From a virus: DNA of 64,000 nucleotides. Of this stretch, positions 1 to 64,000 are shown one piece after another. The first letter of the stretch is position 1. Each line of letters begins with the position of its first letter. Both the position numbers and the translations under genes were made by a program. The stretch lies in IMG/VR virus record IMGVR_UViG_3300012178_000001, positions 28,495 through 92,494 of that record. One strand, 5' to 3'. The notes beneath the pieces were generated by a model. That model made no database searches, was not told the origin of the DNA, and saw only the letters and a list, made by a program, of their open reading frames with translations.

Positions 1-33
1 AATTTAACAATTATATTAATATAATAAAGAAAG

Positions 34-465
34 GTGGTTAAAATGACAGAAACAGCTATGAAGAAAGAGTTCACTCTAAGTGTCAATGACTTTAGAGAAG
101 TTACTAACAAGGATGGAATTTATGGTCTGGCTAAGAATATAGAGACTATAATATTGATGGATAAAGGCTCTTATCCTAACATAAGAGATATGGGAGTTGG
201 AATAGAAGATTATCAATTTGAATTCCTAACAATAAACACTTTAGATACTATAAAGCACTCTATTAAAAGGCAAATTAATAAATATATACCTACTAATAAA
301 GTGAAGGATGTAGTAGTAGAACAGTTGGAGAATGAGAGTAATAATAAGAAGTCAGTGGCTGTACTAGTAACACTTAATAAGAATGTAGATAATGTCGGAG
401 AAATAGTTGTATTGATGAATAAAGATATTTCTAGTAATTCATTAGAAAGTACTATATTCATTTAA
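34..465 (+). CDS. T4 gp25-like baseplate wedge / sheath-initiator protein (start probably ATG at 43)
   Basis: 'IETIILMDKGSYPNIRDMGVGIEDYQFE...IKRQINKYIP' fits the gp25/GPW pattern (T.kGer...P.fG.gl..ylFE); next to other baseplate-type genes. Confidence 0.65.
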   Translation: MVKMTETAMKKEFTLSVNDFREVTNKDGIYGLAKNIETIILMDKGSYPNIRDMGVGIEDYQFEFLTINTLDTIKHSIKRQINKYIPTNKVKDVVVEQLENESNNKKSVAVLVTLNKNVDNVGEIVVLMNKDISSNSLESTIFI

Positions 466-540
466 ATAAAAAAATTAAACTAATTATTATAGTTAGAAAG
501 TTATGTTAAAACTTATAATAATATATTTAGGAGGGTAATT

Positions 541-2088
541 ATGAAAGAAGATAAAATTATGGAAAAAATACCTTTAGAGAAACGTACAGAAATGGGTATT
601 AAAGAGCCAGGCACTATTACTTACTATGAGGAAGGATCACAACCTCAACCAGAACAACCAGAACAACCAGTCCAGAACAGTCAACCTGCTGAAAATTCAG
701 GTCAAAGACGTGTTGTTAATGATAATGATGTTGAAGAAGTTCAATATGAGGAAAAGTCACAACCTATTGAGCGACCACAAAATGTTAATAAAGTTCAACA
801 AAAAGTTCAGTCTAATATTCAGACGGAAGGTGAAATCAGAGGTAAAACTACAAATTCACAGTATGTAGATGAAGAAGCATTCTCAGGAAATCAACAAGAA
901 CAACAAGTTCAAAGTGAACAAAAGAGAGTAGTTGTAGCACAAGCTGAGGAGGAAGTTTCTTCTGATGTAGATACATCTACACTTGATAAAATTTCTTCTG
1001 GTGAATTGTCATTACCAAGTGAAGCTAGAAATTCAGTAGCAGTAGGTAAGGATCAGACTATTGATGGTAATGGAAACATAAAGAAAAGAGTAGCTCAGGA
1101 TGGCGGACCAAGTCAAGTCACTGGGAACAGTTTCTTAGACTCAATTAATATTGATGTAAATGAAATCGAGATAGTTGAGAAATCTACACTTGAGAGAAGA
1201 AATGATATGAATGAAATCTTTAGTACAAAATCGACATTCTCAGTAACATGTTGTCAATCAGCATTTAGAGCAGATATGTCAGCATTGTCAATGTCAGATA
1301 TCAACAGATTGAATGGTTCTAATAATGATTCTTATAACTATTCAAATAATCTATTTAATACGGTATATAAGCATATTGAGAAAATGTCTATTGTTAAACC
1401 ATCATATTCAGAGTGGTTAAAGATTACATCAATCAATGACTTTGATACGTTATTATTTGGATTATATTCACAAACATTCCCAGATACAAATAATTTTGAA
1501 ATTACTTGTGGGCATTGTGGCAATAATACTGATGTTGAGATTGATAATAATTCATTAATTAAAGTTATGGATGACGAAGTATACGATAAAATTGATGAGG
1601 TAGTTAATTCTGTTAAAGATAAGGTGGATTTAGTTAATAAATCACTTGTTAATACTACTAAGAGAATCATATTACCAGAAAGCAAGATTATGGTAGATAT
1701 CAGGATTCCTTCATTACACAATCAATTAACAATTCTTAAGTCAGTTACTGATAAATTACTTCAGAACTATTCTGAGAGTATAATGATTATGGTATTCATA
1801 AAGGATATTTATATGCTTGATATTGAAGGAACTAGACGTTCTGGTTCTGCAAAGTATTACAAATTAGGTAATCAACCTAAAGATGTACTAGACTTATTAA
1901 TTAAGTTATCTGTTAATGATGGTAAATATCTTGAAAAGGTTATTTCAAAACGTTCAGAAAAGCATTCAATTGCATATGAGATTAATGGTGCGGTTTGTGA
2001 TAAATGTGAAGAGGAGTTGGACTCATTAGAAGTCGACCTTAGAAGAGTTCTTTTTACGAGAATCGAGAAGGCGGGACAAACGGACTAA
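541..2088 (+). CDS. Baseplate hub / tail assembly chaperone, T4 gp26-like, with long Q/E-rich disordered N-terminus
   Basis: Low-complexity N-terminus; C-terminal half has DFDTLLFGLY, CGHCG and CDKCE zinc knuckles typical of gp26-like proteins; SD GGAGG. Confidence 0.5.
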   Translation: MKEDKIMEKIPLEKRTEMGIKEPGTITYYEEGSQPQPEQPEQPVQNSQPAENSGQRRVVNDNDVEEVQYEEKSQPIERPQNVNKVQQKVQSNIQTEGEIRGKTTNSQYVDEEAFSGNQQEQQVQSEQKRVVVAQAEEEVSSDVDTSTLDKISSGELSLPSEARNSVAVGKDQTIDGNGNIKKRVAQDGGPSQVTGNSFLDSINIDVNEIEIVEKSTLERRNDMNEIFSTKSTFSVTCCQSAFRADMSALSMSDINRLNGSNNDSYNYSNNLFNTVYKHIEKMSIVKPSYSEWLKITSINDFDTLLFGLYSQTFPDTNNFEITCGHCGNNTDVEIDNNSLIKVMDDEVYDKIDEVVNSVKDKVDLVNKSLVNTTKRIILPESKIMVDIRIPSLHNQLTILKSVTDKLLQNYSESIMIMVFIKDIYMLDIEGTRRSGSAKYYKLGNQPKDVLDLLIKLSVNDGKYLEKVISKRSEKHSIAYEINGAVCDKCEEELDSLEVDLRRVLFTRIEKAGQTD

Positions 2089-2090
2089 GA

Positions 2091-2282
2091 ATGAAACGTA
2101 AGTCCAATGCAGAATTTATAGTATCTGTCCTTGAACTATTTGATGGACAGATTTCTATAGATGATATACTTGAAAAAGAGATACCTCTCGTATATGATCT
2201 TCTCGATGCAAAAGACGAATTAATTAAGGAAAAGGAAAGATTAAGGATTGAAGCTGAAAATAAAGCAATGAACAGCAAATAA
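2091..2282 (+). CDS. Small gp51-like assembly catalyst / possible frameshift extension of the upstream chaperone
   Basis: 'QISIDDILEKEIPLVYDLLDAKDELIKEKE' resembles gp51-type C-terminal chaperone segments; its frame is open from 2043. Confidence 0.45.
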   Translation: MKRKSNAEFIVSVLELFDGQISIDDILEKEIPLVYDLLDAKDELIKEKERLRIEAENKAMNSK

Positions 2283-2354
2283 GTATTACTTCCAGATTTG
2301 TAGATTATTAAATTAATGGGTGGTGATCTATAGATTAAAGGAAGGTTTGATATT

Positions 2355-2765
2355 ATGATGAGTTTATATTTAGATTTGATAAAGATAAAGAATAAAAGTG
2401 AAGACACTATTATAAATTTTTTAGATAGCTTGGAATACTGTGAAAATGGTTTTAATATAATAGAAATAATTAAAACTATGGAAAGTGACTTAGATGCTGA
2501 GGTAATTGTTATTGAGGGCTTTAAGAGTAAGAATGTTTTTGATGGTAAGTATGATGAATTATACAATCAATTTAGAAGAATTAAGATAACTTTTGATGAA
2601 TTTGATATTGATAGTATACCTAACATAGTTGAGAATAACAAGTATTACAATATGTATTGTGATGATATAACTATTGATAAAGATTATAGTTTAACTGTTT
2701 CATTCAAAGATGCTAGGAACATAGATAATTCGTCACAAGGAATAGTAATAGTTAATAATTTGTAA
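2355..2765 (+). CDS. Hypothetical protein
   Basis: 136-aa ORF with SD AAGGAAGG, followed by a terminator. Confidence 0.6.
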   Translation: MMSLYLDLIKIKNKSEDTIINFLDSLEYCENGFNIIEIIKTMESDLDAEVIVIEGFKSKNVFDGKYDELYNQFRRIKITFDEFDIDSIPNIVENNKYYNMYCDDITIDKDYSLTVSFKDARNIDNSSQGIVIVNNL

Positions 2766-2810
2766 AGTTTATCCTATCATAAATGAGTGATAGGATAAAC
2801 TTTTTTATTT
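2764..2810 (+). terminator. Rho-independent terminator
   Basis: aaagtttatcctatca / tgataggataaacttt inverted repeat plus T-run. Confidence 0.85.
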
Positions 2811-2817
2811 TAAATTA

Positions 2818-2829
2818 AACATTTAATTA
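2818..2829 (+). promoter_or_regulatory. Late-type promoter AACA-N6-TA
   Basis: AACATTTAATTA upstream of the chaperonin gene; motif recurs at 10 intergenic sites. Confidence 0.65.
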
Positions 2830-2883
2830 GACGATTTTAGTATAGCATATTAATATAAAATATAAAAGAGAGGGTGGAAATTA

Positions 2884-4614
2884 ATGACAGAAATTAATGA
2901 AACTAAAGATTATCTTGCTTCAAATGTAGTATCGGAGGAAAGAACTAAAAAGGAAATAAGAGATACAATTCACACTATAAGTGAAATTTTATCTAAGACA
3001 CTTGGACCTTATGGCTCTACTACAATCTTGCAAGATAAAACATTAAGACATACGCAAAGTAAAGATGGATTTACAGTATTTAAGAAGATATACTTCAGGG
3101 ATGAAATACCTAGAACTACATTAGATATAATAAAACAAATAAGTGAGAAATTAGTTAGAAGTGTTGGGGATGGTTCTACATCATCAGTAATTATTGCAGA
3201 TAAATTGTTCTCTAACTTAGATAACCTTATGAATGAATTTAATGTTGCTCCCAAAGATATAACACATGGGTTAAATAAGTTAGCTGTAAAATTAGAAGAA
3301 ATGATTAAAGATGTAGCAATTAAAGATGAAGATAATCTAGAAGCAATGTTAACAAAGGTTGCAACTATTTCAACTAATAATGATGATGAATTAGGGGAAA
3401 TGATTTCTAAGGCATTCTTGGAAATAGGTAAGTTTGGTTTTGCTAATATAGAACATTCGCCTACAAATGAGAGTTATTACGAAGTAGACACTGGCATGGA
3501 AGTTAAAAGAGGATATATACTACCTGAGTTCATAAATAAGGGAAATGAAACATGTGAATATGAAGACTCATTGGTATTTATAAGTAATGATGTTCTTGAT
3601 GATGATGACATGGAAATGGTAGGAGAAATACTAGGTTGGGCAATAAGTGAAGGTAAAGCAATAACCATCATAGCACCTGACTATTCTTCTTCAATGAAAG
3701 CATTTTTTCAACAAAATAAAAGGAATAATGAGGAATACTTGAAGTTGTTAGTTATAGATATGGCAAATAAAAGCAGACGTGCTAAGAATAAATTCCAAGA
3801 CTTTGCACTCCTAACTGGCTCAGACATATATGATAAAATGAATGAACAATCATTGAAAGAGTTCATTGGTTTTAATGGTAAAACTATATCTACAGAGAAC
3901 TTTGGTTCGGTAGATAAAGTAGTATCAAGTGAGAACTCAACTAAATTTATTACTGAAGTTGATACTGAAGATGAATATATCAAGGAGAGAATAGAGTATC
4001 TTAAAGAGGATTTAGTTAAACTTGAAACTGATTATGGTCACATAGATAGAGATGTTCAAATATATGAGTGTAAACAGAGAATTGCAAACCTTGAAGGCAA
4101 AATGGCTAAGATATTCATAGGTGGTAATTCAGAGAGTGAAAAGATTATCATAAAGGACTTGGTTGAAGATGCAGTGTATGCATGTAAATCAGCTATTGAA
4201 TATGGATACATTACAGGTGGTAATATTACAGTGCCTAGAATAATTAAATCACGTATGGAGGAGTTATCTGAATATCTTATTGGTGAGTTTAGCTATATGA
4301 ATAATAGAAAGAATATTGATGTTGAGTCATTTGTAGTTATGTTAATACTTCATATTGATGATGCATTTAAGTATAGTTTTGATAAAGTATTAGATAATGC
4401 TAATTTCACTCAAGAAGAAAAAGATGAAGTCATTAAAAAATGCGTTGATACTGACTTATTTTATAACCTTAAGACTAATGAGTATGAGAGCATTCATGAG
4501 ACAAATGTTATTAATTCAGCACAGACTGATATTGAAATAGTTAAGTCTACATTCTCAATAATAGGGCACTTAGTTACAAGTAGTCAGATAATAACCTTGA
4601 ATGTAAATAACTAA
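2884..4614 (+). CDS. groEL: Phage chaperonin (GroEL/Cpn60-like)
   Basis: TLGPYG, SKDGFTV, VGDGSTS, ATISTNND, VEDAVYA, GGN motifs; 576 aa; no GGM tail. Confidence 0.93.
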   Translation: MTEINETKDYLASNVVSEERTKKEIRDTIHTISEILSKTLGPYGSTTILQDKTLRHTQSKDGFTVFKKIYFRDEIPRTTLDIIKQISEKLVRSVGDGSTSSVIIADKLFSNLDNLMNEFNVAPKDITHGLNKLAVKLEEMIKDVAIKDEDNLEAMLTKVATISTNNDDELGEMISKAFLEIGKFGFANIEHSPTNESYYEVDTGMEVKRGYILPEFINKGNETCEYEDSLVFISNDVLDDDDMEMVGEILGWAISEGKAITIIAPDYSSSMKAFFQQNKRNNEEYLKLLVIDMANKSRRAKNKFQDFALLTGSDIYDKMNEQSLKEFIGFNGKTISTENFGSVDKVVSSENSTKFITEVDTEDEYIKERIEYLKEDLVKLETDYGHIDRDVQIYECKQRIANLEGKMAKIFIGGNSESEKIIIKDLVEDAVYACKSAIEYGYITGGNITVPRIIKSRMEELSEYLIGEFSYMNNRKNIDVESFVVMLILHIDDAFKYSFDKVLDNANFTQEEKDEVIKKCVDTDLFYNLKTNEYESIHETNVINSAQTDIEIVKSTFSIIGHLVTSSQIITLNVNN

Positions 4615-4621
4615 AGAATTA

Positions 4622-4629
4622 TATATTAT
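4622..4629 (+). promoter_or_regulatory. Early-type promoter motif TATATTAT
   Basis: Same octamer precedes several accessory gene blocks. Confidence 0.45.
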
Positions 4630-4677
4630 AAATATGATAGAATGTTTTAAGTTATTATATTGAAGGAGTGATATTAT

Positions 4678-4984
4678 ATACTAATAGTTAGTGATATAAT
4701 TGTTGTTGATGATGTGATTATAAAAGATGATGTAAAAGAATTTCTAGGCTTTAATTCTGATTCTATGAGTAAGGAATATAATAGACTAGAAAATAATAGG
4801 TTAGGATATGAGACTAATTTTGATAGAATATTTTCAGAAAGTGATTCAGTTAAAGAGATAGTTGATAAATTAGTCAAAATTAGTATCAATTTCTAGAAAA
4901 GACTACATCTCATGCTCACTAAAGAATGTGGTCTTGGATGACACTACTATTATGTATACACTTGCGATTGAAATTGATGAATAA
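4678..4984 (+). pseudogene. Small hypothetical gene, apparently frameshifted at the A4 run 4876-4879 (or a sequencing error)
   Basis: ORF 4714-4896 stops at TAG; the +1 frame continues SRKDYISCSLKNVVLDDTTIMYTLAIEIDE to TAA 4984; removing one A joins them. Confidence 0.4.
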
Positions 4985-5009
4985 TAATTGAAAGGATAGA
5001 TGATTAATT

Positions 5010-5699
5010 ATGCCAATTAAAAAAGTTAATTTACCATTCTTTGGTAAAGATGCTATGCTAACAATGAATCAACTATTACAAAATCCAACAGGTAAAAAGA
5101 CTTCACATACAACTGCTAGATACAGAGTAATAGAGGATTTAGAAAACAGAATGACAAAAATGATAAAAGATAATGGTAAATTCAAATTCAATGTATTTGA
5201 TGATGGAGACAAGTACGTATTTCTATTTAAGGTACCATCTGAAAGTTATAAAGGTTTATTCTATGATGTTGTACTAGAATTTAGACCTACTAATGATGAC
5301 CAGAAGGATAGTAAAAATATAAAAAACTATGCTATGCGTATATTCTCAAATTCACCACATTTTACATTTACATTCACTTATGTTGTAAATGATAATGGAC
5401 TGTTAGTTCCTTGGGTTAAACCGAAGTGTAATTCAAGAGCACTTAAGGATAAACCAAAGGTTACTAATCCTATATTGGAATACGGTTTCGAAAAGAGTGT
5501 ATATTATGCAACCTTATACATCAAGAAAAATAGACTTTTTAATAAAAGTACACTGGATAAAAACAGAATAAAGTTTAATAATAATGAAGTATTAGGAAAG
5601 ATAAAGACACAAAGTTCTAAGTTAAAAGAGTACAATAGTGCTAAGAAGAATAACAAGAAGAAAAAGAAACCAAAGCAGTCTGCTAAGAAAAGAAAATAA
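5010..5699 (+). CDS. Basic hypothetical protein
   Basis: 229-aa ORF, 'YDVVLEF...RIFSNSPHFTFTFTY', Lys-rich C-terminal tail. Confidence 0.7.
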   Translation: MPIKKVNLPFFGKDAMLTMNQLLQNPTGKKTSHTTARYRVIEDLENRMTKMIKDNGKFKFNVFDDGDKYVFLFKVPSESYKGLFYDVVLEFRPTNDDQKDSKNIKNYAMRIFSNSPHFTFTFTYVVNDNGLLVPWVKPKCNSRALKDKPKVTNPILEYGFEKSVYYATLYIKKNRLFNKSTLDKNRIKFNNNEVLGKIKTQSSKLKEYNSAKKNNKKKKKPKQSAKKRK

Positions 5700-5726
5700 G
5701 AGGAAAACTAATAGGATGGTGATAAA

Positions 5727-7208
5727 GTGCCTAATCAAAAAATATTTGAAGCTGATAAGACTAATAAACTAATTAGAATCAACTTCGATTTACTTGATAA
5801 TGAGATTGAAATACCAGAAGATTTTATAACATTTTCAATAAGAAAGAGACGTACTTATGTTGGTATTATAGACCAAATAGTTGATGCACTAAATGAAACA
5901 TATGATAGTGTTCAACATAAAATAATTATACCTATGATAAGTATAGCATCAAAGATACATGAAGAAGAAGATTATACAGAAACTGATTTTCTTCACGATT
6001 TAAATACTTTGCTTATTAATGATGACTTAATTGAAGCTATTAGTAATCATGTAGAAGAAACATATGAAGTGGACTTAAATGATAATATAAAGAAGTCTAA
6101 CAATCTTAACGAACAATTACTCTATAAAGACTCACATGCTAAGGTTATATTAAAGGCTTCTAGATTAATAAAGATTACTGCACCTGTATTTTGTGAGTTC
6201 ATAGAAGTATACGATATTAAAAATGATAATGACTTCATATTTAATTTAGTTAAGACATACTTCGAACACTTTTCATCGGACATGAATATACCTAATAAAT
6301 TATATAAATTAGCGTATTCAAGGGTTGCTAAGACACAATATAGTGATAAAATGTATTGGAGTTATATAGCAAGTAGGGCAATAGATATCAATACTACTAG
6401 TAAACGTTTTTACAAAAGATTAATGAGAAACATACTTATTAAATTAGAACAAAATAGAAGTATTGTATCATTTATACATGTGGTATTGAAGAACTATATG
6501 AAGTATGAGTTGCTTACAAACTATGATATACACTATGACAGTAAGAATTTAAAGCAAACTGATAAAGATGGTCTTAGTGAATTTGATAAGCTGGAAGTGA
6601 AGTTGTTAAGACGTGATGAGGGTAAAGTAATAATAAACAGATTAACTGTTAACTCATCAATAATTGCTCTATGTAGACAATATGACTATGATATATCTGA
6701 ACCTGAATTTAGGTATTACCTTGATAATGTACGTGTTAACAAAGTCCAGAATAATCTAATGCAGATGTTTTATGCTGACAAGTTTGGTTGTTATAACACG
6801 TTATTCTCATCTAGTGGTAAAGAATATATAATGTTACTAATAATATTTAAGAAATGGTTAAAGGATAATAACTTTCCAATTCTTTCTAAGTTAGTTGTAG
6901 GACAACCAGATATGAACTTTAAGCCAGATAGAATCAGTAAACGTAAGTTCATGGAGAAATTAATTGAAAGTGAAAAGTTTAAAGAACTTCATGAGAACCA
7001 ATACAGATTTATAACACAAAATCTACTAGATAGTAATGTAATTGTAAGTCTACTATCAACACTTACAAGTAATACATTTATAGAACTTCCTGATTATGAG
7101 AAACTATCTCATTTGGAAAATTTAGATGATTTAGATTTTAATAATACTATAAATGAGAAGATAGGGAGTGTGGCACAAGAGTTGATTAATTTTATAGAAA
7201 TAATTTAA
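5727..7208 (+). CDS. Probable promoter-specificity (sigma-like) subunit of non-virion RNA polymerase, phiKZ gp68 / AR9 gp226-like
   Basis: 493-aa largely helical protein; 'LLYKDSHAKVILKASRLIKITAPVFCEF' recalls the conserved gp68-family segment; size and genome type fit. Assignment from recall only. Confidence 0.5.
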   Translation: MPNQKIFEADKTNKLIRINFDLLDNEIEIPEDFITFSIRKRRTYVGIIDQIVDALNETYDSVQHKIIIPMISIASKIHEEEDYTETDFLHDLNTLLINDDLIEAISNHVEETYEVDLNDNIKKSNNLNEQLLYKDSHAKVILKASRLIKITAPVFCEFIEVYDIKNDNDFIFNLVKTYFEHFSSDMNIPNKLYKLAYSRVAKTQYSDKMYWSYIASRAIDINTTSKRFYKRLMRNILIKLEQNRSIVSFIHVVLKNYMKYELLTNYDIHYDSKNLKQTDKDGLSEFDKLEVKLLRRDEGKVIINRLTVNSSIIALCRQYDYDISEPEFRYYLDNVRVNKVQNNLMQMFYADKFGCYNTLFSSSGKEYIMLLIIFKKWLKDNNFPILSKLVVGQPDMNFKPDRISKRKFMEKLIESEKFKELHENQYRFITQNLLDSNVIVSLLSTLTSNTFIELPDYEKLSHLENLDDLDFNNTINEKIGSVAQELINFIEII

Positions 7209-7256
7209 GCTGATTCTAGCTTAAATTATTTTTACATTTTATATGGAGGTGAGACA

Positions 7257-8312
7257 ATTTCAGTAGATGCAATAAAACTAATGTTAAACGAAATAGAGAC
7301 TAATATTTATCCATACTATTATAACGTATCAAATACTGAAATAAGTATTAGATGTCCATATTGTGGAGATAGTATTAAGAGTGATAAGTCAGCACACTTA
7401 TATATTGAAATAAACAATCCAAATGTATGTAGATTTTATTGTCAAAGATGTAGCATTTCAGGTATCGTTACTAATGATTTATTTAAAGACATAGGTATAT
7501 TCAATAATAAATTAAATGCACAGTTCCATAAAATGAATAAAGATAACAGATATAATGGAGCATCTATTAAAAAAGGTAACAGTAGTATTATATCAAAGAA
7601 GAAAGATTTAATTATCCCAAAAGCACATGGTACTGATTATGAGGTTAATAAATTAAAGTACTTAATAGAGAGATTGGGAGTCAGTATAACTGAAAAGGAA
7701 GCAAGAGAAAAATTTAATGTCATATTGAATTTTGAAGAATTTGTACTTGAGAATGATATAAAAAGCTTTAATATTCCAGAAGAATATAAAGAAAAAACTG
7801 TTTATGATTTTTATAGATATAGTATAGGTTTCTTATCGAACGACCAGACTAATATAATATTTAGGTCTATAAACACAGATAAAACATATTGGAGGTATTA
7901 TAATTATAATATATTTAATAATTATGATAATAGCATGAGAATGTACTCCATATCTAATAAAATTGACCTCCTAGCTGATGTTCTAAATGTTTATATAACA
8001 GAAGGAATATTTGATATACTAGGTGTATACAACAATGTGTATAATAAAGAGAAAACAAATGACAATGATTTATTTATTGCAGTAAATGGTAAAGGGTATA
8101 ACCTCATTTTTTTACACTTAATGCGTTTAGGTTTTCTTAATCTAAATATTCATATATTTTCAGATTCAGATGTTAATAGAAGATTTTATGAGAATATGAA
8201 GAAGTATAATGAAGTACTAAGTGATACCAAAATAAACTTGTACTACAATAAACTAAGTAAAGACTTTGGTGTTCCAAAAGAGTATATTGAATTAAAGAGG
8301 AGTTTTATATGA
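7257..8312 (+). CDS. DNA primase (Zn-finger + TOPRIM); probable ATT start at 7257 (ORF track ATG 7281)
   Basis: RCPYCGD..H...CQRC zinc finger, ITEGIFD, FSDSD and KDFG TOPRIM motifs. Confidence 0.85.
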   Translation: MSVDAIKLMLNEIETNIYPYYYNVSNTEISIRCPYCGDSIKSDKSAHLYIEINNPNVCRFYCQRCSISGIVTNDLFKDIGIFNNKLNAQFHKMNKDNRYNGASIKKGNSSIISKKKDLIIPKAHGTDYEVNKLKYLIERLGVSITEKEAREKFNVILNFEEFVLENDIKSFNIPEEYKEKTVYDFYRYSIGFLSNDQTNIIFRSINTDKTYWRYYNYNIFNNYDNSMRMYSISNKIDLLADVLNVYITEGIFDILGVYNNVYNKEKTNDNDLFIAVNGKGYNLIFLHLMRLGFLNLNIHIFSDSDVNRRFYENMKKYNEVLSDTKINLYYNKLSKDFGVPKEYIELKRSFI

Positions 8313-8740
8313 ATAATGAATTTTTTATTAGAGTACTTGTAATAGCAACAGTAGTAATTATAGATGTTTTCTTAATTAAAATGGTGTTTGTTAAACCAAA
8401 AGTTAAGAAAGTTAAATCACCACAGGTAGACTTTGATTCCGATATGGAATTTTTACTCTATCTTATAGCATTTAAGTGTTCGAATGCGGCTGATATAATA
8501 GTTAAGACAAAGACAGAATTTGATGGAAGACTATTAGGTGATGATTATGTTGACCATATGACAACTGATTTATCAAATGAAATAATTGATTTTTTATCAG
8601 ATGATTACAAAGAGAGACTGGAGAAATATTTTAGACCTGATAATGGCTCATTGAAAACATATATAGTTGAAATGGTGTTTTTAGAAATTAGTAAAACAGC
8701 AATTAAACAGAATAAGAAAATTATGAACTCAGGTGATTAA
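8309..8740 (+). CDS. Membrane-anchored hypothetical protein
   Basis: N-terminal hydrophobic helix; ATGA overlap with primase. Confidence 0.7.
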   Translation: MNNEFFIRVLVIATVVIIDVFLIKMVFVKPKVKKVKSPQVDFDSDMEFLLYLIAFKCSNAADIIVKTKTEFDGRLLGDDYVDHMTTDLSNEIIDFLSDDYKERLEKYFRPDNGSLKTYIVEMVFLEISKTAIKQNKKIMNSGD

Positions 8741-8767
8741 TTGTATGTATTTCATAATCCTTATATA

Positions 8768-8779
8768 AACATAATATTA
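8768..8779 (+). promoter_or_regulatory. Late-type promoter AACA-N6-TA
   Basis: AACATAATATTA. Confidence 0.65.
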
Positions 8780-8801
8780 ATATATAAAGTATTATTAAGT
8801 T

Positions 8802-9515
8802 ATGTTTAGAAAGGATGATTTTATGAAAATGCCTATTATGAATGATAGAAAAGGTCCAGAGTCTAAATCTAATGATATAAATACTATTGCAATCCATGAA
8901 TTAACACCAATTGAAATGGGTTTTACTGATTTTTCAGACACTAAAGCATATATCAGATTTATCAAAGATGTGGAAAGACTTATTAGAAAAAGTTCTGAAT
9001 ACAGATCATATATAAAATTTTTAAAGACTGAATGTAATCTAAATCGTGGTACATTCTTATCACAAGCTAATGATAATGAAAAAAGTAAAGTTAGTATAGA
9101 ATTTCATCATTATCCATTTAGTTTATATGATTTGGTAGACATCGTTACATCAAGTTATTATGCAGTAGGTGTCAATAGAATAAGTCCTTATATGTTAGCA
9201 AATGAAGTAATGGAGCTACATTATAAGAATATGATTGGTCTTGTACCACTTACAAAAACAGTTCATGAATTAGCACATAGTGGTGAAATATTTATTAGTT
9301 TAGATAACGTATATGGGAATGTAAATAAATTCTTAAGTGAATTCAAAGTTGGAATAGATTCAGATTATTTAGATAAGCTATCCGACTTAATAGATTTAAC
9401 TGATACACTTAAAGATTACAAACCTGATATCTTAGATAAGCAGATGACATATATTGATATGGAAACTGTAAATAATTTGTTAGAAGTAGATTTAAAAGAA
9501 GAAAATTTAGCTTAA
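8802..9515 (+). CDS. HNH-like protein, paralog of 16270-16968 (start probably ATG 8823)
   Basis: IEFHHYPFSLYD...LVPLTKTVHELAH pattern resembling a beta-beta-alpha-Me site. Confidence 0.6.
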   Translation: MFRKDDFMKMPIMNDRKGPESKSNDINTIAIHELTPIEMGFTDFSDTKAYIRFIKDVERLIRKSSEYRSYIKFLKTECNLNRGTFLSQANDNEKSKVSIEFHHYPFSLYDLVDIVTSSYYAVGVNRISPYMLANEVMELHYKNMIGLVPLTKTVHELAHSGEIFISLDNVYGNVNKFLSEFKVGIDSDYLDKLSDLIDLTDTLKDYKPDILDKQMTYIDMETVNNLLEVDLKEENLA

Positions 9516-9518
9516 AAA

Positions 9519-9548
9519 TAGTTAATATCCTTTATGGGTATTAACTAT
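9519..9548 (+). terminator. Hairpin terminator
   Basis: tagttaatatcc-tttat-gggtattaacta. Confidence 0.6.
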
Positions 9549-9559
9549 CTAAATTTCAT

Positions 9560-10009
9560 TTGAGGGGGAGCAGATTAATGAATTATTGTAACGAATTAGA
9601 AGAATTACTAGGTGTAAAGATGAATGAGAAATTCTACTTAAGATTTGACAACCATGAGATAGGACGAAGTTTAAGTATAAAGGATTATAACTACAGTATT
9701 GCAGTAAGAAATCCATACACACTTAAAGAAGATGGTCTATACAATTCAGAAGATTGTATAGATCATATTGCATTGTCATTATTACTATTTGGAAGACTGA
9801 AGTTAGATCAATGCGACTTATCAGAGGTGATAAAAGATGGTGACATATACTTTTTTATTAACTATGCTAATACTGTAGAAAAACGAGTTTATCTTGAAAG
9901 AGAATCAGATAAAGTGTCTAATGCACATAGAGAAATGGGGAATATGTTTAGAACACGTGATACTGCATTTAACTATAAATTAGGGTTAATAGGAAAGGAT
10001 GATAAATAA
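9560..10009 (+). CDS. Hypothetical protein (start probably ATG 9578)
   Basis: ORF with SD GAGGGG; translationally coupled to the next gene (TAATG). Confidence 0.65.
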   Translation: MRGSRLMNYCNELEELLGVKMNEKFYLRFDNHEIGRSLSIKDYNYSIAVRNPYTLKEDGLYNSEDCIDHIALSLLLFGRLKLDQCDLSEVIKDGDIYFFINYANTVEKRVYLERESDKVSNAHREMGNMFRTRDTAFNYKLGLIGKDDK

Positions 10010-10881
10010 TGATTATACAAAGTGTCTCAATAGTAGTTCCAGCAACAAACTGTATAAATAAATGTAAATTTTGTGTAGCACGAACAAACCACGATAATTC
10101 AGTTGATAACTTTATAACATATAATAATATGTATTTTAGTCTATATTATAAACAGTATAAAGATAGACTAGAATATAGCAGGGATAACGGATGTAATTCA
10201 ATTATATTAACTGGTGATTGTGAGCCACAACAGAATAAACAATTCTTAATGCTATTTGGTATAATGAATGATAGTTTATCTAAACCATATAGACATATTG
10301 AAATGCAAACTACAGGTACATTAATTGATGATGACTACTTATTCTTCCTAAGACACACTGTAGGTGTTACTACTATGAGCTTAAGCATATCTAGTTTAGA
10401 TAGAGATAAAAATAATGAAATAATTGCACCTGCTAAGACAATCAATGCTGAGTACTTATCTAGCAGAATTAAGAAATATCAATTTGTACTAAGGGTATCT
10501 ATAAACTTATCGAAACATACATTCGATACTGATAATTATGAAGAAATATTCAACAATATTAAAGAGAAATATAATGCTGACCAGGTAACTTTTAGAGTGC
10601 TTTATGATGGAGGTAGTGACATGCCACAGGATGTATGGGTACGTGAGAATAGGATATCTGATGAGTTCGTAGAGGGTTTAAATAAGTATATAAAGGACAA
10701 TGGTGAGTTTTTAGGTAAGTTAGAATTTGGTGCAGATAAATATTCAATTCATGGAATGACAACTGTAGTGGATGATGACTGTATGTCTACTACTGGGAAA
10801 GAAGCTATTAAGTTTGCTATAATCTATCCTAACTGTAGAATGTATTCCAGGTGGGGAGACTTTGGTAGTCTAATACTTTAA
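10009..10881 (+). CDS. Radical SAM protein
   Basis: CINKCKFC (CxxxCxxC), ILTGDCEP, QTTG motifs. Confidence 0.88.
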   Translation: MIIQSVSIVVPATNCINKCKFCVARTNHDNSVDNFITYNNMYFSLYYKQYKDRLEYSRDNGCNSIILTGDCEPQQNKQFLMLFGIMNDSLSKPYRHIEMQTTGTLIDDDYLFFLRHTVGVTTMSLSISSLDRDKNNEIIAPAKTINAEYLSSRIKKYQFVLRVSINLSKHTFDTDNYEEIFNNIKEKYNADQVTFRVLYDGGSDMPQDVWVRENRISDEFVEGLNKYIKDNGEFLGKLEFGADKYSIHGMTTVVDDDCMSTTGKEAIKFAIIYPNCRMYSRWGDFGSLIL

Positions 10882-10937
10882 ATAAATAAAAATAACAAGG
10901 TATTAATGTAACTCCAATGAAAAAGTGAGGTGACTAT

Positions 10938-11279
10938 ATTAAGACTAAGCGTGAGATTAAAGAAAATTTAGAATTATCTCTATCATTTTATATAGGAGAT
11001 AACTTTATAATTCGTGATGATGATGGTATGTTAACAATCAAATTTATATATGGTTTCTTATTTAAACTAAGTCAATTAAAAGAAGCTATAGAAATCATAA
11101 ATTTAGATAATATCCACTTATCATATAATGGTGAGTATCTAATAGATATTATTAATGATGACCCAGAACGTGTAGATGAAATAGTAGTGTATGACCATAA
11201 TCACAGATTTGTGGTACACTATAAACCTAATGTGTATGATATATTTAAGGAGTGTGTAATTAATGGGTACAATGATTGA
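10938..11279 (+). CDS. Hypothetical protein; probable ATT start at 10938 (ORF track ATG 11028)
   Basis: SD GAGGTGA then an in-frame ATT open to 11028. Confidence 0.55.
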   Translation: MKTKREIKENLELSLSFYIGDNFIIRDDDGMLTIKFIYGFLFKLSQLKEAIEIINLDNIHLSYNGEYLIDIINDDPERVDEIVVYDHNHRFVVHYKPNVYDIFKECVINGYND

Positions 11280-12039
11280 GGTAGATATAACATTTAATTT
11301 GGAGTATATTAATTTCTTAGAAGAATTGGGAATTCCATTTAGAGAAAAAAAGATAAACTATAAAATAAGAGACGGGAATAAGCACCGACTCACTTATAAT
11401 GGTTGTTTACTAGAAAAAGACATGGTAGATAATCTAATAGACTCTAGTGAAAATGGGATACACAAAATTGAGAAAGTTAGAGATATTGATTCACCAGTAT
11501 ATAAAGTCTATTCAGATGGGGGCTCATTTAATAATGGTAAGAAAGATAGTAGCTTACCAACATTTGGAAGCTTTGCATACTATTGCGTTGATAATCATGA
11601 TGAAGAATTATTAAATGACTATCATGGATATGAAGGTGACACTAATAATATGGGTGAGTTAAAAGGTTGTCTATTTGGAGTAGAGAAACTGACTGAATAT
11701 ATCTATGACAATAAGATGGGTGATAATGAACCTATTAATATTGTTTTAATTTCTGACAGTCAGTATGTAATTCAAGGTATTAATACGTACATTGAAGGTT
11801 GGATAAAACGAGGTTGGAAGAATAATGCAGGAAAACCAACTCCGAATAAAGGACTATGGAAGAATCTTTATGATAACTTCTTAACTAACGAAGAATATAA
11901 TATTTACACTAAATGGGTACGTGGTCACACTGAGAATGATGGAAATGATTACAAGTATAATGACTTATGTGATTATAATTGTAATTTAGTTATTAATGAA
12001 TGGTTGGAAACAAAAGGTTTACCATTAAGAGATATTTAA
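11263..12039 (+). CDS. rnhA: Ribonuclease HI with N-terminal extension
   Basis: YSDGG, TNNMGEL, SDSQYV..GI..GW..RGW, WVRGH, NDLCD. Confidence 0.93.
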   Translation: MGTMIEVDITFNLEYINFLEELGIPFREKKINYKIRDGNKHRLTYNGCLLEKDMVDNLIDSSENGIHKIEKVRDIDSPVYKVYSDGGSFNNGKKDSSLPTFGSFAYYCVDNHDEELLNDYHGYEGDTNNMGELKGCLFGVEKLTEYIYDNKMGDNEPINIVLISDSQYVIQGINTYIEGWIKRGWKNNAGKPTPNKGLWKNLYDNFLTNEEYNIYTKWVRGHTENDGNDYKYNDLCDYNCNLVINEWLETKGLPLRDI

Positions 12040-12062
12040 TAAATTAGAGGAGATGATTTATA

Positions 12063-12809
12063 ATGGAATGGGTTAAAAGAAAAGAAGGAAAATTTGGTGC
12101 AGATACTAATATAATCGACAAGAAGATAAAAGATACTGTATTTCACATTGGTACATTACGTGTTGAAGAAGCTAAAGCAGTATCTAAAGAAAGAGCGAAC
12201 AGAAAGAATAAGGCTATTTCTAAACAACTTACTGTTCTTTCTAATTTGGAAAAGGAAAAAGAGAGTTCTAAGAATACAATACTTGTAATCTCTGGACCAA
12301 GCGGTTGCGGTAAGAGTTACTTAGTACAAAGTTTAGTAAATAATAGACCTGACTTATTCCATAATCTCCCTCAGGCTACATCTAGAGAAAGAAGACACCC
12401 AGATGAAAATGGGTATCTTTTTTTGCAACCACAAACATTTAGTAGGATAAGGGAGACACTTATTGGAAGAACTTCTCATAATGATAACCACTATGGAACA
12501 TTCCCTGACTTCAAGGATAATTTCATCAATACTATTATCTTATCAAAAGGTGGTTTAGAAGATTTATATAATTGCCTTGATGATGAAAAAATATATGCTA
12601 ATGTAATTGTACTAGGGATTGATGCTAATATGGATATAATTCCTGATAGTGCTAAGAGAGAAGGAAGAGATAAAGACTTTTTAGAAAGAGAAAGACGTGT
12701 GTTAGACATGGCACATTATGTATATGAAAGAAAGGATGAAACAGATTATCCAACAGTTGAAAGTGTAGTAGAATTATTATCTAACTTATCATCTGATTAT
12801 ATATTATAA
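12063..12809 (+). CDS. Guanylate kinase-like P-loop NMP kinase
   Basis: ISGPSGCGKS, TSRERR..E.GY.F, NHYGT. Confidence 0.8.
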   Translation: MEWVKRKEGKFGADTNIIDKKIKDTVFHIGTLRVEEAKAVSKERANRKNKAISKQLTVLSNLEKEKESSKNTILVISGPSGCGKSYLVQSLVNNRPDLFHNLPQATSRERRHPDENGYLFLQPQTFSRIRETLIGRTSHNDNHYGTFPDFKDNFINTIILSKGGLEDLYNCLDDEKIYANVIVLGIDANMDIIPDSAKREGRDKDFLERERRVLDMAHYVYERKDETDYPTVESVVELLSNLSSDYIL

Positions 12810-12816
12810 CAGTGAG

Positions 12817-13641
12817 GTGTTTATTATGATAAAATATATTAAAGAAAGATGGATAGTATACCTTTTGGTATTACTATCCATTTTCCAAATCGCATTCTTA
12901 ATGAGGTCTGGACAAGTGGAGTATTCAGTCAAGGAACATAAAATTGAAACTGAGAATAGTTTTAGTGGTGTATCAGAGGGTATGAAAAAATTAGATAATT
13001 CAATAAAAGAATTAGAAGGGGAGGTTAAAGAACTTCAGGAAGTCAACGATGAGTTAGGTTATAAAATTGGTGAGACTAGAAAAATGGTATTAGGTGTATA
13101 CAAAACTACTGGTAAATTATTACTAGATACGATACCGATAGAAGAAAAGTTATACATGAATTCAGAGTTAACACCTGAAACAATCAAATCAACTAATGTG
13201 TACTTAGGAGAACCATCCTATTATACTGCTAAAGAATTAAATCTATTCTTATTAGGTACAAGTATGAGTGGAATGGGTAGTACATTTGTTGAAGCTGAAA
13301 TTAGATATGGTGTGAATTCAGCAGTATTAATGTCAATAGCTATACATGAATCTGGTTGGGGTAATTCTCAAATAGCACTACTTAAGAATAATCTATTTGG
13401 TTTTAAGGCATATGATGATAGTCCATTTGCCAGTGCTGAAGATTTTGAGACATCACGAAAAGGTATAATGTTAGTAGCACGAAATCTTAAAAAGGAATAT
13501 ATATTAGAAAGTGGTAGTTATTATAGAAACAATGCATCATTATATGATATGAATTATTATTATGCTTCTGATAAATTATGGAGTTTCAAAATAACTAATA
13601 CACTTAAAAAATTTATGGAGAGTGTGGAAGAGAGGAATTAA
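12817..13641 (+). CDS. Membrane-anchored GH73 glucosaminidase (cell-wall hydrolase)
   Basis: TM helix and coiled coil; AIHESGWG, KNNLFG, YASDKLW. Confidence 0.88.
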   Translation: MFIMIKYIKERWIVYLLVLLSIFQIAFLMRSGQVEYSVKEHKIETENSFSGVSEGMKKLDNSIKELEGEVKELQEVNDELGYKIGETRKMVLGVYKTTGKLLLDTIPIEEKLYMNSELTPETIKSTNVYLGEPSYYTAKELNLFLLGTSMSGMGSTFVEAEIRYGVNSAVLMSIAIHESGWGNSQIALLKNNLFGFKAYDDSPFASAEDFETSRKGIMLVARNLKKEYILESGSYYRNNASLYDMNYYYASDKLWSFKITNTLKKFMESVEERN

Positions 13642-13643
13642 TT

Positions 13644-13898
13644 ATGAAAAGAGTGTTTATCAAACATTTTTATTTCATTATGGTATTTTTATGTGTTGGA
13701 ATTGGGGCATTTATTTACATGTTAGTTTTACTGCCTGATGAACTCATTACTAAAAATTTACAGTATGCATCAATGGCTCTTACTATTGCAATGACTACAA
13801 TAGCATCAAATAGCTTTGAAGATAAATACAGAACCATGCATATTGAAGATATGGAGAAAGAAGACCATTATATGGATATTGAGGATAGACTTTTATGA
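13644..13898 (+). CDS. Small two-TM membrane protein
   Basis: Two hydrophobic segments; ATGA coupling. Confidence 0.6.
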   Translation: MKRVFIKHFYFIMVFLCVGIGAFIYMLVLLPDELITKNLQYASMALTIAMTTIASNSFEDKYRTMHIEDMEKEDHYMDIEDRLL

Positions 13899-14674
13899 GC
13901 AATATAATACAAAAACATAATTATACAAATAAATATATTCAACACTTAAAGAATACAACTATAAGGGAATATGATATTGAAGATGGTGGATTTAGTATTC
14001 TTAAATATAAAGAGTTACTACCTAAAGAATTCGAAAATTATCTAAGTTCCATACCTAAACAACAACGTCATAGAGAAGTAGGTAAGTATGTATCTAAACA
14101 TAGAGATATTTCTATAGAACTTATAGAAGGGTTTAAAGATGTTAGAGAACGCTTTTATGAGTTAAATGAACTTGATGATAGTGATATCTTATCAATTAAA
14201 AAGGATGCTATATTCTTGATTGATAAGAAGGTTGAGATAGAAGAATTTAATACGTTTAATTTTAGAATGAAAAATAAATACTCATCATATATAAATCTAA
14301 GTGGTATTGAATTTTATTATTCTACTTGGAATGATACTCTAGATATAAAGGGAATATCGGGTGAAGTATTAGAATTTCATAAAGATTATATGATTGATGC
14401 TATTAAAGATGTTATAAAATTATCTGAAAGCATGGACAAAAGGAATATACTTAAGATCTTAAGAAGATTTAGAGGTGAATATATAAATTTAAACTTACCA
14501 GTAGAGTTTTATAAGGAACTATCATCAAATAGCTTCTATAGATATAAGAATGATTTACAGTTAGGTGATAGGAAGTTTGGAACAGATGTAGCATCTGATG
14601 ATATGAGAGAACTATTGAATATTAACTACAACTATATCAACTTTATTCTACCATTGATAAATATAATAATATAG
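13895..14674 (+). CDS. Divergent family-B DNA polymerase palm-like protein
   Basis: IREYDIEDGGFSIL (motif A-like), ILSIKKDAIF (motif C-like), LDIKGI. Confidence 0.55.
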   Translation: MSNIIQKHNYTNKYIQHLKNTTIREYDIEDGGFSILKYKELLPKEFENYLSSIPKQQRHREVGKYVSKHRDISIELIEGFKDVRERFYELNELDDSDILSIKKDAIFLIDKKVEIEEFNTFNFRMKNKYSSYINLSGIEFYYSTWNDTLDIKGISGEVLEFHKDYMIDAIKDVIKLSESMDKRNILKILRRFRGEYINLNLPVEFYKELSSNSFYRYKNDLQLGDRKFGTDVASDDMRELLNINYNYINFILPLINIII

Positions 14675-14739
14675 ATATTTAAATAAATAAAGTTAACTAA
14701 TTATTATAGAGATAATAGAAATTTAAGAAAGGTGATAAA

Positions 14740-15111
14740 ATGAAAAGTAATGAAAAAGAATTATTAGAAGGAAATGTAGATAAGTTAAAGAACTTAGACA
14801 CAAGTAATTTAAGCTTAGAAGATGACTTTGGCAACTTACGTATATTCCATAATCCAGATGAAGCACTAGTAATAGCAGGTAGACTTCAAAAACAGAATGA
14901 AGATATCTTATATTGTGAACTCAACTCAGGTTATTCATTAGAGCATGGAGAATTTATTACAATTAATCCAGTCTATAGAAAAAATAAAAAACAAAGGTTA
15001 AAAGAATTTCCTGAACTTACTCTAAAGGCTGTATGGGTACAAATGCTAGAGGAAGCAAAATTGTTAGAAGAAAAATTAGAAGAATTGAATGGGGATGATA
15101 AAAATGATTAA
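14740..15111 (+). CDS. Hypothetical protein
   Basis: ORF with SD AAAGGTGA. Confidence 0.7.
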   Translation: MKSNEKELLEGNVDKLKNLDTSNLSLEDDFGNLRIFHNPDEALVIAGRLQKQNEDILYCELNSGYSLEHGEFITINPVYRKNKKQRLKEFPELTLKAVWVQMLEEAKLLEEKLEELNGDDKND

Positions 15112-15418
15112 CGTTACAGAAGAAGTGCTAGATGGAATGATTACAGAAGTTGAGGCAAGAATAGAGAATGCAAGAGAGAAATATCAAAATAATGCTGATA
15201 TGATTGAAGCTATTAGAAATGATGCTGAAAAGAGAATTAGTGAGCTATCACAAGCTAATACTAATCTTAATAATAGTTTCATTCACTTAAATGGTCAGTT
15301 AGAATTATTAATTTCAATGAAAGATAATGATGACAAGGTTAGTGAAGAACCAACACCTTCAATTGATGAAGATATTAATGATACTGGAGAGCCTACAAAA
15401 GAAGCTGAGAGTAAATAA
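15089..15418 (+). CDS. Acidic coiled-coil protein (start probably ATG 15104)
   Basis: Heptad pattern; followed by a terminator. Confidence 0.7.
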   Translation: MGMIKMINVTEEVLDGMITEVEARIENAREKYQNNADMIEAIRNDAEKRISELSQANTNLNNSFIHLNGQLELLISMKDNDDKVSEEPTPSIDEDINDTGEPTKEAESK

Positions 15419-15428
15419 TAATTAAATT

Positions 15429-15467
15429 GAACTAATATCCTTTCGGGTATTAGTTCTTTTTTTTTTC
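15429..15467 (+). terminator. Rho-independent terminator
   Basis: gaactaatatcc-tttc-gggtattagttc plus T-run. Confidence 0.85.
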
Positions 15468-15489
15468 GTAAATAATGGCATTCTACTTA

Positions 15490-15497
15490 TATATTAT
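15490..15497 (+). promoter_or_regulatory. Early-type promoter motif TATATTAT
   Basis: Follows a terminator and precedes the SLT gene. Confidence 0.45.
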
Positions 15498-15548
15498 AAT
15501 AATGATAAAATAAATATAAGTCATTATAAACTATAAAGGAGTGTTATT

Positions 15549-16253
15549 ATGAAATTTACAAAAAGAGATTGGTTAGTAGTTGGATTAGTAATTGTTGTAT
15601 TATCAGTATCAATAAATATAATAAGTAATATACAAGAAAAGAAGATACTAGAAAATGGTAGAGTATTAAGTAATAGTAGAACTAGTGAACAACCTATATT
15701 TGCCATTGGTAATAATAGTAATGTTGAAGAAGATGAAGTGGAAGAAATTATCGTTGAAATAAGTTCTAGAAGTTATTATGAAAGTTATATTAAGTCTCAT
15801 AGTAATATATCAGATAGTGAATTAAAAGAATTATTAGATTCTATAGACTCAGTATATAATATGTATAATAAAAATATTCCTAAGTCTTTAATTTTATCTA
15901 TAATTCAAACAGAAACAGACTTTAGAAATATATATTCAACTTTTGAGAGTGAAGACAGTGCTGGATTTGTACAAATGCAATCATCAACAATAAACTATTT
16001 ATATAATACCGTTCACGGACTACCAAGGATAAATTCACAAGATGAGTTTATAAATAATATTGATGCACAAATAAAGTACATCTTTGCATATATCAATGTG
16101 TCAAATGAAAAGTATGGTAGTCTACCCGACTGTGTTATATCATCATATAATACTGGACTATATGCAAATTTTATTAATGAGACATATGTTAATGAGACAT
16201 TACAACATAAATCTAAATTAGAAAAGCATATGAGTGTAGCATTAAATAGATAA
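15549..16253 (+). CDS. Lytic transglycosylase (SLT family), N-terminal membrane anchor
   Basis: IIQTETDF (catalytic E), SAGFVQM, SYNTG. Confidence 0.82.
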   Translation: MKFTKRDWLVVGLVIVVLSVSINIISNIQEKKILENGRVLSNSRTSEQPIFAIGNNSNVEEDEVEEIIVEISSRSYYESYIKSHSNISDSELKELLDSIDSVYNMYNKNIPKSLILSIIQTETDFRNIYSTFESEDSAGFVQMQSSTINYLYNTVHGLPRINSQDEFINNIDAQIKYIFAYINVSNEKYGSLPDCVISSYNTGLYANFINETYVNETLQHKSKLEKHMSVALNR

Positions 16254-16281
16254 AGAAATTAATCTTTATCTATTTTTTTTT
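16246..16281. terminator. Bidirectional terminator overlapping convergent stop codons
   Basis: atagataaaga-aattaa-tctttatctat plus T-run. Confidence 0.6.
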
Positions 16282-16968
16282 TGACTTGCTATAATCAATA
16301 AGACTAATGGGTTCTAGCTTACTATTAGTTTGAATATCAATATCAAGAAATCCATTATCTGTACTATCATCAGTTGTAGACATTTCTACTAACTTATTAA
16401 ATTTTTTTATATCTGATAAACTTATATCCTTTAAATATGACTTTACAAATTTACTGATGTTTCCAAATATCTGCTTTAAGTTTATGAATAGATCTCCTTG
16501 GTGAGCTAACTCATGAGATGTAATTGATAATGGAACTACACCCACCATATGTTGAAAATGTAAATCCATAACTTCTTGTGCCACTAATAACGTACTGACC
16601 TTTTCTTTATTATTTAAACGTTTTTTAAGTACTATGGTTACTATATCATATAGGCTAAATGGATAATGATGGAACTCTATTGATGCCATATCATCATCTA
16701 CTTTCCCCATTACAGCACAGAAATCTAATTGATAATCTTCTTTTAGAATAGAAAGATATTCTCTATAAGGCTGTGATTGTCTTACTATTGACTCTACTTT
16801 CTTTACGAATCTCTTAAATTCTTTTGCATCATATATAGAAGTTGTATAATATGAACTAGCAAATATATCATCTTTTGATTTACCTATAGATAGATTTTCA
16901 TCCTTATCTACAGTAGTTATATCAACTATATTGTTGTTACTTGGTATTTTACTCTTATCTATTGCCAT
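16270..16968 (-). CDS. HNH-like protein, paralog of 8802-9515
   Basis: IEFHHYPFSLYD...VVPLSITSHELAH. Confidence 0.6.
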   Translation of the reverse strand: MAIDKSKIPSNNNIVDITTVDKDENLSIGKSKDDIFASSYYTTSIYDAKEFKRFVKKVESIVRQSQPYREYLSILKEDYQLDFCAVMGKVDDDMASIEFHHYPFSLYDIVTIVLKKRLNNKEKVSTLLVAQEVMDLHFQHMVGVVPLSITSHELAHQGDLFINLKQIFGNISKFVKSYLKDISLSDIKKFNKLVEMSTTDDSTDNGFLDIDIQTNSKLEPISLIDYSKSKKK

Positions 16969-17003
16969 AACTGACCTCCTAAGTGTAATTCTTATTCACA
17001 TGT

Positions 17004-17060
17004 TAATTAAATGTTAATGTTGAGTTTTGTTATTTTTATTTTAATGTGAACATTTTAATA
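17004..17060. promoter_or_regulatory. Divergent pair of late-type promoters (- strand 17004-17015; + strand 17049-17060)
   Basis: AACATTTAATTA on - and AACATTTTAATA on +. Confidence 0.6.
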
Positions 17061-17093
17061 ATAGTGTTAATTGAAAGGAAGGAGTTGTATACT

Positions 17094-19592
17094 TTGTCTG
17101 AATATTTAATAGACGATAATAAGAGTGAAATAAAAGAATTAATAAATTTCTGTTCAAACATAGTTATAAAAAGAGAAGATAAGGCTGAAGAAAAAGAAAC
17201 ATTTGAAAGTTCTAAGAAAGCATATACATTGATTGATGCAATTCTTAAAACAGATTCAATAGATTCATATAACATATCAGAAGAAGACTTGTTAGAACCT
17301 GAATTAAATACTAAGTCAATGATGATGGGTGTTAGACTAGATTTTAGGAAATATAAATTTGATACATTGTCTAGGAAGCAGTTAGATGTATTATTAGAGT
17401 TCAAGAGATTTCAGGTATACTCAGTATTTATGGAATATGGTGATGCAAATGAGTATTATAATAATATTTATAATGAATATATTAAAGGTCCAGATACTCT
17501 AATATATGATACATTTAAGGAATTTGTAGAGGGTACAAGATACTGTTTTTTTGTAGATGCAAGGTTAGCTAAGAACTATTCTATATTGTATAATGATGGG
17601 AGTCTAAATAACTATCAAATATCTCAATTTATGAAATCATATAACTTTGCAAGAACATACTTTAGTAGAGTACTTTATAATAATGCATTTGATGAGAATA
17701 ACCCAATGTATACTAATTTTGCATCATTGGTTATAGTATTTATAGCCATTCAATACTACATGGATGATAGGTTAAAATATTCATCTGATGTTAATCTTAT
17801 GACATTATATGATATTAAAAACTTATTTATATCATATGGTCTTGACTACTTTTCAGATATGTCAATGAGATACCAAAAAAGTATACTTAAAAATATAAAT
17901 TCATTACTACAAGATAAAGGTACTTCAAAGGCTATAACGAGCATTCTAAATATCTTTGGATTTGATAATGTTGAGATATTTAAGTACGTATTAACTAAAG
18001 ATTATGACCGTGATGTTGATGGTAATATAATAATAAATAATCCTAAGCTAGAGTTTGTAAAGATACCTTACGATAGTACTAATATTCAGAAAGATATACT
18101 AAAGAATTCTGAAAGATTTGACTATGATACATTTGTTACTGATGATAAGTACTGGCAGATAACAGAAGAAGAAAAACAGACACTATTAACCTCAGAGTTT
18201 AACTATATTGAAACTAAATATTTAAGTATTGATAGCACGCTTAATATTATCAAGAATACATTGGATTTATCATACTTCTATGGACTGCTTAAAGATATGA
18301 AACAGAATGGAAACTTAGAAGATGTTACTTTTTTTGATAATCAAATATCAGATAACCGTGTAAATATATTTGATTCTATAACTGGTTTAAAGGTATTATT
18401 ACTTCAAAAGTTAGGATATGTAGATAATATAATAACTAACAATAATTCTATTTCATATATTTATGAATACAATTATGATAAGATACTAGGATCTATAACT
18501 TTACGTGACTATTCAACTATAAATCCGACATTAAGTGGTACTCTAGATGAAGAAACTATAAATAAATATCGTGACAGTTTTTTATCGGAGTTAATAGAAG
18601 ATAAGGTATTCACTAAAAGTGAATTAATTGACTTATTTGTAAATAACAAGGATATGATGAGTCAATTAGGGGATATGATAATCAATACTGGAGATTATGA
18701 CACGTATAGGGAACTTAGAACATTATATGACTTATCTGCTAAATCTGAGGTAAATAATGATAATTTTATAAAAGAAGTTGTAGGTGGAGAACCTGTATAT
18801 TATTCTACATTTAGTGAATATTTCTTAACTGTTGATTCTTCATTCCATGAGTTTTTATATCCAGGTCAAGACACTACTGAGGAGGTATATAATCAAAAGA
18901 TACTATTGCTTAGTAATACTATTAATAGATATCTAAACACTGATGCTATTGAACTGATAGAGAATAACAATACAATATCTCTAAATTATGTTAAAAACTA
19001 CATGCTTAGACTTATTGACCTATTCAGATCATATACAGTAACTGTAAAGGAGTTAACTACTAATTATGTATTTGATAGTAAGCTACTAAATGCTATCAGA
19101 ATATTTGATGAAGGTACACCTTTAATAACCTTGGGTCATCCTGAGTTTAATGATATGTATGATAATACTATGCATGAAAATAATATTTCTAGTGTAGATA
19201 TAAATCTTAAGGAACTAAGTGATATGATGTTAGCAGTAACTACAATGTTTCCTAAGATTAATTTGAATATAATTGAAGATTGGAATAATGAAACATATGT
19301 TGAATTTAAGAATAGTGAAGAATATATTAAATTTGTTGAAGATAAATTATACGATATAGGATTATTTGATGAAGATGGTATGACGTTGCTTGAAAAATTT
19401 GATTCATTAACTAACTCAATAACTTATGAACAAATATTAGAACTTAAAGAATTATTCCCTAGTGTAATTAAAGTCCTTAATTCATCTTTACTGGGAGAAT
19501 TAAATGATAAATTGGGAAGTGAACAAAAAATTAATATACTTGCAAATATGATGAAGATGAGCGAAAGCTTTAAATTGACTACTACTGAATAG
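17094..19592 (+). CDS. Baseplate wedge-like structural protein (TTG start at 17094; ORF track 17046)
   Basis: 'LKNINSLLQDKGTSKAITSILNIFGF' matches the KGT..ai motif of P2 gpI/T4 gp7-type wedge proteins; SD AAGGAG precedes TTG. Confidence 0.6.
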   Translation: MSEYLIDDNKSEIKELINFCSNIVIKREDKAEEKETFESSKKAYTLIDAILKTDSIDSYNISEEDLLEPELNTKSMMMGVRLDFRKYKFDTLSRKQLDVLLEFKRFQVYSVFMEYGDANEYYNNIYNEYIKGPDTLIYDTFKEFVEGTRYCFFVDARLAKNYSILYNDGSLNNYQISQFMKSYNFARTYFSRVLYNNAFDENNPMYTNFASLVIVFIAIQYYMDDRLKYSSDVNLMTLYDIKNLFISYGLDYFSDMSMRYQKSILKNINSLLQDKGTSKAITSILNIFGFDNVEIFKYVLTKDYDRDVDGNIIINNPKLEFVKIPYDSTNIQKDILKNSERFDYDTFVTDDKYWQITEEEKQTLLTSEFNYIETKYLSIDSTLNIIKNTLDLSYFYGLLKDMKQNGNLEDVTFFDNQISDNRVNIFDSITGLKVLLLQKLGYVDNIITNNNSISYIYEYNYDKILGSITLRDYSTINPTLSGTLDEETINKYRDSFLSELIEDKVFTKSELIDLFVNNKDMMSQLGDMIINTGDYDTYRELRTLYDLSAKSEVNNDNFIKEVVGGEPVYYSTFSEYFLTVDSSFHEFLYPGQDTTEEVYNQKILLLSNTINRYLNTDAIELIENNNTISLNYVKNYMLRLIDLFRSYTVTVKELTTNYVFDSKLLNAIRIFDEGTPLITLGHPEFNDMYDNTMHENNISSVDINLKELSDMMLAVTTMFPKINLNIIEDWNNETYVEFKNSEEYIKFVEDKLYDIGLFDEDGMTLLEKFDSLTNSITYEQILELKELFPSVIKVLNSSLLGELNDKLGSEQKINILANMMKMSESFKLTTTE

Positions 19593-19612
19593 AATGAAAG
19601 GGGACACATAAA

Positions 19613-20353
19613 ATGAAGAAAGTTTTTAAAGATGATTATAATAGTATAAACGAGGAAATGAGTATGGATAGTGTTAGCAAGCCATCAATTAGGGGTAAAG
19701 TAAGGTTTCTAGATGATGAAGGTAATGTTATTCTAGAAAAAGATAACTTAATAGTATTACGTGGACGTGTATTTGCACTAGAAAAATTATTTAATGATAT
19801 GAATACTGAAGGTTCTTATGTAACAAATAATAATCGTGAGTTAATATTATTTAAAATAGGTACTGGTGGTGCACCTGAGAATGATCCATTCCAGCCATAT
19901 ACACCAAGCTTTGATGACACTGATTTAGCTAGTCCAATTCCATTCAAAGTTGTTGATGCGAATGATACTAATACAACCTTAACAACTGAGGAACAAGATA
20001 TTTATTATGACTCTAAATTGAATGAAATTGATACTACTTTAACTGAGTTTTATTGTAAAAGATTTGATGTTATTGATCCTGTATGGAATATTGATACTGT
20101 TAATAATGAGGTTTATAAGAAAATGATTTTAAAGATAAATACTACAGACTTTAGAACAGTACCAACGGGAAATCCAGAACAACCTTATACAAGAGATGCA
20201 AATATAAATGAATTAGGTTTATACTTTGCTTCTTATAATGATACTACTAATGAAATGGAAGACATTGAAATGTTTAGTAGATTAACATTCTCAACTGAGC
20301 CATTAACAAACTTAAGTAAGACAGTTACAATTGAATATTATATCTTTGGTTAA
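19613..20353 (+). CDS. Baseplate / tail-fibre attachment protein (P2 gpH N-terminal-like)
   Basis: NLIVLRGR, IGTGG, INELGLY, MFSRLTF...TIEYYIF. Confidence 0.65.
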   Translation: MKKVFKDDYNSINEEMSMDSVSKPSIRGKVRFLDDEGNVILEKDNLIVLRGRVFALEKLFNDMNTEGSYVTNNNRELILFKIGTGGAPENDPFQPYTPSFDDTDLASPIPFKVVDANDTNTTLTTEEQDIYYDSKLNEIDTTLTEFYCKRFDVIDPVWNIDTVNNEVYKKMILKINTTDFRTVPTGNPEQPYTRDANINELGLYFASYNDTTNEMEDIEMFSRLTFSTEPLTNLSKTVTIEYYIFG

Positions 20354-20420
20354 TTAGTTATAACTTCCCATTCTCTTTCACAGGGGATGGGAATTTATTA
20401 TATTTTAAGAGGTGATTTAA

Positions 20421-20990
20421 ATGAGTAAGGGAAGGGTATGGTTTTCAGCAGATTTACATTTAGGTTCAGAGAGGACTTTAACATTATCTAAGAGACCTTT
20501 TGAATCAGTAGATGAAATGAATGAAACGATTATAAGCAATTGGAATTCAGTAGTTAGGGAAGATGATGTTTGTTATATAGTGGGTGATATTGGAGATCTT
20601 GAAATAGCTAGAAAATTAAATGGGAAGTTAGTCTTGATAACAGGTAATTACGAGGAAGATGATATACAAGCTAATTACTATGGTAATAAATACCACTATA
20701 TAGATACGCTTAAGGAAAATGGATTCCATAAAGTATTTCATGAATGGTATAGATTCTTTGATAAGAATTATGAGAATAGAATGTATCTTACACATAAGCC
20801 TAGTGATTGTAAAAGCCATGAATTTAATTTATTTGGTCATGTTCATAAGCTTTCAATGATAAAGTCTTTTGGTTTAAATGTAGGAACCGACTGTCATAAC
20901 TTCTTTCCAATCGATATGGACACTGTTTTATTCTATAAAAAGGCTATTGAAGAATTTTATGATGATGAAGTATTTATGAGTAAACTATAG
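20421..20990 (+). CDS. Calcineurin-like metallophosphoesterase
   Basis: DLH, GD, GNYE, H, GHVH motifs. Confidence 0.9.
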   Translation: MSKGRVWFSADLHLGSERTLTLSKRPFESVDEMNETIISNWNSVVREDDVCYIVGDIGDLEIARKLNGKLVLITGNYEEDDIQANYYGNKYHYIDTLKENGFHKVFHEWYRFFDKNYENRMYLTHKPSDCKSHEFNLFGHVHKLSMIKSFGLNVGTDCHNFFPIDMDTVLFYKKAIEEFYDDEVFMSKL

Positions 20991-21004
20991 AGAAAGGACT
21001 TAAT

Positions 21005-21778
21005 ATGAATGAACAAGAGAGAGTATTACTCCAAAATGAGAGAAAAATAAATAATATATTTATAGAGTGTAGAGAGTTAATGAATGATATGATTATACAT
21101 GAACACACTATAATCATGAATGAAGGAACTTCTAGCGATATTGACTTTATCCAATTCAATGAATCTATTGATGGTATCAAGGAAGTATTTAAAGATATTT
21201 TTAGGTCAATATATGCTTCACTAGTTCTAATAAGCACACTAAATGATAAAATGGGTAATAAAGCAATTGATAAGTTGTATAAATTAGAAGATGAAACACC
21301 ATTACACGGGTCTGAGTTAAACTATGTAAGAAACGCTTATGAAGATATATCTAAATCATTTGAATTTCATATAAAAGATATAGAGGGTACTATTAAGACT
21401 AAAAAACTTAGAGGTGAGAAGAATAATAAAAACTATGAATTCTATATTAAGACTCTAAGTAAAATTCACGTCCAATTTGACAGTTATTTCAGTAATATAA
21501 CCACAGATTCACCTATGACTAAGAATACAGCATTACACTCAATCAACGAATTGTCTTCAGATATTAGAAATATTGTAGCTGAAATTGAAGGGTGGGTTAA
21601 TGAATTACAGAATGAGATTGCACTTATTGACCGTAAGAAAGAGAAAAATAATAAACCTATGTATATAAAAACTATAAATGAGAAGAGTCTAAGAGAAGAA
21701 CTTATTCTTGTTAGTAGTATTCAATTTTATATTAAGAATTTAATTAAAACTCTATATAGTTTAGTAAATGAATTATAA
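21005..21778 (+). CDS. Hypothetical protein, possibly virion head-associated
   Basis: Helical; MNEG/FNES motifs reminiscent of head-protease sites; precedes an RNAP subunit. Confidence 0.5.
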   Translation: MNEQERVLLQNERKINNIFIECRELMNDMIIHEHTIIMNEGTSSDIDFIQFNESIDGIKEVFKDIFRSIYASLVLISTLNDKMGNKAIDKLYKLEDETPLHGSELNYVRNAYEDISKSFEFHIKDIEGTIKTKKLRGEKNNKNYEFYIKTLSKIHVQFDSYFSNITTDSPMTKNTALHSINELSSDIRNIVAEIEGWVNELQNEIALIDRKKEKNNKPMYIKTINEKSLREELILVSSIQFYIKNLIKTLYSLVNEL

Positions 21779-21790
21779 GGAAGTGATAAT

Positions 21791-23029
21791 ATGAAGAATT
21801 ATATATCTACAGGTGATAAACAATACTTATTATCATTAGAACCTAGTGATGTCACTAAGGATTTATTTATTGATTTATTTGCAAATGACATAGAAAAGCA
21901 AGGATCAAGATTTGAGACTAATGATAAGATGAGCTTAACAATAGATGAGATACAAAGAAAATTTAATACTGAAAATATACTTGGTGATGGAAAAGGCAAT
22001 AAAACATCTATATCAACTACCGTAGGTAGGTACATATTTAATCTATATTTAGATATGGCGAATATATTTGGATACATTAACCAAGAACTAAGTGGTGGAA
22101 AAATAAAGGGTCTAAACTCAATATTATCGTCCAAGTTATTAGAACGAGATATTGAAATAGAAAAAGCATTTGAGTTTGTAGATAAAATGGACTGGTTAGG
22201 ATATTCTATTAATAGAATGATTGCATCATCACTGACATATGATTTATTAGAACCATTACCTGAAGTTGAAAAACTCAAGAATGAGTTATTTGAAAAATAT
22301 GCTAATGAAATAGAAAACAAAGATATGGCAATCGTGAGTAAGATTGAAGATGAACTTTTAGATTTATCTAGGAAGTTACTAAAAGAAAAAGGTATAAGTG
22401 ACTTTGATATTTATGAATCGGGTGCTAGAGGTAGCTTCAGTAATAACTATAAGAATACAACTATAATGAGAGGTATTATAAAAGATCCATCAGATACCGA
22501 CAATTTCTTTATATCTAAGAGTAGTCTTATGGATGGAATACCTAAGGGCGAATTCCATAATTATGCAAACTTAATCGTAGCCGCTTCATATTCAAGGGCT
22601 GTAGGAACACGTTCGGGCGGTTATGAGGCTAAGAAGCTTAATGCCGCTTTTCAGACAGTTGTTCTAGATGATAAAGATACTGACTGTGGTACTAATAAGA
22701 CTATAAAAGTCCATTTAACTGAAAGAAATAAAAGTCAGTATAGTTATAGATATATTATTTATAGAAATAAGATGATACAGTTAGATGAAGAATCACTTGA
22801 GAAATTCACTGGTAAAGTAGTTAATATGCGTACACCATTATATTGTACTAATGAAAAGATTTGTAGTAGATGTGCAGGAGACTTATTCTATAGAATAGGT
22901 ATTCAAAATGTAGGTCTACTTGCTAATCGTGTAGGTACTAAACTGCTTAACTTAGCATTAAAAGATTTCCATGATGTTAGTATTACTATGCATGATATAA
23001 ATATAAACGATTATATAACAAGGCAATAA
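21791..23029 (+). CDS. Multisubunit RNA polymerase beta' C-terminal subunit (probably virion RNAP, phiKZ gp80-like)
   Basis: TTVGR, SGARG, RAVGTRSGGY..KKL (bridge helix), DCGT, RTPLYC...ICSRCAG (Zn), NVGLLA...LKDFH (trigger loop); no DxDGD. Confidence 0.9.
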   Translation: MKNYISTGDKQYLLSLEPSDVTKDLFIDLFANDIEKQGSRFETNDKMSLTIDEIQRKFNTENILGDGKGNKTSISTTVGRYIFNLYLDMANIFGYINQELSGGKIKGLNSILSSKLLERDIEIEKAFEFVDKMDWLGYSINRMIASSLTYDLLEPLPEVEKLKNELFEKYANEIENKDMAIVSKIEDELLDLSRKLLKEKGISDFDIYESGARGSFSNNYKNTTIMRGIIKDPSDTDNFFISKSSLMDGIPKGEFHNYANLIVAASYSRAVGTRSGGYEAKKLNAAFQTVVLDDKDTDCGTNKTIKVHLTERNKSQYSYRYIIYRNKMIQLDEESLEKFTGKVVNMRTPLYCTNEKICSRCAGDLFYRIGIQNVGLLANRVGTKLLNLALKDFHDVSITMHDININDYITRQ

Positions 23030-23034
23030 TAAAA

Positions 23035-23063
23035 AGAGTATATACCACTATGGTATATACTCT
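23035..23063 (+). terminator. Hairpin terminator
   Basis: agagtatatacca-cta-tggtatatactct. Confidence 0.7.
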
Positions 23064-23076
23064 ATAAATTCGCATC

Positions 23077-23101
23077 TATATTATAACTAAATATATATTA
23101 T
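23077..23101 (+). promoter_or_regulatory. Tandem early-type TATATTAT motifs (23077-23084, 23094-23101)
   Basis: Precede a run of small accessory ORFs. Confidence 0.5.
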
Positions 23102-23144
23102 AATAATGATTAAATAGGTTTATTATAAGAATAAAGGAGGATGT

Positions 23145-23747
23145 ATGAAAAAAGTAAAGGATATTACAATTGGAATGATAGTTAATAAGTTAGTATATAA
23201 TATGGAAGAGGTTTTAGGTATAACTAATGATAATCTAGTTACACTATCTATTGGTGAAAAAGATTTATACAAGGTAGTTGCTAAAATTAATAATGAAGCT
23301 AGTAAAAGTAATAAGGGTATAAAGAAATTTATAATAGAAAATTTTCCTTCAACACATGATAATATTGGTTCATATTATGCATCAACTGTAGAAAGACTAA
23401 TAGAGTTCATAGAAACCAACATAGAACCTAAAGGTGAAGAATTATTTGAAGGAATGCATGGAATTAGGTATGATGAAATAGATACTATTTATGAAGACAT
23501 AGTGGAACCATTAAATGAAAAGACACATTATGAAATCAAACTGATTAGAATAAGAGAGAGATTATTATCTATAATATTTGGACTAGAAAAAAGATATGAG
23601 GCTTTGCTATTAAAGGATGAAAATGCTATGACAGAAAGAGGAGCAATAGCAATGAATAAAGCCTATAGATCATATATTGAAACCTTTAATAGACTTAGTC
23701 ATGAATATGAGCATGATATTAATATTGATTTTACAGATTTTAAATAA
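23145..23747 (+). CDS. Hypothetical protein
   Basis: Strong SD AAAGGAGG. Confidence 0.75.
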   Translation: MKKVKDITIGMIVNKLVYNMEEVLGITNDNLVTLSIGEKDLYKVVAKINNEASKSNKGIKKFIIENFPSTHDNIGSYYASTVERLIEFIETNIEPKGEELFEGMHGIRYDEIDTIYEDIVEPLNEKTHYEIKLIRIRERLLSIIFGLEKRYEALLLKDENAMTERGAIAMNKAYRSYIETFNRLSHEYEHDINIDFTDFK

Positions 23748-23752
23748 GGAGA

Positions 23753-24130
23753 GTGCCAATTATGAAAAATAAAGAAAGATTTGAAAAACATTCAAGCGAT
23801 GAAAATATGATAAGTTTACCACAGTATCTCGAATCTTTAGAAGAAAAGAAAAAGATTTGTAATTATATTAGAACTGATATATTACGTGCTAGTATCACAC
23901 CTGTTAATATAGAGATTACATTAGATATGGTAAACAACAGTAATGAGATTAGAAAAAGTCCTTCTAGGATAGAGGGTTGTAGGCAATTTGTAAAGCATAA
24001 CGATATGCCACATTCAGTTAGAGTACTATTGGGATATTTAACTGAAAAAGATGTATTAATAAATTCAGGCATGATTGGAAGTGATGAGACATTAGATGAA
24101 TTATTGTGTAGATTAACTAATAAAAAATAG
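23753..24130 (+). CDS. Hypothetical protein (start probably ATG 23762)
   Basis: ORF in operon. Confidence 0.65.
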   Translation: MPIMKNKERFEKHSSDENMISLPQYLESLEEKKKICNYIRTDILRASITPVNIEITLDMVNNSNEIRKSPSRIEGCRQFVKHNDMPHSVRVLLGYLTEKDVLINSGMIGSDETLDELLCRLTNKK

Positions 24131-24140
24131 GGGGTTGTAA

Positions 24141-24701
24141 ATGGATTATGATGATATTGATGTAAGATTAAAAGATGAGAAAGTAAGTGACCATGCCATA
24201 GCTTTATTAGGAAAAAAGGAGGCATTAAAAAGAGAATTACTAAAAAATAGAGATCTTTATCAGCATAAATTTATTCTTCTTAAATATAACGGTAATGTAA
24301 TAAGTGAATATAGAGCTGAAGTAAATAATCATAACTATTTTAATATTATTTCAGAATTAGCAATATACCATGGATTTGATAACTATGATCTTGAATTCGA
24401 ATATGATTTTTATAGATTAACTAAAGACTATAATAAAACTAAAAGACAACGTGGTTTAGAAATAGAAATCTCTAATTATATACCTAATAATTTTGAGAAG
24501 ATAGTTGATGACAAAATCATAAATTCGCTTAGTAAGCAAGGGAACATACAAAAAGTGGTAAAAGGTGGACTGTTTAAGAAGATTAGAAAACATGTTATGG
24601 AAAAATTCAATGTTGACATAGAATCTAATAACTTGATACTGAATAGTGTAAGTATTAAATTGACTATAGAGTATTTAAGAAATTCTATTACTTGTAATTA
24701 G
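24141..24701 (+). CDS. Hypothetical protein
   Basis: ORF in operon, SD AGGGGG. Confidence 0.65.
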   Translation: MDYDDIDVRLKDEKVSDHAIALLGKKEALKRELLKNRDLYQHKFILLKYNGNVISEYRAEVNNHNYFNIISELAIYHGFDNYDLEFEYDFYRLTKDYNKTKRQRGLEIEISNYIPNNFEKIVDDKIINSLSKQGNIQKVVKGGLFKKIRKHVMEKFNVDIESNNLILNSVSIKLTIEYLRNSITCN

Positions 24702-24722
24702 TATATAAGGAGATGATTATCA

Positions 24723-25019
24723 ATGTTATATAATATGTTAGAGAGACCGTTTGTATGTAGGTCTGATAGAAAAGATATAGTATTTATAGAAAGAAATCCA
24801 GAACATTGTAGAGTTAGAAATACAAATGGTATAAGAAGAAGAGATATTTATGAGATATGGGAATTAACATCTGAAGATGAATGTAATCATGAAGAACATG
24901 ATAATTGGACTGAATGGTTCTCAATTCGTGATGTTATTGACGAAGTACTTAATAGAAAAGTTTGCTCTAACTGTGGTAAACCACAATCTGATTGGTCAGA
25001 GTGGGGAGAAATTGAATAA
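24723..25019 (+). CDS. Small zinc-ribbon protein
   Basis: CNHEEH..W.EW...VCSNCG.P.S.W. Confidence 0.7.
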   Translation: MLYNMLERPFVCRSDRKDIVFIERNPEHCRVRNTNGIRRRDIYEIWELTSEDECNHEEHDNWTEWFSIRDVIDEVLNRKVCSNCGKPQSDWSEWGEIE

Positions 25020-25393
25020 TGTTAACCACTAAATTTGGCAGACAATATAGAAGTAATACTATTAGATTCAATAAAAAAGTACTGATGAGACGTGATGAAT
25101 TATTTTGTCATATAAAGGATAATGAAGGCAATACTATCACAAATGCTTATTCCAACTGGGATGAATTTAAGAAAGAAAATAAAGACAATGGTAAATTTAG
25201 TCTACTAGGTACATTACTTAGTAAACTTACATTGTCAAATGAAGTACCTGATAATCCATGTAATCATAGTGAGCACACTGTATGGAAAGAATGGTATTGT
25301 ACTGGGGGAGGTTGGACTTCAGATAATTATGTGAGAGAGGTTTGCTCTAATTGCGGTGAACCACTTAGTAAATGGAAGGAGCGTTATATATGA
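25019..25393 (+). CDS. Small zinc-ribbon protein sharing its C-terminal domain with the upstream gene
   Basis: CNHSEH..W.EW...VCSNCG.P.S.W; TAATG coupling. Confidence 0.7.
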   Translation: MLTTKFGRQYRSNTIRFNKKVLMRRDELFCHIKDNEGNTITNAYSNWDEFKKENKDNGKFSLLGTLLSKLTLSNEVPDNPCNHSEHTVWKEWYCTGGGWTSDNYVREVCSNCGEPLSKWKERYI

Positions 25394-25596
25394 TAAATGC
25401 ATTAAAAGCAGTATTGTTAATAGTGTATATGGGTTTAATGATTAGATTTGTAACTGAACCTATGGCAAATGAACTAGCCAGGATATTAAAATTGTATATA
25501 AATGATAAGACTGCTAAGTTAATAGTTAGTGTTGTTGAAATTATAGCAATAGCAACACCCATATTTATATTGGATAAATTCATAGGTTTACTTTAA
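25372..25596 (+). CDS. Small membrane protein (start probably ATG 25390)
   Basis: Two hydrophobic helices. Confidence 0.6.
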   Translation: MEGALYMINALKAVLLIVYMGLMIRFVTEPMANELARILKLYINDKTAKLIVSVVEIIAIATPIFILDKFIGLL

Positions 25597-25608
25597 AGAT
25601 TGTGAGGA

Positions 25609-26085
25609 GTGATAAGAATGTTATTTGACATTAATTGTATGTCTGACTTTATGACTATAAAGGTAGACAATATGAAAGTTGCTACATTTATATGCCTTAA
25701 ATTAGGTTATGGAAAATATGAATTCATATTAGAGGATGATGAAGGTAATGAGGATGCATACATCATACCAATGTTTATATTTTCAGATATAGATGATATA
25801 GATAAATGGGTGAGTGAAAAATTTGATATTGATACTGTGGAGGAGTTGATAAAGGATGTTATTATTAACCATAAGGATGAATTGATAAAAAGCTTAAGAC
25901 GAATAGTGTATGGTAAATTAGCAGATCGAAAGTCGTTCAACAAGGGATTAGAGTTAATAGAAGGTAAAGAAAAAGAGTTAGAATGGATTAATCATTGGAA
26001 TGATACTAGAAGAACTAGTTTAAATGATATTAATAGTTTTGCATTAGATTATGCAAACATGTTAGAAAAAGAAGGAGATGAGTAA
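25609..26085 (+). CDS. Hypothetical protein
   Basis: ORF with SD GAGGAG. Confidence 0.7.
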   Translation: MIRMLFDINCMSDFMTIKVDNMKVATFICLKLGYGKYEFILEDDEGNEDAYIIPMFIFSDIDDIDKWVSEKFDIDTVEELIKDVIINHKDELIKSLRRIVYGKLADRKSFNKGLELIEGKEKELEWINHWNDTRRTSLNDINSFALDYANMLEKEGDE

Positions 26086-27094
26086 TATGTTAAATAAGAA
26101 TAGTAGAAGATTTTTGGTTTCGTTGGTACTTGTATCTGTTGCATTATTGGTATTTAATTTAGGGATAGCGTTTGCTAATGAGGATGTGCATGATTATATT
26201 AAAGTTTTACAACCAGGGGAATATTATACAAATACTGATGAAATGATTGAGGTGTTAGGACAACCAGATAATATAAAAACAACTGAGGAGACTGACAGTT
26301 ACATTTTAAAACGGTATTATTATGATGAAATGATTATAATTGATACTGTTAATGATATGCCTTATACAATGGAAATATGGAATGATACTGAAATTGAGGG
26401 TTTTAGTAAGAATGTGGGAACATTTTATGATATTATGAATCAAAAAGGAATGCCTAATAACAGTAACAATGATGGGGAGATGTCAAATATAATTTATGAC
26501 TCTGAGAATTATAACTATTTAAGGTATAAATTGATATCTACTGGTGTGTCACTTAATTCTGAGGTGTCTATATTTACTATTGAGGTTTCTCCGTTATTTA
26601 ATCTTGTAGAGGAATTAAAACAAGAGAAAATAAAAGAGAGAGAATTAAACACTAGTGATGAAACAACTACAGACACAGCTAATAATACATCTAACACTAA
26701 TGATATTACCACCAATGATATTGAGACTATGTCTGGTGATGTCTACACTTTAGATAATTCTACTTCAATGTACAGGGAATATGAGATGATTTTTCCTAAT
26801 ACAACAGGCTCATTATATGAAGATGAACCTATCTACTTAAATAAAATCATCATGACTAATTATGGTGATAGACAGAATGATACATTAACTATAAATAATA
26901 GAAGTGATACAGTTACGTATAATAACTTCACTATGACTTATTTATTTTATGACACTTATGGATATCCATTAGATTATGTGTCATATAATATAGGTGAGTT
27001 GAAACCTAACAGTTCAGTAGACATTATGTTTGAATTATATGGTAATATTTCACGTGGAGAATTATATGAATATGACTATGACAGTAAGGAGTAA
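26078..27094 (+). CDS. Secreted acidic protein with T/N-rich linker and C-terminal FxLYD-like Ig domain
   Basis: Signal peptide ending AFA; 'EVLGQPD' repeat-like segments; 'YLFYDTYG...IGELKPN'. Confidence 0.65.
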   Translation: MSNMLNKNSRRFLVSLVLVSVALLVFNLGIAFANEDVHDYIKVLQPGEYYTNTDEMIEVLGQPDNIKTTEETDSYILKRYYYDEMIIIDTVNDMPYTMEIWNDTEIEGFSKNVGTFYDIMNQKGMPNNSNNDGEMSNIIYDSENYNYLRYKLISTGVSLNSEVSIFTIEVSPLFNLVEELKQEKIKERELNTSDETTTDTANNTSNTNDITTNDIETMSGDVYTLDNSTSMYREYEMIFPNTTGSLYEDEPIYLNKIIMTNYGDRQNDTLTINNRSDTVTYNNFTMTYLFYDTYGYPLDYVSYNIGELKPNSSVDIMFELYGNISRGELYEYDYDSKE

Positions 27095-27099
27095 ATAAC

Positions 27100-27498
27100 G
27101 TGAATGTATTTGAAAGTTACCATACTATAGTTAACTGCGAGTGTGATGAGTACTTGAGACAACACAATTTTGAATTAAGTAAGAATGACTCACTGACGGA
27201 TGTTATTAGAGATGTATCGGATGCTATGGATTGTGGACTACCAATCTTAAGATATGAAGCATATGTTGCCACTAAGATAATAAATAGTGATGTTGATGAC
27301 TATGAAGTTGTATTAGAAATAGTTCATCATGACTTATTTATATTAGTGCATATTAAAAAAGGTGAGTATGAATACTCAAGTGTTAAAGACCTTTCCAATA
27401 TCCGAGATGCTGATGGTAAGATTCATTTAGAAGAATTTAGAGAGTTATTAAATAATGAATTTGGGAAGTTTATAACCAACTCCACACTATTTGAATAA
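27100..27498 (+). CDS. Hypothetical protein
   Basis: GTG start with SD AAGGAG. Confidence 0.65.
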   Translation: MNVFESYHTIVNCECDEYLRQHNFELSKNDSLTDVIRDVSDAMDCGLPILRYEAYVATKIINSDVDDYEVVLEIVHHDLFILVHIKKGEYEYSSVKDLSNIRDADGKIHLEEFRELLNNEFGKFITNSTLFE

Positions 27499-27504
27499 TG
27501 GATG

Positions 27505-27539
27505 AAATGAGGTGTGTTTATGTACACCTCATTTTTTTT
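27505..27539 (+). terminator. Rho-independent terminator
   Basis: aaatgaggtgt / acacctcattt plus T-run. Confidence 0.85.
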
Positions 27540-27605
27540 AGTCATGTTTAAAACATATATTATAATCTTGGTAATATTATGAAGTAGACAGAAAGGAGGC
27601 AATTA

Positions 27606-27692
27606 ATGGAGACTGATACTAGCTTCATAGTAAGTAAAAATTTTCTATCTTCCAAAGCTAATCATGTTAATTTGGTAATTTTAAAACAATAA
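27606..27692 (+). CDS. Possible 28-aa peptide METDTSFIVSKNFLSSKANHVNLVILKQ
   Basis: Strong SD AAAGGAGG and upstream TATATTAT (27556-27563). Confidence 0.4.
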   Translation: METDTSFIVSKNFLSSKANHVNLVILKQ

Positions 27693-27730
27693 AATTAACA
27701 TTTTAATTAATGATTTAGTAGAAACGGAGG

Positions 27731-29113
27731 ATGGTGTATTTAATGAAGATAATTTTCAAAGATGTCAATAATTGGTTTGACCCTAAAATGGTAGTGACTA
27801 ATCCTGAAGGAATAGACCAAAAGACAAAAAAATTTAAACCTGATGGCGTATTTTCAGAGAAGATATTTGGAAAGCTTGATGGTGACAACATGTCTTATAC
27901 GTGTGAGTGTGGTGGACACAAAGGAGAATTCTATAAAGGTAAAGAATGTCCTATATGTAAGACAGAAGTACGTTTCACTGAACCAATGTTACAAAGAACG
28001 GGATGGATTGACTTAGGTGATAAGTATATCATATCTCCACTGTTTTTTAAATTCATAGAGAAGTTATCTAGAAAAAAGACTTTAATAAATATGATTGATT
28101 TTGAAGCTGTTCTAGATGTAAATGGTAATATAGTTGCTAATGATGAGGATAAAGAAAAGAATCCTTATAGAAATATAGGTATGGATGAGTTTAGGCATAA
28201 TTTTGACGAGATCATTCAATATATCTATGAAAATGCAACTACCAAAGAGAAAGATAATCTTATGAGTTTGATAAATAATAATAGAGATAAGATATTTATA
28301 AATAAGATACCCATCTATTCCATAACACTTAGACCTGCACTAATGATTAAAGATACACTAAAATTAGATGAGGTTAATAATTATTACAACTTAATAATAA
28401 GAAATAGCAACTTAATTAAAGCTGAAATTGATAATGATGTCATTAATATGCCATTATTATATACAATCCAGAATGAAGCTAATAAAGTATTTGACAAAGT
28501 ACTTGAAAACATTAAGGGTAAAGACGGATTCATACGTAACAATATGATAGGAAGTAGAATTAACTTCTCATCACGTAATGTAATCACACCATTACCTAAA
28601 GGATATAAATTAGATGAAGTAGTTTTACCTTATCTAACATTTTTAGAGTTATATAAATTCCATATAATAAACATTATAAGTAGAGTTAAGAAGATAACTA
28701 TTGTGCAAGCCACAAATATTTGGTATCAAGCAACTACAAATTTTAGTAACGAAATTTATGATATCATGATGGACATCATAAATAAGACTAATAAAGGTTG
28801 TAAGATTCTACTTAACAGAAACCCAACTATTGCTATCGGAAGTATATTATGCTTAAATATAGCAGGAGTTAAGAAAGATTACACAGATCTGACATTGGGT
28901 GTAAATAATGTAATTCTAAGTCCCTTAAATGGTGATTATGATGGTGATACATTGAATATAGTTCCTATATTTGATGATGAAATGAAGAAGGTATTTTCTA
29001 ATGCTTTCTCACCTAAATCTTTAATGATTAGTAATAATAATGGTAAGTTCAATTATAAGCTTAATATTGAAAGAGATCAAGCACTAGGTATATATACATT
29101 TAATAATGCTTAA
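27731..29113 (+). CDS. Multisubunit RNA polymerase beta' N-terminal catalytic subunit (probably virion RNAP, phiKZ gp180-like)
   Basis: DGVFSEKIFG, CECG/CPIC zinc finger, LRP, GKDGFIR, RINFSSRNVI, LLNRNPT, NGDYDGD catalytic motif. Confidence 0.93.
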   Translation: MVYLMKIIFKDVNNWFDPKMVVTNPEGIDQKTKKFKPDGVFSEKIFGKLDGDNMSYTCECGGHKGEFYKGKECPICKTEVRFTEPMLQRTGWIDLGDKYIISPLFFKFIEKLSRKKTLINMIDFEAVLDVNGNIVANDEDKEKNPYRNIGMDEFRHNFDEIIQYIYENATTKEKDNLMSLINNNRDKIFINKIPIYSITLRPALMIKDTLKLDEVNNYYNLIIRNSNLIKAEIDNDVINMPLLYTIQNEANKVFDKVLENIKGKDGFIRNNMIGSRINFSSRNVITPLPKGYKLDEVVLPYLTFLELYKFHIINIISRVKKITIVQATNIWYQATTNFSNEIYDIMMDIINKTNKGCKILLNRNPTIAIGSILCLNIAGVKKDYTDLTLGVNNVILSPLNGDYDGDTLNIVPIFDDEMKKVFSNAFSPKSLMISNNNGKFNYKLNIERDQALGIYTFNNA

Positions 29114-29135
29114 GTTTTAAGTATATATTATACTA

Positions 29136-29498
29136 TTGGTTGTTATATTATTTAAAATAAGAGAGGACGGTAAGATGAAAGAAAGTGAAATCAGGGAAAA
29201 AATACAAAAAGTTTTGTTAAAGCTAAAAGATGTGGTAGACATAGACTATACAGGTGACGTAGATGACTATGTTCTAGAGAGTTACGAACTATCTAAAGAT
29301 GAATTTATCCATTCAATACCTCCTAAGTTTAAAGATAACTTCGAGGATAAATCTCATATGGTGTACACTGGATATGGAGATTTAGGTGGCGAAGAAGTTA
29401 TAATCAATACAGTCATGGATAAAGATGAATATAAATGTATAGTCATTCAAGACAGTGAATCTGGTAAACCATTGCAGTATATTGACGGCATAAATTAG
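29136..29498 (+). CDS. Hypothetical protein (start probably ATG 29175)
   Basis: SD GAGAGG; TATATTAT at 29124-29131. Confidence 0.65.
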   Translation: MVVILFKIREDGKMKESEIREKIQKVLLKLKDVVDIDYTGDVDDYVLESYELSKDEFIHSIPPKFKDNFEDKSHMVYTGYGDLGGEEVIINTVMDKDEYKCIVIQDSESGKPLQYIDGIN

Positions 29499-29524
29499 AG
29501 TATATATGAAGAAGAGGTCATAAT

Positions 29525-29674
29525 ATGGGTGAGAATAAAAACAAAAATTTAGATAGTGAGAAGATAGGCAACGCTTTAGGAAAAGCGAGTAAAATACTAG
29601 GGAATCTAGGTAAATTTTTATCTACAACCTCAGACATACTAAAAGAAAAAGATAAGATTGATAAAATTAGCTAA
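29525..29674 (+). CDS. 49-aa amphipathic peptide (below ORF-track cut-off)
   Basis: SD GAGG; MGENKNKNLDSEKIGNALGKASKILGNLGKFLSTTSDILKEKDKIDKIS; followed by a terminator. Confidence 0.55.
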   Translation: MGENKNKNLDSEKIGNALGKASKILGNLGKFLSTTSDILKEKDKIDKIS

Positions 29675-29688
29675 TTTTATAAATTAAT

Positions 29689-29720
29689 AAGAAAACCTTA
29701 GCGGGTTTTCTTTTTTTTTT
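29689..29720 (+). terminator. Rho-independent terminator
   Basis: agaaaacc-ttagcg-ggttttct plus long T-run. Confidence 0.85.
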
Positions 29721-29727
29721 ATTATGA

Positions 29728-29739
29728 AACATGTTATTA
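29728..29739 (+). promoter_or_regulatory. Late-type promoter AACA-N6-TA
   Basis: AACATGTTATTA. Confidence 0.65.
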
Positions 29740-29772
29740 ATATTACAGTATATAGAAAGGTGGTTTATATAA

Positions 29773-31017
29773 ATGAAACGTGACAATTATATTGCAAGGG
29801 CACAAGCGACTACATCAGTATCATCTATAATGGGTAATGTAAGCTATGTAGCAAAGAAATACATACTAAGTAAATTCCCTAAGAATTACTTTAATGAGAT
29901 TACTATTGCTAATGGACTTATATCATCTGATTTAAGAGAGACTGATGAAGATGTAAAGAAGAAACCTAATCCTAAATTATCTATAAATCCTATATTTATT
30001 CCTGATGAGAATGATACATTCGGAGGTTCCTTACCAGAATGGTACAATAGTGGGGAAAGTTTTATAATGAGAGATACACTTAATAACTATCATCCAGTAC
30101 TTTATAATGATACTGATGAGATTTATATATGGACTGTACCTAATAAGTTAAAGTTAAATTTTGATATAAAGATTAAACTAAATACATCAATGCAAAAGAT
30201 TGATTTACTTCACTACTTAAGACGTATATTCTTAAATAATAAGCATATGTATATTAACGATGTCACACTTAAAGCTGAAGTTCCTAAAGAGTTTATAGCA
30301 AATGTTGCAGACCTAAAAGGACTAGACTTAACAGTTGAGGATGATATAATTGAGTTGTATAATTATTTACAAAAATTTTCTAATGGATATATCACAAGAC
30401 AGATGAATTTATCATCAGGTTTACCAACATATCAGTATAGGTTTATATCCAATATACTAATGAAGGTTGAAGAGCCTCCTAGTGGAGAGACTGAACGTGT
30501 GAGTATGACTGAAGGCGAAAGTGAGGTTCAGACTACATTTTCGTTTGAGTTATGGATTCCAACTAATTATATTATAGAAAGCAAGGACCCACTCTCAGAG
30601 AGTGATGGTTTTGATGATATCCTGAACAATGATAGTTACATCAGTTACTCATTCAAAACAAAGCCTGTTAGAACAATTGACGATAAAGTTGAACTATTTT
30701 GGCAAGCTTTTGTTACTGATATTGATACTGCAGAAGATATAATTGGCTTATCCCCTATAATCTCTACTAATAATAAGGAGATTATTGCACATATGATAAG
30801 TAACGAAGTATTAATTACGGACTATTATGATATAGATGTATATAGAGATGGGGAGCAACTAGAGGAAGATGTTGACTACTCATTCGACTGGAATTTACTA
30901 GAACTATCTACATTTAATCCATTCCAGAACTATACACATCATGTAGGTTTATATGGGGATCTTAAAAAGATAAAAGATTATTATGATGAAAATATTAAAG
31001 AAGAAAAATTACTATAA
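29773..31017 (+). CDS. Probable virion structural protein (neck/tail-completion-like)
   Basis: 414 aa, late-type promoter, alternating beta-strand pattern; function inferred. Confidence 0.45.
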   Translation: MKRDNYIARAQATTSVSSIMGNVSYVAKKYILSKFPKNYFNEITIANGLISSDLRETDEDVKKKPNPKLSINPIFIPDENDTFGGSLPEWYNSGESFIMRDTLNNYHPVLYNDTDEIYIWTVPNKLKLNFDIKIKLNTSMQKIDLLHYLRRIFLNNKHMYINDVTLKAEVPKEFIANVADLKGLDLTVEDDIIELYNYLQKFSNGYITRQMNLSSGLPTYQYRFISNILMKVEEPPSGETERVSMTEGESEVQTTFSFELWIPTNYIIESKDPLSESDGFDDILNNDSYISYSFKTKPVRTIDDKVELFWQAFVTDIDTAEDIIGLSPIISTNNKEIIAHMISNEVLITDYYDIDVYRDGEQLEEDVDYSFDWNLLELSTFNPFQNYTHHVGLYGDLKKIKDYYDENIKEEKLL

Positions 31018-31023
31018 TAAAAA

Positions 31024-31051
31024 GAGATAACTATCCTATGATAGTTATCTC
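31024..31051. terminator. Bidirectional terminator between convergent genes
   Basis: gagataactatc-ctat-gatagttatctc. Confidence 0.85.
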
Positions 31052-31059
31052 ATTATTAT

Positions 31060-32838
31060 TTACTTCTTATAGTTTTCTAACTTTACCATTATGTCGCTTA
31101 ATTCATCATCAGTTAGTTCTAAATTAAACTCATTCTTAAACCAAGTTATTAATTCATTAGGTTCATCATATTTTGAAGACTTAAGAAGTCTATTAAATTC
31201 TTTTCTATCAATACCAGAACCTGGGCAAGTTTTATATGAGTGGTCTCTATGGAATATATAACCTATTCTAAATGAATCCATCATATAATTCATGAAATCA
31301 AATAAAGACTCTCTTTGACCATTAGTAAATTCATCATTACCTTTATCGAAGTTACCAATCATTTCTATGGCAAATCCTAAGTAGTTTCTACCACTAACGG
31401 ATACTGGAGATTTATTAAAGCTTCTACCCATAACCCATTTTCCATCAGGTGCTAGAGTTAAATGTTGACCTATATCTGCCCAACCATTAGTATTTACATG
31501 GTAGTTTTTCATACCCTTTTGTAATGATTGATGATTATGACCATTAAAGTCATCAAAATTAGGTATAAATGTATGATGGATTTGTAATTCTTTAGGTTTC
31601 CTAGTCCAGTTAAATTCAATACAGTAATCAATTAATTCTTCAGTAGTCATTACTCTGAATTCTTCTTCAATATCATCAACTAATTTAATATAGTAAGCAT
31701 ATACCCAGCGTTTACTACCTATCTTATACCATTTGCCAGTATTATCAGTCTCTATAATATTCACGATGTCACCACTATCTATTCTATCTGCAACATCATA
31801 ATTAGTGCTTGGACCATATCTAACTCTTAATACAGTCGCTCTATGAACTCTACCTTGTTTAGTTTCATACTTAGTTTCATCTTTAATTAATTTACCGAAT
31901 ATATCTTTACCTGAGAAATAGTGTTCCTTCCCCTTAACTTTATACCATCCATCTATCTGACCGTCAACTTCAATTATATCACCTTTGTGGTATAAATCAA
32001 CTTTAGGATAGTCAAGTCCTGCAAATCTACGTACATTAAGGTATTTAGCAGTTATTTCTACCTTAGCATCAATCTTCTCTAAATTACTCTTATCTTTCTC
32101 CACTACAATTTCATAATCCTTACCATAGATTAATAATGCATTAGCAATACGTCTTTCATCCCCACCAGCTATAAAGTTAACAACCTCATCACCTAATTGC
32201 ATAGTAGAACTTCCACCACCATCAGCATTGATTGCTCTATCTGCACCTAGTTCTAACATTACTTCAGCACTTTGTTCAGCAGTTAATCCATTGTCATCAG
32301 AGTTTCTACCTTCCGCCACAACCATTAATAGTTCTCCTGAAGGCTTTTGACCTAGTAAAGTTCTAGGATGTTTTTGATTACTGTGGTCAAAGTATTCATC
32401 TCCACGGATATCTAGTTTACCGTCTAATACTAATGTGTATGATAATGAAACTCCCCACATTGCTTTACCTTTATATTTCTTATCAAACTCATCTTGAGAA
32501 ACTAATTCCTCAATAATTAATTTACCATCCATATAGATTGCTTCATAAAATCCTTTACCTACACTATCTACACGACTCTGAGTAAATCCATGATCTACAT
32601 ACTCTAAACCTACTGCATCAACTTCTTCTGAATATGAGAAGAACTGAAGGTTAGTACCCCCTATTTTATCAAATCCTTGCTTTTCAAACCAATTATGATT
32701 GATATCTGTTAGTTTTTCTCTGTGACCTCTATCATCAGCACATACAGTTGCAACTAAATTTTCATTAGTTTTAAATTCTAAAACGTGAATATCAGTTCCA
32801 AACCTTCTAATAGTTTTATATAGAACTTTGTTTTCCAT
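31060..32838 (-). CDS. Modular endolysin: phosphodiester-glycosidase (NAGPA-like) + 2x SH3b + Amidase_2
   Basis: HPRTLLG...AEGR...AINADGGGSS; LNVRR/LRVRYGPSTNY SH3b; QIHHT, GWADIGQH, AIEMIGNF, HRD...KTCPG. Confidence 0.88.
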   Translation of the reverse strand: MENKVLYKTIRRFGTDIHVLEFKTNENLVATVCADDRGHREKLTDINHNWFEKQGFDKIGGTNLQFFSYSEEVDAVGLEYVDHGFTQSRVDSVGKGFYEAIYMDGKLIIEELVSQDEFDKKYKGKAMWGVSLSYTLVLDGKLDIRGDEYFDHSNQKHPRTLLGQKPSGELLMVVAEGRNSDDNGLTAEQSAEVMLELGADRAINADGGGSSTMQLGDEVVNFIAGGDERRIANALLIYGKDYEIVVEKDKSNLEKIDAKVEITAKYLNVRRFAGLDYPKVDLYHKGDIIEVDGQIDGWYKVKGKEHYFSGKDIFGKLIKDETKYETKQGRVHRATVLRVRYGPSTNYDVADRIDSGDIVNIIETDNTGKWYKIGSKRWVYAYYIKLVDDIEEEFRVMTTEELIDYCIEFNWTRKPKELQIHHTFIPNFDDFNGHNHQSLQKGMKNYHVNTNGWADIGQHLTLAPDGKWVMGRSFNKSPVSVSGRNYLGFAIEMIGNFDKGNDEFTNGQRESLFDFMNYMMDSFRIGYIFHRDHSYKTCPGSGIDRKEFNRLLKSSKYDEPNELITWFKNEFNLELTDDELSDIMVKLENYKK

Positions 32839-32850
32839 TTATATCCTCCC

Positions 32851-33135
32851 TTATCCTACTATGTCATTATTATTATCATCATTATAGTTATCTCTTTCTC
32901 CATCATTTGAATTTTTCTTGATATCAATGAACTTACTAACTCCATTAATGCCAAAGTGTCCAGCTAATATGACCATGACAGGTTGCTTAAGCAATTCTAT
33001 CAATGATAATCTATCTGGACTAATGTGAGATGTGAACGATACTATTATTAAACCTAAATATACAACCGCAAATATAAAACTTAAGAACTCACTAATAGTG
33101 AACCCTTTCTCATCATTAAAAAATGTTTTGAACAT
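32851..33135 (-). CDS. Holin-like membrane protein
   Basis: Two TM segments, charged C-terminus, immediately upstream of the endolysin. Confidence 0.65.
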   Translation of the reverse strand: MFKTFFNDEKGFTISEFLSFIFAVVYLGLIIVSFTSHISPDRLSLIELLKQPVMVILAGHFGINGVSKFIDIKKNSNDGERDNYNDDNNNDIVG

Positions 33136-33168
33136 TTTGAATCATCCTCCTTATATTATCCTAATTAT

Positions 33169-33216
33169 TAATAAATTGTTATAGACTAGTTAGCATAACC
33201 CATAAACATTTTATTA
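33169..33216. promoter_or_regulatory. Back-to-back late-type promoters (- strand 33169-33180; + strand 33205-33216)
   Basis: AACAATTTATTA and AACATTTTATTA. Confidence 0.65.
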
Positions 33217-33274
33217 AGTATATAGTGAGTATATATTTAAATTAATTAAATTATAGAAGGAGATATATGATAAT

Positions 33275-34312
33275 ATGATTGGTAGATTGAAAGATACATT
33301 AAAGTCACAAAAACATATTCTTTATATTCTCTTATTTGCAGGTTTAGCTTTATTAATTCTGCTTACATCATTTGTATATGTATATAATACAATATATGAA
33401 AATGAGACAGCAAGAAAAAATGAGGACATACAAAATATAGAGGAAGTATATAAGTGGAACTTTATTCGTTCCCTAATAACTAGTACAAGAGATACCGCTA
33501 AATTAAACTCAGAGAAAATCAGAGGTGAGATTGAGCATGAATTGAGATTACAATATGATGGAGAAATGGACCAATTGAAATACGATATTGATAATCTAAC
33601 TTCTAGTTCAAGGTTCTCTAAAATACTTAATAATTCGATAGATGGAGAATATATAGTAGTTCAGAATGATAATAATGACCCATCGATAGGAGTTATAAAG
33701 TATGGAATCTATAGTGATAAGAGTGAAAATTACTCTATTGAAGAAGGGGAAAAACGCTCTTGGGCTAATGAAATAGATTCTCATGCAAATAAGAAACTAG
33801 CAGAACAAGCAATTGAAACATTTAAAAATATAGAAAATAGTAGTACTAAACTAATTTTCTGGGAATATCTAGAGTCAAGGGATGAAGATCATATAATGAT
33901 AGAAAATATGTCTGAGAGAGAACTTAAGAGGGTATTCCTAGAGGAAGGTCTATATGGTCTGCAAACATACGAGTTCTTAAGTTTTTCATTTATTGATGAT
34001 AATGGAACAGATGTATTCGGTAAATTTGATGTAGGTAATTTAGGAGTCCGAAATGACAACTATAAAATTATTGTAATTCAAGGCTTTAATATTGTTGACT
34101 TGATAAGAACTAAGTATAAAGATCAACTCAAAGAATTTGATTATATGAAACAATTAAGAATTAAAGAGTATAATAATAAGGTAGCTACAAGTAGAATATT
34201 ATTAACGCTTATGACACTAATAGCATCTATATTCTTTATATCCATTGTTAATATATATAATGGAATAATAACTGGAATGGATATTACAGATGAGAAGAAT
34301 AATATCAACTGA
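33275..34312 (+). CDS. Two-TM protein with large extracytoplasmic domain
   Basis: N- and C-terminal TM helices flanking about 270 polar residues. Confidence 0.75.
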   Translation: MIGRLKDTLKSQKHILYILLFAGLALLILLTSFVYVYNTIYENETARKNEDIQNIEEVYKWNFIRSLITSTRDTAKLNSEKIRGEIEHELRLQYDGEMDQLKYDIDNLTSSSRFSKILNNSIDGEYIVVQNDNNDPSIGVIKYGIYSDKSENYSIEEGEKRSWANEIDSHANKKLAEQAIETFKNIENSSTKLIFWEYLESRDEDHIMIENMSERELKRVFLEEGLYGLQTYEFLSFSFIDDNGTDVFGKFDVGNLGVRNDNYKIIVIQGFNIVDLIRTKYKDQLKEFDYMKQLRIKEYNNKVATSRILLTLMTLIASIFFISIVNIYNGIITGMDITDEKNNIN

Positions 34313-34353
34313 AAGTTTATAGACCCTCAGCTAAAAGAGAAGGGAGCATAATA

Positions 34354-34719
34354 ATGAGTAATGAGACCTATATGATAATTACTCAAGATATTATTATTGC
34401 TTATCTTGTAAATTTTTTAAATGTTGTAATTCCTGTAATGTTAGGAGCATATGCTAAGGAATTATATCACATAACTAAAAAGGAATATAAGAGAATTAAT
34501 ATACAACGTATTATAATATCTGGGGTAGTTCCAGCATTTGGTCTCTCTGCATTTTTTGATAAGATACTATCTAAAGTCAGCTATGGCACACTAATATTTC
34601 TGTGCGTAGTAGGTGGGATGGTAGGGATGCAATTATTTGAAGAAATGTCAACTTTAGAAGGTATCCGACAATTAATGAGAGATATAAATGATTTTAAAGA
34701 TTTTCGAGGTAAAAAATAA
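34354..34719 (+). CDS. Three-TM holin-like protein
   Basis: Three hydrophobic helices, basic C-terminus. Confidence 0.55.
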   Translation: MSNETYMIITQDIIIAYLVNFLNVVIPVMLGAYAKELYHITKKEYKRINIQRIIISGVVPAFGLSAFFDKILSKVSYGTLIFLCVVGGMVGMQLFEEMSTLEGIRQLMRDINDFKDFRGKK

Positions 34720-34733
34720 TTAAGTAATATAAA

Positions 34734-34759
34734 AACAGATAACCTAAGGGTTATCTGTT
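34734..34759. terminator. Bidirectional terminator
   Basis: aacagataacc-taag-ggttatctgtt. Confidence 0.8.
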
Positions 34760-35239
34760 AATTATTTTATCTGAGTGTAATAAATCTTTAGGTGTTATAT
34801 TACCAGTTCTATATTCAGGAACTATATCAATGCCTAAATCAATATAGATATTATCTAACATTTCAGAACATATGAATTCATTCTTATTATTCAAGACTAT
34901 ATCTATATTAAATAGTATTCTAAGCCAAAAACCTAGTGTTAGTTGTATATAATCATAATCTATACCTACAGTCTTTATTATAGCTTTTCTTAAATTGCCT
35001 AAGTCATAGTTTCCTTCTTCAAATTTCTTTACATAGTATACTTCATAGTCATCTTCATCATACTTGTCTAATCGTCTTATAACAATATCATCATATGTAG
35101 TCTCAGCAATTAATCTATCTTCAGCATCATATACAATTGCAACATGACTAAATTCAGTTCCTAGAATCTTAGTTATAATCCATGAATACCACTTAGTAGG
35201 TCTAACGAATATAAGGTCACCATCTTTGATTTTTTTCAT
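34751..35239 (-). CDS. Permuted papain-like NlpC/P60 (YaeF/YiiX-type) amidase
   Basis: GDLIF, FSHVAI, YDY, FICSE, ITPKDL; His before Cys. Confidence 0.85.
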   Translation of the reverse strand: MKKIKDGDLIFVRPTKWYSWIITKILGTEFSHVAIVYDAEDRLIAETTYDDIVIRRLDKYDEDDYEVYYVKKFEEGNYDLGNLRKAIIKTVGIDYDYIQLTLGFWLRILFNIDIVLNNKNEFICSEMLDNIYIDLGIDIVPEYRTGNITPKDLLHSDKIINR

Positions 35240-35266
35240 AAGTTATCACCCTTCATATATTTTAAT

Positions 35267-35278
35267 TAATTATATGTT
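35267..35278 (-). promoter_or_regulatory. Late-type promoter AACA-N6-TA
   Basis: AACATATAATTA. Confidence 0.6.
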
Positions 35279-35282
35279 GAAA

Positions 35283-35311
35283 TTTAGCATAACCATTACA
35301 GTTATGCTAAA
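35283..35311 (-). terminator. Hairpin terminator
   Basis: tttagcataac-cattaca-gttatgctaaa. Confidence 0.7.
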
Positions 35312-35317
35312 CATATC

Positions 35318-35689
35318 TTATAAATTATACTTATCTTTTAACTTAAAATACTCAATTCTCTCAGTCATTATAGATTGCTTTAATCCATAGATATAGTCAA
35401 GTACATTAACTCCACGCCCATCAGGGAACTCAGCATTTTCTAAATCAAATGTATGAAGTTGCGACTGTAAAGCCTTTAATTTATTATAATTAGCTAATTC
35501 ATTCTCAGATAATGTAATATTATTATTAGCTATCATATTATCCATCATTGTAATACTCATGTCTAATACTAAATCAAACATATACTCTAATGAAGCCATT
35601 AAGTGTTCTTGTTTTTGAGTTCCACTAACACGTTCAAGTAAATCTTCTTTAGTAACCTCTGGATTATTTTTACGACCAGATTGAATCAT
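35318..35689 (-). CDS. Small tail-fibre-associated protein
   Basis: Last gene of the tail operon; helical. Confidence 0.55.
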   Translation of the reverse strand: MIQSGRKNNPEVTKEDLLERVSGTQKQEHLMASLEYMFDLVLDMSITMMDNMIANNNITLSENELANYNKLKALQSQLHTFDLENAEFPDGRGVNVLDYIYGLKQSIMTERIEYFKLKDKYNL

Positions 35690-35701
35690 ATCTTACACCT
35701 C

Positions 35702-37201
35702 CTAGTAACCAACACAATATCCTCTAATAGATTTATACTCACTCGTAGTATTTACAAATTTAATATATACATCATATTTTGAACTTGCATAATCTACTAC
35801 ACCATCCACAAATTTAGTACCATTTATATAAATATCAATACCTTCATCAGCATCAAATTCAACTAATTTAAACTTAGTAGTACCTTCCTCAAGTGCTATA
35901 TTTACAGTCCTAGCTTCTCCATTTGGTAATAATTCAAGAATACCCCTACCTGTATTTGCTGAATGACTATCGTCATTTATATTGATATCTTCTTCATCCA
36001 TAAAGTAATCTGCAACCACATAATCGATATCTATTTCGTCATTAAGTACACTATCTAACTTAGATAATAGTACTTCGTTAAGATCAAACTGTATGGGTTC
36101 TTCGTTTAAGCTAATTTCTTTGGTTACTATATTGTCAACCATTTTAGGTGTATATTTCTCAAATTCAGTAGGGACTTGTTTATTTTTAATATCTATATGT
36201 TCTATATTCTCCCAATACAACATATTTCCACTATCATCTTTCTCATGGACTTCAAATACAATCCTCTCATTTTCATTTCCAAGTGCATCATACCTATTAA
36301 TTGTTTCTAAATATTCACCAGTAGGAACATCACTCTCATCATACTGCATTTCATTATAGAGAATATTTCCCTCAAAGTCAGTCTTATTTACAATTTCTAT
36401 AACCTTTTCATTGGTATTACCACTATCATCAAACTTATTAGTGACTCTCTCACGAGCTATATATTTTACCTCAAATTGCTTATCTTCAAACTCTACAGGT
36501 ACTTTATCTTTTAATACTTCTTCTACATAAGGGTTACCATATTCATCATGAGTCTTATTCTCATAAGTTATAGCATATTCAGGTTGACTATATACTATGT
36601 CACCCTCTTGAGTTGTCTTTACTACTTTCATTGTTACTTTTTCATTTCTATTATTGAGCTTGTCAAATTCCTTCGTATCCTCAACGATAGTCTCATCATA
36701 TGTGGTAATGTCTTTATAATATAAATACTCACCACTAGAGTTAGTATTATGGACATCTATCAGTTTTGTTTCACCAGTATTTGTATTTATTACAACTGCT
36801 TCTTTATGTGTAACGGGTTCATCAGTGATTTCAGTTGTAGTAACAGTTTCTATGGATGGGTTAGAATATAATGTGTTGTGGTATAATTGGTTACCTTCAT
36901 CATCCTTCTTATCAACAACTACAATTACCTTTTCATTTTCATTACCATATTTATCGAATTGTTGAGTTGTATTAGAATAGCCTAATATTCTTTCTATCTT
37001 AACTTTATTAACTATCTCTTTAAGATATATTAATTCACCATTCTCATTTCTATCTTGAATTTTAGGTCTATCTTCATTGATTGTTTCTACTTCTTTAGTA
37101 ATATTTATAGAATCATCAATATCTATATCGTATTCAAATGGTGTTGCAGGACGGTTAAGCCCCACAACGTTATTTGAGATTTTATTTATTAATACTTTCA
37201 T
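35702..37201 (-). CDS. Tail-associated protein with D..GN.LY repeats
   Basis: Repeated FD..GN.NEKV and D.EG..LY units. Confidence 0.6.
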   Translation of the reverse strand: MKVLINKISNNVVGLNRPATPFEYDIDIDDSINITKEVETINEDRPKIQDRNENGELIYLKEIVNKVKIERILGYSNTTQQFDKYGNENEKVIVVVDKKDDEGNQLYHNTLYSNPSIETVTTTEITDEPVTHKEAVVINTNTGETKLIDVHNTNSSGEYLYYKDITTYDETIVEDTKEFDKLNNRNEKVTMKVVKTTQEGDIVYSQPEYAITYENKTHDEYGNPYVEEVLKDKVPVEFEDKQFEVKYIARERVTNKFDDSGNTNEKVIEIVNKTDFEGNILYNEMQYDESDVPTGEYLETINRYDALGNENERIVFEVHEKDDSGNMLYWENIEHIDIKNKQVPTEFEKYTPKMVDNIVTKEISLNEEPIQFDLNEVLLSKLDSVLNDEIDIDYVVADYFMDEEDININDDSHSANTGRGILELLPNGEARTVNIALEEGTTKFKLVEFDADEGIDIYINGTKFVDGVVDYASSKYDVYIKFVNTTSEYKSIRGYCVGY

Positions 37202-37203
37202 TA

Positions 37204-40200
37204 TTAATCACACTCCTTAATAAGAGGTCTTCCTTGAAGTCTAAAGTAGTTATAAACCTCGTCTTTTCCATTAGATAATCCATTGAAAGAACTATCATTA
37301 AGATAACTTATAGTCTTTAAATATAATTCATCTTCAATACTAACTAGACAATAGAAAATAAATACTGTATTTTGATTTATATTCATATTCTCATAGTAAA
37401 GAGTCGGAACTACACCATTCTTTAAGAAGTCACCATAATATTTATTATCAGTTCCCTGATGTTCACTAACAAACCTCACAGGCTTAATAGTCATATTATC
37501 TGTTATACTATAAGAATTTACCACGTTATTGTATTCTAATGGTTTATTATCATAGTCTGACATATTAAATTTTTTAAACTTATTAAACAGTGCTAGATTA
37601 AAGTTATTTAAAATAGTCTTATATTTATAATCATAATCAGGGTTATCTAAATTAGGCAATCCACCAGTACCTGAGTTTGTCACTACTGCATTTGAATAAT
37701 CTAAGAAAATACCTCGTTCCCCTTCTACTCTAACTTTTTCTAGGTCTGTAAAGCTAAATTCATCCTGACCTTCATCATTCATTCCCCATATAACTACTCT
37801 AGAATTATTATCAACACTTCCTATATTCAATCTTGTAACGTTACGAGTTTCATTTCTAACAAATAAAATACCACCATTAGTATCGATTCTAGAATTTTCA
37901 TTCTTAGGAGCTAAAATAGTGTAGTTATTATTTGTATATAATCTACTATCTATTTCAATACTAATACTTACATAATCAGTATATATAGTGGATAAAAATG
38001 AACCATCCGTCTGAGGGGAATGTGCTAGTAAATGAACCATACCATTATCATCAATTAACTCATCTATATCATTTAATACTAATATATCTATTTCAGTATT
38101 ATAGTTATTTTCATGTGAATAAGTATCTGTTGACCATTCACCATTTCTAGAATATCTTAGAGTGCATTTATCGATATCATTATAATGACCATAGCCTTTC
38201 CACATAAAATTAATATTTATAACATTATTTCTTATCCATTGAAGTTTATCTATTGAATTAATAGTACCATACTTACTTTCAACTAGTCTAATTATATCGA
38301 ACTCAAATATATGTTGACCATAACTAGAGTCTAATAGTGAATCAGATAATGATAGAGTATTATTTTCTTTAGCTATGTTATTGTAATTATATTGATTGAA
38401 CTCATCAGTATATAAATGCGGTGATAATATACTTTGGTTGTATCTCATAGCTTTATGAGGACACTCACTCAAATCAGACACAATCTTTCTATTAAAGTCA
38501 TCAGATACAATTATCGAATCCTTTTTAACTAATTCAATTCCATTATATTCTCCACTTACTACATCATTAAATACAGGAATTTGCCCTCTACCTGATTTAA
38601 TAGTTAGTGAGTATTGAACTTCTAAGTCTTCATCAACTATGTTATCCAATTCTGTATCCATTATAGTAAATTTAATCTTACTTGTGCCTATACCACTCCA
38701 CATTCCAGTTAACTCAACTAAATTATCATTACTATCTTTAAATTTGATAACTGGTATATCTGAGTTGGATATTTTATCTATAATTGTATACTGAGATATA
38801 TTAGATGACTTCTTAGGAATTGATATAGTAATTACATTCTCATCAGTAATATCTGTAATAGTGTAAGGACCATCTAAATTTTCATATGGCTCATGAATTT
38901 TAGTGAATGTAATTTCATCACCAATATTTACCTTACTATGACTATTAATTACTAATTTACTTGGATCTGATGTATAATCTGATGATATTTCACCATCCGC
39001 ATAGCTTATAACTTTAGCAATAGCTGAATCTGAATTAATCACACCAGAAATAATATCCTTATCATTCTTAGCACTCACTTCAATTGAGTCTCCATTGGAC
39101 CATATACCCTCTTGCGATTGTGTTACATTTACATAATTGACATTAGTTCCATCAGAACTTACTATATCTGTTGTATATTGTGTAGATATAGGATCTGAGA
39201 ATATTTTTATTTGATTATCGAGTGCACATGATAAATCAGCATGACCATCAGTAAAGTCTTTAGGAAGCATTGGGAACTGTTCTCCTAAATCTCCATTAAC
39301 AACTGATACATTAAATATAGTATTCTCTGAAGTATTCTCAATACTTATACCTGTTAAGGTTGAACTCGTATAATTTATATCTATTTCTTCTTTGACCATA
39401 TTTCCATTAATGTATATAGTTCTCTTAACGCCATCAACTACAAGACGAATATGATATACACCTTTCTTAACATCAATGCCATTTCCTGTAAAGTATCTAT
39501 CATTAATACCTATTGAGAATTTAACATCCCCTTCAGTTCTAATTAAGAAATAATCTTCAATATCTATATTATTAATATCAATCATGCATTCCATTGTTAA
39601 TAATCCTGCATCTAATTCTTCAGAGAAATTATAAACAAGTCTTTCATCTACAACTAAACCATTTCCAATAGGTGAATAGTTATTTGAGTGTTTACCTAGT
39701 GTAATAGGTTCTCCTCCCACCTCTGCAGTTACGTCATCTTTATAGCTAGCAAAGAATACAGAATTAGGATAACTTTGAGCATCTTCCATTCCGATGTAAA
39801 CTTTTTTTAGCTTATGAGGTTGTTTAGTCATTAACTCTCCTCTAACTAATCTATCAAAGTTCTTATCTAACAATCTTCTATAATCAGGTGCATTTAAGGT
39901 AACTTTATGTCTTAAATCAGTTATGTCATCTTTGTAAATAATATTTGAATATTTACCATCAGGTCTTCTAGTCTTGATAGTGCATTCATATACATCAACA
40001 GTCACACGATCGTCAACTAGAGCCATCATATTATTTAAAGTTGCATTAATATCTGTAATTGTTATAATAGTATCGTTATTTAAACTCAATTTGTCACCAA
40101 TGCTTAGTGTATCTATATTTCCACCAATTAAGTTGAATTTACCTACTTCTTTTATATTTAATTCTTTAACTGGTGTAATCATCCAACCGCTATTAAAGTT

Positions 40201-40902
40201 AGCAGAGCCATTAGAATTATCCACAGTATAATTACCCTTATTTCTTCTTTTAACTCTTAGTAATGGGATTGCAAATACTTTATTATCGTAACTCAGGTCA
40301 TCACCATTAGCTACAAATAATCCTTTATCATTAGGGTCTATATTGAAATTTACATTACTTTCCATTTCTAACATACCTCTAGCAAATATATTATTCGTGT
40401 CTAATATATTCTTATCTGGATGTACATTATTAGCAACTCTTATAGACCATCTCCATACATTATTATCTTTATTTTGAACTTCACGACCTTCAATAACCAT
40501 ATCTTCTGTCTGTCTCCATACTTCTAAGAATATTAAATCTTCTCTAACACCCTTATCACCAGTAGCGGATATAAAGTCTTTAGTTGGAGGTTCATTTAGA
40601 TAGACATCTAACCAATCATTATCAGTACCTTCAACCCTAATTATATTTCCGTTAATATTTACTTCAAATTCTTTTAAACTTATTTTGTTTATACTCTCAT
40701 TATCTACATATAATGCACCATCTTTAGCACTCTCTTTATTATCTGTAATGCTATTATGCTGAAGAACACCACTATGAATCATTTGAGTTATAACATTAGC
40801 ACGAGAAGCTTCTTGAAGCTCCTGTACATTTCTAACATAGTCATTCTCTGCAAATACATTACTTACACTTTTTTTATCAAGTTGTTCCATACCTATTGGC
40901 AT
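37204..40902 (-). CDS. Large baseplate/tail-fibre protein with LamG-like insert
   Basis: VQELQE, REDLIFLEVW, AIPLLRVKRRN, RPDG...DITDLRH motifs typical of Firmicute phage baseplate fibres; 'GVYHIRLV...IYING'. Confidence 0.65.
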   Translation of the reverse strand: MPIGMEQLDKKSVSNVFAENDYVRNVQELQEASRANVITQMIHSGVLQHNSITDNKESAKDGALYVDNESINKISLKEFEVNINGNIIRVEGTDNDWLDVYLNEPPTKDFISATGDKGVREDLIFLEVWRQTEDMVIEGREVQNKDNNVWRWSIRVANNVHPDKNILDTNNIFARGMLEMESNVNFNIDPNDKGLFVANGDDLSYDNKVFAIPLLRVKRRNKGNYTVDNSNGSANFNSGWMITPVKELNIKEVGKFNLIGGNIDTLSIGDKLSLNNDTIITITDINATLNNMMALVDDRVTVDVYECTIKTRRPDGKYSNIIYKDDITDLRHKVTLNAPDYRRLLDKNFDRLVRGELMTKQPHKLKKVYIGMEDAQSYPNSVFFASYKDDVTAEVGGEPITLGKHSNNYSPIGNGLVVDERLVYNFSEELDAGLLTMECMIDINNIDIEDYFLIRTEGDVKFSIGINDRYFTGNGIDVKKGVYHIRLVVDGVKRTIYINGNMVKEEIDINYTSSTLTGISIENTSENTIFNVSVVNGDLGEQFPMLPKDFTDGHADLSCALDNQIKIFSDPISTQYTTDIVSSDGTNVNYVNVTQSQEGIWSNGDSIEVSAKNDKDIISGVINSDSAIAKVISYADGEISSDYTSDPSKLVINSHSKVNIGDEITFTKIHEPYENLDGPYTITDITDENVITISIPKKSSNISQYTIIDKISNSDIPVIKFKDSNDNLVELTGMWSGIGTSKIKFTIMDTELDNIVDEDLEVQYSLTIKSGRGQIPVFNDVVSGEYNGIELVKKDSIIVSDDFNRKIVSDLSECPHKAMRYNQSILSPHLYTDEFNQYNYNNIAKENNTLSLSDSLLDSSYGQHIFEFDIIRLVESKYGTINSIDKLQWIRNNVININFMWKGYGHYNDIDKCTLRYSRNGEWSTDTYSHENNYNTEIDILVLNDIDELIDDNGMVHLLAHSPQTDGSFLSTIYTDYVSISIEIDSRLYTNNNYTILAPKNENSRIDTNGGILFVRNETRNVTRLNIGSVDNNSRVVIWGMNDEGQDEFSFTDLEKVRVEGERGIFLDYSNAVVTNSGTGGLPNLDNPDYDYKYKTILNNFNLALFNKFKKFNMSDYDNKPLEYNNVVNSYSITDNMTIKPVRFVSEHQGTDNKYYGDFLKNGVVPTLYYENMNINQNTVFIFYCLVSIEDELYLKTISYLNDSSFNGLSNGKDEVYNYFRLQGRPLIKECD

Positions 40903-40979
40903 TTTATTACCACCTTTCTATATCTGAATGTTGATTACATTTTAATTGAAGAAACAGTTTATATCTATGTACTTCCTAT

Positions 40980-40991
40980 TAATTTAATGTT
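40980..40991 (-). promoter_or_regulatory. Late-type promoter AACA-N6-TA
   Basis: AACATTAAATTA. Confidence 0.6.
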
Positions 40992-41000
40992 AAAATTTAA

Positions 41001-41032
41001 ATAATAAGTAAAGGATAACCTTTACTTATTAT
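41001..41032 (-). terminator. Terminator closing the fibre/lectin array
   Basis: Perfect 14-bp stem ataataagtaaagg-ataa-cctttacttattat. Confidence 0.85.
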
Positions 41033-41038
41033 ATTATG

Positions 41039-41207
41039 TTAACCACTTGTATCAATCCATATATCACTGGTTGATGGTGATGATGAAGATACTGCTGTTT
41101 TAGGTTGATTTCCTGCGTGCCAAACGGTATTGCCATTAATTTTATAAGATGCATACGAAGTCCAATATGCTAACGAGTTATATATTTCACTGTTGTATAT
41201 ATATCAT
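41039..41207 (-). pseudogene. Frameshifted mini fibre remnant
   Basis: SD GGAGG + ATG at 41207, (AT)n run, then out-of-frame YNSEIY...INGNTVWHAGNQPKTAVSSSSPSTSDIWIDTSG*. Confidence 0.7.
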
Positions 41208-41225
41208 AGTTAACCTCCAACTATT

Positions 41226-41954
41226 TTATAGACTTATTTCATTTATTTCACCGTTTACATATGTTATTCCATCAGAACCCTCTATTACTTTCTCTGAACT
41301 TTCTGGATTTGTCATTTCATAATTAATCTTTACCTCTTCGCTACTTAATGATCTGTTGTATATTCTAATATCCTGTATTTTTCCATTAAACCAGTCACCT
41401 GACCTCGAGTAGTTAGTTCCGATATTTAAGCTATATGGATTAACAATACCAGTAATAGAATGATGACTAGTATCTTCAGCACCATTCACGTAAATACTAG
41501 TAGAACTTCCATTGTATGTTATTACTACATTGTTCCAACTATTAAGGTTATAAGTTAGTACTGTTGATAAGTACCCTGATGACTTAACCGTTGTATCAGT
41601 ATAGAATTCCAATCTACTTGATGATTGTAAAGCTAGTATAAATCTGTTACTACCATTAGCCCAGAATATCCTTTCACCGTCTACACCAGATGTAGGGTAA
41701 AACCATATAGATACTGATTGTTGCGGACTAGTTTGTGTAACTGGTATACTAATGTAACTATCTACACCATTAAAACTATATGCTTTTTGACCTAGACCAC
41801 TAGTAATTGTTGCACCGCTATTTGTGCCATCATTATCACTACCAGAATAATCAATGATATCACCATCTAGTTTCCACCAACCTATGAGACCGAATGTTAC
41901 TCCAACTTCAGAGATTGAGTTATTATTTATTATACCATTCTCATATATATCCAT
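41226..41954 (-). CDS. Single LamG (ConA-like) domain receptor-binding subunit
   Basis: GLIGWWKLDG...FNGKIQDIRIYNRSLS...GEINEISL; equivalent to the C-terminal domain of 47437-50724. Confidence 0.85.
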   Translation of the reverse strand: MDIYENGIINNNSISEVGVTFGLIGWWKLDGDIIDYSGSDNDGTNSGATITSGLGQKAYSFNGVDSYISIPVTQTSPQQSVSIWFYPTSGVDGERIFWANGSNRFILALQSSSRLEFYTDTTVKSSGYLSTVLTYNLNSWNNVVITYNGSSTSIYVNGAEDTSHHSITGIVNPYSLNIGTNYSRSGDWFNGKIQDIRIYNRSLSSEEVKINYEMTNPESSEKVIEGSDGITYVNGEINEISL

Positions 41955-44314
41955 CAGACCTCAACTCCCCATAGTATTTCCTCAACCATGTCTTCAGAGC
42001 CAGTCCAACATATGAATTGACATCTAGTTGCATCCCGTCCTGAACTAGTTCTATTATAACTTATGACGTGTCTTGCACCCCAACCAAACATTAAGTTGTC
42101 AGAGGGTTCTCCAAAGTCATCTGACGGACTAGCAAATCCTATACTAGTTGAACTTATAGCAAGTATATCAGTTTTTCCATAGTAAATATCATCAATATAC
42201 ATCTTTACTTGACCATTAAGTTTTTCACCATTAGTACCTGTTAATATATCCTCCATAGTCACACCATTTGGTAATACTAATTTAACAGTGCAAGGCATTA
42301 TAAATTCACCATCTATACCGTCTGCGTGTGGATATACATAATTGGTCGGGTTACCATTTGAATCATATAGATTAATTTGCTTTACCCAAGTTACACTATC
42401 CATTTTAATAGCCGAATTATATATATTCATATCTTTATGAGATGCAAATACTCCTGACTCACTATAGGGTATTACTTTATTACTAGTAGTTGTAGCATGT
42501 AAACTATCATCTGACATATTTGTACCAAATAAATCATATTGTGGACCACCAAATTGCTTCCATGCTAATTTAATTATATTACTACTAGTGATTGCATGTG
42601 CATTTAGATTACCATTAGTGTCCATATTAACTTTTTCAGTGTATATATCCATTATATCATCATCTGATAGATTTGATGAATACATTTGGACTTCATAAAT
42701 TGTTCCATCAAACCACCTAGACTCAGGATAATATGTTCCTAGTTTATCAAATATTAAGCTATCTAATTGTGTATCTGCAGTTATAGTGTTCTCAAGTATT
42801 CCATTTATATAAAGTTTATATACACCATTTCCGTCATAGGTATATGTAAGCATATATTTTACACCATTTTGAAGTACTGTAGTTCCTGTGTACCAACCTC
42901 TCTCTGGTATATCTTGATGTATCCAAATTCCTATTTTTTGTTCATATATACTTAACCAATTAGTATTAGAATCATAACTTCCAGAGGACATTATAGAGCG
43001 TATGTCTGATATATCTGATGGTTTTATCCATTCTATTACACTCCAAGAAGTATTAGATAACATTATTGTTTTATCTGATTTTATTAGATTATCTACTCCA
43101 TTAAATTCATAATCACCTATCCCAACAGTATTTGAACCATTCCATTTTGGTGTTGTTGAAGGTACAATATATGAATTATTCCCCTGACCACTGCAGTCAC
43201 TTATAACTCCATAGTCTCTTATATCTTCTATAAACTCTGTTGCATGATCCTTTTCTTCAAGTTGTATTTTTGTTACTTTAATATCAATACTATCAATATT
43301 AGAGTAGTAGTCTCCAGTTAATATATCTAATCTCAGTTTATCACTTGTGCCAGAATAGACTGCAGTTACTTCGCATCTAATATATCCACCAGTACCATCC
43401 AATATTACATAACTTTGTGGTTGTTCTGGTGCTGTTCCACCGTCAAACATCACTAGTCTTAGTGATGCAGTACCTACTACGTTATTCTTAAAGTATGCAG
43501 ATAATGTAATGGGTTGATTTGCTGGTGTTGTACGAACTAGATTTTGATAAATGTAATAATAACTACCCGTATCAGGAACAGTCACTATTCCATGATTATA
43601 TTTAATTGAGAAACTCCCAGTCCCATTTGTAGAGAGACTCCAATCAGATGTGTCTTCAAATAATGGATTGAATATTAGGTTCTGAGTTGGTTCTACAAAG
43701 TCATCGAATTTATAGTGTAATACTTTTGCTTTAGATAATTCCTTAACTTCTCTTTCACTTAGTGCGTGGTCATATATTTTTACATCATCCACTATAGCAT
43801 CAACATAATTAATTGTATATCCCTTACCTATTGTTATATTACTACTAGATACTGAACCTATACATGTGCTATTTGCTCCTTCACTTAAATCCTTCTCACC
43901 ATTAATATACCATTGTCTACTACCATCATCATATTTTACAATACACGAGTGATACCATTGTCCTACACTTAAATCACTAGAATTTATGCTGACATACGGA
44001 GATGCATTACCGTTGCCACCACCGCAGTAGAATCTTAAATGCCCAGGGGTTTCCAAGTTTATAGTAAACTCACCACCATATGCTTTATCTATTACAGTAC
44101 ATCTATTAGTAAGACCATTTATATAGATCCAAAATGATATAGACAATTCACCAACTATTTGTAAGTCTTCATGGTTTGGTACAGTAATATATCCATCCGA
44201 CCTACCAGTTCCCAGCTTACTATTTGAGTATACTGTAGATGTTTCCACCCCATGATGCTTTAATAAACTATCTTCTGCATTTCCATCTAATTTATAATGT
44301 GCTACTAAACTCAT
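41954..44314 (-). CDS. Multi-LamG/CBM receptor-binding protein
   Basis: MSLVAHYKLDG; LamG signatures (WYH...YING, DDVKIYDHALS); CBM-like insert ending IQLEEKDHATEF. Confidence 0.85.
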   Translation of the reverse strand: MSLVAHYKLDGNAEDSLLKHHGVETSTVYSNSKLGTGRSDGYITVPNHEDLQIVGELSISFWIYINGLTNRCTVIDKAYGGEFTINLETPGHLRFYCGGGNGNASPYVSINSSDLSVGQWYHSCIVKYDDGSRQWYINGEKDLSEGANSTCIGSVSSSNITIGKGYTINYVDAIVDDVKIYDHALSEREVKELSKAKVLHYKFDDFVEPTQNLIFNPLFEDTSDWSLSTNGTGSFSIKYNHGIVTVPDTGSYYYIYQNLVRTTPANQPITLSAYFKNNVVGTASLRLVMFDGGTAPEQPQSYVILDGTGGYIRCEVTAVYSGTSDKLRLDILTGDYYSNIDSIDIKVTKIQLEEKDHATEFIEDIRDYGVISDCSGQGNNSYIVPSTTPKWNGSNTVGIGDYEFNGVDNLIKSDKTIMLSNTSWSVIEWIKPSDISDIRSIMSSGSYDSNTNWLSIYEQKIGIWIHQDIPERGWYTGTTVLQNGVKYMLTYTYDGNGVYKLYINGILENTITADTQLDSLIFDKLGTYYPESRWFDGTIYEVQMYSSNLSDDDIMDIYTEKVNMDTNGNLNAHAITSSNIIKLAWKQFGGPQYDLFGTNMSDDSLHATTTSNKVIPYSESGVFASHKDMNIYNSAIKMDSVTWVKQINLYDSNGNPTNYVYPHADGIDGEFIMPCTVKLVLPNGVTMEDILTGTNGEKLNGQVKMYIDDIYYGKTDILAISSTSIGFASPSDDFGEPSDNLMFGWGARHVISYNRTSSGRDATRCQFICWTGSEDMVEEILWGVEV

Positions 44315-44338
44315 TCTAGCCCCCTAAAATACTATATA

Positions 44339-45433
44339 TTAACCGCTTGTATCTATCCATATATCATTAGTTGCTGGTGATGAAGGTGCTGATGATGCAA
44401 CAGTAATCTTATATCCATTGACTTCATTATGTGAATGACTAGCATTAGCAAATGCACTTGCATGCTCTCCGTCTAAAGTATCTACATCTAATTTTTTACC
44501 AGATACTGTACTCTTTACTGAGTCTGACCCGTATGATGTGGCATATGAAATATTCAATGGATTATCCCATTCAGCATTATCATCACCATTGTAACCTATA
44601 ATTAACTCCCTAACTGATATTACACTATAATCATATTGACCTGTATTAGTAACGTCACCAATATATATTACGCCATAATTAGATGGATCTCTAGCAAATC
44701 TAACTGTATCATTTGGTTTCATAGAACTAGTTGATTTAAAATATGCAAACGTGTTAATCCAAGTAGGAGATGCATATAAATAACCACCTAATGTAACAGT
44801 GAAACTTGTGTGGGTAGTATATTCATAGACATCGACTACCATACGCATCATAGAGTATGAAGACAATTTAGCTGGCAGTTTTATTCTTATAGCACCATTA
44901 TTATTACTTACTGGATTATTGTATGTTCCACCTTTCGGGTTTATAAGTTTTCTAACTCCACCTACACGATTCCTAATATTCATATTACTCATATCATTAA
45001 CTGTTAGATCTCCTGTCACTGTTCCCCCACTTGTTGGTAAGTAACTATGTGAGTGACTAGCATTAGCAAATGCACTAGCATGTTCTCCATCTATGGTGTC
45101 AACATCCAAACTATTACCAGAACCTTCGTTACCAACTGTTAACACACTTTTATTATTTACTCTAACATCCCCACCGTCATAGTTTAAATCTAATACACTA
45201 TACGAACCATTATTTATAGTCTTTATGTCTGAACCATTTAGTCTTATATTCGCAGAGTTCGTTGGTCCTATCTGTAGGGGATGTTCAGTTGTGGTATTAC
45301 CCACGCCCTGACTACTTGTAGTTTTTATAGTTCCACTTACACTCAAGGAGTTTATAACTTCTATATCTCTTGCACTAAGTAATCCTGTAACTTTTAGTAT
45401 TCCATATGTTAAAGTGCTTCCTAGGCTTGCCAT
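44339..45433 (-). CDS. Tail-fibre stalk protein (tandem copy B)
   Basis: MASLGSTLTYG, D.DTIDG..ASAFA.ASHSH, C-terminal APSSPATNDIWIDTSG. Confidence 0.8.
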   Translation of the reverse strand: MASLGSTLTYGILKVTGLLSARDIEVINSLSVSGTIKTTSSQGVGNTTTEHPLQIGPTNSANIRLNGSDIKTINNGSYSVLDLNYDGGDVRVNNKSVLTVGNEGSGNSLDVDTIDGEHASAFANASHSHSYLPTSGGTVTGDLTVNDMSNMNIRNRVGGVRKLINPKGGTYNNPVSNNNGAIRIKLPAKLSSYSMMRMVVDVYEYTTHTSFTVTLGGYLYASPTWINTFAYFKSTSSMKPNDTVRFARDPSNYGVIYIGDVTNTGQYDYSVISVRELIIGYNGDDNAEWDNPLNISYATSYGSDSVKSTVSGKKLDVDTLDGEHASAFANASHSHNEVNGYKITVASSAPSSPATNDIWIDTSG

Positions 45434-45454
45434 AAAACTATACCCTCCTTTATA

Positions 45455-46549
45455 TTAACCACCAGTATCTACCCATATGTCATTTGTTGATGGACTTGAT
45501 GGAGCCGATGTTCCTACTGTAACTTTAATACCATTTACCTCAGTATGTGAATGACTAGCATTAGCAAATGCACTAGCATGTTCTCCATCCAGAGTATCAG
45601 CATCTAATTTTTTTCCAGTTATAGTCCCCTTTATAGCATCTGTACCATATGATGTTGCATATGATATATTTAATGCATTATCCCATTGTGCGTTATCATC
45701 ACCACTATGACCTATAATTAATTCTCTTACAGATATTACACTATAATCATATTGACCTGTAGCTCCTACATCACCAATGTATATAACACCATATCCCGCT
45801 GTATCAATTGCGAATCTAACTGCAGGAGTTACTTGCATAGAACTAGTTGATTCAAAGTATGCAAATTCATTAACCCAATTAAATGATGAGTATAAATACC
45901 CACCTAACGAAACAGTGAAACTAGACCCACCAGCGTAATCATATACATCAACTATCATACGTAACATAGAGCTATAATTCTCATGACCTGGTAAGTTTAT
46001 CTTTATAGCCCCGTTTATATTACTTGATGTTAGGTTATAAGTACCGCCCTTAGGATTTAGAATCTTTCTAACTCCATTTTCCCATGTTCTTATATGTACA
46101 TCACTCATCCCATTAACTGTTAAATCATTTGTTACAGTTCCTCCACTTAGTGGCACATAACTATGTGAATGACTAGCATTAGCAAATGCACTAGCATGTT
46201 CTCCATCTACAGTGTCTGCATCAATTCCATTACCTGAACCTTCATCACCAGTAGTGAGTATCCTTTGGTTGTTTGCTCTAACTTCCCCACCATTATAATT
46301 TAAATGTAATATACTATAAGCACCGTTATTTATTGCCTTTATATCAGAGCCAGTTATTCTTAAGTTAGCACCAGTTGTTGGTCCTATTTGTAAAGGATGT
46401 TCTGTTGATATATTATCTGCGGCTTGACCACTTATAATATTTATAGAACCACCTAACTTTAAGGAATTTACTACTTCCATATCCTTAGATTTTACCAATC
46501 CTGTAATTTTTAGTATCCCATAAACTATTGAACTTCCAAGAGATCCCAT
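45455..46549 (-). CDS. Tail-fibre stalk protein (tandem copy A)
   Basis: Same length (364 aa) and colinear with 44339-45433. Confidence 0.8.
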   Translation of the reverse strand: MGSLGSSIVYGILKITGLVKSKDMEVVNSLKLGGSINIISGQAADNISTEHPLQIGPTTGANLRITGSDIKAINNGAYSILHLNYNGGEVRANNQRILTTGDEGSGNGIDADTVDGEHASAFANASHSHSYVPLSGGTVTNDLTVNGMSDVHIRTWENGVRKILNPKGGTYNLTSSNINGAIKINLPGHENYSSMLRMIVDVYDYAGGSSFTVSLGGYLYSSFNWVNEFAYFESTSSMQVTPAVRFAIDTAGYGVIYIGDVGATGQYDYSVISVRELIIGHSGDDNAQWDNALNISYATSYGTDAIKGTITGKKLDADTLDGEHASAFANASHSHTEVNGIKVTVGTSAPSSPSTNDIWVDTGG

Positions 46550-46804
46550 TATAAATTCACCTCATCTATTTGTCCTTTTATAAATACCTGTTTATCCTTA
46601 TTCTGTATTATTTGTTCGTTAGAATTAGGGTCTGTCATCTTATAATTAATAGTTATTTCTTCTTCTGATAGTGCTCTCATCAAATTTGTAACACTTTCAT
46701 AGTTTCCCATCAGCAACAGTTGGTGAGCCATCAACTATCCCATGATGCTTTAATAAACTATCCTCCACATTTCCATCTAATTTATAATGTGCTATTAATC
46801 TCAT
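46549..46804 (-). pseudogene. Internally deleted LamG head remnant
   Basis: MRLIAHYKLDGNVEDSLLKHHG... (stop at 46697), YKFDE fragment, then out-of-frame C-terminus RALSEEEITINY...KGQIDEVNL. Confidence 0.8.
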
Positions 46805-46822
46805 AATATAGACTCATATATA

Positions 46823-47437
46823 TTAACCACTTGTATCTATCCATATATCATTAGTTGAAGGTGATGATGGTGCTGTTGTCCCTACTGTAAGGTGATGTCC
46901 ATCTATTTTATCGCTATCAGCCGCCGAGTCGGAATATCGTGCCCTATCGACTCTAACCCCATAAGTACCTGATCCATTATACCCCATAAGAGTAGGATAA
47001 CTAGCTTTCCAACTAGTGTTTGGATTTGTTTTATCACAGGTTGCTCCAGTTGGCGTTGTACCTGCGGATGCATCAAAAATAGTATGGTTATTATTATAGT
47101 TTCTCCATGCTAATTGACCAACCACAATGTCGTCACCATTATTAGTATACCAATTTGTTCTGTTAGATAGGTGATACCCATCTAATTTATCGCTATCAGC
47201 TGCCTTTCCAGATGTAGTTAGGTATGTACTATGACTATGACTAGAAACAGCAAACGCACTCGCATGTTCCCCGTCAACTGTATCAGCATCAATTCCCTTA
47301 CCAGATCCCTCATCTGCAGTAGTTAGTACGTTATTTCCACCCACTGTCAAACTTTCTTCTATCTCCATTGCTTTAGCCTTTATTAATCTTGTCACTCTTA
47401 GTAGTCCATATACTATACTACTTCCAAAGTTAGACAT
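46823..47437 (-). CDS. Short tail-fibre stalk protein
   Basis: MSNFGSSIVYG, GIDADTVDG, HSH, YPTLMGYNGSGTYGVRVD, APSSPSTNDIWIDTSG. Confidence 0.8.
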   Translation of the reverse strand: MSNFGSSIVYGLLRVTRLIKAKAMEIEESLTVGGNNVLTTADEGSGKGIDADTVDGEHASAFAVSSHSHSTYLTTSGKAADSDKLDGYHLSNRTNWYTNNGDDIVVGQLAWRNYNNNHTIFDASAGTTPTGATCDKTNPNTSWKASYPTLMGYNGSGTYGVRVDRARYSDSAADSDKIDGHHLTVGTTAPSSPSTNDIWIDTSG

Positions 47438-50400
47438 TAAATATTCACCTCGCTTAATTCACCTTTAATGTAGAGAATGTTATTATCTTGTATTACTTTT
47501 TCTCCATTATTTGGATTAGTTATTCTATAATTAATTGAAATTTCTTTCTCTGATAGTACTCTATCATATATTCTAAAATCTTGTACTTTACCATTAAAGC
47601 TTTTAGCATATGGATATGATGCTCCTCCTGTAGATCTACCAATTGAACTAAAGCTAAAATATTCAGTATCTGGATTTGCCCCTCTTGACATATAACCAGT
47701 ATGAAATAGATTACCATTTTGATACCATCTTACAGGTCTCTCTGATTCGTTATTAGCAAATACTATCGTAAAGTGACTCCATACTCCTTTAACATCATCT
47801 GGGAATGCTCCTGAACCAAAAGTATAACCATTCTGTAGAGCCGCCTCAGTTCTAAAGTTCTTACCGTCACTGTATATTTCTATATGTCTTATAGTACTAC
47901 TCCCTCTAAATAATGACATTCTGTCAACTGCATTAGCATCTACCTTTATCCATATACTATAAGTACAACCACTTGGATAATTACTCGTACTAGTATTTGT
48001 TATTAATTCAGGGATTAGTATATTACCACCATATACTGTTCCATCACTAGTTCCACTCCCATCTAAATCATATGCTTGCTGTCCTAATCCACTTGTGATA
48101 GTAGCACCATCATTTGTTCCATCATTATTACCAAGAGAATAGTCATCAGTATTTCCGTCTAATTTCCACCAACCTACAAGACCATTTGTTATTCCAACCT
48201 CACTATATCCGTTACTATAATTCACACCAGATGATTTTAGCTCAATTATATTAAGTTCACCAGAAGATATAGGTCTATGTTCTCCACAACCTATGATTGC
48301 TTCAATAGGTAATTCATTTCCATTTACTACTTCAAACCTCGGTCTATAATGCTTAACATATGTTCCATCCCCAATTTCACCATACTCATACATTGGATAC
48401 TGTCTTACATATACAGATGAAGCATTACTCATCCAATTAAAGTTTCTACCTACATTAAAGTAGGTTCCATCAGTATAGTAACCTTTACCGCTAGTTGGAT
48501 TACCAGTTGTTCCATATGGGTATATAAAGAACTCCCATAATACCCATTTACCTAAGTAATTTGTATCACCCATTGATGGGGCAGTAAAATATGGATTTGT
48601 ATTAGCAGTTGTTGTGTTTACGTTACAGACACTGTCTGACATACCAACATAATTTCTTTGATTACTAGATGAGCTTGGCTCTTCGTGACAGTATATCCAC
48701 TGTGTAAATCTATATGTTCTATTTGGATTTATTGTAAATCTATAATATGTTGTTGGGTGAGCATATTGTTGATAATGTAATGAGTTCGATTCAAATTTTA
48801 TCATAGTATCAACTTCGTCGATAGGGTTTATGAAATCATCTATAATATTAGTATAATTTGAATTTGCATTTATATCCATGCTTCCAGAGAGCATAGGATG
48901 TGTAAAGGATTTACTTGCTGTATAACTTCCTTTCTCCCATACCTCATATCTTATTAGATTATTATATTCATCAATACCACTTTCATCGAAAGTTTGTGCA
49001 TTAAAGTCTCCTGATATATCTATATTAAGTCTTTGTTTATATAAATCATTAATATCATCTTGGGATAAAACAGTTGCATATATCCTTATGTCCTGTATGC
49101 ATGCCATAACCCCATAGTTGGCATAATCACGAGCTATTCTACCAATTGATATCCCTGTATCTATATTTGCAGATACATTACCATCCCTTATTGTATTTAA
49201 GGTTGCTTTATTTCCATTAATATAAATATCTAATGATGTTGACTTGAATTGCCCCTCATCTCTTTTTACCCATACTATATGAGTCCATTCATTTAATGGT
49301 ATAATTTCTGAAGTATAGTATGTAGTACTTCCCCATTCATCAAAACCTACCCTATCTGTGGCATAACTTTGATAAGATGATATAGCATTATTCCTACTCC
49401 CTATCCCCCATAGTCCTGCGGCTTGCCAAGTGCCAGTTCTTTTAAACCATCCAGAAACAGTGAAAATAGGATTCGTTCCAATATTAAAGTCAGGATTAGA
49501 TATATTTTCATTATCAGATTCAAAATTATAAGCACCATTTCCAATCTTACTATCCTCAGTCCATTCTGGTGTAGTTGCTAAATTCACTACCCCATCATTA
49601 CCTTGTCCACTATTATCGTTTATAATTCCATAATCTCTCGTTCCCACTACAAACTCAGTAGAGTAATCTTTAGTTTCAAATTGTATTTTCTTTACATATG
49701 ATGTTCCTGCATCAATAGTACTAGGCATGTGATAAAATGATACAATCACATCTGTCGAGGGATTTCCATCACCTAATAAATAACTATCATCCCTTGTTAG
49801 GGTTCTTTCATATTTCTCATAATCCAATGATGTACTACTTATCTGTGTGCTAGCACCCCAACTATCGCCAGGATTTCGGGTGTAAATATACATAGTAACT
49901 CGTCCACCAGCATCTTTTCTAACTTTATCTATTTTCATTAGAGCACTTAAAGTTACACTTTCTCCGTCAGCAACTCCTAATTCACTCCATGTCCATGATT
50001 GAGATAAAAATCCATATCCTGTACCTGAATAAGCATAACCATCTTCTCTTGGACTACTCATCCAATTCTTAGTAGGCTCTACAAATTCATCAAATTTATA
50101 ATGCAATACCTTAGCCCTAGACAATTCTTTTACTTCTCTTTCAGTTAATGTATGGTCATAAATTCTAACATCATTAAGTTGTCCATAAAACTCATAATTA
50201 TTAAGGTAAGAGCCTGCCCATTGTCCAATTAATATTGGATAATCTGTAAAATATGGAGTCTTACTTAATATTATTGAATTATCCAGTATTCCATTTATAT
50301 ATACTTTCATATTATTACTATTATAATTATAAGTGAAAGCTACATGTGACCATTCATTTAAAGGTGTTGTACCAATAGAATTTATTCCATAACTCCGTGT

Positions 50401-50724
50401 TCCATCTGTATAACCTCCGTCTATGTGAATCTTTTTATCACTTCTACGTGACATAGTAAAGTTAGAAGGAGCACCATGATTATGATTAGATATTAGTCCA
50501 CCTATTCCAACATCAGATGTAGGATATATCCATATAGCAAAGGATACATCTCCCCTTAAAGTCTGATTTGAGGAGGTTCGTATATAAGTGTTATCTGCAA
50601 AGTTATATGATTGTCCTATCTTACCATTACTTGAGATAGTTACTCCACTTGTTGTAACTTCTATATTATTCCCACTATAATCATTTATGTTCCCAGTTAA
50701 TGGAAAGTGTGCAATTAAACTCAT
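47437..50724 (-). CDS. Multi-LamG/CBM receptor-binding protein
   Basis: Three LamG domains (DVRIYD/DIRIYA/DFRIYD), CBM-like inserts, ends KGELSEVNI. Confidence 0.85.
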   Translation of the reverse strand: MSLIAHFPLTGNINDYSGNNIEVTTSGVTISSNGKIGQSYNFADNTYIRTSSNQTLRGDVSFAIWIYPTSDVGIGGLISNHNHGAPSNFTMSRRSDKKIHIDGGYTDGTRSYGINSIGTTPLNEWSHVAFTYNYNSNNMKVYINGILDNSIILSKTPYFTDYPILIGQWAGSYLNNYEFYGQLNDVRIYDHTLTEREVKELSRAKVLHYKFDEFVEPTKNWMSSPREDGYAYSGTGYGFLSQSWTWSELGVADGESVTLSALMKIDKVRKDAGGRVTMYIYTRNPGDSWGASTQISSTSLDYEKYERTLTRDDSYLLGDGNPSTDVIVSFYHMPSTIDAGTSYVKKIQFETKDYSTEFVVGTRDYGIINDNSGQGNDGVVNLATTPEWTEDSKIGNGAYNFESDNENISNPDFNIGTNPIFTVSGWFKRTGTWQAAGLWGIGSRNNAISSYQSYATDRVGFDEWGSTTYYTSEIIPLNEWTHIVWVKRDEGQFKSTSLDIYINGNKATLNTIRDGNVSANIDTGISIGRIARDYANYGVMACIQDIRIYATVLSQDDINDLYKQRLNIDISGDFNAQTFDESGIDEYNNLIRYEVWEKGSYTASKSFTHPMLSGSMDINANSNYTNIIDDFINPIDEVDTMIKFESNSLHYQQYAHPTTYYRFTINPNRTYRFTQWIYCHEEPSSSSNQRNYVGMSDSVCNVNTTTANTNPYFTAPSMGDTNYLGKWVLWEFFIYPYGTTGNPTSGKGYYTDGTYFNVGRNFNWMSNASSVYVRQYPMYEYGEIGDGTYVKHYRPRFEVVNGNELPIEAIIGCGEHRPISSGELNIIELKSSGVNYSNGYSEVGITNGLVGWWKLDGNTDDYSLGNNDGTNDGATITSGLGQQAYDLDGSGTSDGTVYGGNILIPELITNTSTSNYPSGCTYSIWIKVDANAVDRMSLFRGSSTIRHIEIYSDGKNFRTEAALQNGYTFGSGAFPDDVKGVWSHFTIVFANNESERPVRWYQNGNLFHTGYMSRGANPDTEYFSFSSIGRSTGGASYPYAKSFNGKVQDFRIYDRVLSEKEISINYRITNPNNGEKVIQDNNILYIKGELSEVNI

Positions 50725-50756
50725 TTTAACCTCCTAAAATATTATTTATGAAAATT

Positions 50757-50951
50757 CTATTCTTCATTAATTAGTTCATTTAAAGTAGTCATACTCCCTT
50801 TAAGTTCAATCATCTCTTGATTTACTTTTTTTGCTTCTTCATCTAACTGTTGTAGTTGTTTATATAAATTAGTATATCTTTCTTCAACTTCTTTCAACTT
50901 ATTCTTTAGTATTTTATCATCCATTTTTATCCCCTTTATATTCTTAACCAA
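50757..50951 (-). CDS. Small coiled-coil protein, possible fibre chaperone (start probably ATG 50924)
   Basis: Heptad repeat; SD AAAGGGG. Confidence 0.6.
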   Translation of the reverse strand: MVKNIKGIKMDDKILKNKLKEVEERYTNLYKQLQQLDEEAKKVNQEMIELKGSMTTLNELINEE

Positions 50952-51921
50952 TATCTATCCAGATATCATTAGTTTGTGGTGAAGATGGTGCTGATGTACT
51001 TACTGTAACCTCAGGTTGCTTATTAGTACCAACGTAATATCTATTTCCGCTTTTAACCCACATTCCATCAGTACCAATTGCTCCTGCTCCTACACCATTA
51101 GTACACCACACCATTTGGTGTCCTCCTGCCATAGTTCCGCCAGTTGGATTATTAGTATGCTTATATGCTAAGCCATATAGATTACCAAATGTTGCACCAC
51201 TGTCATCAACCCTATATGATGTTCCCATAGACCATATATGGTGTATATCATAGGAACTATAACTTCCATATATACCTGCATCACAATTTGATGTAGAACC
51301 ACCTGTAGATATCGCACCAGATATGTTATCATCTGAATCACTTCGTACAAAACTACCAGAACTTAATCCATCTAGCTTATCAGAGTCATTCATTTTACCC
51401 AGTGAAGTTCTTAATGATGCAAGGGAAGTTGGTCGAACGTAATTGTTATTACCATTACCTGTTTCTACTTGTGTCATTATATAATTAGGCGATGTATTAT
51501 TTGTTGTATACGTTGGTCTCAGTAGTCTAACTTCTAAGTCTCCAGAACCATCTCTTAGTGCAATTGTACTACCTACACTATCAGTAGATAAACCATAACC
51601 ATCTACTTTATCAGCATCAAGTCCACTACCAGAACCATCGTTTCCAGCATGCCATATTTTATTATTATTTATAAATAATTCTCCACCGTTAGTTCCATCT
51701 GTATGAAGTCTAGCATCATAGTCATTCTCATTTTCAGAATGATGAAAATCTAGATATCTACCTACTTCCATTACTCCATCAGACTTTACTGCCGCAATGT
51801 AAGGATATGAAAGACCTCCTGAACTAGGTGCAACTAGGGCGGGTGCAATACTTTCTATATTTCCTGTATGGATTGCTAGGAATCCGCCTATCCTAGTACC
51901 TCCACGTAATCTATCACTCAT
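50944..51921 (-). CDS. Tail-fibre stalk protein
   Basis: DGVMEVGRYLDFH, IWHAGNDGSGSGLDADKVDG, APSSPQTNDIWIDIG. Confidence 0.8.
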   Translation of the reverse strand: MSDRLRGGTRIGGFLAIHTGNIESIAPALVAPSSGGLSYPYIAAVKSDGVMEVGRYLDFHHSENENDYDARLHTDGTNGGELFINNNKIWHAGNDGSGSGLDADKVDGYGLSTDSVGSTIALRDGSGDLEVRLLRPTYTTNNTSPNYIMTQVETGNGNNNYVRPTSLASLRTSLGKMNDSDKLDGLSSGSFVRSDSDDNISGAISTGGSTSNCDAGIYGSYSSYDIHHIWSMGTSYRVDDSGATFGNLYGLAYKHTNNPTGGTMAGGHQMVWCTNGVGAGAIGTDGMWVKSGNRYYVGTNKQPEVTVSTSAPSSPQTNDIWIDIG

Positions 51922-51924
51922 GTA

Positions 51925-54711
51925 TTATAACACCTCCCCAGTGTGTAATCCATTTGTTTTTATACCATCATTACTCATATTAGTTAATTCATTGGTTTCT
52001 GGTAATGTTCTTACATATATCTGTAATGACTGCCACTCTCTAGGTGTTAATTCATATTCACCAGATTCTCTAAAGTCGTTAGCTTCAGCATGTGAATTTT
52101 CAAAATAATCATTGTCTCCATAGAATGTAAACCAATCATTCTTAATAACACTAGAGGGTGTCGCCCCCATATACATACTTGGATTTGTTATTCCACCTAC
52201 ATATATTGGTGAATCAAATCTACGCCAACTATTCCCGTAACCCCAGAATAATGTATTGTTGGATGTAAAACCAACATCTTGAACTTCATCAAGTCCATGA
52301 AATTTAATTTGAGGGTAACTCCCATCACTCTGTGTGAATAACCAGTGTATATAAAATTTTATATTCTCTTTTAGTATGGCACGTTCAGTAGTAGTGGCTA
52401 TAGTGTATATATCTCTTGCATACTTATGAACTAACATCATTTGGTCAAATTCTACATTCCACCTATTAAAATTTTCATATTCCGCATCAAATGTATTTGA
52501 AGCCATTTCAGTTGCTATTCCATCATATACTAATGTCCATTCAGTGGGTCTAGTTTCTATACTACTTACTTTAACCACACCATTATTATTTATATTGAAA
52601 TTTTGATATAATAGTTTTTCAACTTCTAAGTCATTAAGCTTTCTATCATATATTGATATATTTTTAAATATACCACCCCAATATCCATTAATTATTAATT
52701 TATCAAAGTTTAAGTTAGATAAACCCACATCAGTTGATGGATCTCTAGGAATACTCCATGTGGTATCTTGTCCATCCTGACTCACAGCTCTTAGAACACC
52801 AGTGTTACCAGTCTTAGTAAATACAAATTTACAAGGAATATTGGGTAAAGATCTGAATTCCTCATGAACATTATGACTACTTCCATCAAATGCGTTACCA
52901 TCAAAATATGGTGCGTTGTTATAATTCCTAAAGACTAAGTTTGGACTAGTTGAACTCTCTATATAGAACATCTGTTGTCCATTAGTTATATTATCTGAGT
53001 CTGAGTTAGGTATAAAGTCAAAACTAAAGCTAAAATCCCCATCACCCATATCTACATCTATCTTGAATTCCGAATTTACCTTATTCTGATTACTAAACCA
53101 TGTTGCATGATCTAATTTCTGAGTTTGTGGCATGACAACATCTATCGTTCTAACATTTGAGTCCTTGGAATATAAATACATTTTATATGTACTTATGAAC
53201 TCTGTCATTCCTACATCTGCAGGTTTAAATGTATGAGTATATAGTTTCCATTCATCACTGTTTATAGTTATGACATTTGATGAATCGACTCTAGAACCTG
53301 AACTATTAATCCCTTGCACATTTAGGTTTACATCAACATCTCCAGGGTCATTAGTTTTAGCCCAAACACTCTGGGTGTAATATGAATTGGGATCTATAGT
53401 ACTATAACCCTCATATGTAGGTCTAATTAAAGTCCCTCTATAATCTCCACTACTGACTACACGTCTCATACCTTTAATACCAAACTCAGTATCTATAATA
53501 CTATGATTCACATATCCATTATTAGGGTCATTGCTAAGAATCCATGAAGAAGGGTCAGTACCATTAGTAACCATATTAAAACCACCACGGTCTATAGGTA
53601 ATCCCTTAAATTGTGTTTGTGTTGGTAATATGCATGATGTATGAGCTTCATTATTAGCAACGTTACTTAATACCTCAGTTATTGCATTCCCTTCACCTGA
53701 ACCTACAAAACCAACACAAATATATGACTTTCTGGATGTCCATTCCAGCTTATCTGAAGAACCACCACAATATTTTATAGCACTAGCCATTCCACTTGTA
53801 TATTTCTCAGGTGCATGACTACCACCAATTATAACAACATGATGTGATTCTAAATCATTTATAGTGTTTACAAATGCTTGTGCTTCTGCTGTTGTATCAG
53901 CATACACGTCAAAGCAGACTAATTTACTACTTAGTATTTTATTAGCACCATAATGATTAAACTCAGTATTAGAAAGAAATCTACAGGCTTTACTATCCCA
54001 TACCATTAAATTCCAGTCTCTATCAAAATTCTCTACCCTACTACCACCAATCCATACACCATCTTTAGTTTCTTGAGTGTAAGGTTGTGTCCATATATCT
54101 ATTTCATGCTGAATTAGGAATGGGCTAAATGAACTAACTCTAGGATTTCTAGATATACCATCTAATAATCTTCCACCATTTTCTCGTTTAACTATATTTA
54201 TATCTGGTATATACTCCTGCTCATTAAATATCACTCTATCTATTTTACCATCAATAATTATATATGTTTTATAAGGAGTACTTAAGTGACCTACAGTATA
54301 CCACTTATTTAACTCTAATTTTTGAATAGATGCATGATATCCATTGCTTATTTTAGCATACTCATAAACACTCACTTTTCCACTACTGTCAACAGACAAA
54401 TACACATTTGATATACCTTGTGTTTCAGGACCACTAGCCCATAGAAAACTATATCTTTCACTAGGGTATGAATTTAAGTACACTTCACTCTCTAGGTATA
54501 TAGTATCCATTAAACCTGTTTTAAAGGTACTCCTTTCAGTCTCTGGAAAGTCACCATCCCATGAAAATACATCACCACAGTTAATAGAGTTTGCATTAAT
54601 ATCCAATGGAAGATGCATCACTAGACCATCATCTATAGATGAACTTCTTGTATCTATGGATTCCTTGACATCTAGTTCTCCATTATTAGTTATTCTAGCT
54701 AATTCTTCCAT
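51925..54711 (-). CDS. Receptor-binding protein with LamG-like, ILEI/PANDER and CBM-like domains
   Basis: FDVY....AQAFVNTINDL...VVII...RKSYICVG (ILEI-like); YTQSVWAK...EWKLY (CBM-like); NISIYDRKL (LamG). Confidence 0.75.
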   Translation of the reverse strand: MEELARITNNGELDVKESIDTRSSSIDDGLVMHLPLDINANSINCGDVFSWDGDFPETERSTFKTGLMDTIYLESEVYLNSYPSERYSFLWASGPETQGISNVYLSVDSSGKVSVYEYAKISNGYHASIQKLELNKWYTVGHLSTPYKTYIIIDGKIDRVIFNEQEYIPDINIVKRENGGRLLDGISRNPRVSSFSPFLIQHEIDIWTQPYTQETKDGVWIGGSRVENFDRDWNLMVWDSKACRFLSNTEFNHYGANKILSSKLVCFDVYADTTAEAQAFVNTINDLESHHVVIIGGSHAPEKYTSGMASAIKYCGGSSDKLEWTSRKSYICVGFVGSGEGNAITEVLSNVANNEAHTSCILPTQTQFKGLPIDRGGFNMVTNGTDPSSWILSNDPNNGYVNHSIIDTEFGIKGMRRVVSSGDYRGTLIRPTYEGYSTIDPNSYYTQSVWAKTNDPGDVDVNLNVQGINSSGSRVDSSNVITINSDEWKLYTHTFKPADVGMTEFISTYKMYLYSKDSNVRTIDVVMPQTQKLDHATWFSNQNKVNSEFKIDVDMGDGDFSFSFDFIPNSDSDNITNGQQMFYIESSTSPNLVFRNYNNAPYFDGNAFDGSSHNVHEEFRSLPNIPCKFVFTKTGNTGVLRAVSQDGQDTTWSIPRDPSTDVGLSNLNFDKLIINGYWGGIFKNISIYDRKLNDLEVEKLLYQNFNINNNGVVKVSSIETRPTEWTLVYDGIATEMASNTFDAEYENFNRWNVEFDQMMLVHKYARDIYTIATTTERAILKENIKFYIHWLFTQSDGSYPQIKFHGLDEVQDVGFTSNNTLFWGYGNSWRRFDSPIYVGGITNPSMYMGATPSSVIKNDWFTFYGDNDYFENSHAEANDFRESGEYELTPREWQSLQIYVRTLPETNELTNMSNDGIKTNGLHTGEVL

Positions 54712-54728
54712 AATTCACCTCTTAAATT

Positions 54729-56165
54729 TTATCCGTTAAAAAATCCTAAACTACCGTCTGCATTTTCTTTTATAGTCCAACTACCAGTACCAAATCCACC
54801 GTCAGCACTCAATTTACCAGTAGTTGATTCATCCCCCGTATTATTTAAAAATCTACCATCTGCTTCGGTTTCTGTATAGTATTGAGAGTTATGTGTGTGA
54901 CTATCATTAGCCACCGTTACAGTCAATGTACCACCTGCTAAATCAGTCAATGTAAGACTACCTGATGCATCTCCACCTAATGTTATAGTTGGATCTGGTT
55001 TATTAGTTGCATTATTCCAATCTCTATAATAAGAACCATGTTGACCGTCTAATAAATCACTATCATCTGCAGTAGCATTAATTCCCAAGTACTCAGTATC
55101 ATGATTATGTGCTGTTGAACTTTTACCATTTAATGCAGTCTGTAAACCATCAACATTAGCAATCGTATGATTATGACTATCATCCGCAACAGTTGCAGTT
55201 AATGTACCACTTGCTAGATTAGTTAATGTTATATTACCTGACAAGTCACCACCTAAGGTTATAGTTGGGTCGGGTTTATTAGTAGCATTATTCCAGTCTA
55301 AATAATGAGAACCATGTTGCCCGTCTAGTAGATCAGCATCTAGTCCACTAGCAGAACCATCAACATTCTTTAATCCAGTAAGTATATCACTGTCTGCCAT
55401 TGTTGCATTATCTATATTAGTTTGCAATGTGTTTAGTTCAGTCTGTAGACCGTCAATATTACCAATAATATGATTATGACTATCATCAGATACCGTAGCA
55501 GTTAATGTACCACCTGCTAGGTTTGTTAATGTTATATTACCTGACAAGTCCCCACCCAATGTTATAGTTGGATCTGGTTTATTAGTTGCATACGTCCAGT
55601 CTCTATAGTAAGAACCATGTTGACCGTCTAATAAGTCAGCATCTAATCCACTAGTAGAACCATCAACATTCTTTAATCCATTCAATATGTCACTATCTGC
55701 CATTGTTGCATTATCTATATTGGTCTGCAATGTATTTAACTCTGTTTGTAAACCATCAACATTACTTATAATATGATTATGGCTATCATCCCCTACAACG
55801 CCAGTTATAGTTACATTACTAGTACCATCAAATGATACACTACCAGATATATCACCGTCTAATGATATAGTCCTAGCAGTATTTAATCTAGTAGCAGATA
55901 CAGCATTATCATTAGCTCCTAAGAATGCACTAGCATGCTGACCGTCTAATAAGTCAGCATCTAATCCACTACCAGAACCATCTACTTTTTTTACTTCCGT
56001 TAATATAGCATTTGAACCTATTTGTGATGCAGTTACAGAATGTGGATTATCTACTCTCTCAGGATGATTTTTTATATAATCTTCAAGATTATTTATACCA
56101 CCAAGTTTTAATCTACCCGTAACAATTAGCTCACCATATGTTATCGTTGATCCTAATTTTGCCAT
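54729..56165 (-). CDS. Tail-fibre stalk with HxH repeats
   Basis: MAKLGSTITYG; repeated GLDADLLDG / NKPDPTITLGGD / DDSHNH units. Confidence 0.85.
   Translation of the reverse strand: MAKLGSTITYGELIVTGRLKLGGINNLEDYIKNHPERVDNPHSVTASQIGSNAILTEVKKVDGSGSGLDADLLDGQHASAFLGANDNAVSATRLNTARTISLDGDISGSVSFDGTSNVTITGVVGDDSHNHIISNVDGLQTELNTLQTNIDNATMADSDILNGLKNVDGSTSGLDADLLDGQHGSYYRDWTYATNKPDPTITLGGDLSGNITLTNLAGGTLTATVSDDSHNHIIGNIDGLQTELNTLQTNIDNATMADSDILTGLKNVDGSASGLDADLLDGQHGSHYLDWNNATNKPDPTITLGGDLSGNITLTNLASGTLTATVADDSHNHTIANVDGLQTALNGKSSTAHNHDTEYLGINATADDSDLLDGQHGSYYRDWNNATNKPDPTITLGGDASGSLTLTDLAGGTLTVTVANDSHTHNSQYYTETEADGRFLNNTGDESTTGKLSADGGFGTGSWTIKENADGSLGFFNG
54961..55960 (-). repeat. Intragenic tandem repeats of about 280-300 bp
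   Basis: ccatgttg(a/c)ccgtcta recurs at 55036, 55312 and 55615. Confidence 0.85.
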
Positions 56166-59100
56166 TATATATTCACCTCACTTAATTCGCCTTTAGTATA
56201 GACTTGTCCGTCTAATGTCTCAATGTAGTTATCATTAGAATCTTTTCTACCTAAATCATAATTTATCTTTACTTCATTATCTGTTAATGCTCTATTGTAT
56301 ATTCTAACATCTTGAAATGAACCATCCCAATTATACGAATCACCGCTCACAGTTCCCGCTCCAACTAATAAATTTGAATTTAATGGGGGTGAATATGATG
56401 TTGTATTACCTGAAATAATATTACCATCCCATATTCCAAAACAGTTAACTCCATCAAATACTTGCCCCACCATATGCCAGTTAGTATCATTCCAATCTAT
56501 AGTGCAGTCTCTATATTCATTTTCACAATGAACTCTAAGCATATCATTTCTCGCCCATAGACCTGGATTCCATGTTGTACCTGAACCGAGAATTAAGTTA
56601 TTTCTACCTGTCCCTATTAGTGTATTTGCTCTAACCCAAAATATAATAGTGTACTGCTCGCTTGGATTTGGAGTAAATGGTAAAGTTATACTATCATTGC
56701 TTCCATCGAAGTAATAAGCCTTTTGACCTAACCCGCTAGTAATAGTTGCACCATTATTTATACCATCATTTCCCTTTCCACTATAATCTAGTGTATCTCC
56801 ATCTAGTTTCCAGTAACCTACTAATCCATCTGTTACACCTATTTCATTAGATGCTTCTGTTCCCTTAATTCCATTAGGGGTTAATACGTTTTCCCCGTAT
56901 ACAAATCCGTCTAATAACATTGGATCTTCTCTATAATCTTTAGTAAATGGGGTAGGATAATTCCTTTCCTCTAGTTGTATTGCACACCAGCTTAATTCTA
57001 CTGGAAGGTTGTCATCTGTATACATTATACTTCGAATATAATAGTCTCCATGATCTGTACTATTTGTTGTAAAAGTATAACTATATCTAGACCACTCAGT
57101 TGTAATAGTTTGTCCACTCATTGTTATATAATAATTGTCACTCAATCTATTTAAGGATATCCAATATTCATTAACCAACAATTCTCTACTTGCTTTTGAA
57201 TATACACTAATTGTATATGTTGTATTCGACTTTATATAGATGGGTCCATTTTCATTTTTATATGAACCACCTGAACCACCAACCGTTTTTATCATTTTTC
57301 TATAAGGCATGTTCATGTAGCCACCACTCTCTAAGTAAGTGACCTCAGCATAGTCTCCACCCCAATTAAAAGTAGAATAGACATTTCCATATATTTTATC
57401 TGAATAAAGAGGATGCTTCACTAAATTAACTGCAAATTCTACATTTTCTACTAATGTATGTGAGTTATAATTACCCTCACTATCCATAGTGGCTATCTGT
57501 TGGTACATTGAAGATATATCGTCTTGAGATAATGCACTTGTGTATAACCTAGTATCTGTCTGAGTACCATTACCATACTCACTAGAATGATTTTGTATTC
57601 TAAATTTAGTTTCTTCGATTAGTCTAGGTGTTGTAATACTACTATCAGTATTAACTAATACACCATTTATATATATTTTAATAGAATTCCCATCATACAC
57701 ATACGCTATAAATACCCAATCACCTATAACTAAAGGATTATTAACATCTACACTCTGAGTTCTAAATGAATTACCTGCATAAAAATATGGGTACCCAGAT
57801 TGATCTATCTTACATGAAAAATCTTCTTGAAGTATTGCTGAAAAGAAATGTGTGTAATCACTAAATGAAGATGGCTTATACCATGTTACTAATGAAAAAT
57901 CATTGTACCCTAACTTTATAGTATCCTTAGTCTCTATAAAGCTACTTGAGCCATCAAAATAATATGAACCACTTCCAAATAATGTATCATTGGTCCACTC
58001 AGGTGTAGTATCTATATTAACTATACCATCATTTCCTTGACCGCTACAATCACTTATAATTCCGTAATCTCTAATGCCATTTACGAATGGAGTTGCATGG
58101 TCTTTTACCTCTAATTGAATATCACTAACTTTAAAGTATGAACCTATTCGCTCAGGTGAATCAGCACTTGTAATATATAAATGTATAAATGTTATAGACT
58201 CACTAGTGTTATTAGTGTAAGTCCAACTAATTTTACTCATAGATTCCCTTGTTGCATATCCTGAACCAACTGAGATAGTAGTATTTGTATCATCAGTACT
58301 ACCATATATATGAAGCCTTATACCACCAGATTTAATTTCAGTTGACTGTTCATGTAAGAAACACGATAGTGTCACTTTCTCTCCAACACCCACGGATACA
58401 GTTTTATTAAGATTTACATCACTACTTGATAAGGTTATATTATTATCACCAGATGCAATTCTTTCAACTCGAACAGCGTTATCGCTATCTAGACCTTCGC
58501 CCTCTAGTAATGTATATGATGTCCCAGCAAACGAATCACCAAAGCCAGATGGACGCCAATTAGTTAGTGTTGTCAGTGGGTTAGTTAATAGGTTCTCAGT
58601 AGGCTCTACAAAGTTATCAAACTTATAATGTAATATCTTAGCTTTAGATAACTCATTTATCTCATCAGAGGATATCATACTATCATATATTCTAACATCT
58701 TCTAATTTACCATTAAAGAGTTGTGAAGGTGCCAGACCCCCATCATACTCTTGACCTAATGTGAATGTGTCATCTATATTCACAGTAGTTAAATTACCCT
58801 CAACTAAATTAGTTTGTCTTCCGTCCACATATTGATAAATTCTGTTATTATCTATATCAACATTTATAGAAATATGATGCCATTCTCCATCATTATATAA
58901 TGATGGTGTAGTAACATGACCCAGTGTGCCAGTATACAAATCTATTTTCCCATTAAGAATGCCAAATAATAAAGAGTTACCACCACTTGCAGTATTAAAC
59001 GATACTGTATGTAGAGATAATGCCGTAGTAAAATTAATCCAATAACTTATGCCAAAGCTTCTACCAAATACTCTTTTAGATATATCATTAGCTATAATGT

Positions 59101-59575
59101 AATCATCAACACCATCGAATTTTATACATCTGTCTAATTTACCATCTTCCGTAACTGGATTACCTACTGCTTTACCATCGATATTAGATATATCATCTTT
59201 GACATACTTAGTATTAGAATAAAGAGTCACATTATAAATGTGACCCCAATCCGCACTACCCGTATTATGGTAAATTTCAACCTTATTCATATAGTCGTCT
59301 AACATCTCTGGTGGTACTTTCCATTCATTAGTTTCTGTTACACCATTTGTTCCACTAACTGCATCAACTAATAGTACACCATTTATCTTTATATCTATTG
59401 CATTCTCTAGGTCATTCTGATTTATGCTTAAATACGTATCATCTTTACATACATTAGGTACACCTGAAAATTTAAATTCAAATGATTGCCCTGATGTAAT
59501 AATATACCAATCTCCGTCATACGACTCATTGAATTCCTCTACTGAATTTAATCTATATCTTGCTATCATACTCAT
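56165..59575 (-). CDS. Multi-LamG/CBM receptor-binding protein
   Basis: Three LamG domains, two CBM-like inserts (IQLE...TPF), ends KGELSEVNI. Confidence 0.85.
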   Translation of the reverse strand: MSMIARYRLNSVEEFNESYDGDWYIITSGQSFEFKFSGVPNVCKDDTYLSINQNDLENAIDIKINGVLLVDAVSGTNGVTETNEWKVPPEMLDDYMNKVEIYHNTGSADWGHIYNVTLYSNTKYVKDDISNIDGKAVGNPVTEDGKLDRCIKFDGVDDYIIANDISKRVFGRSFGISYWINFTTALSLHTVSFNTASGGNSLLFGILNGKIDLYTGTLGHVTTPSLYNDGEWHHISINVDIDNNRIYQYVDGRQTNLVEGNLTTVNIDDTFTLGQEYDGGLAPSQLFNGKLEDVRIYDSMISSDEINELSKAKILHYKFDNFVEPTENLLTNPLTTLTNWRPSGFGDSFAGTSYTLLEGEGLDSDNAVRVERIASGDNNITLSSSDVNLNKTVSVGVGEKVTLSCFLHEQSTEIKSGGIRLHIYGSTDDTNTTISVGSGYATRESMSKISWTYTNNTSESITFIHLYITSADSPERIGSYFKVSDIQLEVKDHATPFVNGIRDYGIISDCSGQGNDGIVNIDTTPEWTNDTLFGSGSYYFDGSSSFIETKDTIKLGYNDFSLVTWYKPSSFSDYTHFFSAILQEDFSCKIDQSGYPYFYAGNSFRTQSVDVNNPLVIGDWVFIAYVYDGNSIKIYINGVLVNTDSSITTPRLIEETKFRIQNHSSEYGNGTQTDTRLYTSALSQDDISSMYQQIATMDSEGNYNSHTLVENVEFAVNLVKHPLYSDKIYGNVYSTFNWGGDYAEVTYLESGGYMNMPYRKMIKTVGGSGGSYKNENGPIYIKSNTTYTISVYSKASRELLVNEYWISLNRLSDNYYITMSGQTITTEWSRYSYTFTTNSTDHGDYYIRSIMYTDDNLPVELSWCAIQLEERNYPTPFTKDYREDPMLLDGFVYGENVLTPNGIKGTEASNEIGVTDGLVGYWKLDGDTLDYSGKGNDGINNGATITSGLGQKAYYFDGSNDSITLPFTPNPSEQYTIIFWVRANTLIGTGRNNLILGSGTTWNPGLWARNDMLRVHCENEYRDCTIDWNDTNWHMVGQVFDGVNCFGIWDGNIISGNTTSYSPPLNSNLLVGAGTVSGDSYNWDGSFQDVRIYNRALTDNEVKINYDLGRKDSNDNYIETLDGQVYTKGELSEVNI

Positions 59576-59587
59576 TTATTATTTCAC

Positions 59588-62494
59588 CTACCCCAAATAT
59601 TTAAATCTAAGTGTATCAGTTGCACTATCATCAACCATTCTATAGTTACCTACATTATAACCATTATTTGCTACCATAGTTCCGTTTACTGTAACATTCT
59701 GTTCAGTAACTATATCTGTATCAGTTCTTATAAAGTTACTTGCATGTAAACCATCTAGTAAATCTGCATTAACTCCACTTCCAATACCATCAACAGACTT
59801 AAGTTTATTTAATACATCACTTGCAGTGTAAATACTACTATTAAGCTTAGCATCTAATGATGATTGTAAATTATCTATATTACCTATAGTATGATTGTGA
59901 CTATCATCACTAACTGTTGCACTTAATGTCACATTAGAAGAACCATCAAATGATATTGAACCTGATAAATCTCCACCTAATGATATAGTTCTAGCAGTAT
60001 TTAATTTAGATGCACTAACTGCGTTACTATTAGAGTCTAACTTACCGTCTAATGCAGTTTGTAAGCCGTCAACGTTACCTATGATATGGTTATGACTATC
60101 ATCAGCAACTGTAGCTGTCAATGTTCCATTACCTAAATCAGTTAATGTAACACTACCACTTAAATCTCCACCTAAAGTAATTGTTGGATCTGGTTTATTA
60201 TTAATATTAGTCCAGTCTATATTTATATTAGCCCAATCAGCATCTGCTTGAATTACCCAACTAGTTCCATCATGAATATATGAATCTCCTGTATCCTTTT
60301 CATATATCTTATCCCCTTCAGAACCAGTAGGTCTAGTATCTGTACTATTTATAACAAATGTATCAGGATTACCTAAATCTGGTATTAGTGATAAAGGTAT
60401 TTTTGCACTATCATCTAATCCAGCATATCCATTAGCTATATTTTTATTTGTATTTAGTTCAAATACTGAAGCATGATTTCCATCTAAGTAATCAGCATCT
60501 AGCCCACTACCTGTGCCATCAACAGTTTTAATTTTAGATAATACATCACTTGCAGTATATACAGATGAATTCAATTTACTATCTAATGCATTTTGTAAAC
60601 CATCAACATTACTTATAATGTGATTATGACTATCATCATTTACAGTTATTGTATAAGTACCACCTGTAAGGTTAGTCATTGTTATACTACCAGTTACATC
60701 ACCGTCTAAAGTAAGTGTTGGATCTGGTTTATTAGTTGTATTAGTCCAATCTAAATAATATGCACTATTGTTATTATCTAATAACGTACTATTATCTGCA
60801 GTTGCATTTATACCCAAGAACTTATTATCTGATTCTATCTCTGTATAATATCTAGTATCATGTATATGACTATCATCGGCAACTGTTACATCAAAAGTTA
60901 TATTTTCACTACCGTCAATATTAATAGAACTACTTATATCACTAGTAACACTTCCAGACACATCACCAGTTAAGTTTATATTTATTGGTGACTCTAGTTT
61001 AGTAGTAGTTGCAGAATTACCTGTGATACTAGAACTTATAGTATTTGGTAAATATACATCACTAATTGTTCCACTATTTATATTAGTAGCATTAAGATAA
61101 TAACTTGGTAAATTATTACCTAGTAAATCACTATTATCTGAGGTTGCATTTATACCTAGAAACCTACTATCTGATTCAGTTTCAGTGTAGTATCTCGTAT
61201 CATGTGTATGACTATCATCAGCAACTGTTATATCTAAAGTTACATCTTCATCACCATCTATATAGTTCATTCCACTAATATCACCTGATAATACACCTGA
61301 TACATCTCCAGTGAGAGTTATAGCAAAAGGTGTCTCTAGTTTAGTAGTAGTTGCAGAGTTTCCAGTAATATCAGATGTTATACTACTTGGTAAATGGTCA
61401 TTACTAATTGTTCCACTATTTATATTTGTTGCGTCAAGATAATAACTCGGTAAATTATTACCTAATAGCTCACTATCCGTTGCAGTTGCACTTAAACCCA
61501 GAAATCTATTATCAGATTCGGTTTCTGTATAGTATCTCGTATCATGTGTATGACTATCATTTAAAATATTTATGTCTAAAGTTACATTTTCACTACCGTC
61601 AATGATATTTAATCCACTAGTGTCACCAGTTATACTTCCCGTAACATCTCCACCTAAATTTAGATTAAATCCATTTTCTAATTTAGTAGTAGTTGCAGAG
61701 TTACCAGTAATATCAGAAGTTATAGTATCTGGTAAGTGGGTATCAGGTATTGTACCACTATTTATATTAGTAGCATTAGTATAGAATGAACCTTCTTCTC
61801 CGTCTAATAAATCACTATCTATACCGCTACCTACTCCATCTACAATTTTCAGTTTACCTAGTATATTTGATGGAGAATTTACTTCACTTATTGATTGCAC
61901 TAGATTAGCCTTATTAGTTGTATTTAGGTTAGTTAGTGTTCCTATATTACTAGTATTTGAATCCACATCAGAACTTAAAGTGGTGAAATTGTTATTCTGT
62001 AATAAGTTTAAACTTAATGTTACAGTTCCATCACCGTTTTCCAAATAATTTATATCATTAGCTACTGGTAGATATGTATTTCTTATGGTTTCTTTTATTT
62101 GTTCTTCAGTGTTATGAATATCTGTATTATTTTTATGTGTATCGTATTCATTATGAATTTCATTTATTGAGCTTGTTATATCTGTTGCTACAGTATTTAA
62201 CTCCATATTACCTATTTTAATATCATTATCCTCAATGGATGATGCATTTGTGTTAATTTTAGTCATGTTAGTAGATATATCATCATTATTACCAGTGATT
62301 TCTAATAAGTTAGATGCAATATTATCTTTATTAATATTTATCTCTGTTAAGTTATTAGATATATCCGTATCATTACTATTTATAGAATTTAAGTTACTAG
62401 TTATTAAGTCTGTAACATCAACCTTAAAATCTTGGTGTCCTAACAATTCAAGTATCAAATCCGAAAGATCTATTTGTTCAGCTTTTAATGGCAT
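59588..62494 (-). CDS. Long tail-fibre protein (N-terminal coiled coil, DSHxH repeats)
   Basis: N..I..N..I heptads, repeated DSHTHDTRYYTE, ANGYAGLD..AKIP, GLDAD.LDG. Confidence 0.85.
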   Translation of the reverse strand: MPLKAEQIDLSDLILELLGHQDFKVDVTDLITSNLNSINSNDTDISNNLTEININKDNIASNLLEITGNNDDISTNMTKINTNASSIEDNDIKIGNMELNTVATDITSSINEIHNEYDTHKNNTDIHNTEEQIKETIRNTYLPVANDINYLENGDGTVTLSLNLLQNNNFTTLSSDVDSNTSNIGTLTNLNTTNKANLVQSISEVNSPSNILGKLKIVDGVGSGIDSDLLDGEEGSFYTNATNINSGTIPDTHLPDTITSDITGNSATTTKLENGFNLNLGGDVTGSITGDTSGLNIIDGSENVTLDINILNDSHTHDTRYYTETESDNRFLGLSATATDSELLGNNLPSYYLDATNINSGTISNDHLPSSITSDITGNSATTTKLETPFAITLTGDVSGVLSGDISGMNYIDGDEDVTLDITVADDSHTHDTRYYTETESDSRFLGINATSDNSDLLGNNLPSYYLNATNINSGTISDVYLPNTISSSITGNSATTTKLESPININLTGDVSGSVTSDISSSINIDGSENITFDVTVADDSHIHDTRYYTEIESDNKFLGINATADNSTLLDNNNSAYYLDWTNTTNKPDPTLTLDGDVTGSITMTNLTGGTYTITVNDDSHNHIISNVDGLQNALDSKLNSSVYTASDVLSKIKTVDGTGSGLDADYLDGNHASVFELNTNKNIANGYAGLDDSAKIPLSLIPDLGNPDTFVINSTDTRPTGSEGDKIYEKDTGDSYIHDGTSWVIQADADWANINIDWTNINNKPDPTITLGGDLSGSVTLTDLGNGTLTATVADDSHNHIIGNVDGLQTALDGKLDSNSNAVSASKLNTARTISLGGDLSGSISFDGSSNVTLSATVSDDSHNHTIGNIDNLQSSLDAKLNSSIYTASDVLNKLKSVDGIGSGVNADLLDGLHASNFIRTDTDIVTEQNVTVNGTMVANNGYNVGNYRMVDDSATDTLRFKYLG

Positions 62495-62524
62495 TTTATA
62501 CCCCTTTCTTATAGTTGTCTTAGT

Positions 62525-62536
62525 TAATAAATTGTT
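62525..62536 (-). promoter_or_regulatory. Late-type promoter AACA-N6-TA heading the 21-kb fibre/lectin operon
   Basis: AACAATTTATTA. Confidence 0.65.
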
Positions 62537-62550
62537 AGAATAGATAGAAA

Positions 62551-62584
62551 TTAAAACAACATTGAAAAATCAATGTTGTTTTAA
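62551..62584 (-). terminator. Hairpin terminator
   Basis: ttaaaacaacattga-aaaa-tcaatgttgttttaa. Confidence 0.8.
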
Positions 62585-62597
62585 TATAAGTTGTTAT

Positions 62598-62722
62598 TCA
62601 TAGTATACTGTATTCTATAGTTGCGGTAACGTATCCGTCCTGTATTGCACACCGCTGTCTATAACAATTCTGGGGTTAGCCGGGCCAGTGGTGTCTAGTT
62701 CTAAGTTAAAATAATTTGCCAT
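62598..62722 (-). pseudogene. Truncated / internally deleted structural-protein remnant
   Basis: SD AAAAGGAG; MANYFNLELDTTGPANPRIVIDSGVQY... stops at 62615; another frame reads QDGYVTATIEYSIL*. Confidence 0.5.
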
Positions 62723-62741
62723 AATTTATCAACTCCTTTTC

Positions 62742-62891
62742 CTATTTATCAGAGAATGCACTCTTAATTTCTTCAATATCGCTGGAGGTTAGTTTAGGAT
62801 ACATAGCTAAAACCTCCCCTAAACTTTTACCAGTGGCATTGATTTTTCTATTTATTGTTCTAACTAGTATATTTAATTTATATTGAACCAT
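62742..62891 (-). CDS. 49-aa XkdX/CD1375-like small tail-associated protein
   Basis: MVQYKLNILVRTINRKINATGKSLGEVLAMYPKLTSSDIEEIKSAFSDK; typical position after a fibre chaperone; SD GGGGTG. Confidence 0.55.
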   Translation of the reverse strand: MVQYKLNILVRTINRKINATGKSLGEVLAMYPKLTSSDIEEIKSAFSDK

Positions 62892-63195
62892 TTACAACAC
62901 CCCCAATAATATCAGACAAAGCGTCTTCTATATCGTTCATTCGCATATCATCATCTGAAGTGTATTTCGATATCTCTTTATTAATCTCATCAGTAAGTGT
63001 GACATATTTTTCCTTGTTTATCACTTCAATATCTAAATGGCTAATGATATCTTCTTCATTTGTTTCTAATACACAGAAACTATTATCCATTTTATAATTT
63101 TGACTACCCGGTACAAATTTTTGTATATCTAATCCTTTATAATCAGCTTTACCATTCTCATCAATAACTTTTGAAATTTTTAATTTTATTCCCAT
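62878..63195 (-). CDS. Tail-fibre assembly/chaperone-like protein
   Basis: C-terminal 'RMNDIEDALSDIIGG' typical of XkdW-like proteins. Confidence 0.55.
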   Translation of the reverse strand: MGIKLKISKVIDENGKADYKGLDIQKFVPGSQNYKMDNSFCVLETNEEDIISHLDIEVINKEKYVTLTDEINKEISKYTSDDDMRMNDIEDALSDIIGGVVNGSI

Positions 63196-63216
63196 TTTTA
63201 ATACTCCTTTAATCTA

Positions 63217-63924
63217 TTATATTAATTCACCATCTGGATTTATACCGCCTGTTACAAATTGAATTAAAATCGCTAATTCATTCAGGGCCCCTTGCTCCCA
63301 CGATTTAATGTCCGTCCCCCCAGCCCCAATAAGAATAACCCCCTGGCTTCTTACTACGATTAAAAGGGACTCGGTAATAGCATGTAACCAGGTACCTTCA
63401 AACGAATCACTAATATTCCCGAGGCTTGTACCCGCTCCGTTATAAATTGAAAGAAATGGTTGTGAATAATAAGTAGTATATACTACGTCTATTCCATAGT
63501 GATACGCACCAATGCGTGCACTATTGGGTGCTATAGGTGTTGCTATAGCTAATTGTGTCCCGTTATAGTCATATACTCTGTAATCCAGAGTATCGCTATT
63601 AAGAGCGCACCCCGAAAGCCATTCCTCTGAGAAGCATATTTTTCGTGCAGAGGCTCCACCAGCTCGTGCGATAATAGTCTGTTGGAGGGTTCCAGTTGGT
63701 GTATAGCTGGATATTTTATCGCCTTTAGTTGTCCAAACTAAACCGTCTGACCTACGATACCCACTAAACCAGTCAAACCCATCACGCTCTTCAAAATTAT
63801 TAAACGTAGACAAAGTTGACTGGGCTGGAGCCCCTCCACCGCCCACATCCGCCCATTGTGTTCCGTCCCACACTTTCTGTGCTGGGACAACCCATTCTGA
63901 ACCATTCCAATATTTTTGTGCCAT
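63217..63924 (-). CDS. Putative receptor-binding protein (WxGxxW N-terminus, beta-propeller-like body), higher GC
   Basis: KYWNGSEW..KVWDGTQW, Gly linker, repeated Y...GT strands. Confidence 0.6.
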   Translation of the reverse strand: MAQKYWNGSEWVVPAQKVWDGTQWADVGGGGAPAQSTLSTFNNFEERDGFDWFSGYRRSDGLVWTTKGDKISSYTPTGTLQQTIIARAGGASARKICFSEEWLSGCALNSDTLDYRVYDYNGTQLAIATPIAPNSARIGAYHYGIDVVYTTYYSQPFLSIYNGAGTSLGNISDSFEGTWLHAITESLLIVVRSQGVILIGAGGTDIKSWEQGALNELAILIQFVTGGINPDGELI

Positions 63925-63938
63925 AATATCAATCCTCC

Positions 63939-64000
63939 TTAATCACCACTTATATCTATCCATATATCATTTGTTGCTGGTCCACTTGGTGCTGTTGTAG
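63939..64000 (-). CDS. C-terminus of another fibre stalk (partial; continues beyond the window)
   Basis: ...TTAPSGPATNDIWIDISGD*. Confidence 0.7.
   Translation of the reverse strand, partial: TTAPSGPATNDIWIDISGD

What the first reader, a model, noticed from the sequence alone, without database searches (positions are those of the whole stretch)
41039..62494. 21-kb alternating 'stalk + lectin head' receptor-binding array with conserved, interchangeable termini
Seen: one late promoter (62525) and one terminator (41001) bracket a run that mostly alternates two gene types. Stalks are HxH/GLDAD fibres that mostly begin (L/F)GS(T/S)xxYGxLxVT and often end APSSPxTNDIWID. Heads are large LamG/CBM/ILEI proteins that mostly begin MSL(I/V)AH and end GE/Q..EV. 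Heads are coupled to the following stalk (TAATG at 56165, 47437 and 46549; 3-nt gap at 51921). Termini are conserved while the internal domains differ. Inference: a modular, branched or multi-fibre adsorption kit in which four different glycan-binding heads are displayed through common interfaces.
Basis: partly seen in the sequence, partly recalled or inferred. Interest (0 to 1): 0.8.

Follow-up and report, generated by a model that had tools for sequence, protein, structure and literature searches.

The report
Multi-jointed phage tail fibre kit
This 21-kb late operon of an uncultured AR9-like giant phage encodes a T4-style jointed tail fibre, in which the large lectin-like "heads" are most likely oversized kneecap joints between fibre rods rather than tips, and there are several spare knee-plus-rod cassettes that could give the virus several receptor specificities.

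Summary
On the minus strand, one AR9-type late promoter motif and one strong terminator hairpin bracket 13 ORFs plus two gene scars. Fibre genes ("stalks") alternate with 800-1100-aa LamG/CBM/ILEI proteins ("heads"), and the termini are much better conserved than the interiors.

Comparison with T4, with KVP40-like Vibrio phages and with about 20 IMG/VR loci shows a conserved three-gene unit: a rod with a "pre-knee" C-end, then a head, then a translationally coupled rod with a gp36-type N-end. This is the logic of T4 gp34-gp35-gp36. Head928 and the Vibrio LamG protein carry the ILEI domain that marks the T4 kneecap gp35.

The first five genes therefore read as a three-rod, two-knee fibre (968-1136-478-928-325). 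The other genes are extra knee-plus-terminal-rod cassettes, two of them decayed, that have no pre-knee rod of their own. I infer that they are alternative distal halves competing for the two shared pre-knee ends.

Serial knees also occur in other large phages, and follow-up agents of this scan reached similar "kneecap joint" readings on other genomes. I found no published description. Verdict: a new variant of a known kind, of moderate to high interest.

The parts
62525..62536 (-). AR9-type late promoter motif (AACA-N6-TA) ahead of stalk968
   Evidence: It is identical to the motif at 33180-33169 and fits the consensus in PMC5312081. Its function was not tested.
62550..62585 (-). Terminator hairpin of the upstream unit (16-bp stem)
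59588..62494 (-). stalk968: proximal rod with HxH and G.DAD..DG repeats, a unique N-end and a pre-knee C-end
   Evidence: It matches PHROG long-tail-fibre families at E down to 7e-44. The pre-knee profile gives E 0.0046, placing it in the top two of 133 ORFs.
56165..59575 (-). head1136: LamG-start knee protein (three LamG_3 domains plus a CBM-like domain)
   Evidence: Pfam LamG_3 E 3e-46. TAATG overlap with stalk478.
54729..56165 (-). stalk478: middle rod with a post-knee N-end and a pre-knee C-end
   Evidence: Post-knee N-end profile E 9e-7, aligned to residues 1-24. Pre-knee C-end profile E 0.004.
51925..54711 (-). head928: ARL-start knee protein (N-terminal hairpin, LamG-like, ILEI, CBM-like, unknown C-terminal domain)
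   Evidence: Pfam ILEI E 3e-4 and CBM_4_9 E 6e-4. hhalign of the ILEI segment against the gp35 family gives E 2.6e-5. There are 92 representative homologues sharing the start and end motifs.
50944..51921 (-). stalk325: terminal rod with a gp36-type N-end and a DIWID C-end
   Evidence: The gp36 N-end profile built from T4 and Vibrio sequences gives E 0.007 among 1500 ORFs.
50757..50924 (-). 55-aa acidic coiled-coil ORF (possible fibre chaperone; this is a guess)
   Evidence: It resembles a small ORF after a DIWID fibre in L018 only weakly (E 0.02).
47437..50724 (-). head1095: LamG-start knee protein
   Evidence: Pfam LamG_3 E 1e-52. It is 26% identical over 629 aa to the Vibrio phage F86 LamG protein (E 1e-25).
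46823..47437 (-). stalk204: short terminal rod with a DIWID end
   Evidence: A metagenomic near-twin (P0006) carries an extra 64-aa rod segment.
46549..46817 (-). Head pseudogene: the first ~45 codons (with a TGA inside) plus the last ~49 codons in another frame, still TAATG-coupled to stalk364a
45455..46549 (-). stalk364a: terminal rod with an inserted beta-sandwich domain and a DIWID end
   Evidence: The AF2 model has pLDDT of about 70 for aa 160-300. The best fold matches are C-terminal domains of phage tailspikes and fibres, Z 8.7-6.1.
44339..45433 (-). stalk364b: paralogue of stalk364a (69% identity) with no head gene of its own
   Evidence: Post-knee N-end profile E 0.008.
41954..44314 (-). 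head786: LamG-start knee protein lacking the last LamG domain
   Evidence: Pfam LamG_3 E 2e-38.
41226..41954 (-). LamG242: the last LamG domain and C-terminal tail of a head, encoded as a separate gene with a TGATG overlap
   Evidence: It is 35-36% identical to the C-terminal 240 aa of head1136 and head1095.
41039..41207 (-). Stalk remnant: a ribosome-binding site, ATG and early stop, then about 52 out-of-frame codons ending in the DIWID motif
   Evidence: It is a copy of repeat family D7.
41001..41032 (-). Terminator hairpin (14-bp stem) closing the operon
63217..64000 (-). Outside the stated range: the 3' end of a seventh DIWID fibre gene, followed by a 235-aa ORF that starts with two W.G..W strands (candidate tip protein for DIWID ends)

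Best explanation
The operon encodes a T4-type jointed long-tail-fibre system.

The stalks are trimeric rod segments. The heads are greatly enlarged counterparts of the T4 kneecap gp35. Each is probably a single-copy joint that docks on the C-end of one rod and on the gp36-type N-end of the next. Its LamG, CBM and ILEI domains would be looped out at the knee.

Genes 1-5 build one fibre of three rods and two knees: stalk968 - head1136 - stalk478 - head928 - stalk325.

The remaining genes are extra knee-plus-terminal-rod cassettes: head1095+stalk204, a dead head+stalk364a, stalk364b, and head786/LamG242+a dead stalk. None of them has a pre-knee rod of its own. They most likely compete for the two pre-knee ends (on stalk968 and stalk478), so that virions carry alternative distal halves with different binding domains.

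What is shown: the gene anatomy, the conserved junction motifs and their association across phages, and the ILEI link to gp35.

What is inferred: physical contacts, stoichiometry, sharing of the proximal rod, and any glycan binding.
For: 1. Synteny with bona fide T4-like phages. In ValKK3, F86 and D479 a fibre gene is followed by a 1040-1150-aa LamG protein with the same start and a similar end, and then by a fibre with the same N-end. Their other fibres have T4 gp36 N-ends (blastp 8e-12).

2. The ILEI domain. T4 gp35 carries it (E 1e-8). Head928 carries it (hhalign E 2.6e-5). In D479 the only ILEI domain in the whole genome lies in the LamG protein (48 bits). Many LamG-start homologues also contain it.

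3. IMG/VR loci. The unit of pre-knee rod, head and post-knee rod recurs, with Fisher p of 8e-13 and 4e-8. Chains with 2-3 knees, whose middle rods carry both end motifs, occur in L040, L044, L050 and L061.

4. Window rods fit the profiles trained on other phages. Stalk478 and stalk968 are the two best pre-knee hits. Stalks 478, 364b and 325 fit the post-knee profile at residue 1.

5. T4 biology. Monomeric gp35 binds gp36 to complete the distal half-fibre, which then joins gp34 (PMC3004832). The gp35 N- and C-terminal segments together form the tower-like joint domain. This would explain why both head termini are conserved.

6. Head class pairs with rod N-end class, 6 of 6 and 18 of 18.
Against: - There is no overall sequence similarity between the heads and gp35 (blastp gives nothing with E below 1; whole-length hhalign probability is 0.1%).
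- Heads 1136, 1095 and 786 have no detectable ILEI domain.
- The head C-end motif is too short to score.
- The pre-knee profile does not retrieve T4 gp34 from the PDB or from the T4 locus.
- The E-values for the window rods are modest (0.004-0.04) and come from small databases.
- The comparative loci are not all independent.
- No multimer model, virion proteomics or imaging exists for this phage.
- Sharing of the proximal rod by the extra cassettes is deduced only from the absence of other pre-knee ends in a contig that CheckV estimates to be 36% complete.
Confidence: 0.62

Rival explanations
1. One reading: each stalk trimer carries a lectin head at its distal end through a common interface. 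This would give four separate fibres tipped by different glycan-binding heads.
For: The heads are rich in LamG_3 and CBM-like domains. The termini are conserved. The stalk C-end motif is shared by 4 intact rods of the array and its stalk remnant.
Against: Heads are coupled to the start, not the end, of the following stalk. DIWID-ended genes in 23 other loci are not followed by LamG heads. Heads are flanked by specific rod ends on both sides in other phages. Stalk364b and the two scars break any one-to-one pairing.
Confidence: 0.13
2. One single daisy chain: every gene product from stalk968 to the last cassette joins in gene order, with DIWID ends acting as a second kind of socket for the next LamG head.
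For: In T4, gene order equals assembly order. Chains with up to three knees exist elsewhere, for example L050.
Against: The head pseudogene and the stalk364a-stalk364b adjacency would break the chain. Middle rods of true chains elsewhere carry the pre-knee C-end, not DIWID. DIWID ends associate with W.G..W proteins instead.
Confidence: 0.08
3. The heads are not fibre parts. They would be other late structural or accessory proteins (baseplate periphery, decoration, or large assembly factors) that merely share an operon with fibre genes.
For: PHROG labels the nearest families only as 'virion structural protein', and one LamG family as 'baseplate wedge subunit'. LamG domains are common in many phage proteins (most LamG hits of about 590 aa are not in such units).
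Against: Overlapping stop and start codons with rods, conserved partner motifs on both sides, and the ILEI link to gp35.
Confidence: 0.07

Closest known systems
Phage T4 long tail fibre: (gp34)3 - gp35 kneecap - (gp36)3 - (gp37)3
   Same: The gene order is rod, joint protein, then a rod with a gp36-type N-end. The joint protein contains ILEI and CBM-like modules (head928). Both termini of the joint protein are conserved, as expected if they form the joint domain together. The joint gene goes with the distal rod.
   Different: The heads are 2-3 times larger, with up to three LamG_3 domains. Three of the four intact heads lack a detectable ILEI domain. There are two knees in series instead of one. 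There are several extra knee-plus-rod cassettes and two pseudogenes. No gp38-type or S74-type chaperone domain was detected. The phage backbone is AR9/PBS1-like, not T4-like.
Fibre module of KVP40-like Vibrio phages (ValKK3 ORF346-349; F86; D479)
   Same: A LamG-start protein of 1040-1150 aa sits between a rod with the pre-knee C-end and a rod with the same N-end motif. It is 26% identical over about 600 aa to head1095.
   Different: These phages have one LamG protein per genome region. Their rods end in S74 intramolecular chaperone domains. They are annotated only as 'virion structural protein', and I found no published functional reading.
Multi-knee fibre loci in uncultured large phages (IMG/VR loci L040, L044, L050, L061), and 'kneecap joint' readings by this scan on other genomes
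   Same: Rods and LamG-start or ARL-start heads alternate, with the same end motifs. Middle rods carry both motifs.
   Different: Those loci show 2-3 heads, each with its own rods. Here 4 intact heads and 6 intact rods (plus one split head part and two scars) sit in one operon, and most rods are of the terminal DIWID type.
Branched multi-tailspike systems (CBA120, G7C and phiK64-1 types; recalled from memory)
   Same: Several receptor-binding proteins in one virion, attached through conserved adaptor modules.
   Different: Those systems use N-terminal adaptor domains of tailspikes docking on one another, not a monomeric kneecap between trimeric rods. No homology was tested or seen here.

Membership tests
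T4 gp35 kneecap (long tail fibre proximal connector) | ILEI/PANDER-like domain | tested here: met
   Met for head928 only: Pfam PF15711 E 3e-4 (21.6 bits, below the 27-bit cut-off), and family-to-family hhalign E 2.6e-5 with probability 75%. Not detected in heads 1136, 1095 or 786.
T4 gp35 kneecap (long tail fibre proximal connector) | CBM-like domain after the ILEI domain | tested here: inconclusive
   A CBM_4_9 hit in head928 at aa 437-514 lies after the ILEI domain, but below the cut-off (E 6e-4). hhalign of that segment against gp35 finds no match.
T4 gp35 kneecap (long tail fibre proximal connector) | Overall sequence similarity to gp35 | tested here: not met
   blastp finds nothing with E below 1. 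Whole-length hhalign probability is 0.1%. No PHROG gp35 family hit.
T4 gp35 kneecap (long tail fibre proximal connector) | Gene sits between a proximal-rod gene and a gene with a gp36-type N-end | tested here: met
T4 gp35 kneecap (long tail fibre proximal connector) | Tower-like joint domain made from the N- and C-terminal segments; one copy per fibre | not testable with these tools
   Only motif resemblance is available (xE[FV]G-like strands at domain junctions). No multimer modelling was available. The last 13 aa of head928 are disordered in the isolated model.
T4 gp36-type rod N-terminus | N-terminal ~30 aa match a profile of gp36 and post-knee rods | tested here: met
   Stalk325 E 0.007; stalk478 9e-7; stalk364b 0.008; stalk325 0.04. 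The match is weak for stalk204 (E 3.8) and stalk364a was not listed. The databases held only 1500 ORFs.
T4 gp34-type rod C-terminus | C-terminal sheet motif shared with gp34 | tested here: inconclusive
   The resemblance is visible by eye in the alignment. However, the pre-knee profile does not retrieve gp34 from the PDB or from the T4 locus. Stalk968 and stalk478 do fit the profile of non-T4 pre-knee rods (E 0.004).
Laminin_G_3 (PF13385) domain proteins | Pfam match above the gathering score | tested here: met
   Heads 1136, 1095 and 786 and LamG242 score E 3e-46, 1e-52, 2e-38 and 1e-26. Carbohydrate binding itself was not tested.
AR9-type late transcription unit | AACA-N6-TA/G motif just upstream, and a terminator at the end | tested here: met
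   The motif and hairpins are present. Activity is not testable here.

The most novel reading that the evidence does not exclude
The array is a combinatorial fibre kit. Interchangeable kneecap-plus-distal-rod cassettes, sorted by a two-class pairing code (ARL-start knees pair with GG-type rod starts; LamG-start knees pair with YG-type rod starts), assemble on two shared pre-knee ends. One phage would then display a mixture of differently tipped, doubly jointed fibres. The DIWID rod ends would be sockets capped in trans by the single 235-aa W-strand protein encoded just upstream.
Probability: 0.3. Interest if true: 0.75.

Novelty: new variant of a known kind. Interest (0 to 1): 0.55.

Why it matters
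If the reading holds, the single small kneecap of T4 is the minimal form of a widespread and so far unannotated class of large, lectin-decorated joint proteins. These would let phages build fibres with two or three knees and swap distal halves.

This would give names to hundreds of proteins annotated as "virion structural" or "hypothetical" in jumbo and T4-like phages. It would explain why both termini of these proteins are conserved. It would also point to simple junction motifs that predict which fibre parts fit together, which is useful for annotating receptor-binding modules and for understanding host-range evolution in uncultured giant phages.

Tried and rejected
Searches for relatives:
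- Megablast of the whole array against 50,697 phage records found no match.
- Single-protein scans of IMG/VR with stalk364a, the 1232-aa neighbour and head1095 found no relatives. Only alignment-based scans worked.
The context of the closest metagenomic homologues (P0003-P0011, including one on a 224-kb contig) could therefore not be seen.
- The first alignment of the head928 family was too divergent for a locus scan.

Sequence and profile tests:
- PDB sequence searches with stalk364a, head928, head1095 and T4 gp35 found nothing useful.
- Whole-length profile comparison of the head928 family with the gp35 family gave no signal. Only the ILEI segment matches.
- A profile of pre-knee C-ends against the PDB did not find gp34.
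- A profile of knee C-ends was not significant for the window heads.

Structure:
- The AF2 model of stalk364a is poor outside aa 160-300 (mean pLDDT 46.5).
- The head928 C-domain model is confident but has no clear fold match (Foldseek E at least 0.2; best Z 3.6). My first guess of a fibrinogen/intelectin-like lectin domain is therefore unsupported.

Other:
- The coiled-coil ORF gave only generic coiled-coil and unknown-function hits. The gp57A idea was not tested.
- Literature searches found nothing on LamG kneecaps or multi-knee fibres.
- I rejected the reading of the head N-terminal motif as a special adaptor, because it is the canonical first strand of LamG_3.
Full report
**Setting.** The window is the last 64 kb of a 92.5-kb IMG/VR contig that CheckV estimates to be 36% complete. 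GC content is about 30%. A virion protein gene is distantly related to genes of AR9, PBS1, BpSp, phiR1-37 and the Staphylococcus jumbo phages. The endolysin combines NAGPA, SH3b and amidase domains, so I infer a Gram-positive host. No close relative exists in the phage record collection.

**Observation.** On the minus strand, 13 ORFs and two scars fill 41039-62494.
- Six are fibre genes of 968, 478, 325, 204, 364 and 364 aa. They have HxH and G.DAD..DG repeats and strong PHROG tail-fibre hits.
- Four are large proteins of 1136, 928, 1095 and 786 aa with LamG_3 domains. CBM_4_9 and ILEI hits in them fall below Pfam's cut-offs.
- One 242-aa ORF is the detached last LamG domain of a head.
- One is a 55-aa coiled-coil ORF.
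- The promoter motif at 62536-62525 equals the motif before the lysis genes and fits the AR9 late consensus. Strong hairpins close the upstream unit and the array.
- Termini are far better conserved than interiors, and the DNA repeat families sit exactly on them.
- Two scars are real. The head pseudogene keeps about 45 first codons (with a TGA inside) and about 49 last codons in another frame. The stalk remnant keeps only a start and the last ~52 codons, out of frame.

**What the heads are.** Three lines of evidence point to the T4 kneecap.

First, in T4-like Vibrio phages (ValKK3, F86, D479) a LamG protein of 1040-1150 aa lies inside the long-tail-fibre module. It has the same start as the window heads and a similar end. 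It sits between a rod whose C-end resembles those of stalk968 and stalk478 and a rod whose N-end matches the window stalks. The other rods of those phages start like T4 gp36 (E 8e-12).

Second, T4 gp35 carries a Pfam ILEI domain, and so does head928. The ILEI segment of the head928 family aligns with the gp35 family at E 2.6e-5. In D479 the only ILEI domain in the whole genome lies in the LamG protein. Many LamG-start homologues contain the same ILEI segment.

Third, a 2026 preprint describes gp35 as a tower-like joint domain made of residues 1-21 plus 324-372, an ILEI/PANDER-like domain, and a CBM-like domain that binds the whisker. A joint domain built from both chain ends would explain why both head termini are conserved. 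The heads also show xE[FV]G-like strands at their domain junctions, as gp35 does in its tower segments. This last point is suggestive only.

**The conserved unit.** The head928 family has 92 representative homologues with a common start and end. Alignment-based scans of IMG/VR returned 5 and 77 loci.

Among 17 distinct knee-type ORFs of at least 700 aa:
- 13 of the 16 adjacent upstream ORFs end in the pre-knee motif (..S[IL].F..), against 40 of 630 background ORFs.
- 7 of the 11 adjacent downstream ORFs start with the post-knee motif, against 21 of 630 background ORFs.
- Fisher p values are 8e-13 and 4e-8.

Chains with two or three knees occur in L040, L044, L050 and L061, and their middle rods carry both motifs. 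ARL-start heads are always followed by rods starting ..L[RK]GG..GG.. (6 of 6). LamG-start heads are always followed by rods starting ..L[GS]S..[YF]G.L.V (18 of 18; p 7e-6, but the loci are not all independent). The loci span 32-59% GC, so the unit is widespread.

**Reading the window.** Profiles trained only on other phages rank stalk478 and stalk968 as the two best pre-knee C-ends among 133 ORFs (E 0.004). They also recognise the N-ends of stalks 478, 364b and 325 at residue 1.

The first five genes therefore read as rod - LamG knee - rod - ARL knee - rod. This agrees with the pairing rule above. In T4, monomeric gp35 completes the distal half-fibre before it joins gp34, which fits the translational coupling of each head to the following rod.

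All other rods of the array (204, 364a, 364b, the remnant) and stalk325 end in the DIWID motif and lack a pre-knee end. Heads 1095 and 786/LamG242 therefore have no upstream rod of their own. I infer that these cassettes are alternative distal halves that use the pre-knee ends of stalk968 or stalk478.

The complementary scars (one head lost before stalk364a, one stalk lost after head786/LamG242) fit interchangeable parts, but this is inference. The contig is incomplete, so further pre-knee rods may exist elsewhere in the genome.

**The DIWID end.** This C-terminal motif is not special to this phage. It ends tail proteins in 23 unrelated IMG/VR loci, and LamG heads do not follow it there. The next gene there contains W.G..W strands in 4 of 12 distinct cases, against 7 of 226 background ORFs (p 0.001). 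Just upstream of the array, the 3' end of a seventh DIWID fibre gene is followed by a 235-aa ORF that starts with two such strands. It is the only such ORF in the window. It may be a tip protein for DIWID ends.

**Rod domains.** The central domain of stalk364a (aa 160-300, pLDDT about 70) best matches C-terminal beta-sandwich domains of phage tailspikes and fibres (Z 8.7-6.1). These Z values are within the common range, so this only hints at a receptor-binding role. A metagenomic near-twin of stalk204 has an extra 64-aa rod segment, so relatives are not identical at this locus.

**Limits.**
- There is no overall similarity of the heads to gp35.
- Three heads lack a detectable ILEI domain.
- The resemblance to the gp34 C-end was not confirmed by profile searches.
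- E-values for the short terminal motifs are modest.
- Glycan binding is untested, and the T4 CBM-like domain binds a phage protein.
- No multimer modelling was possible.

**Relation to earlier notes.** Follow-up agents of this scan reached similar "kneecap joint" readings on other genomes. These are leads, not independent evidence. I found no paper describing LamG kneecaps or multi-knee fibres.

**Verdict.** The feature is real. It is wrong on topology. I class it as a new variant of the T4-type long tail fibre.

Noticed in passing
window 63217-64000 (-): The 3' end of a seventh DIWID-ended fibre gene runs off the contig end. It is followed by a 235-aa ORF that starts with two W.G..W strands, the only ORF in the window with that motif. 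In other phages, DIWID-ended genes tend to be followed by W.G..W proteins (4 of 12 against 7 of 226).
   Followed up: partly
window 51925-52554 (-), head928 aa 720-928: This domain folds confidently (pLDDT 85) but has no clear match among solved structures (best Z 3.6). The same domain ends cellular proteins that have prepilin-like N-termini (P0115, P0121, P0149).
   Followed up: partly
window 50757-50924 (-): A 55-aa acidic coiled-coil ORF follows stalk325. A similar small ORF follows a DIWID fibre gene in L018 (12300-12488). It is possibly a fibre chaperone, but no family match supports this.
   Followed up: partly
window 46581-46592 (-): An AACA-N6-TA match lies inside the head pseudogene, 32 nt before the start of stalk364a. 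It could be an internal late promoter for the two 364-aa rods.
   Followed up: no
window 37204-40902 (-): A 1232-aa ORF lies directly after the array. It has its own promoter motif (40991-40980) and no Pfam or PHROG match.
   Followed up: partly
window 62598-63195 (-): Between the 235-aa ORF and the array lie a 105-aa ORF and a short truncated ORF, just before the terminator hairpin. None of these has a family match.
   Followed up: no
loci L012-L015, L040-L061: There is a two-class pairing rule between the knee-protein start type and the N-end of the following rod (6 of 6 and 18 of 18). The unit occurs in contigs of 32-59% GC.
   Followed up: yes
P0006 (metagenomic protein): This is a near-identical relative of stalk204 with an inserted 64-aa rod segment. 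It shows length variation of this rod between close relatives.
   Followed up: partly
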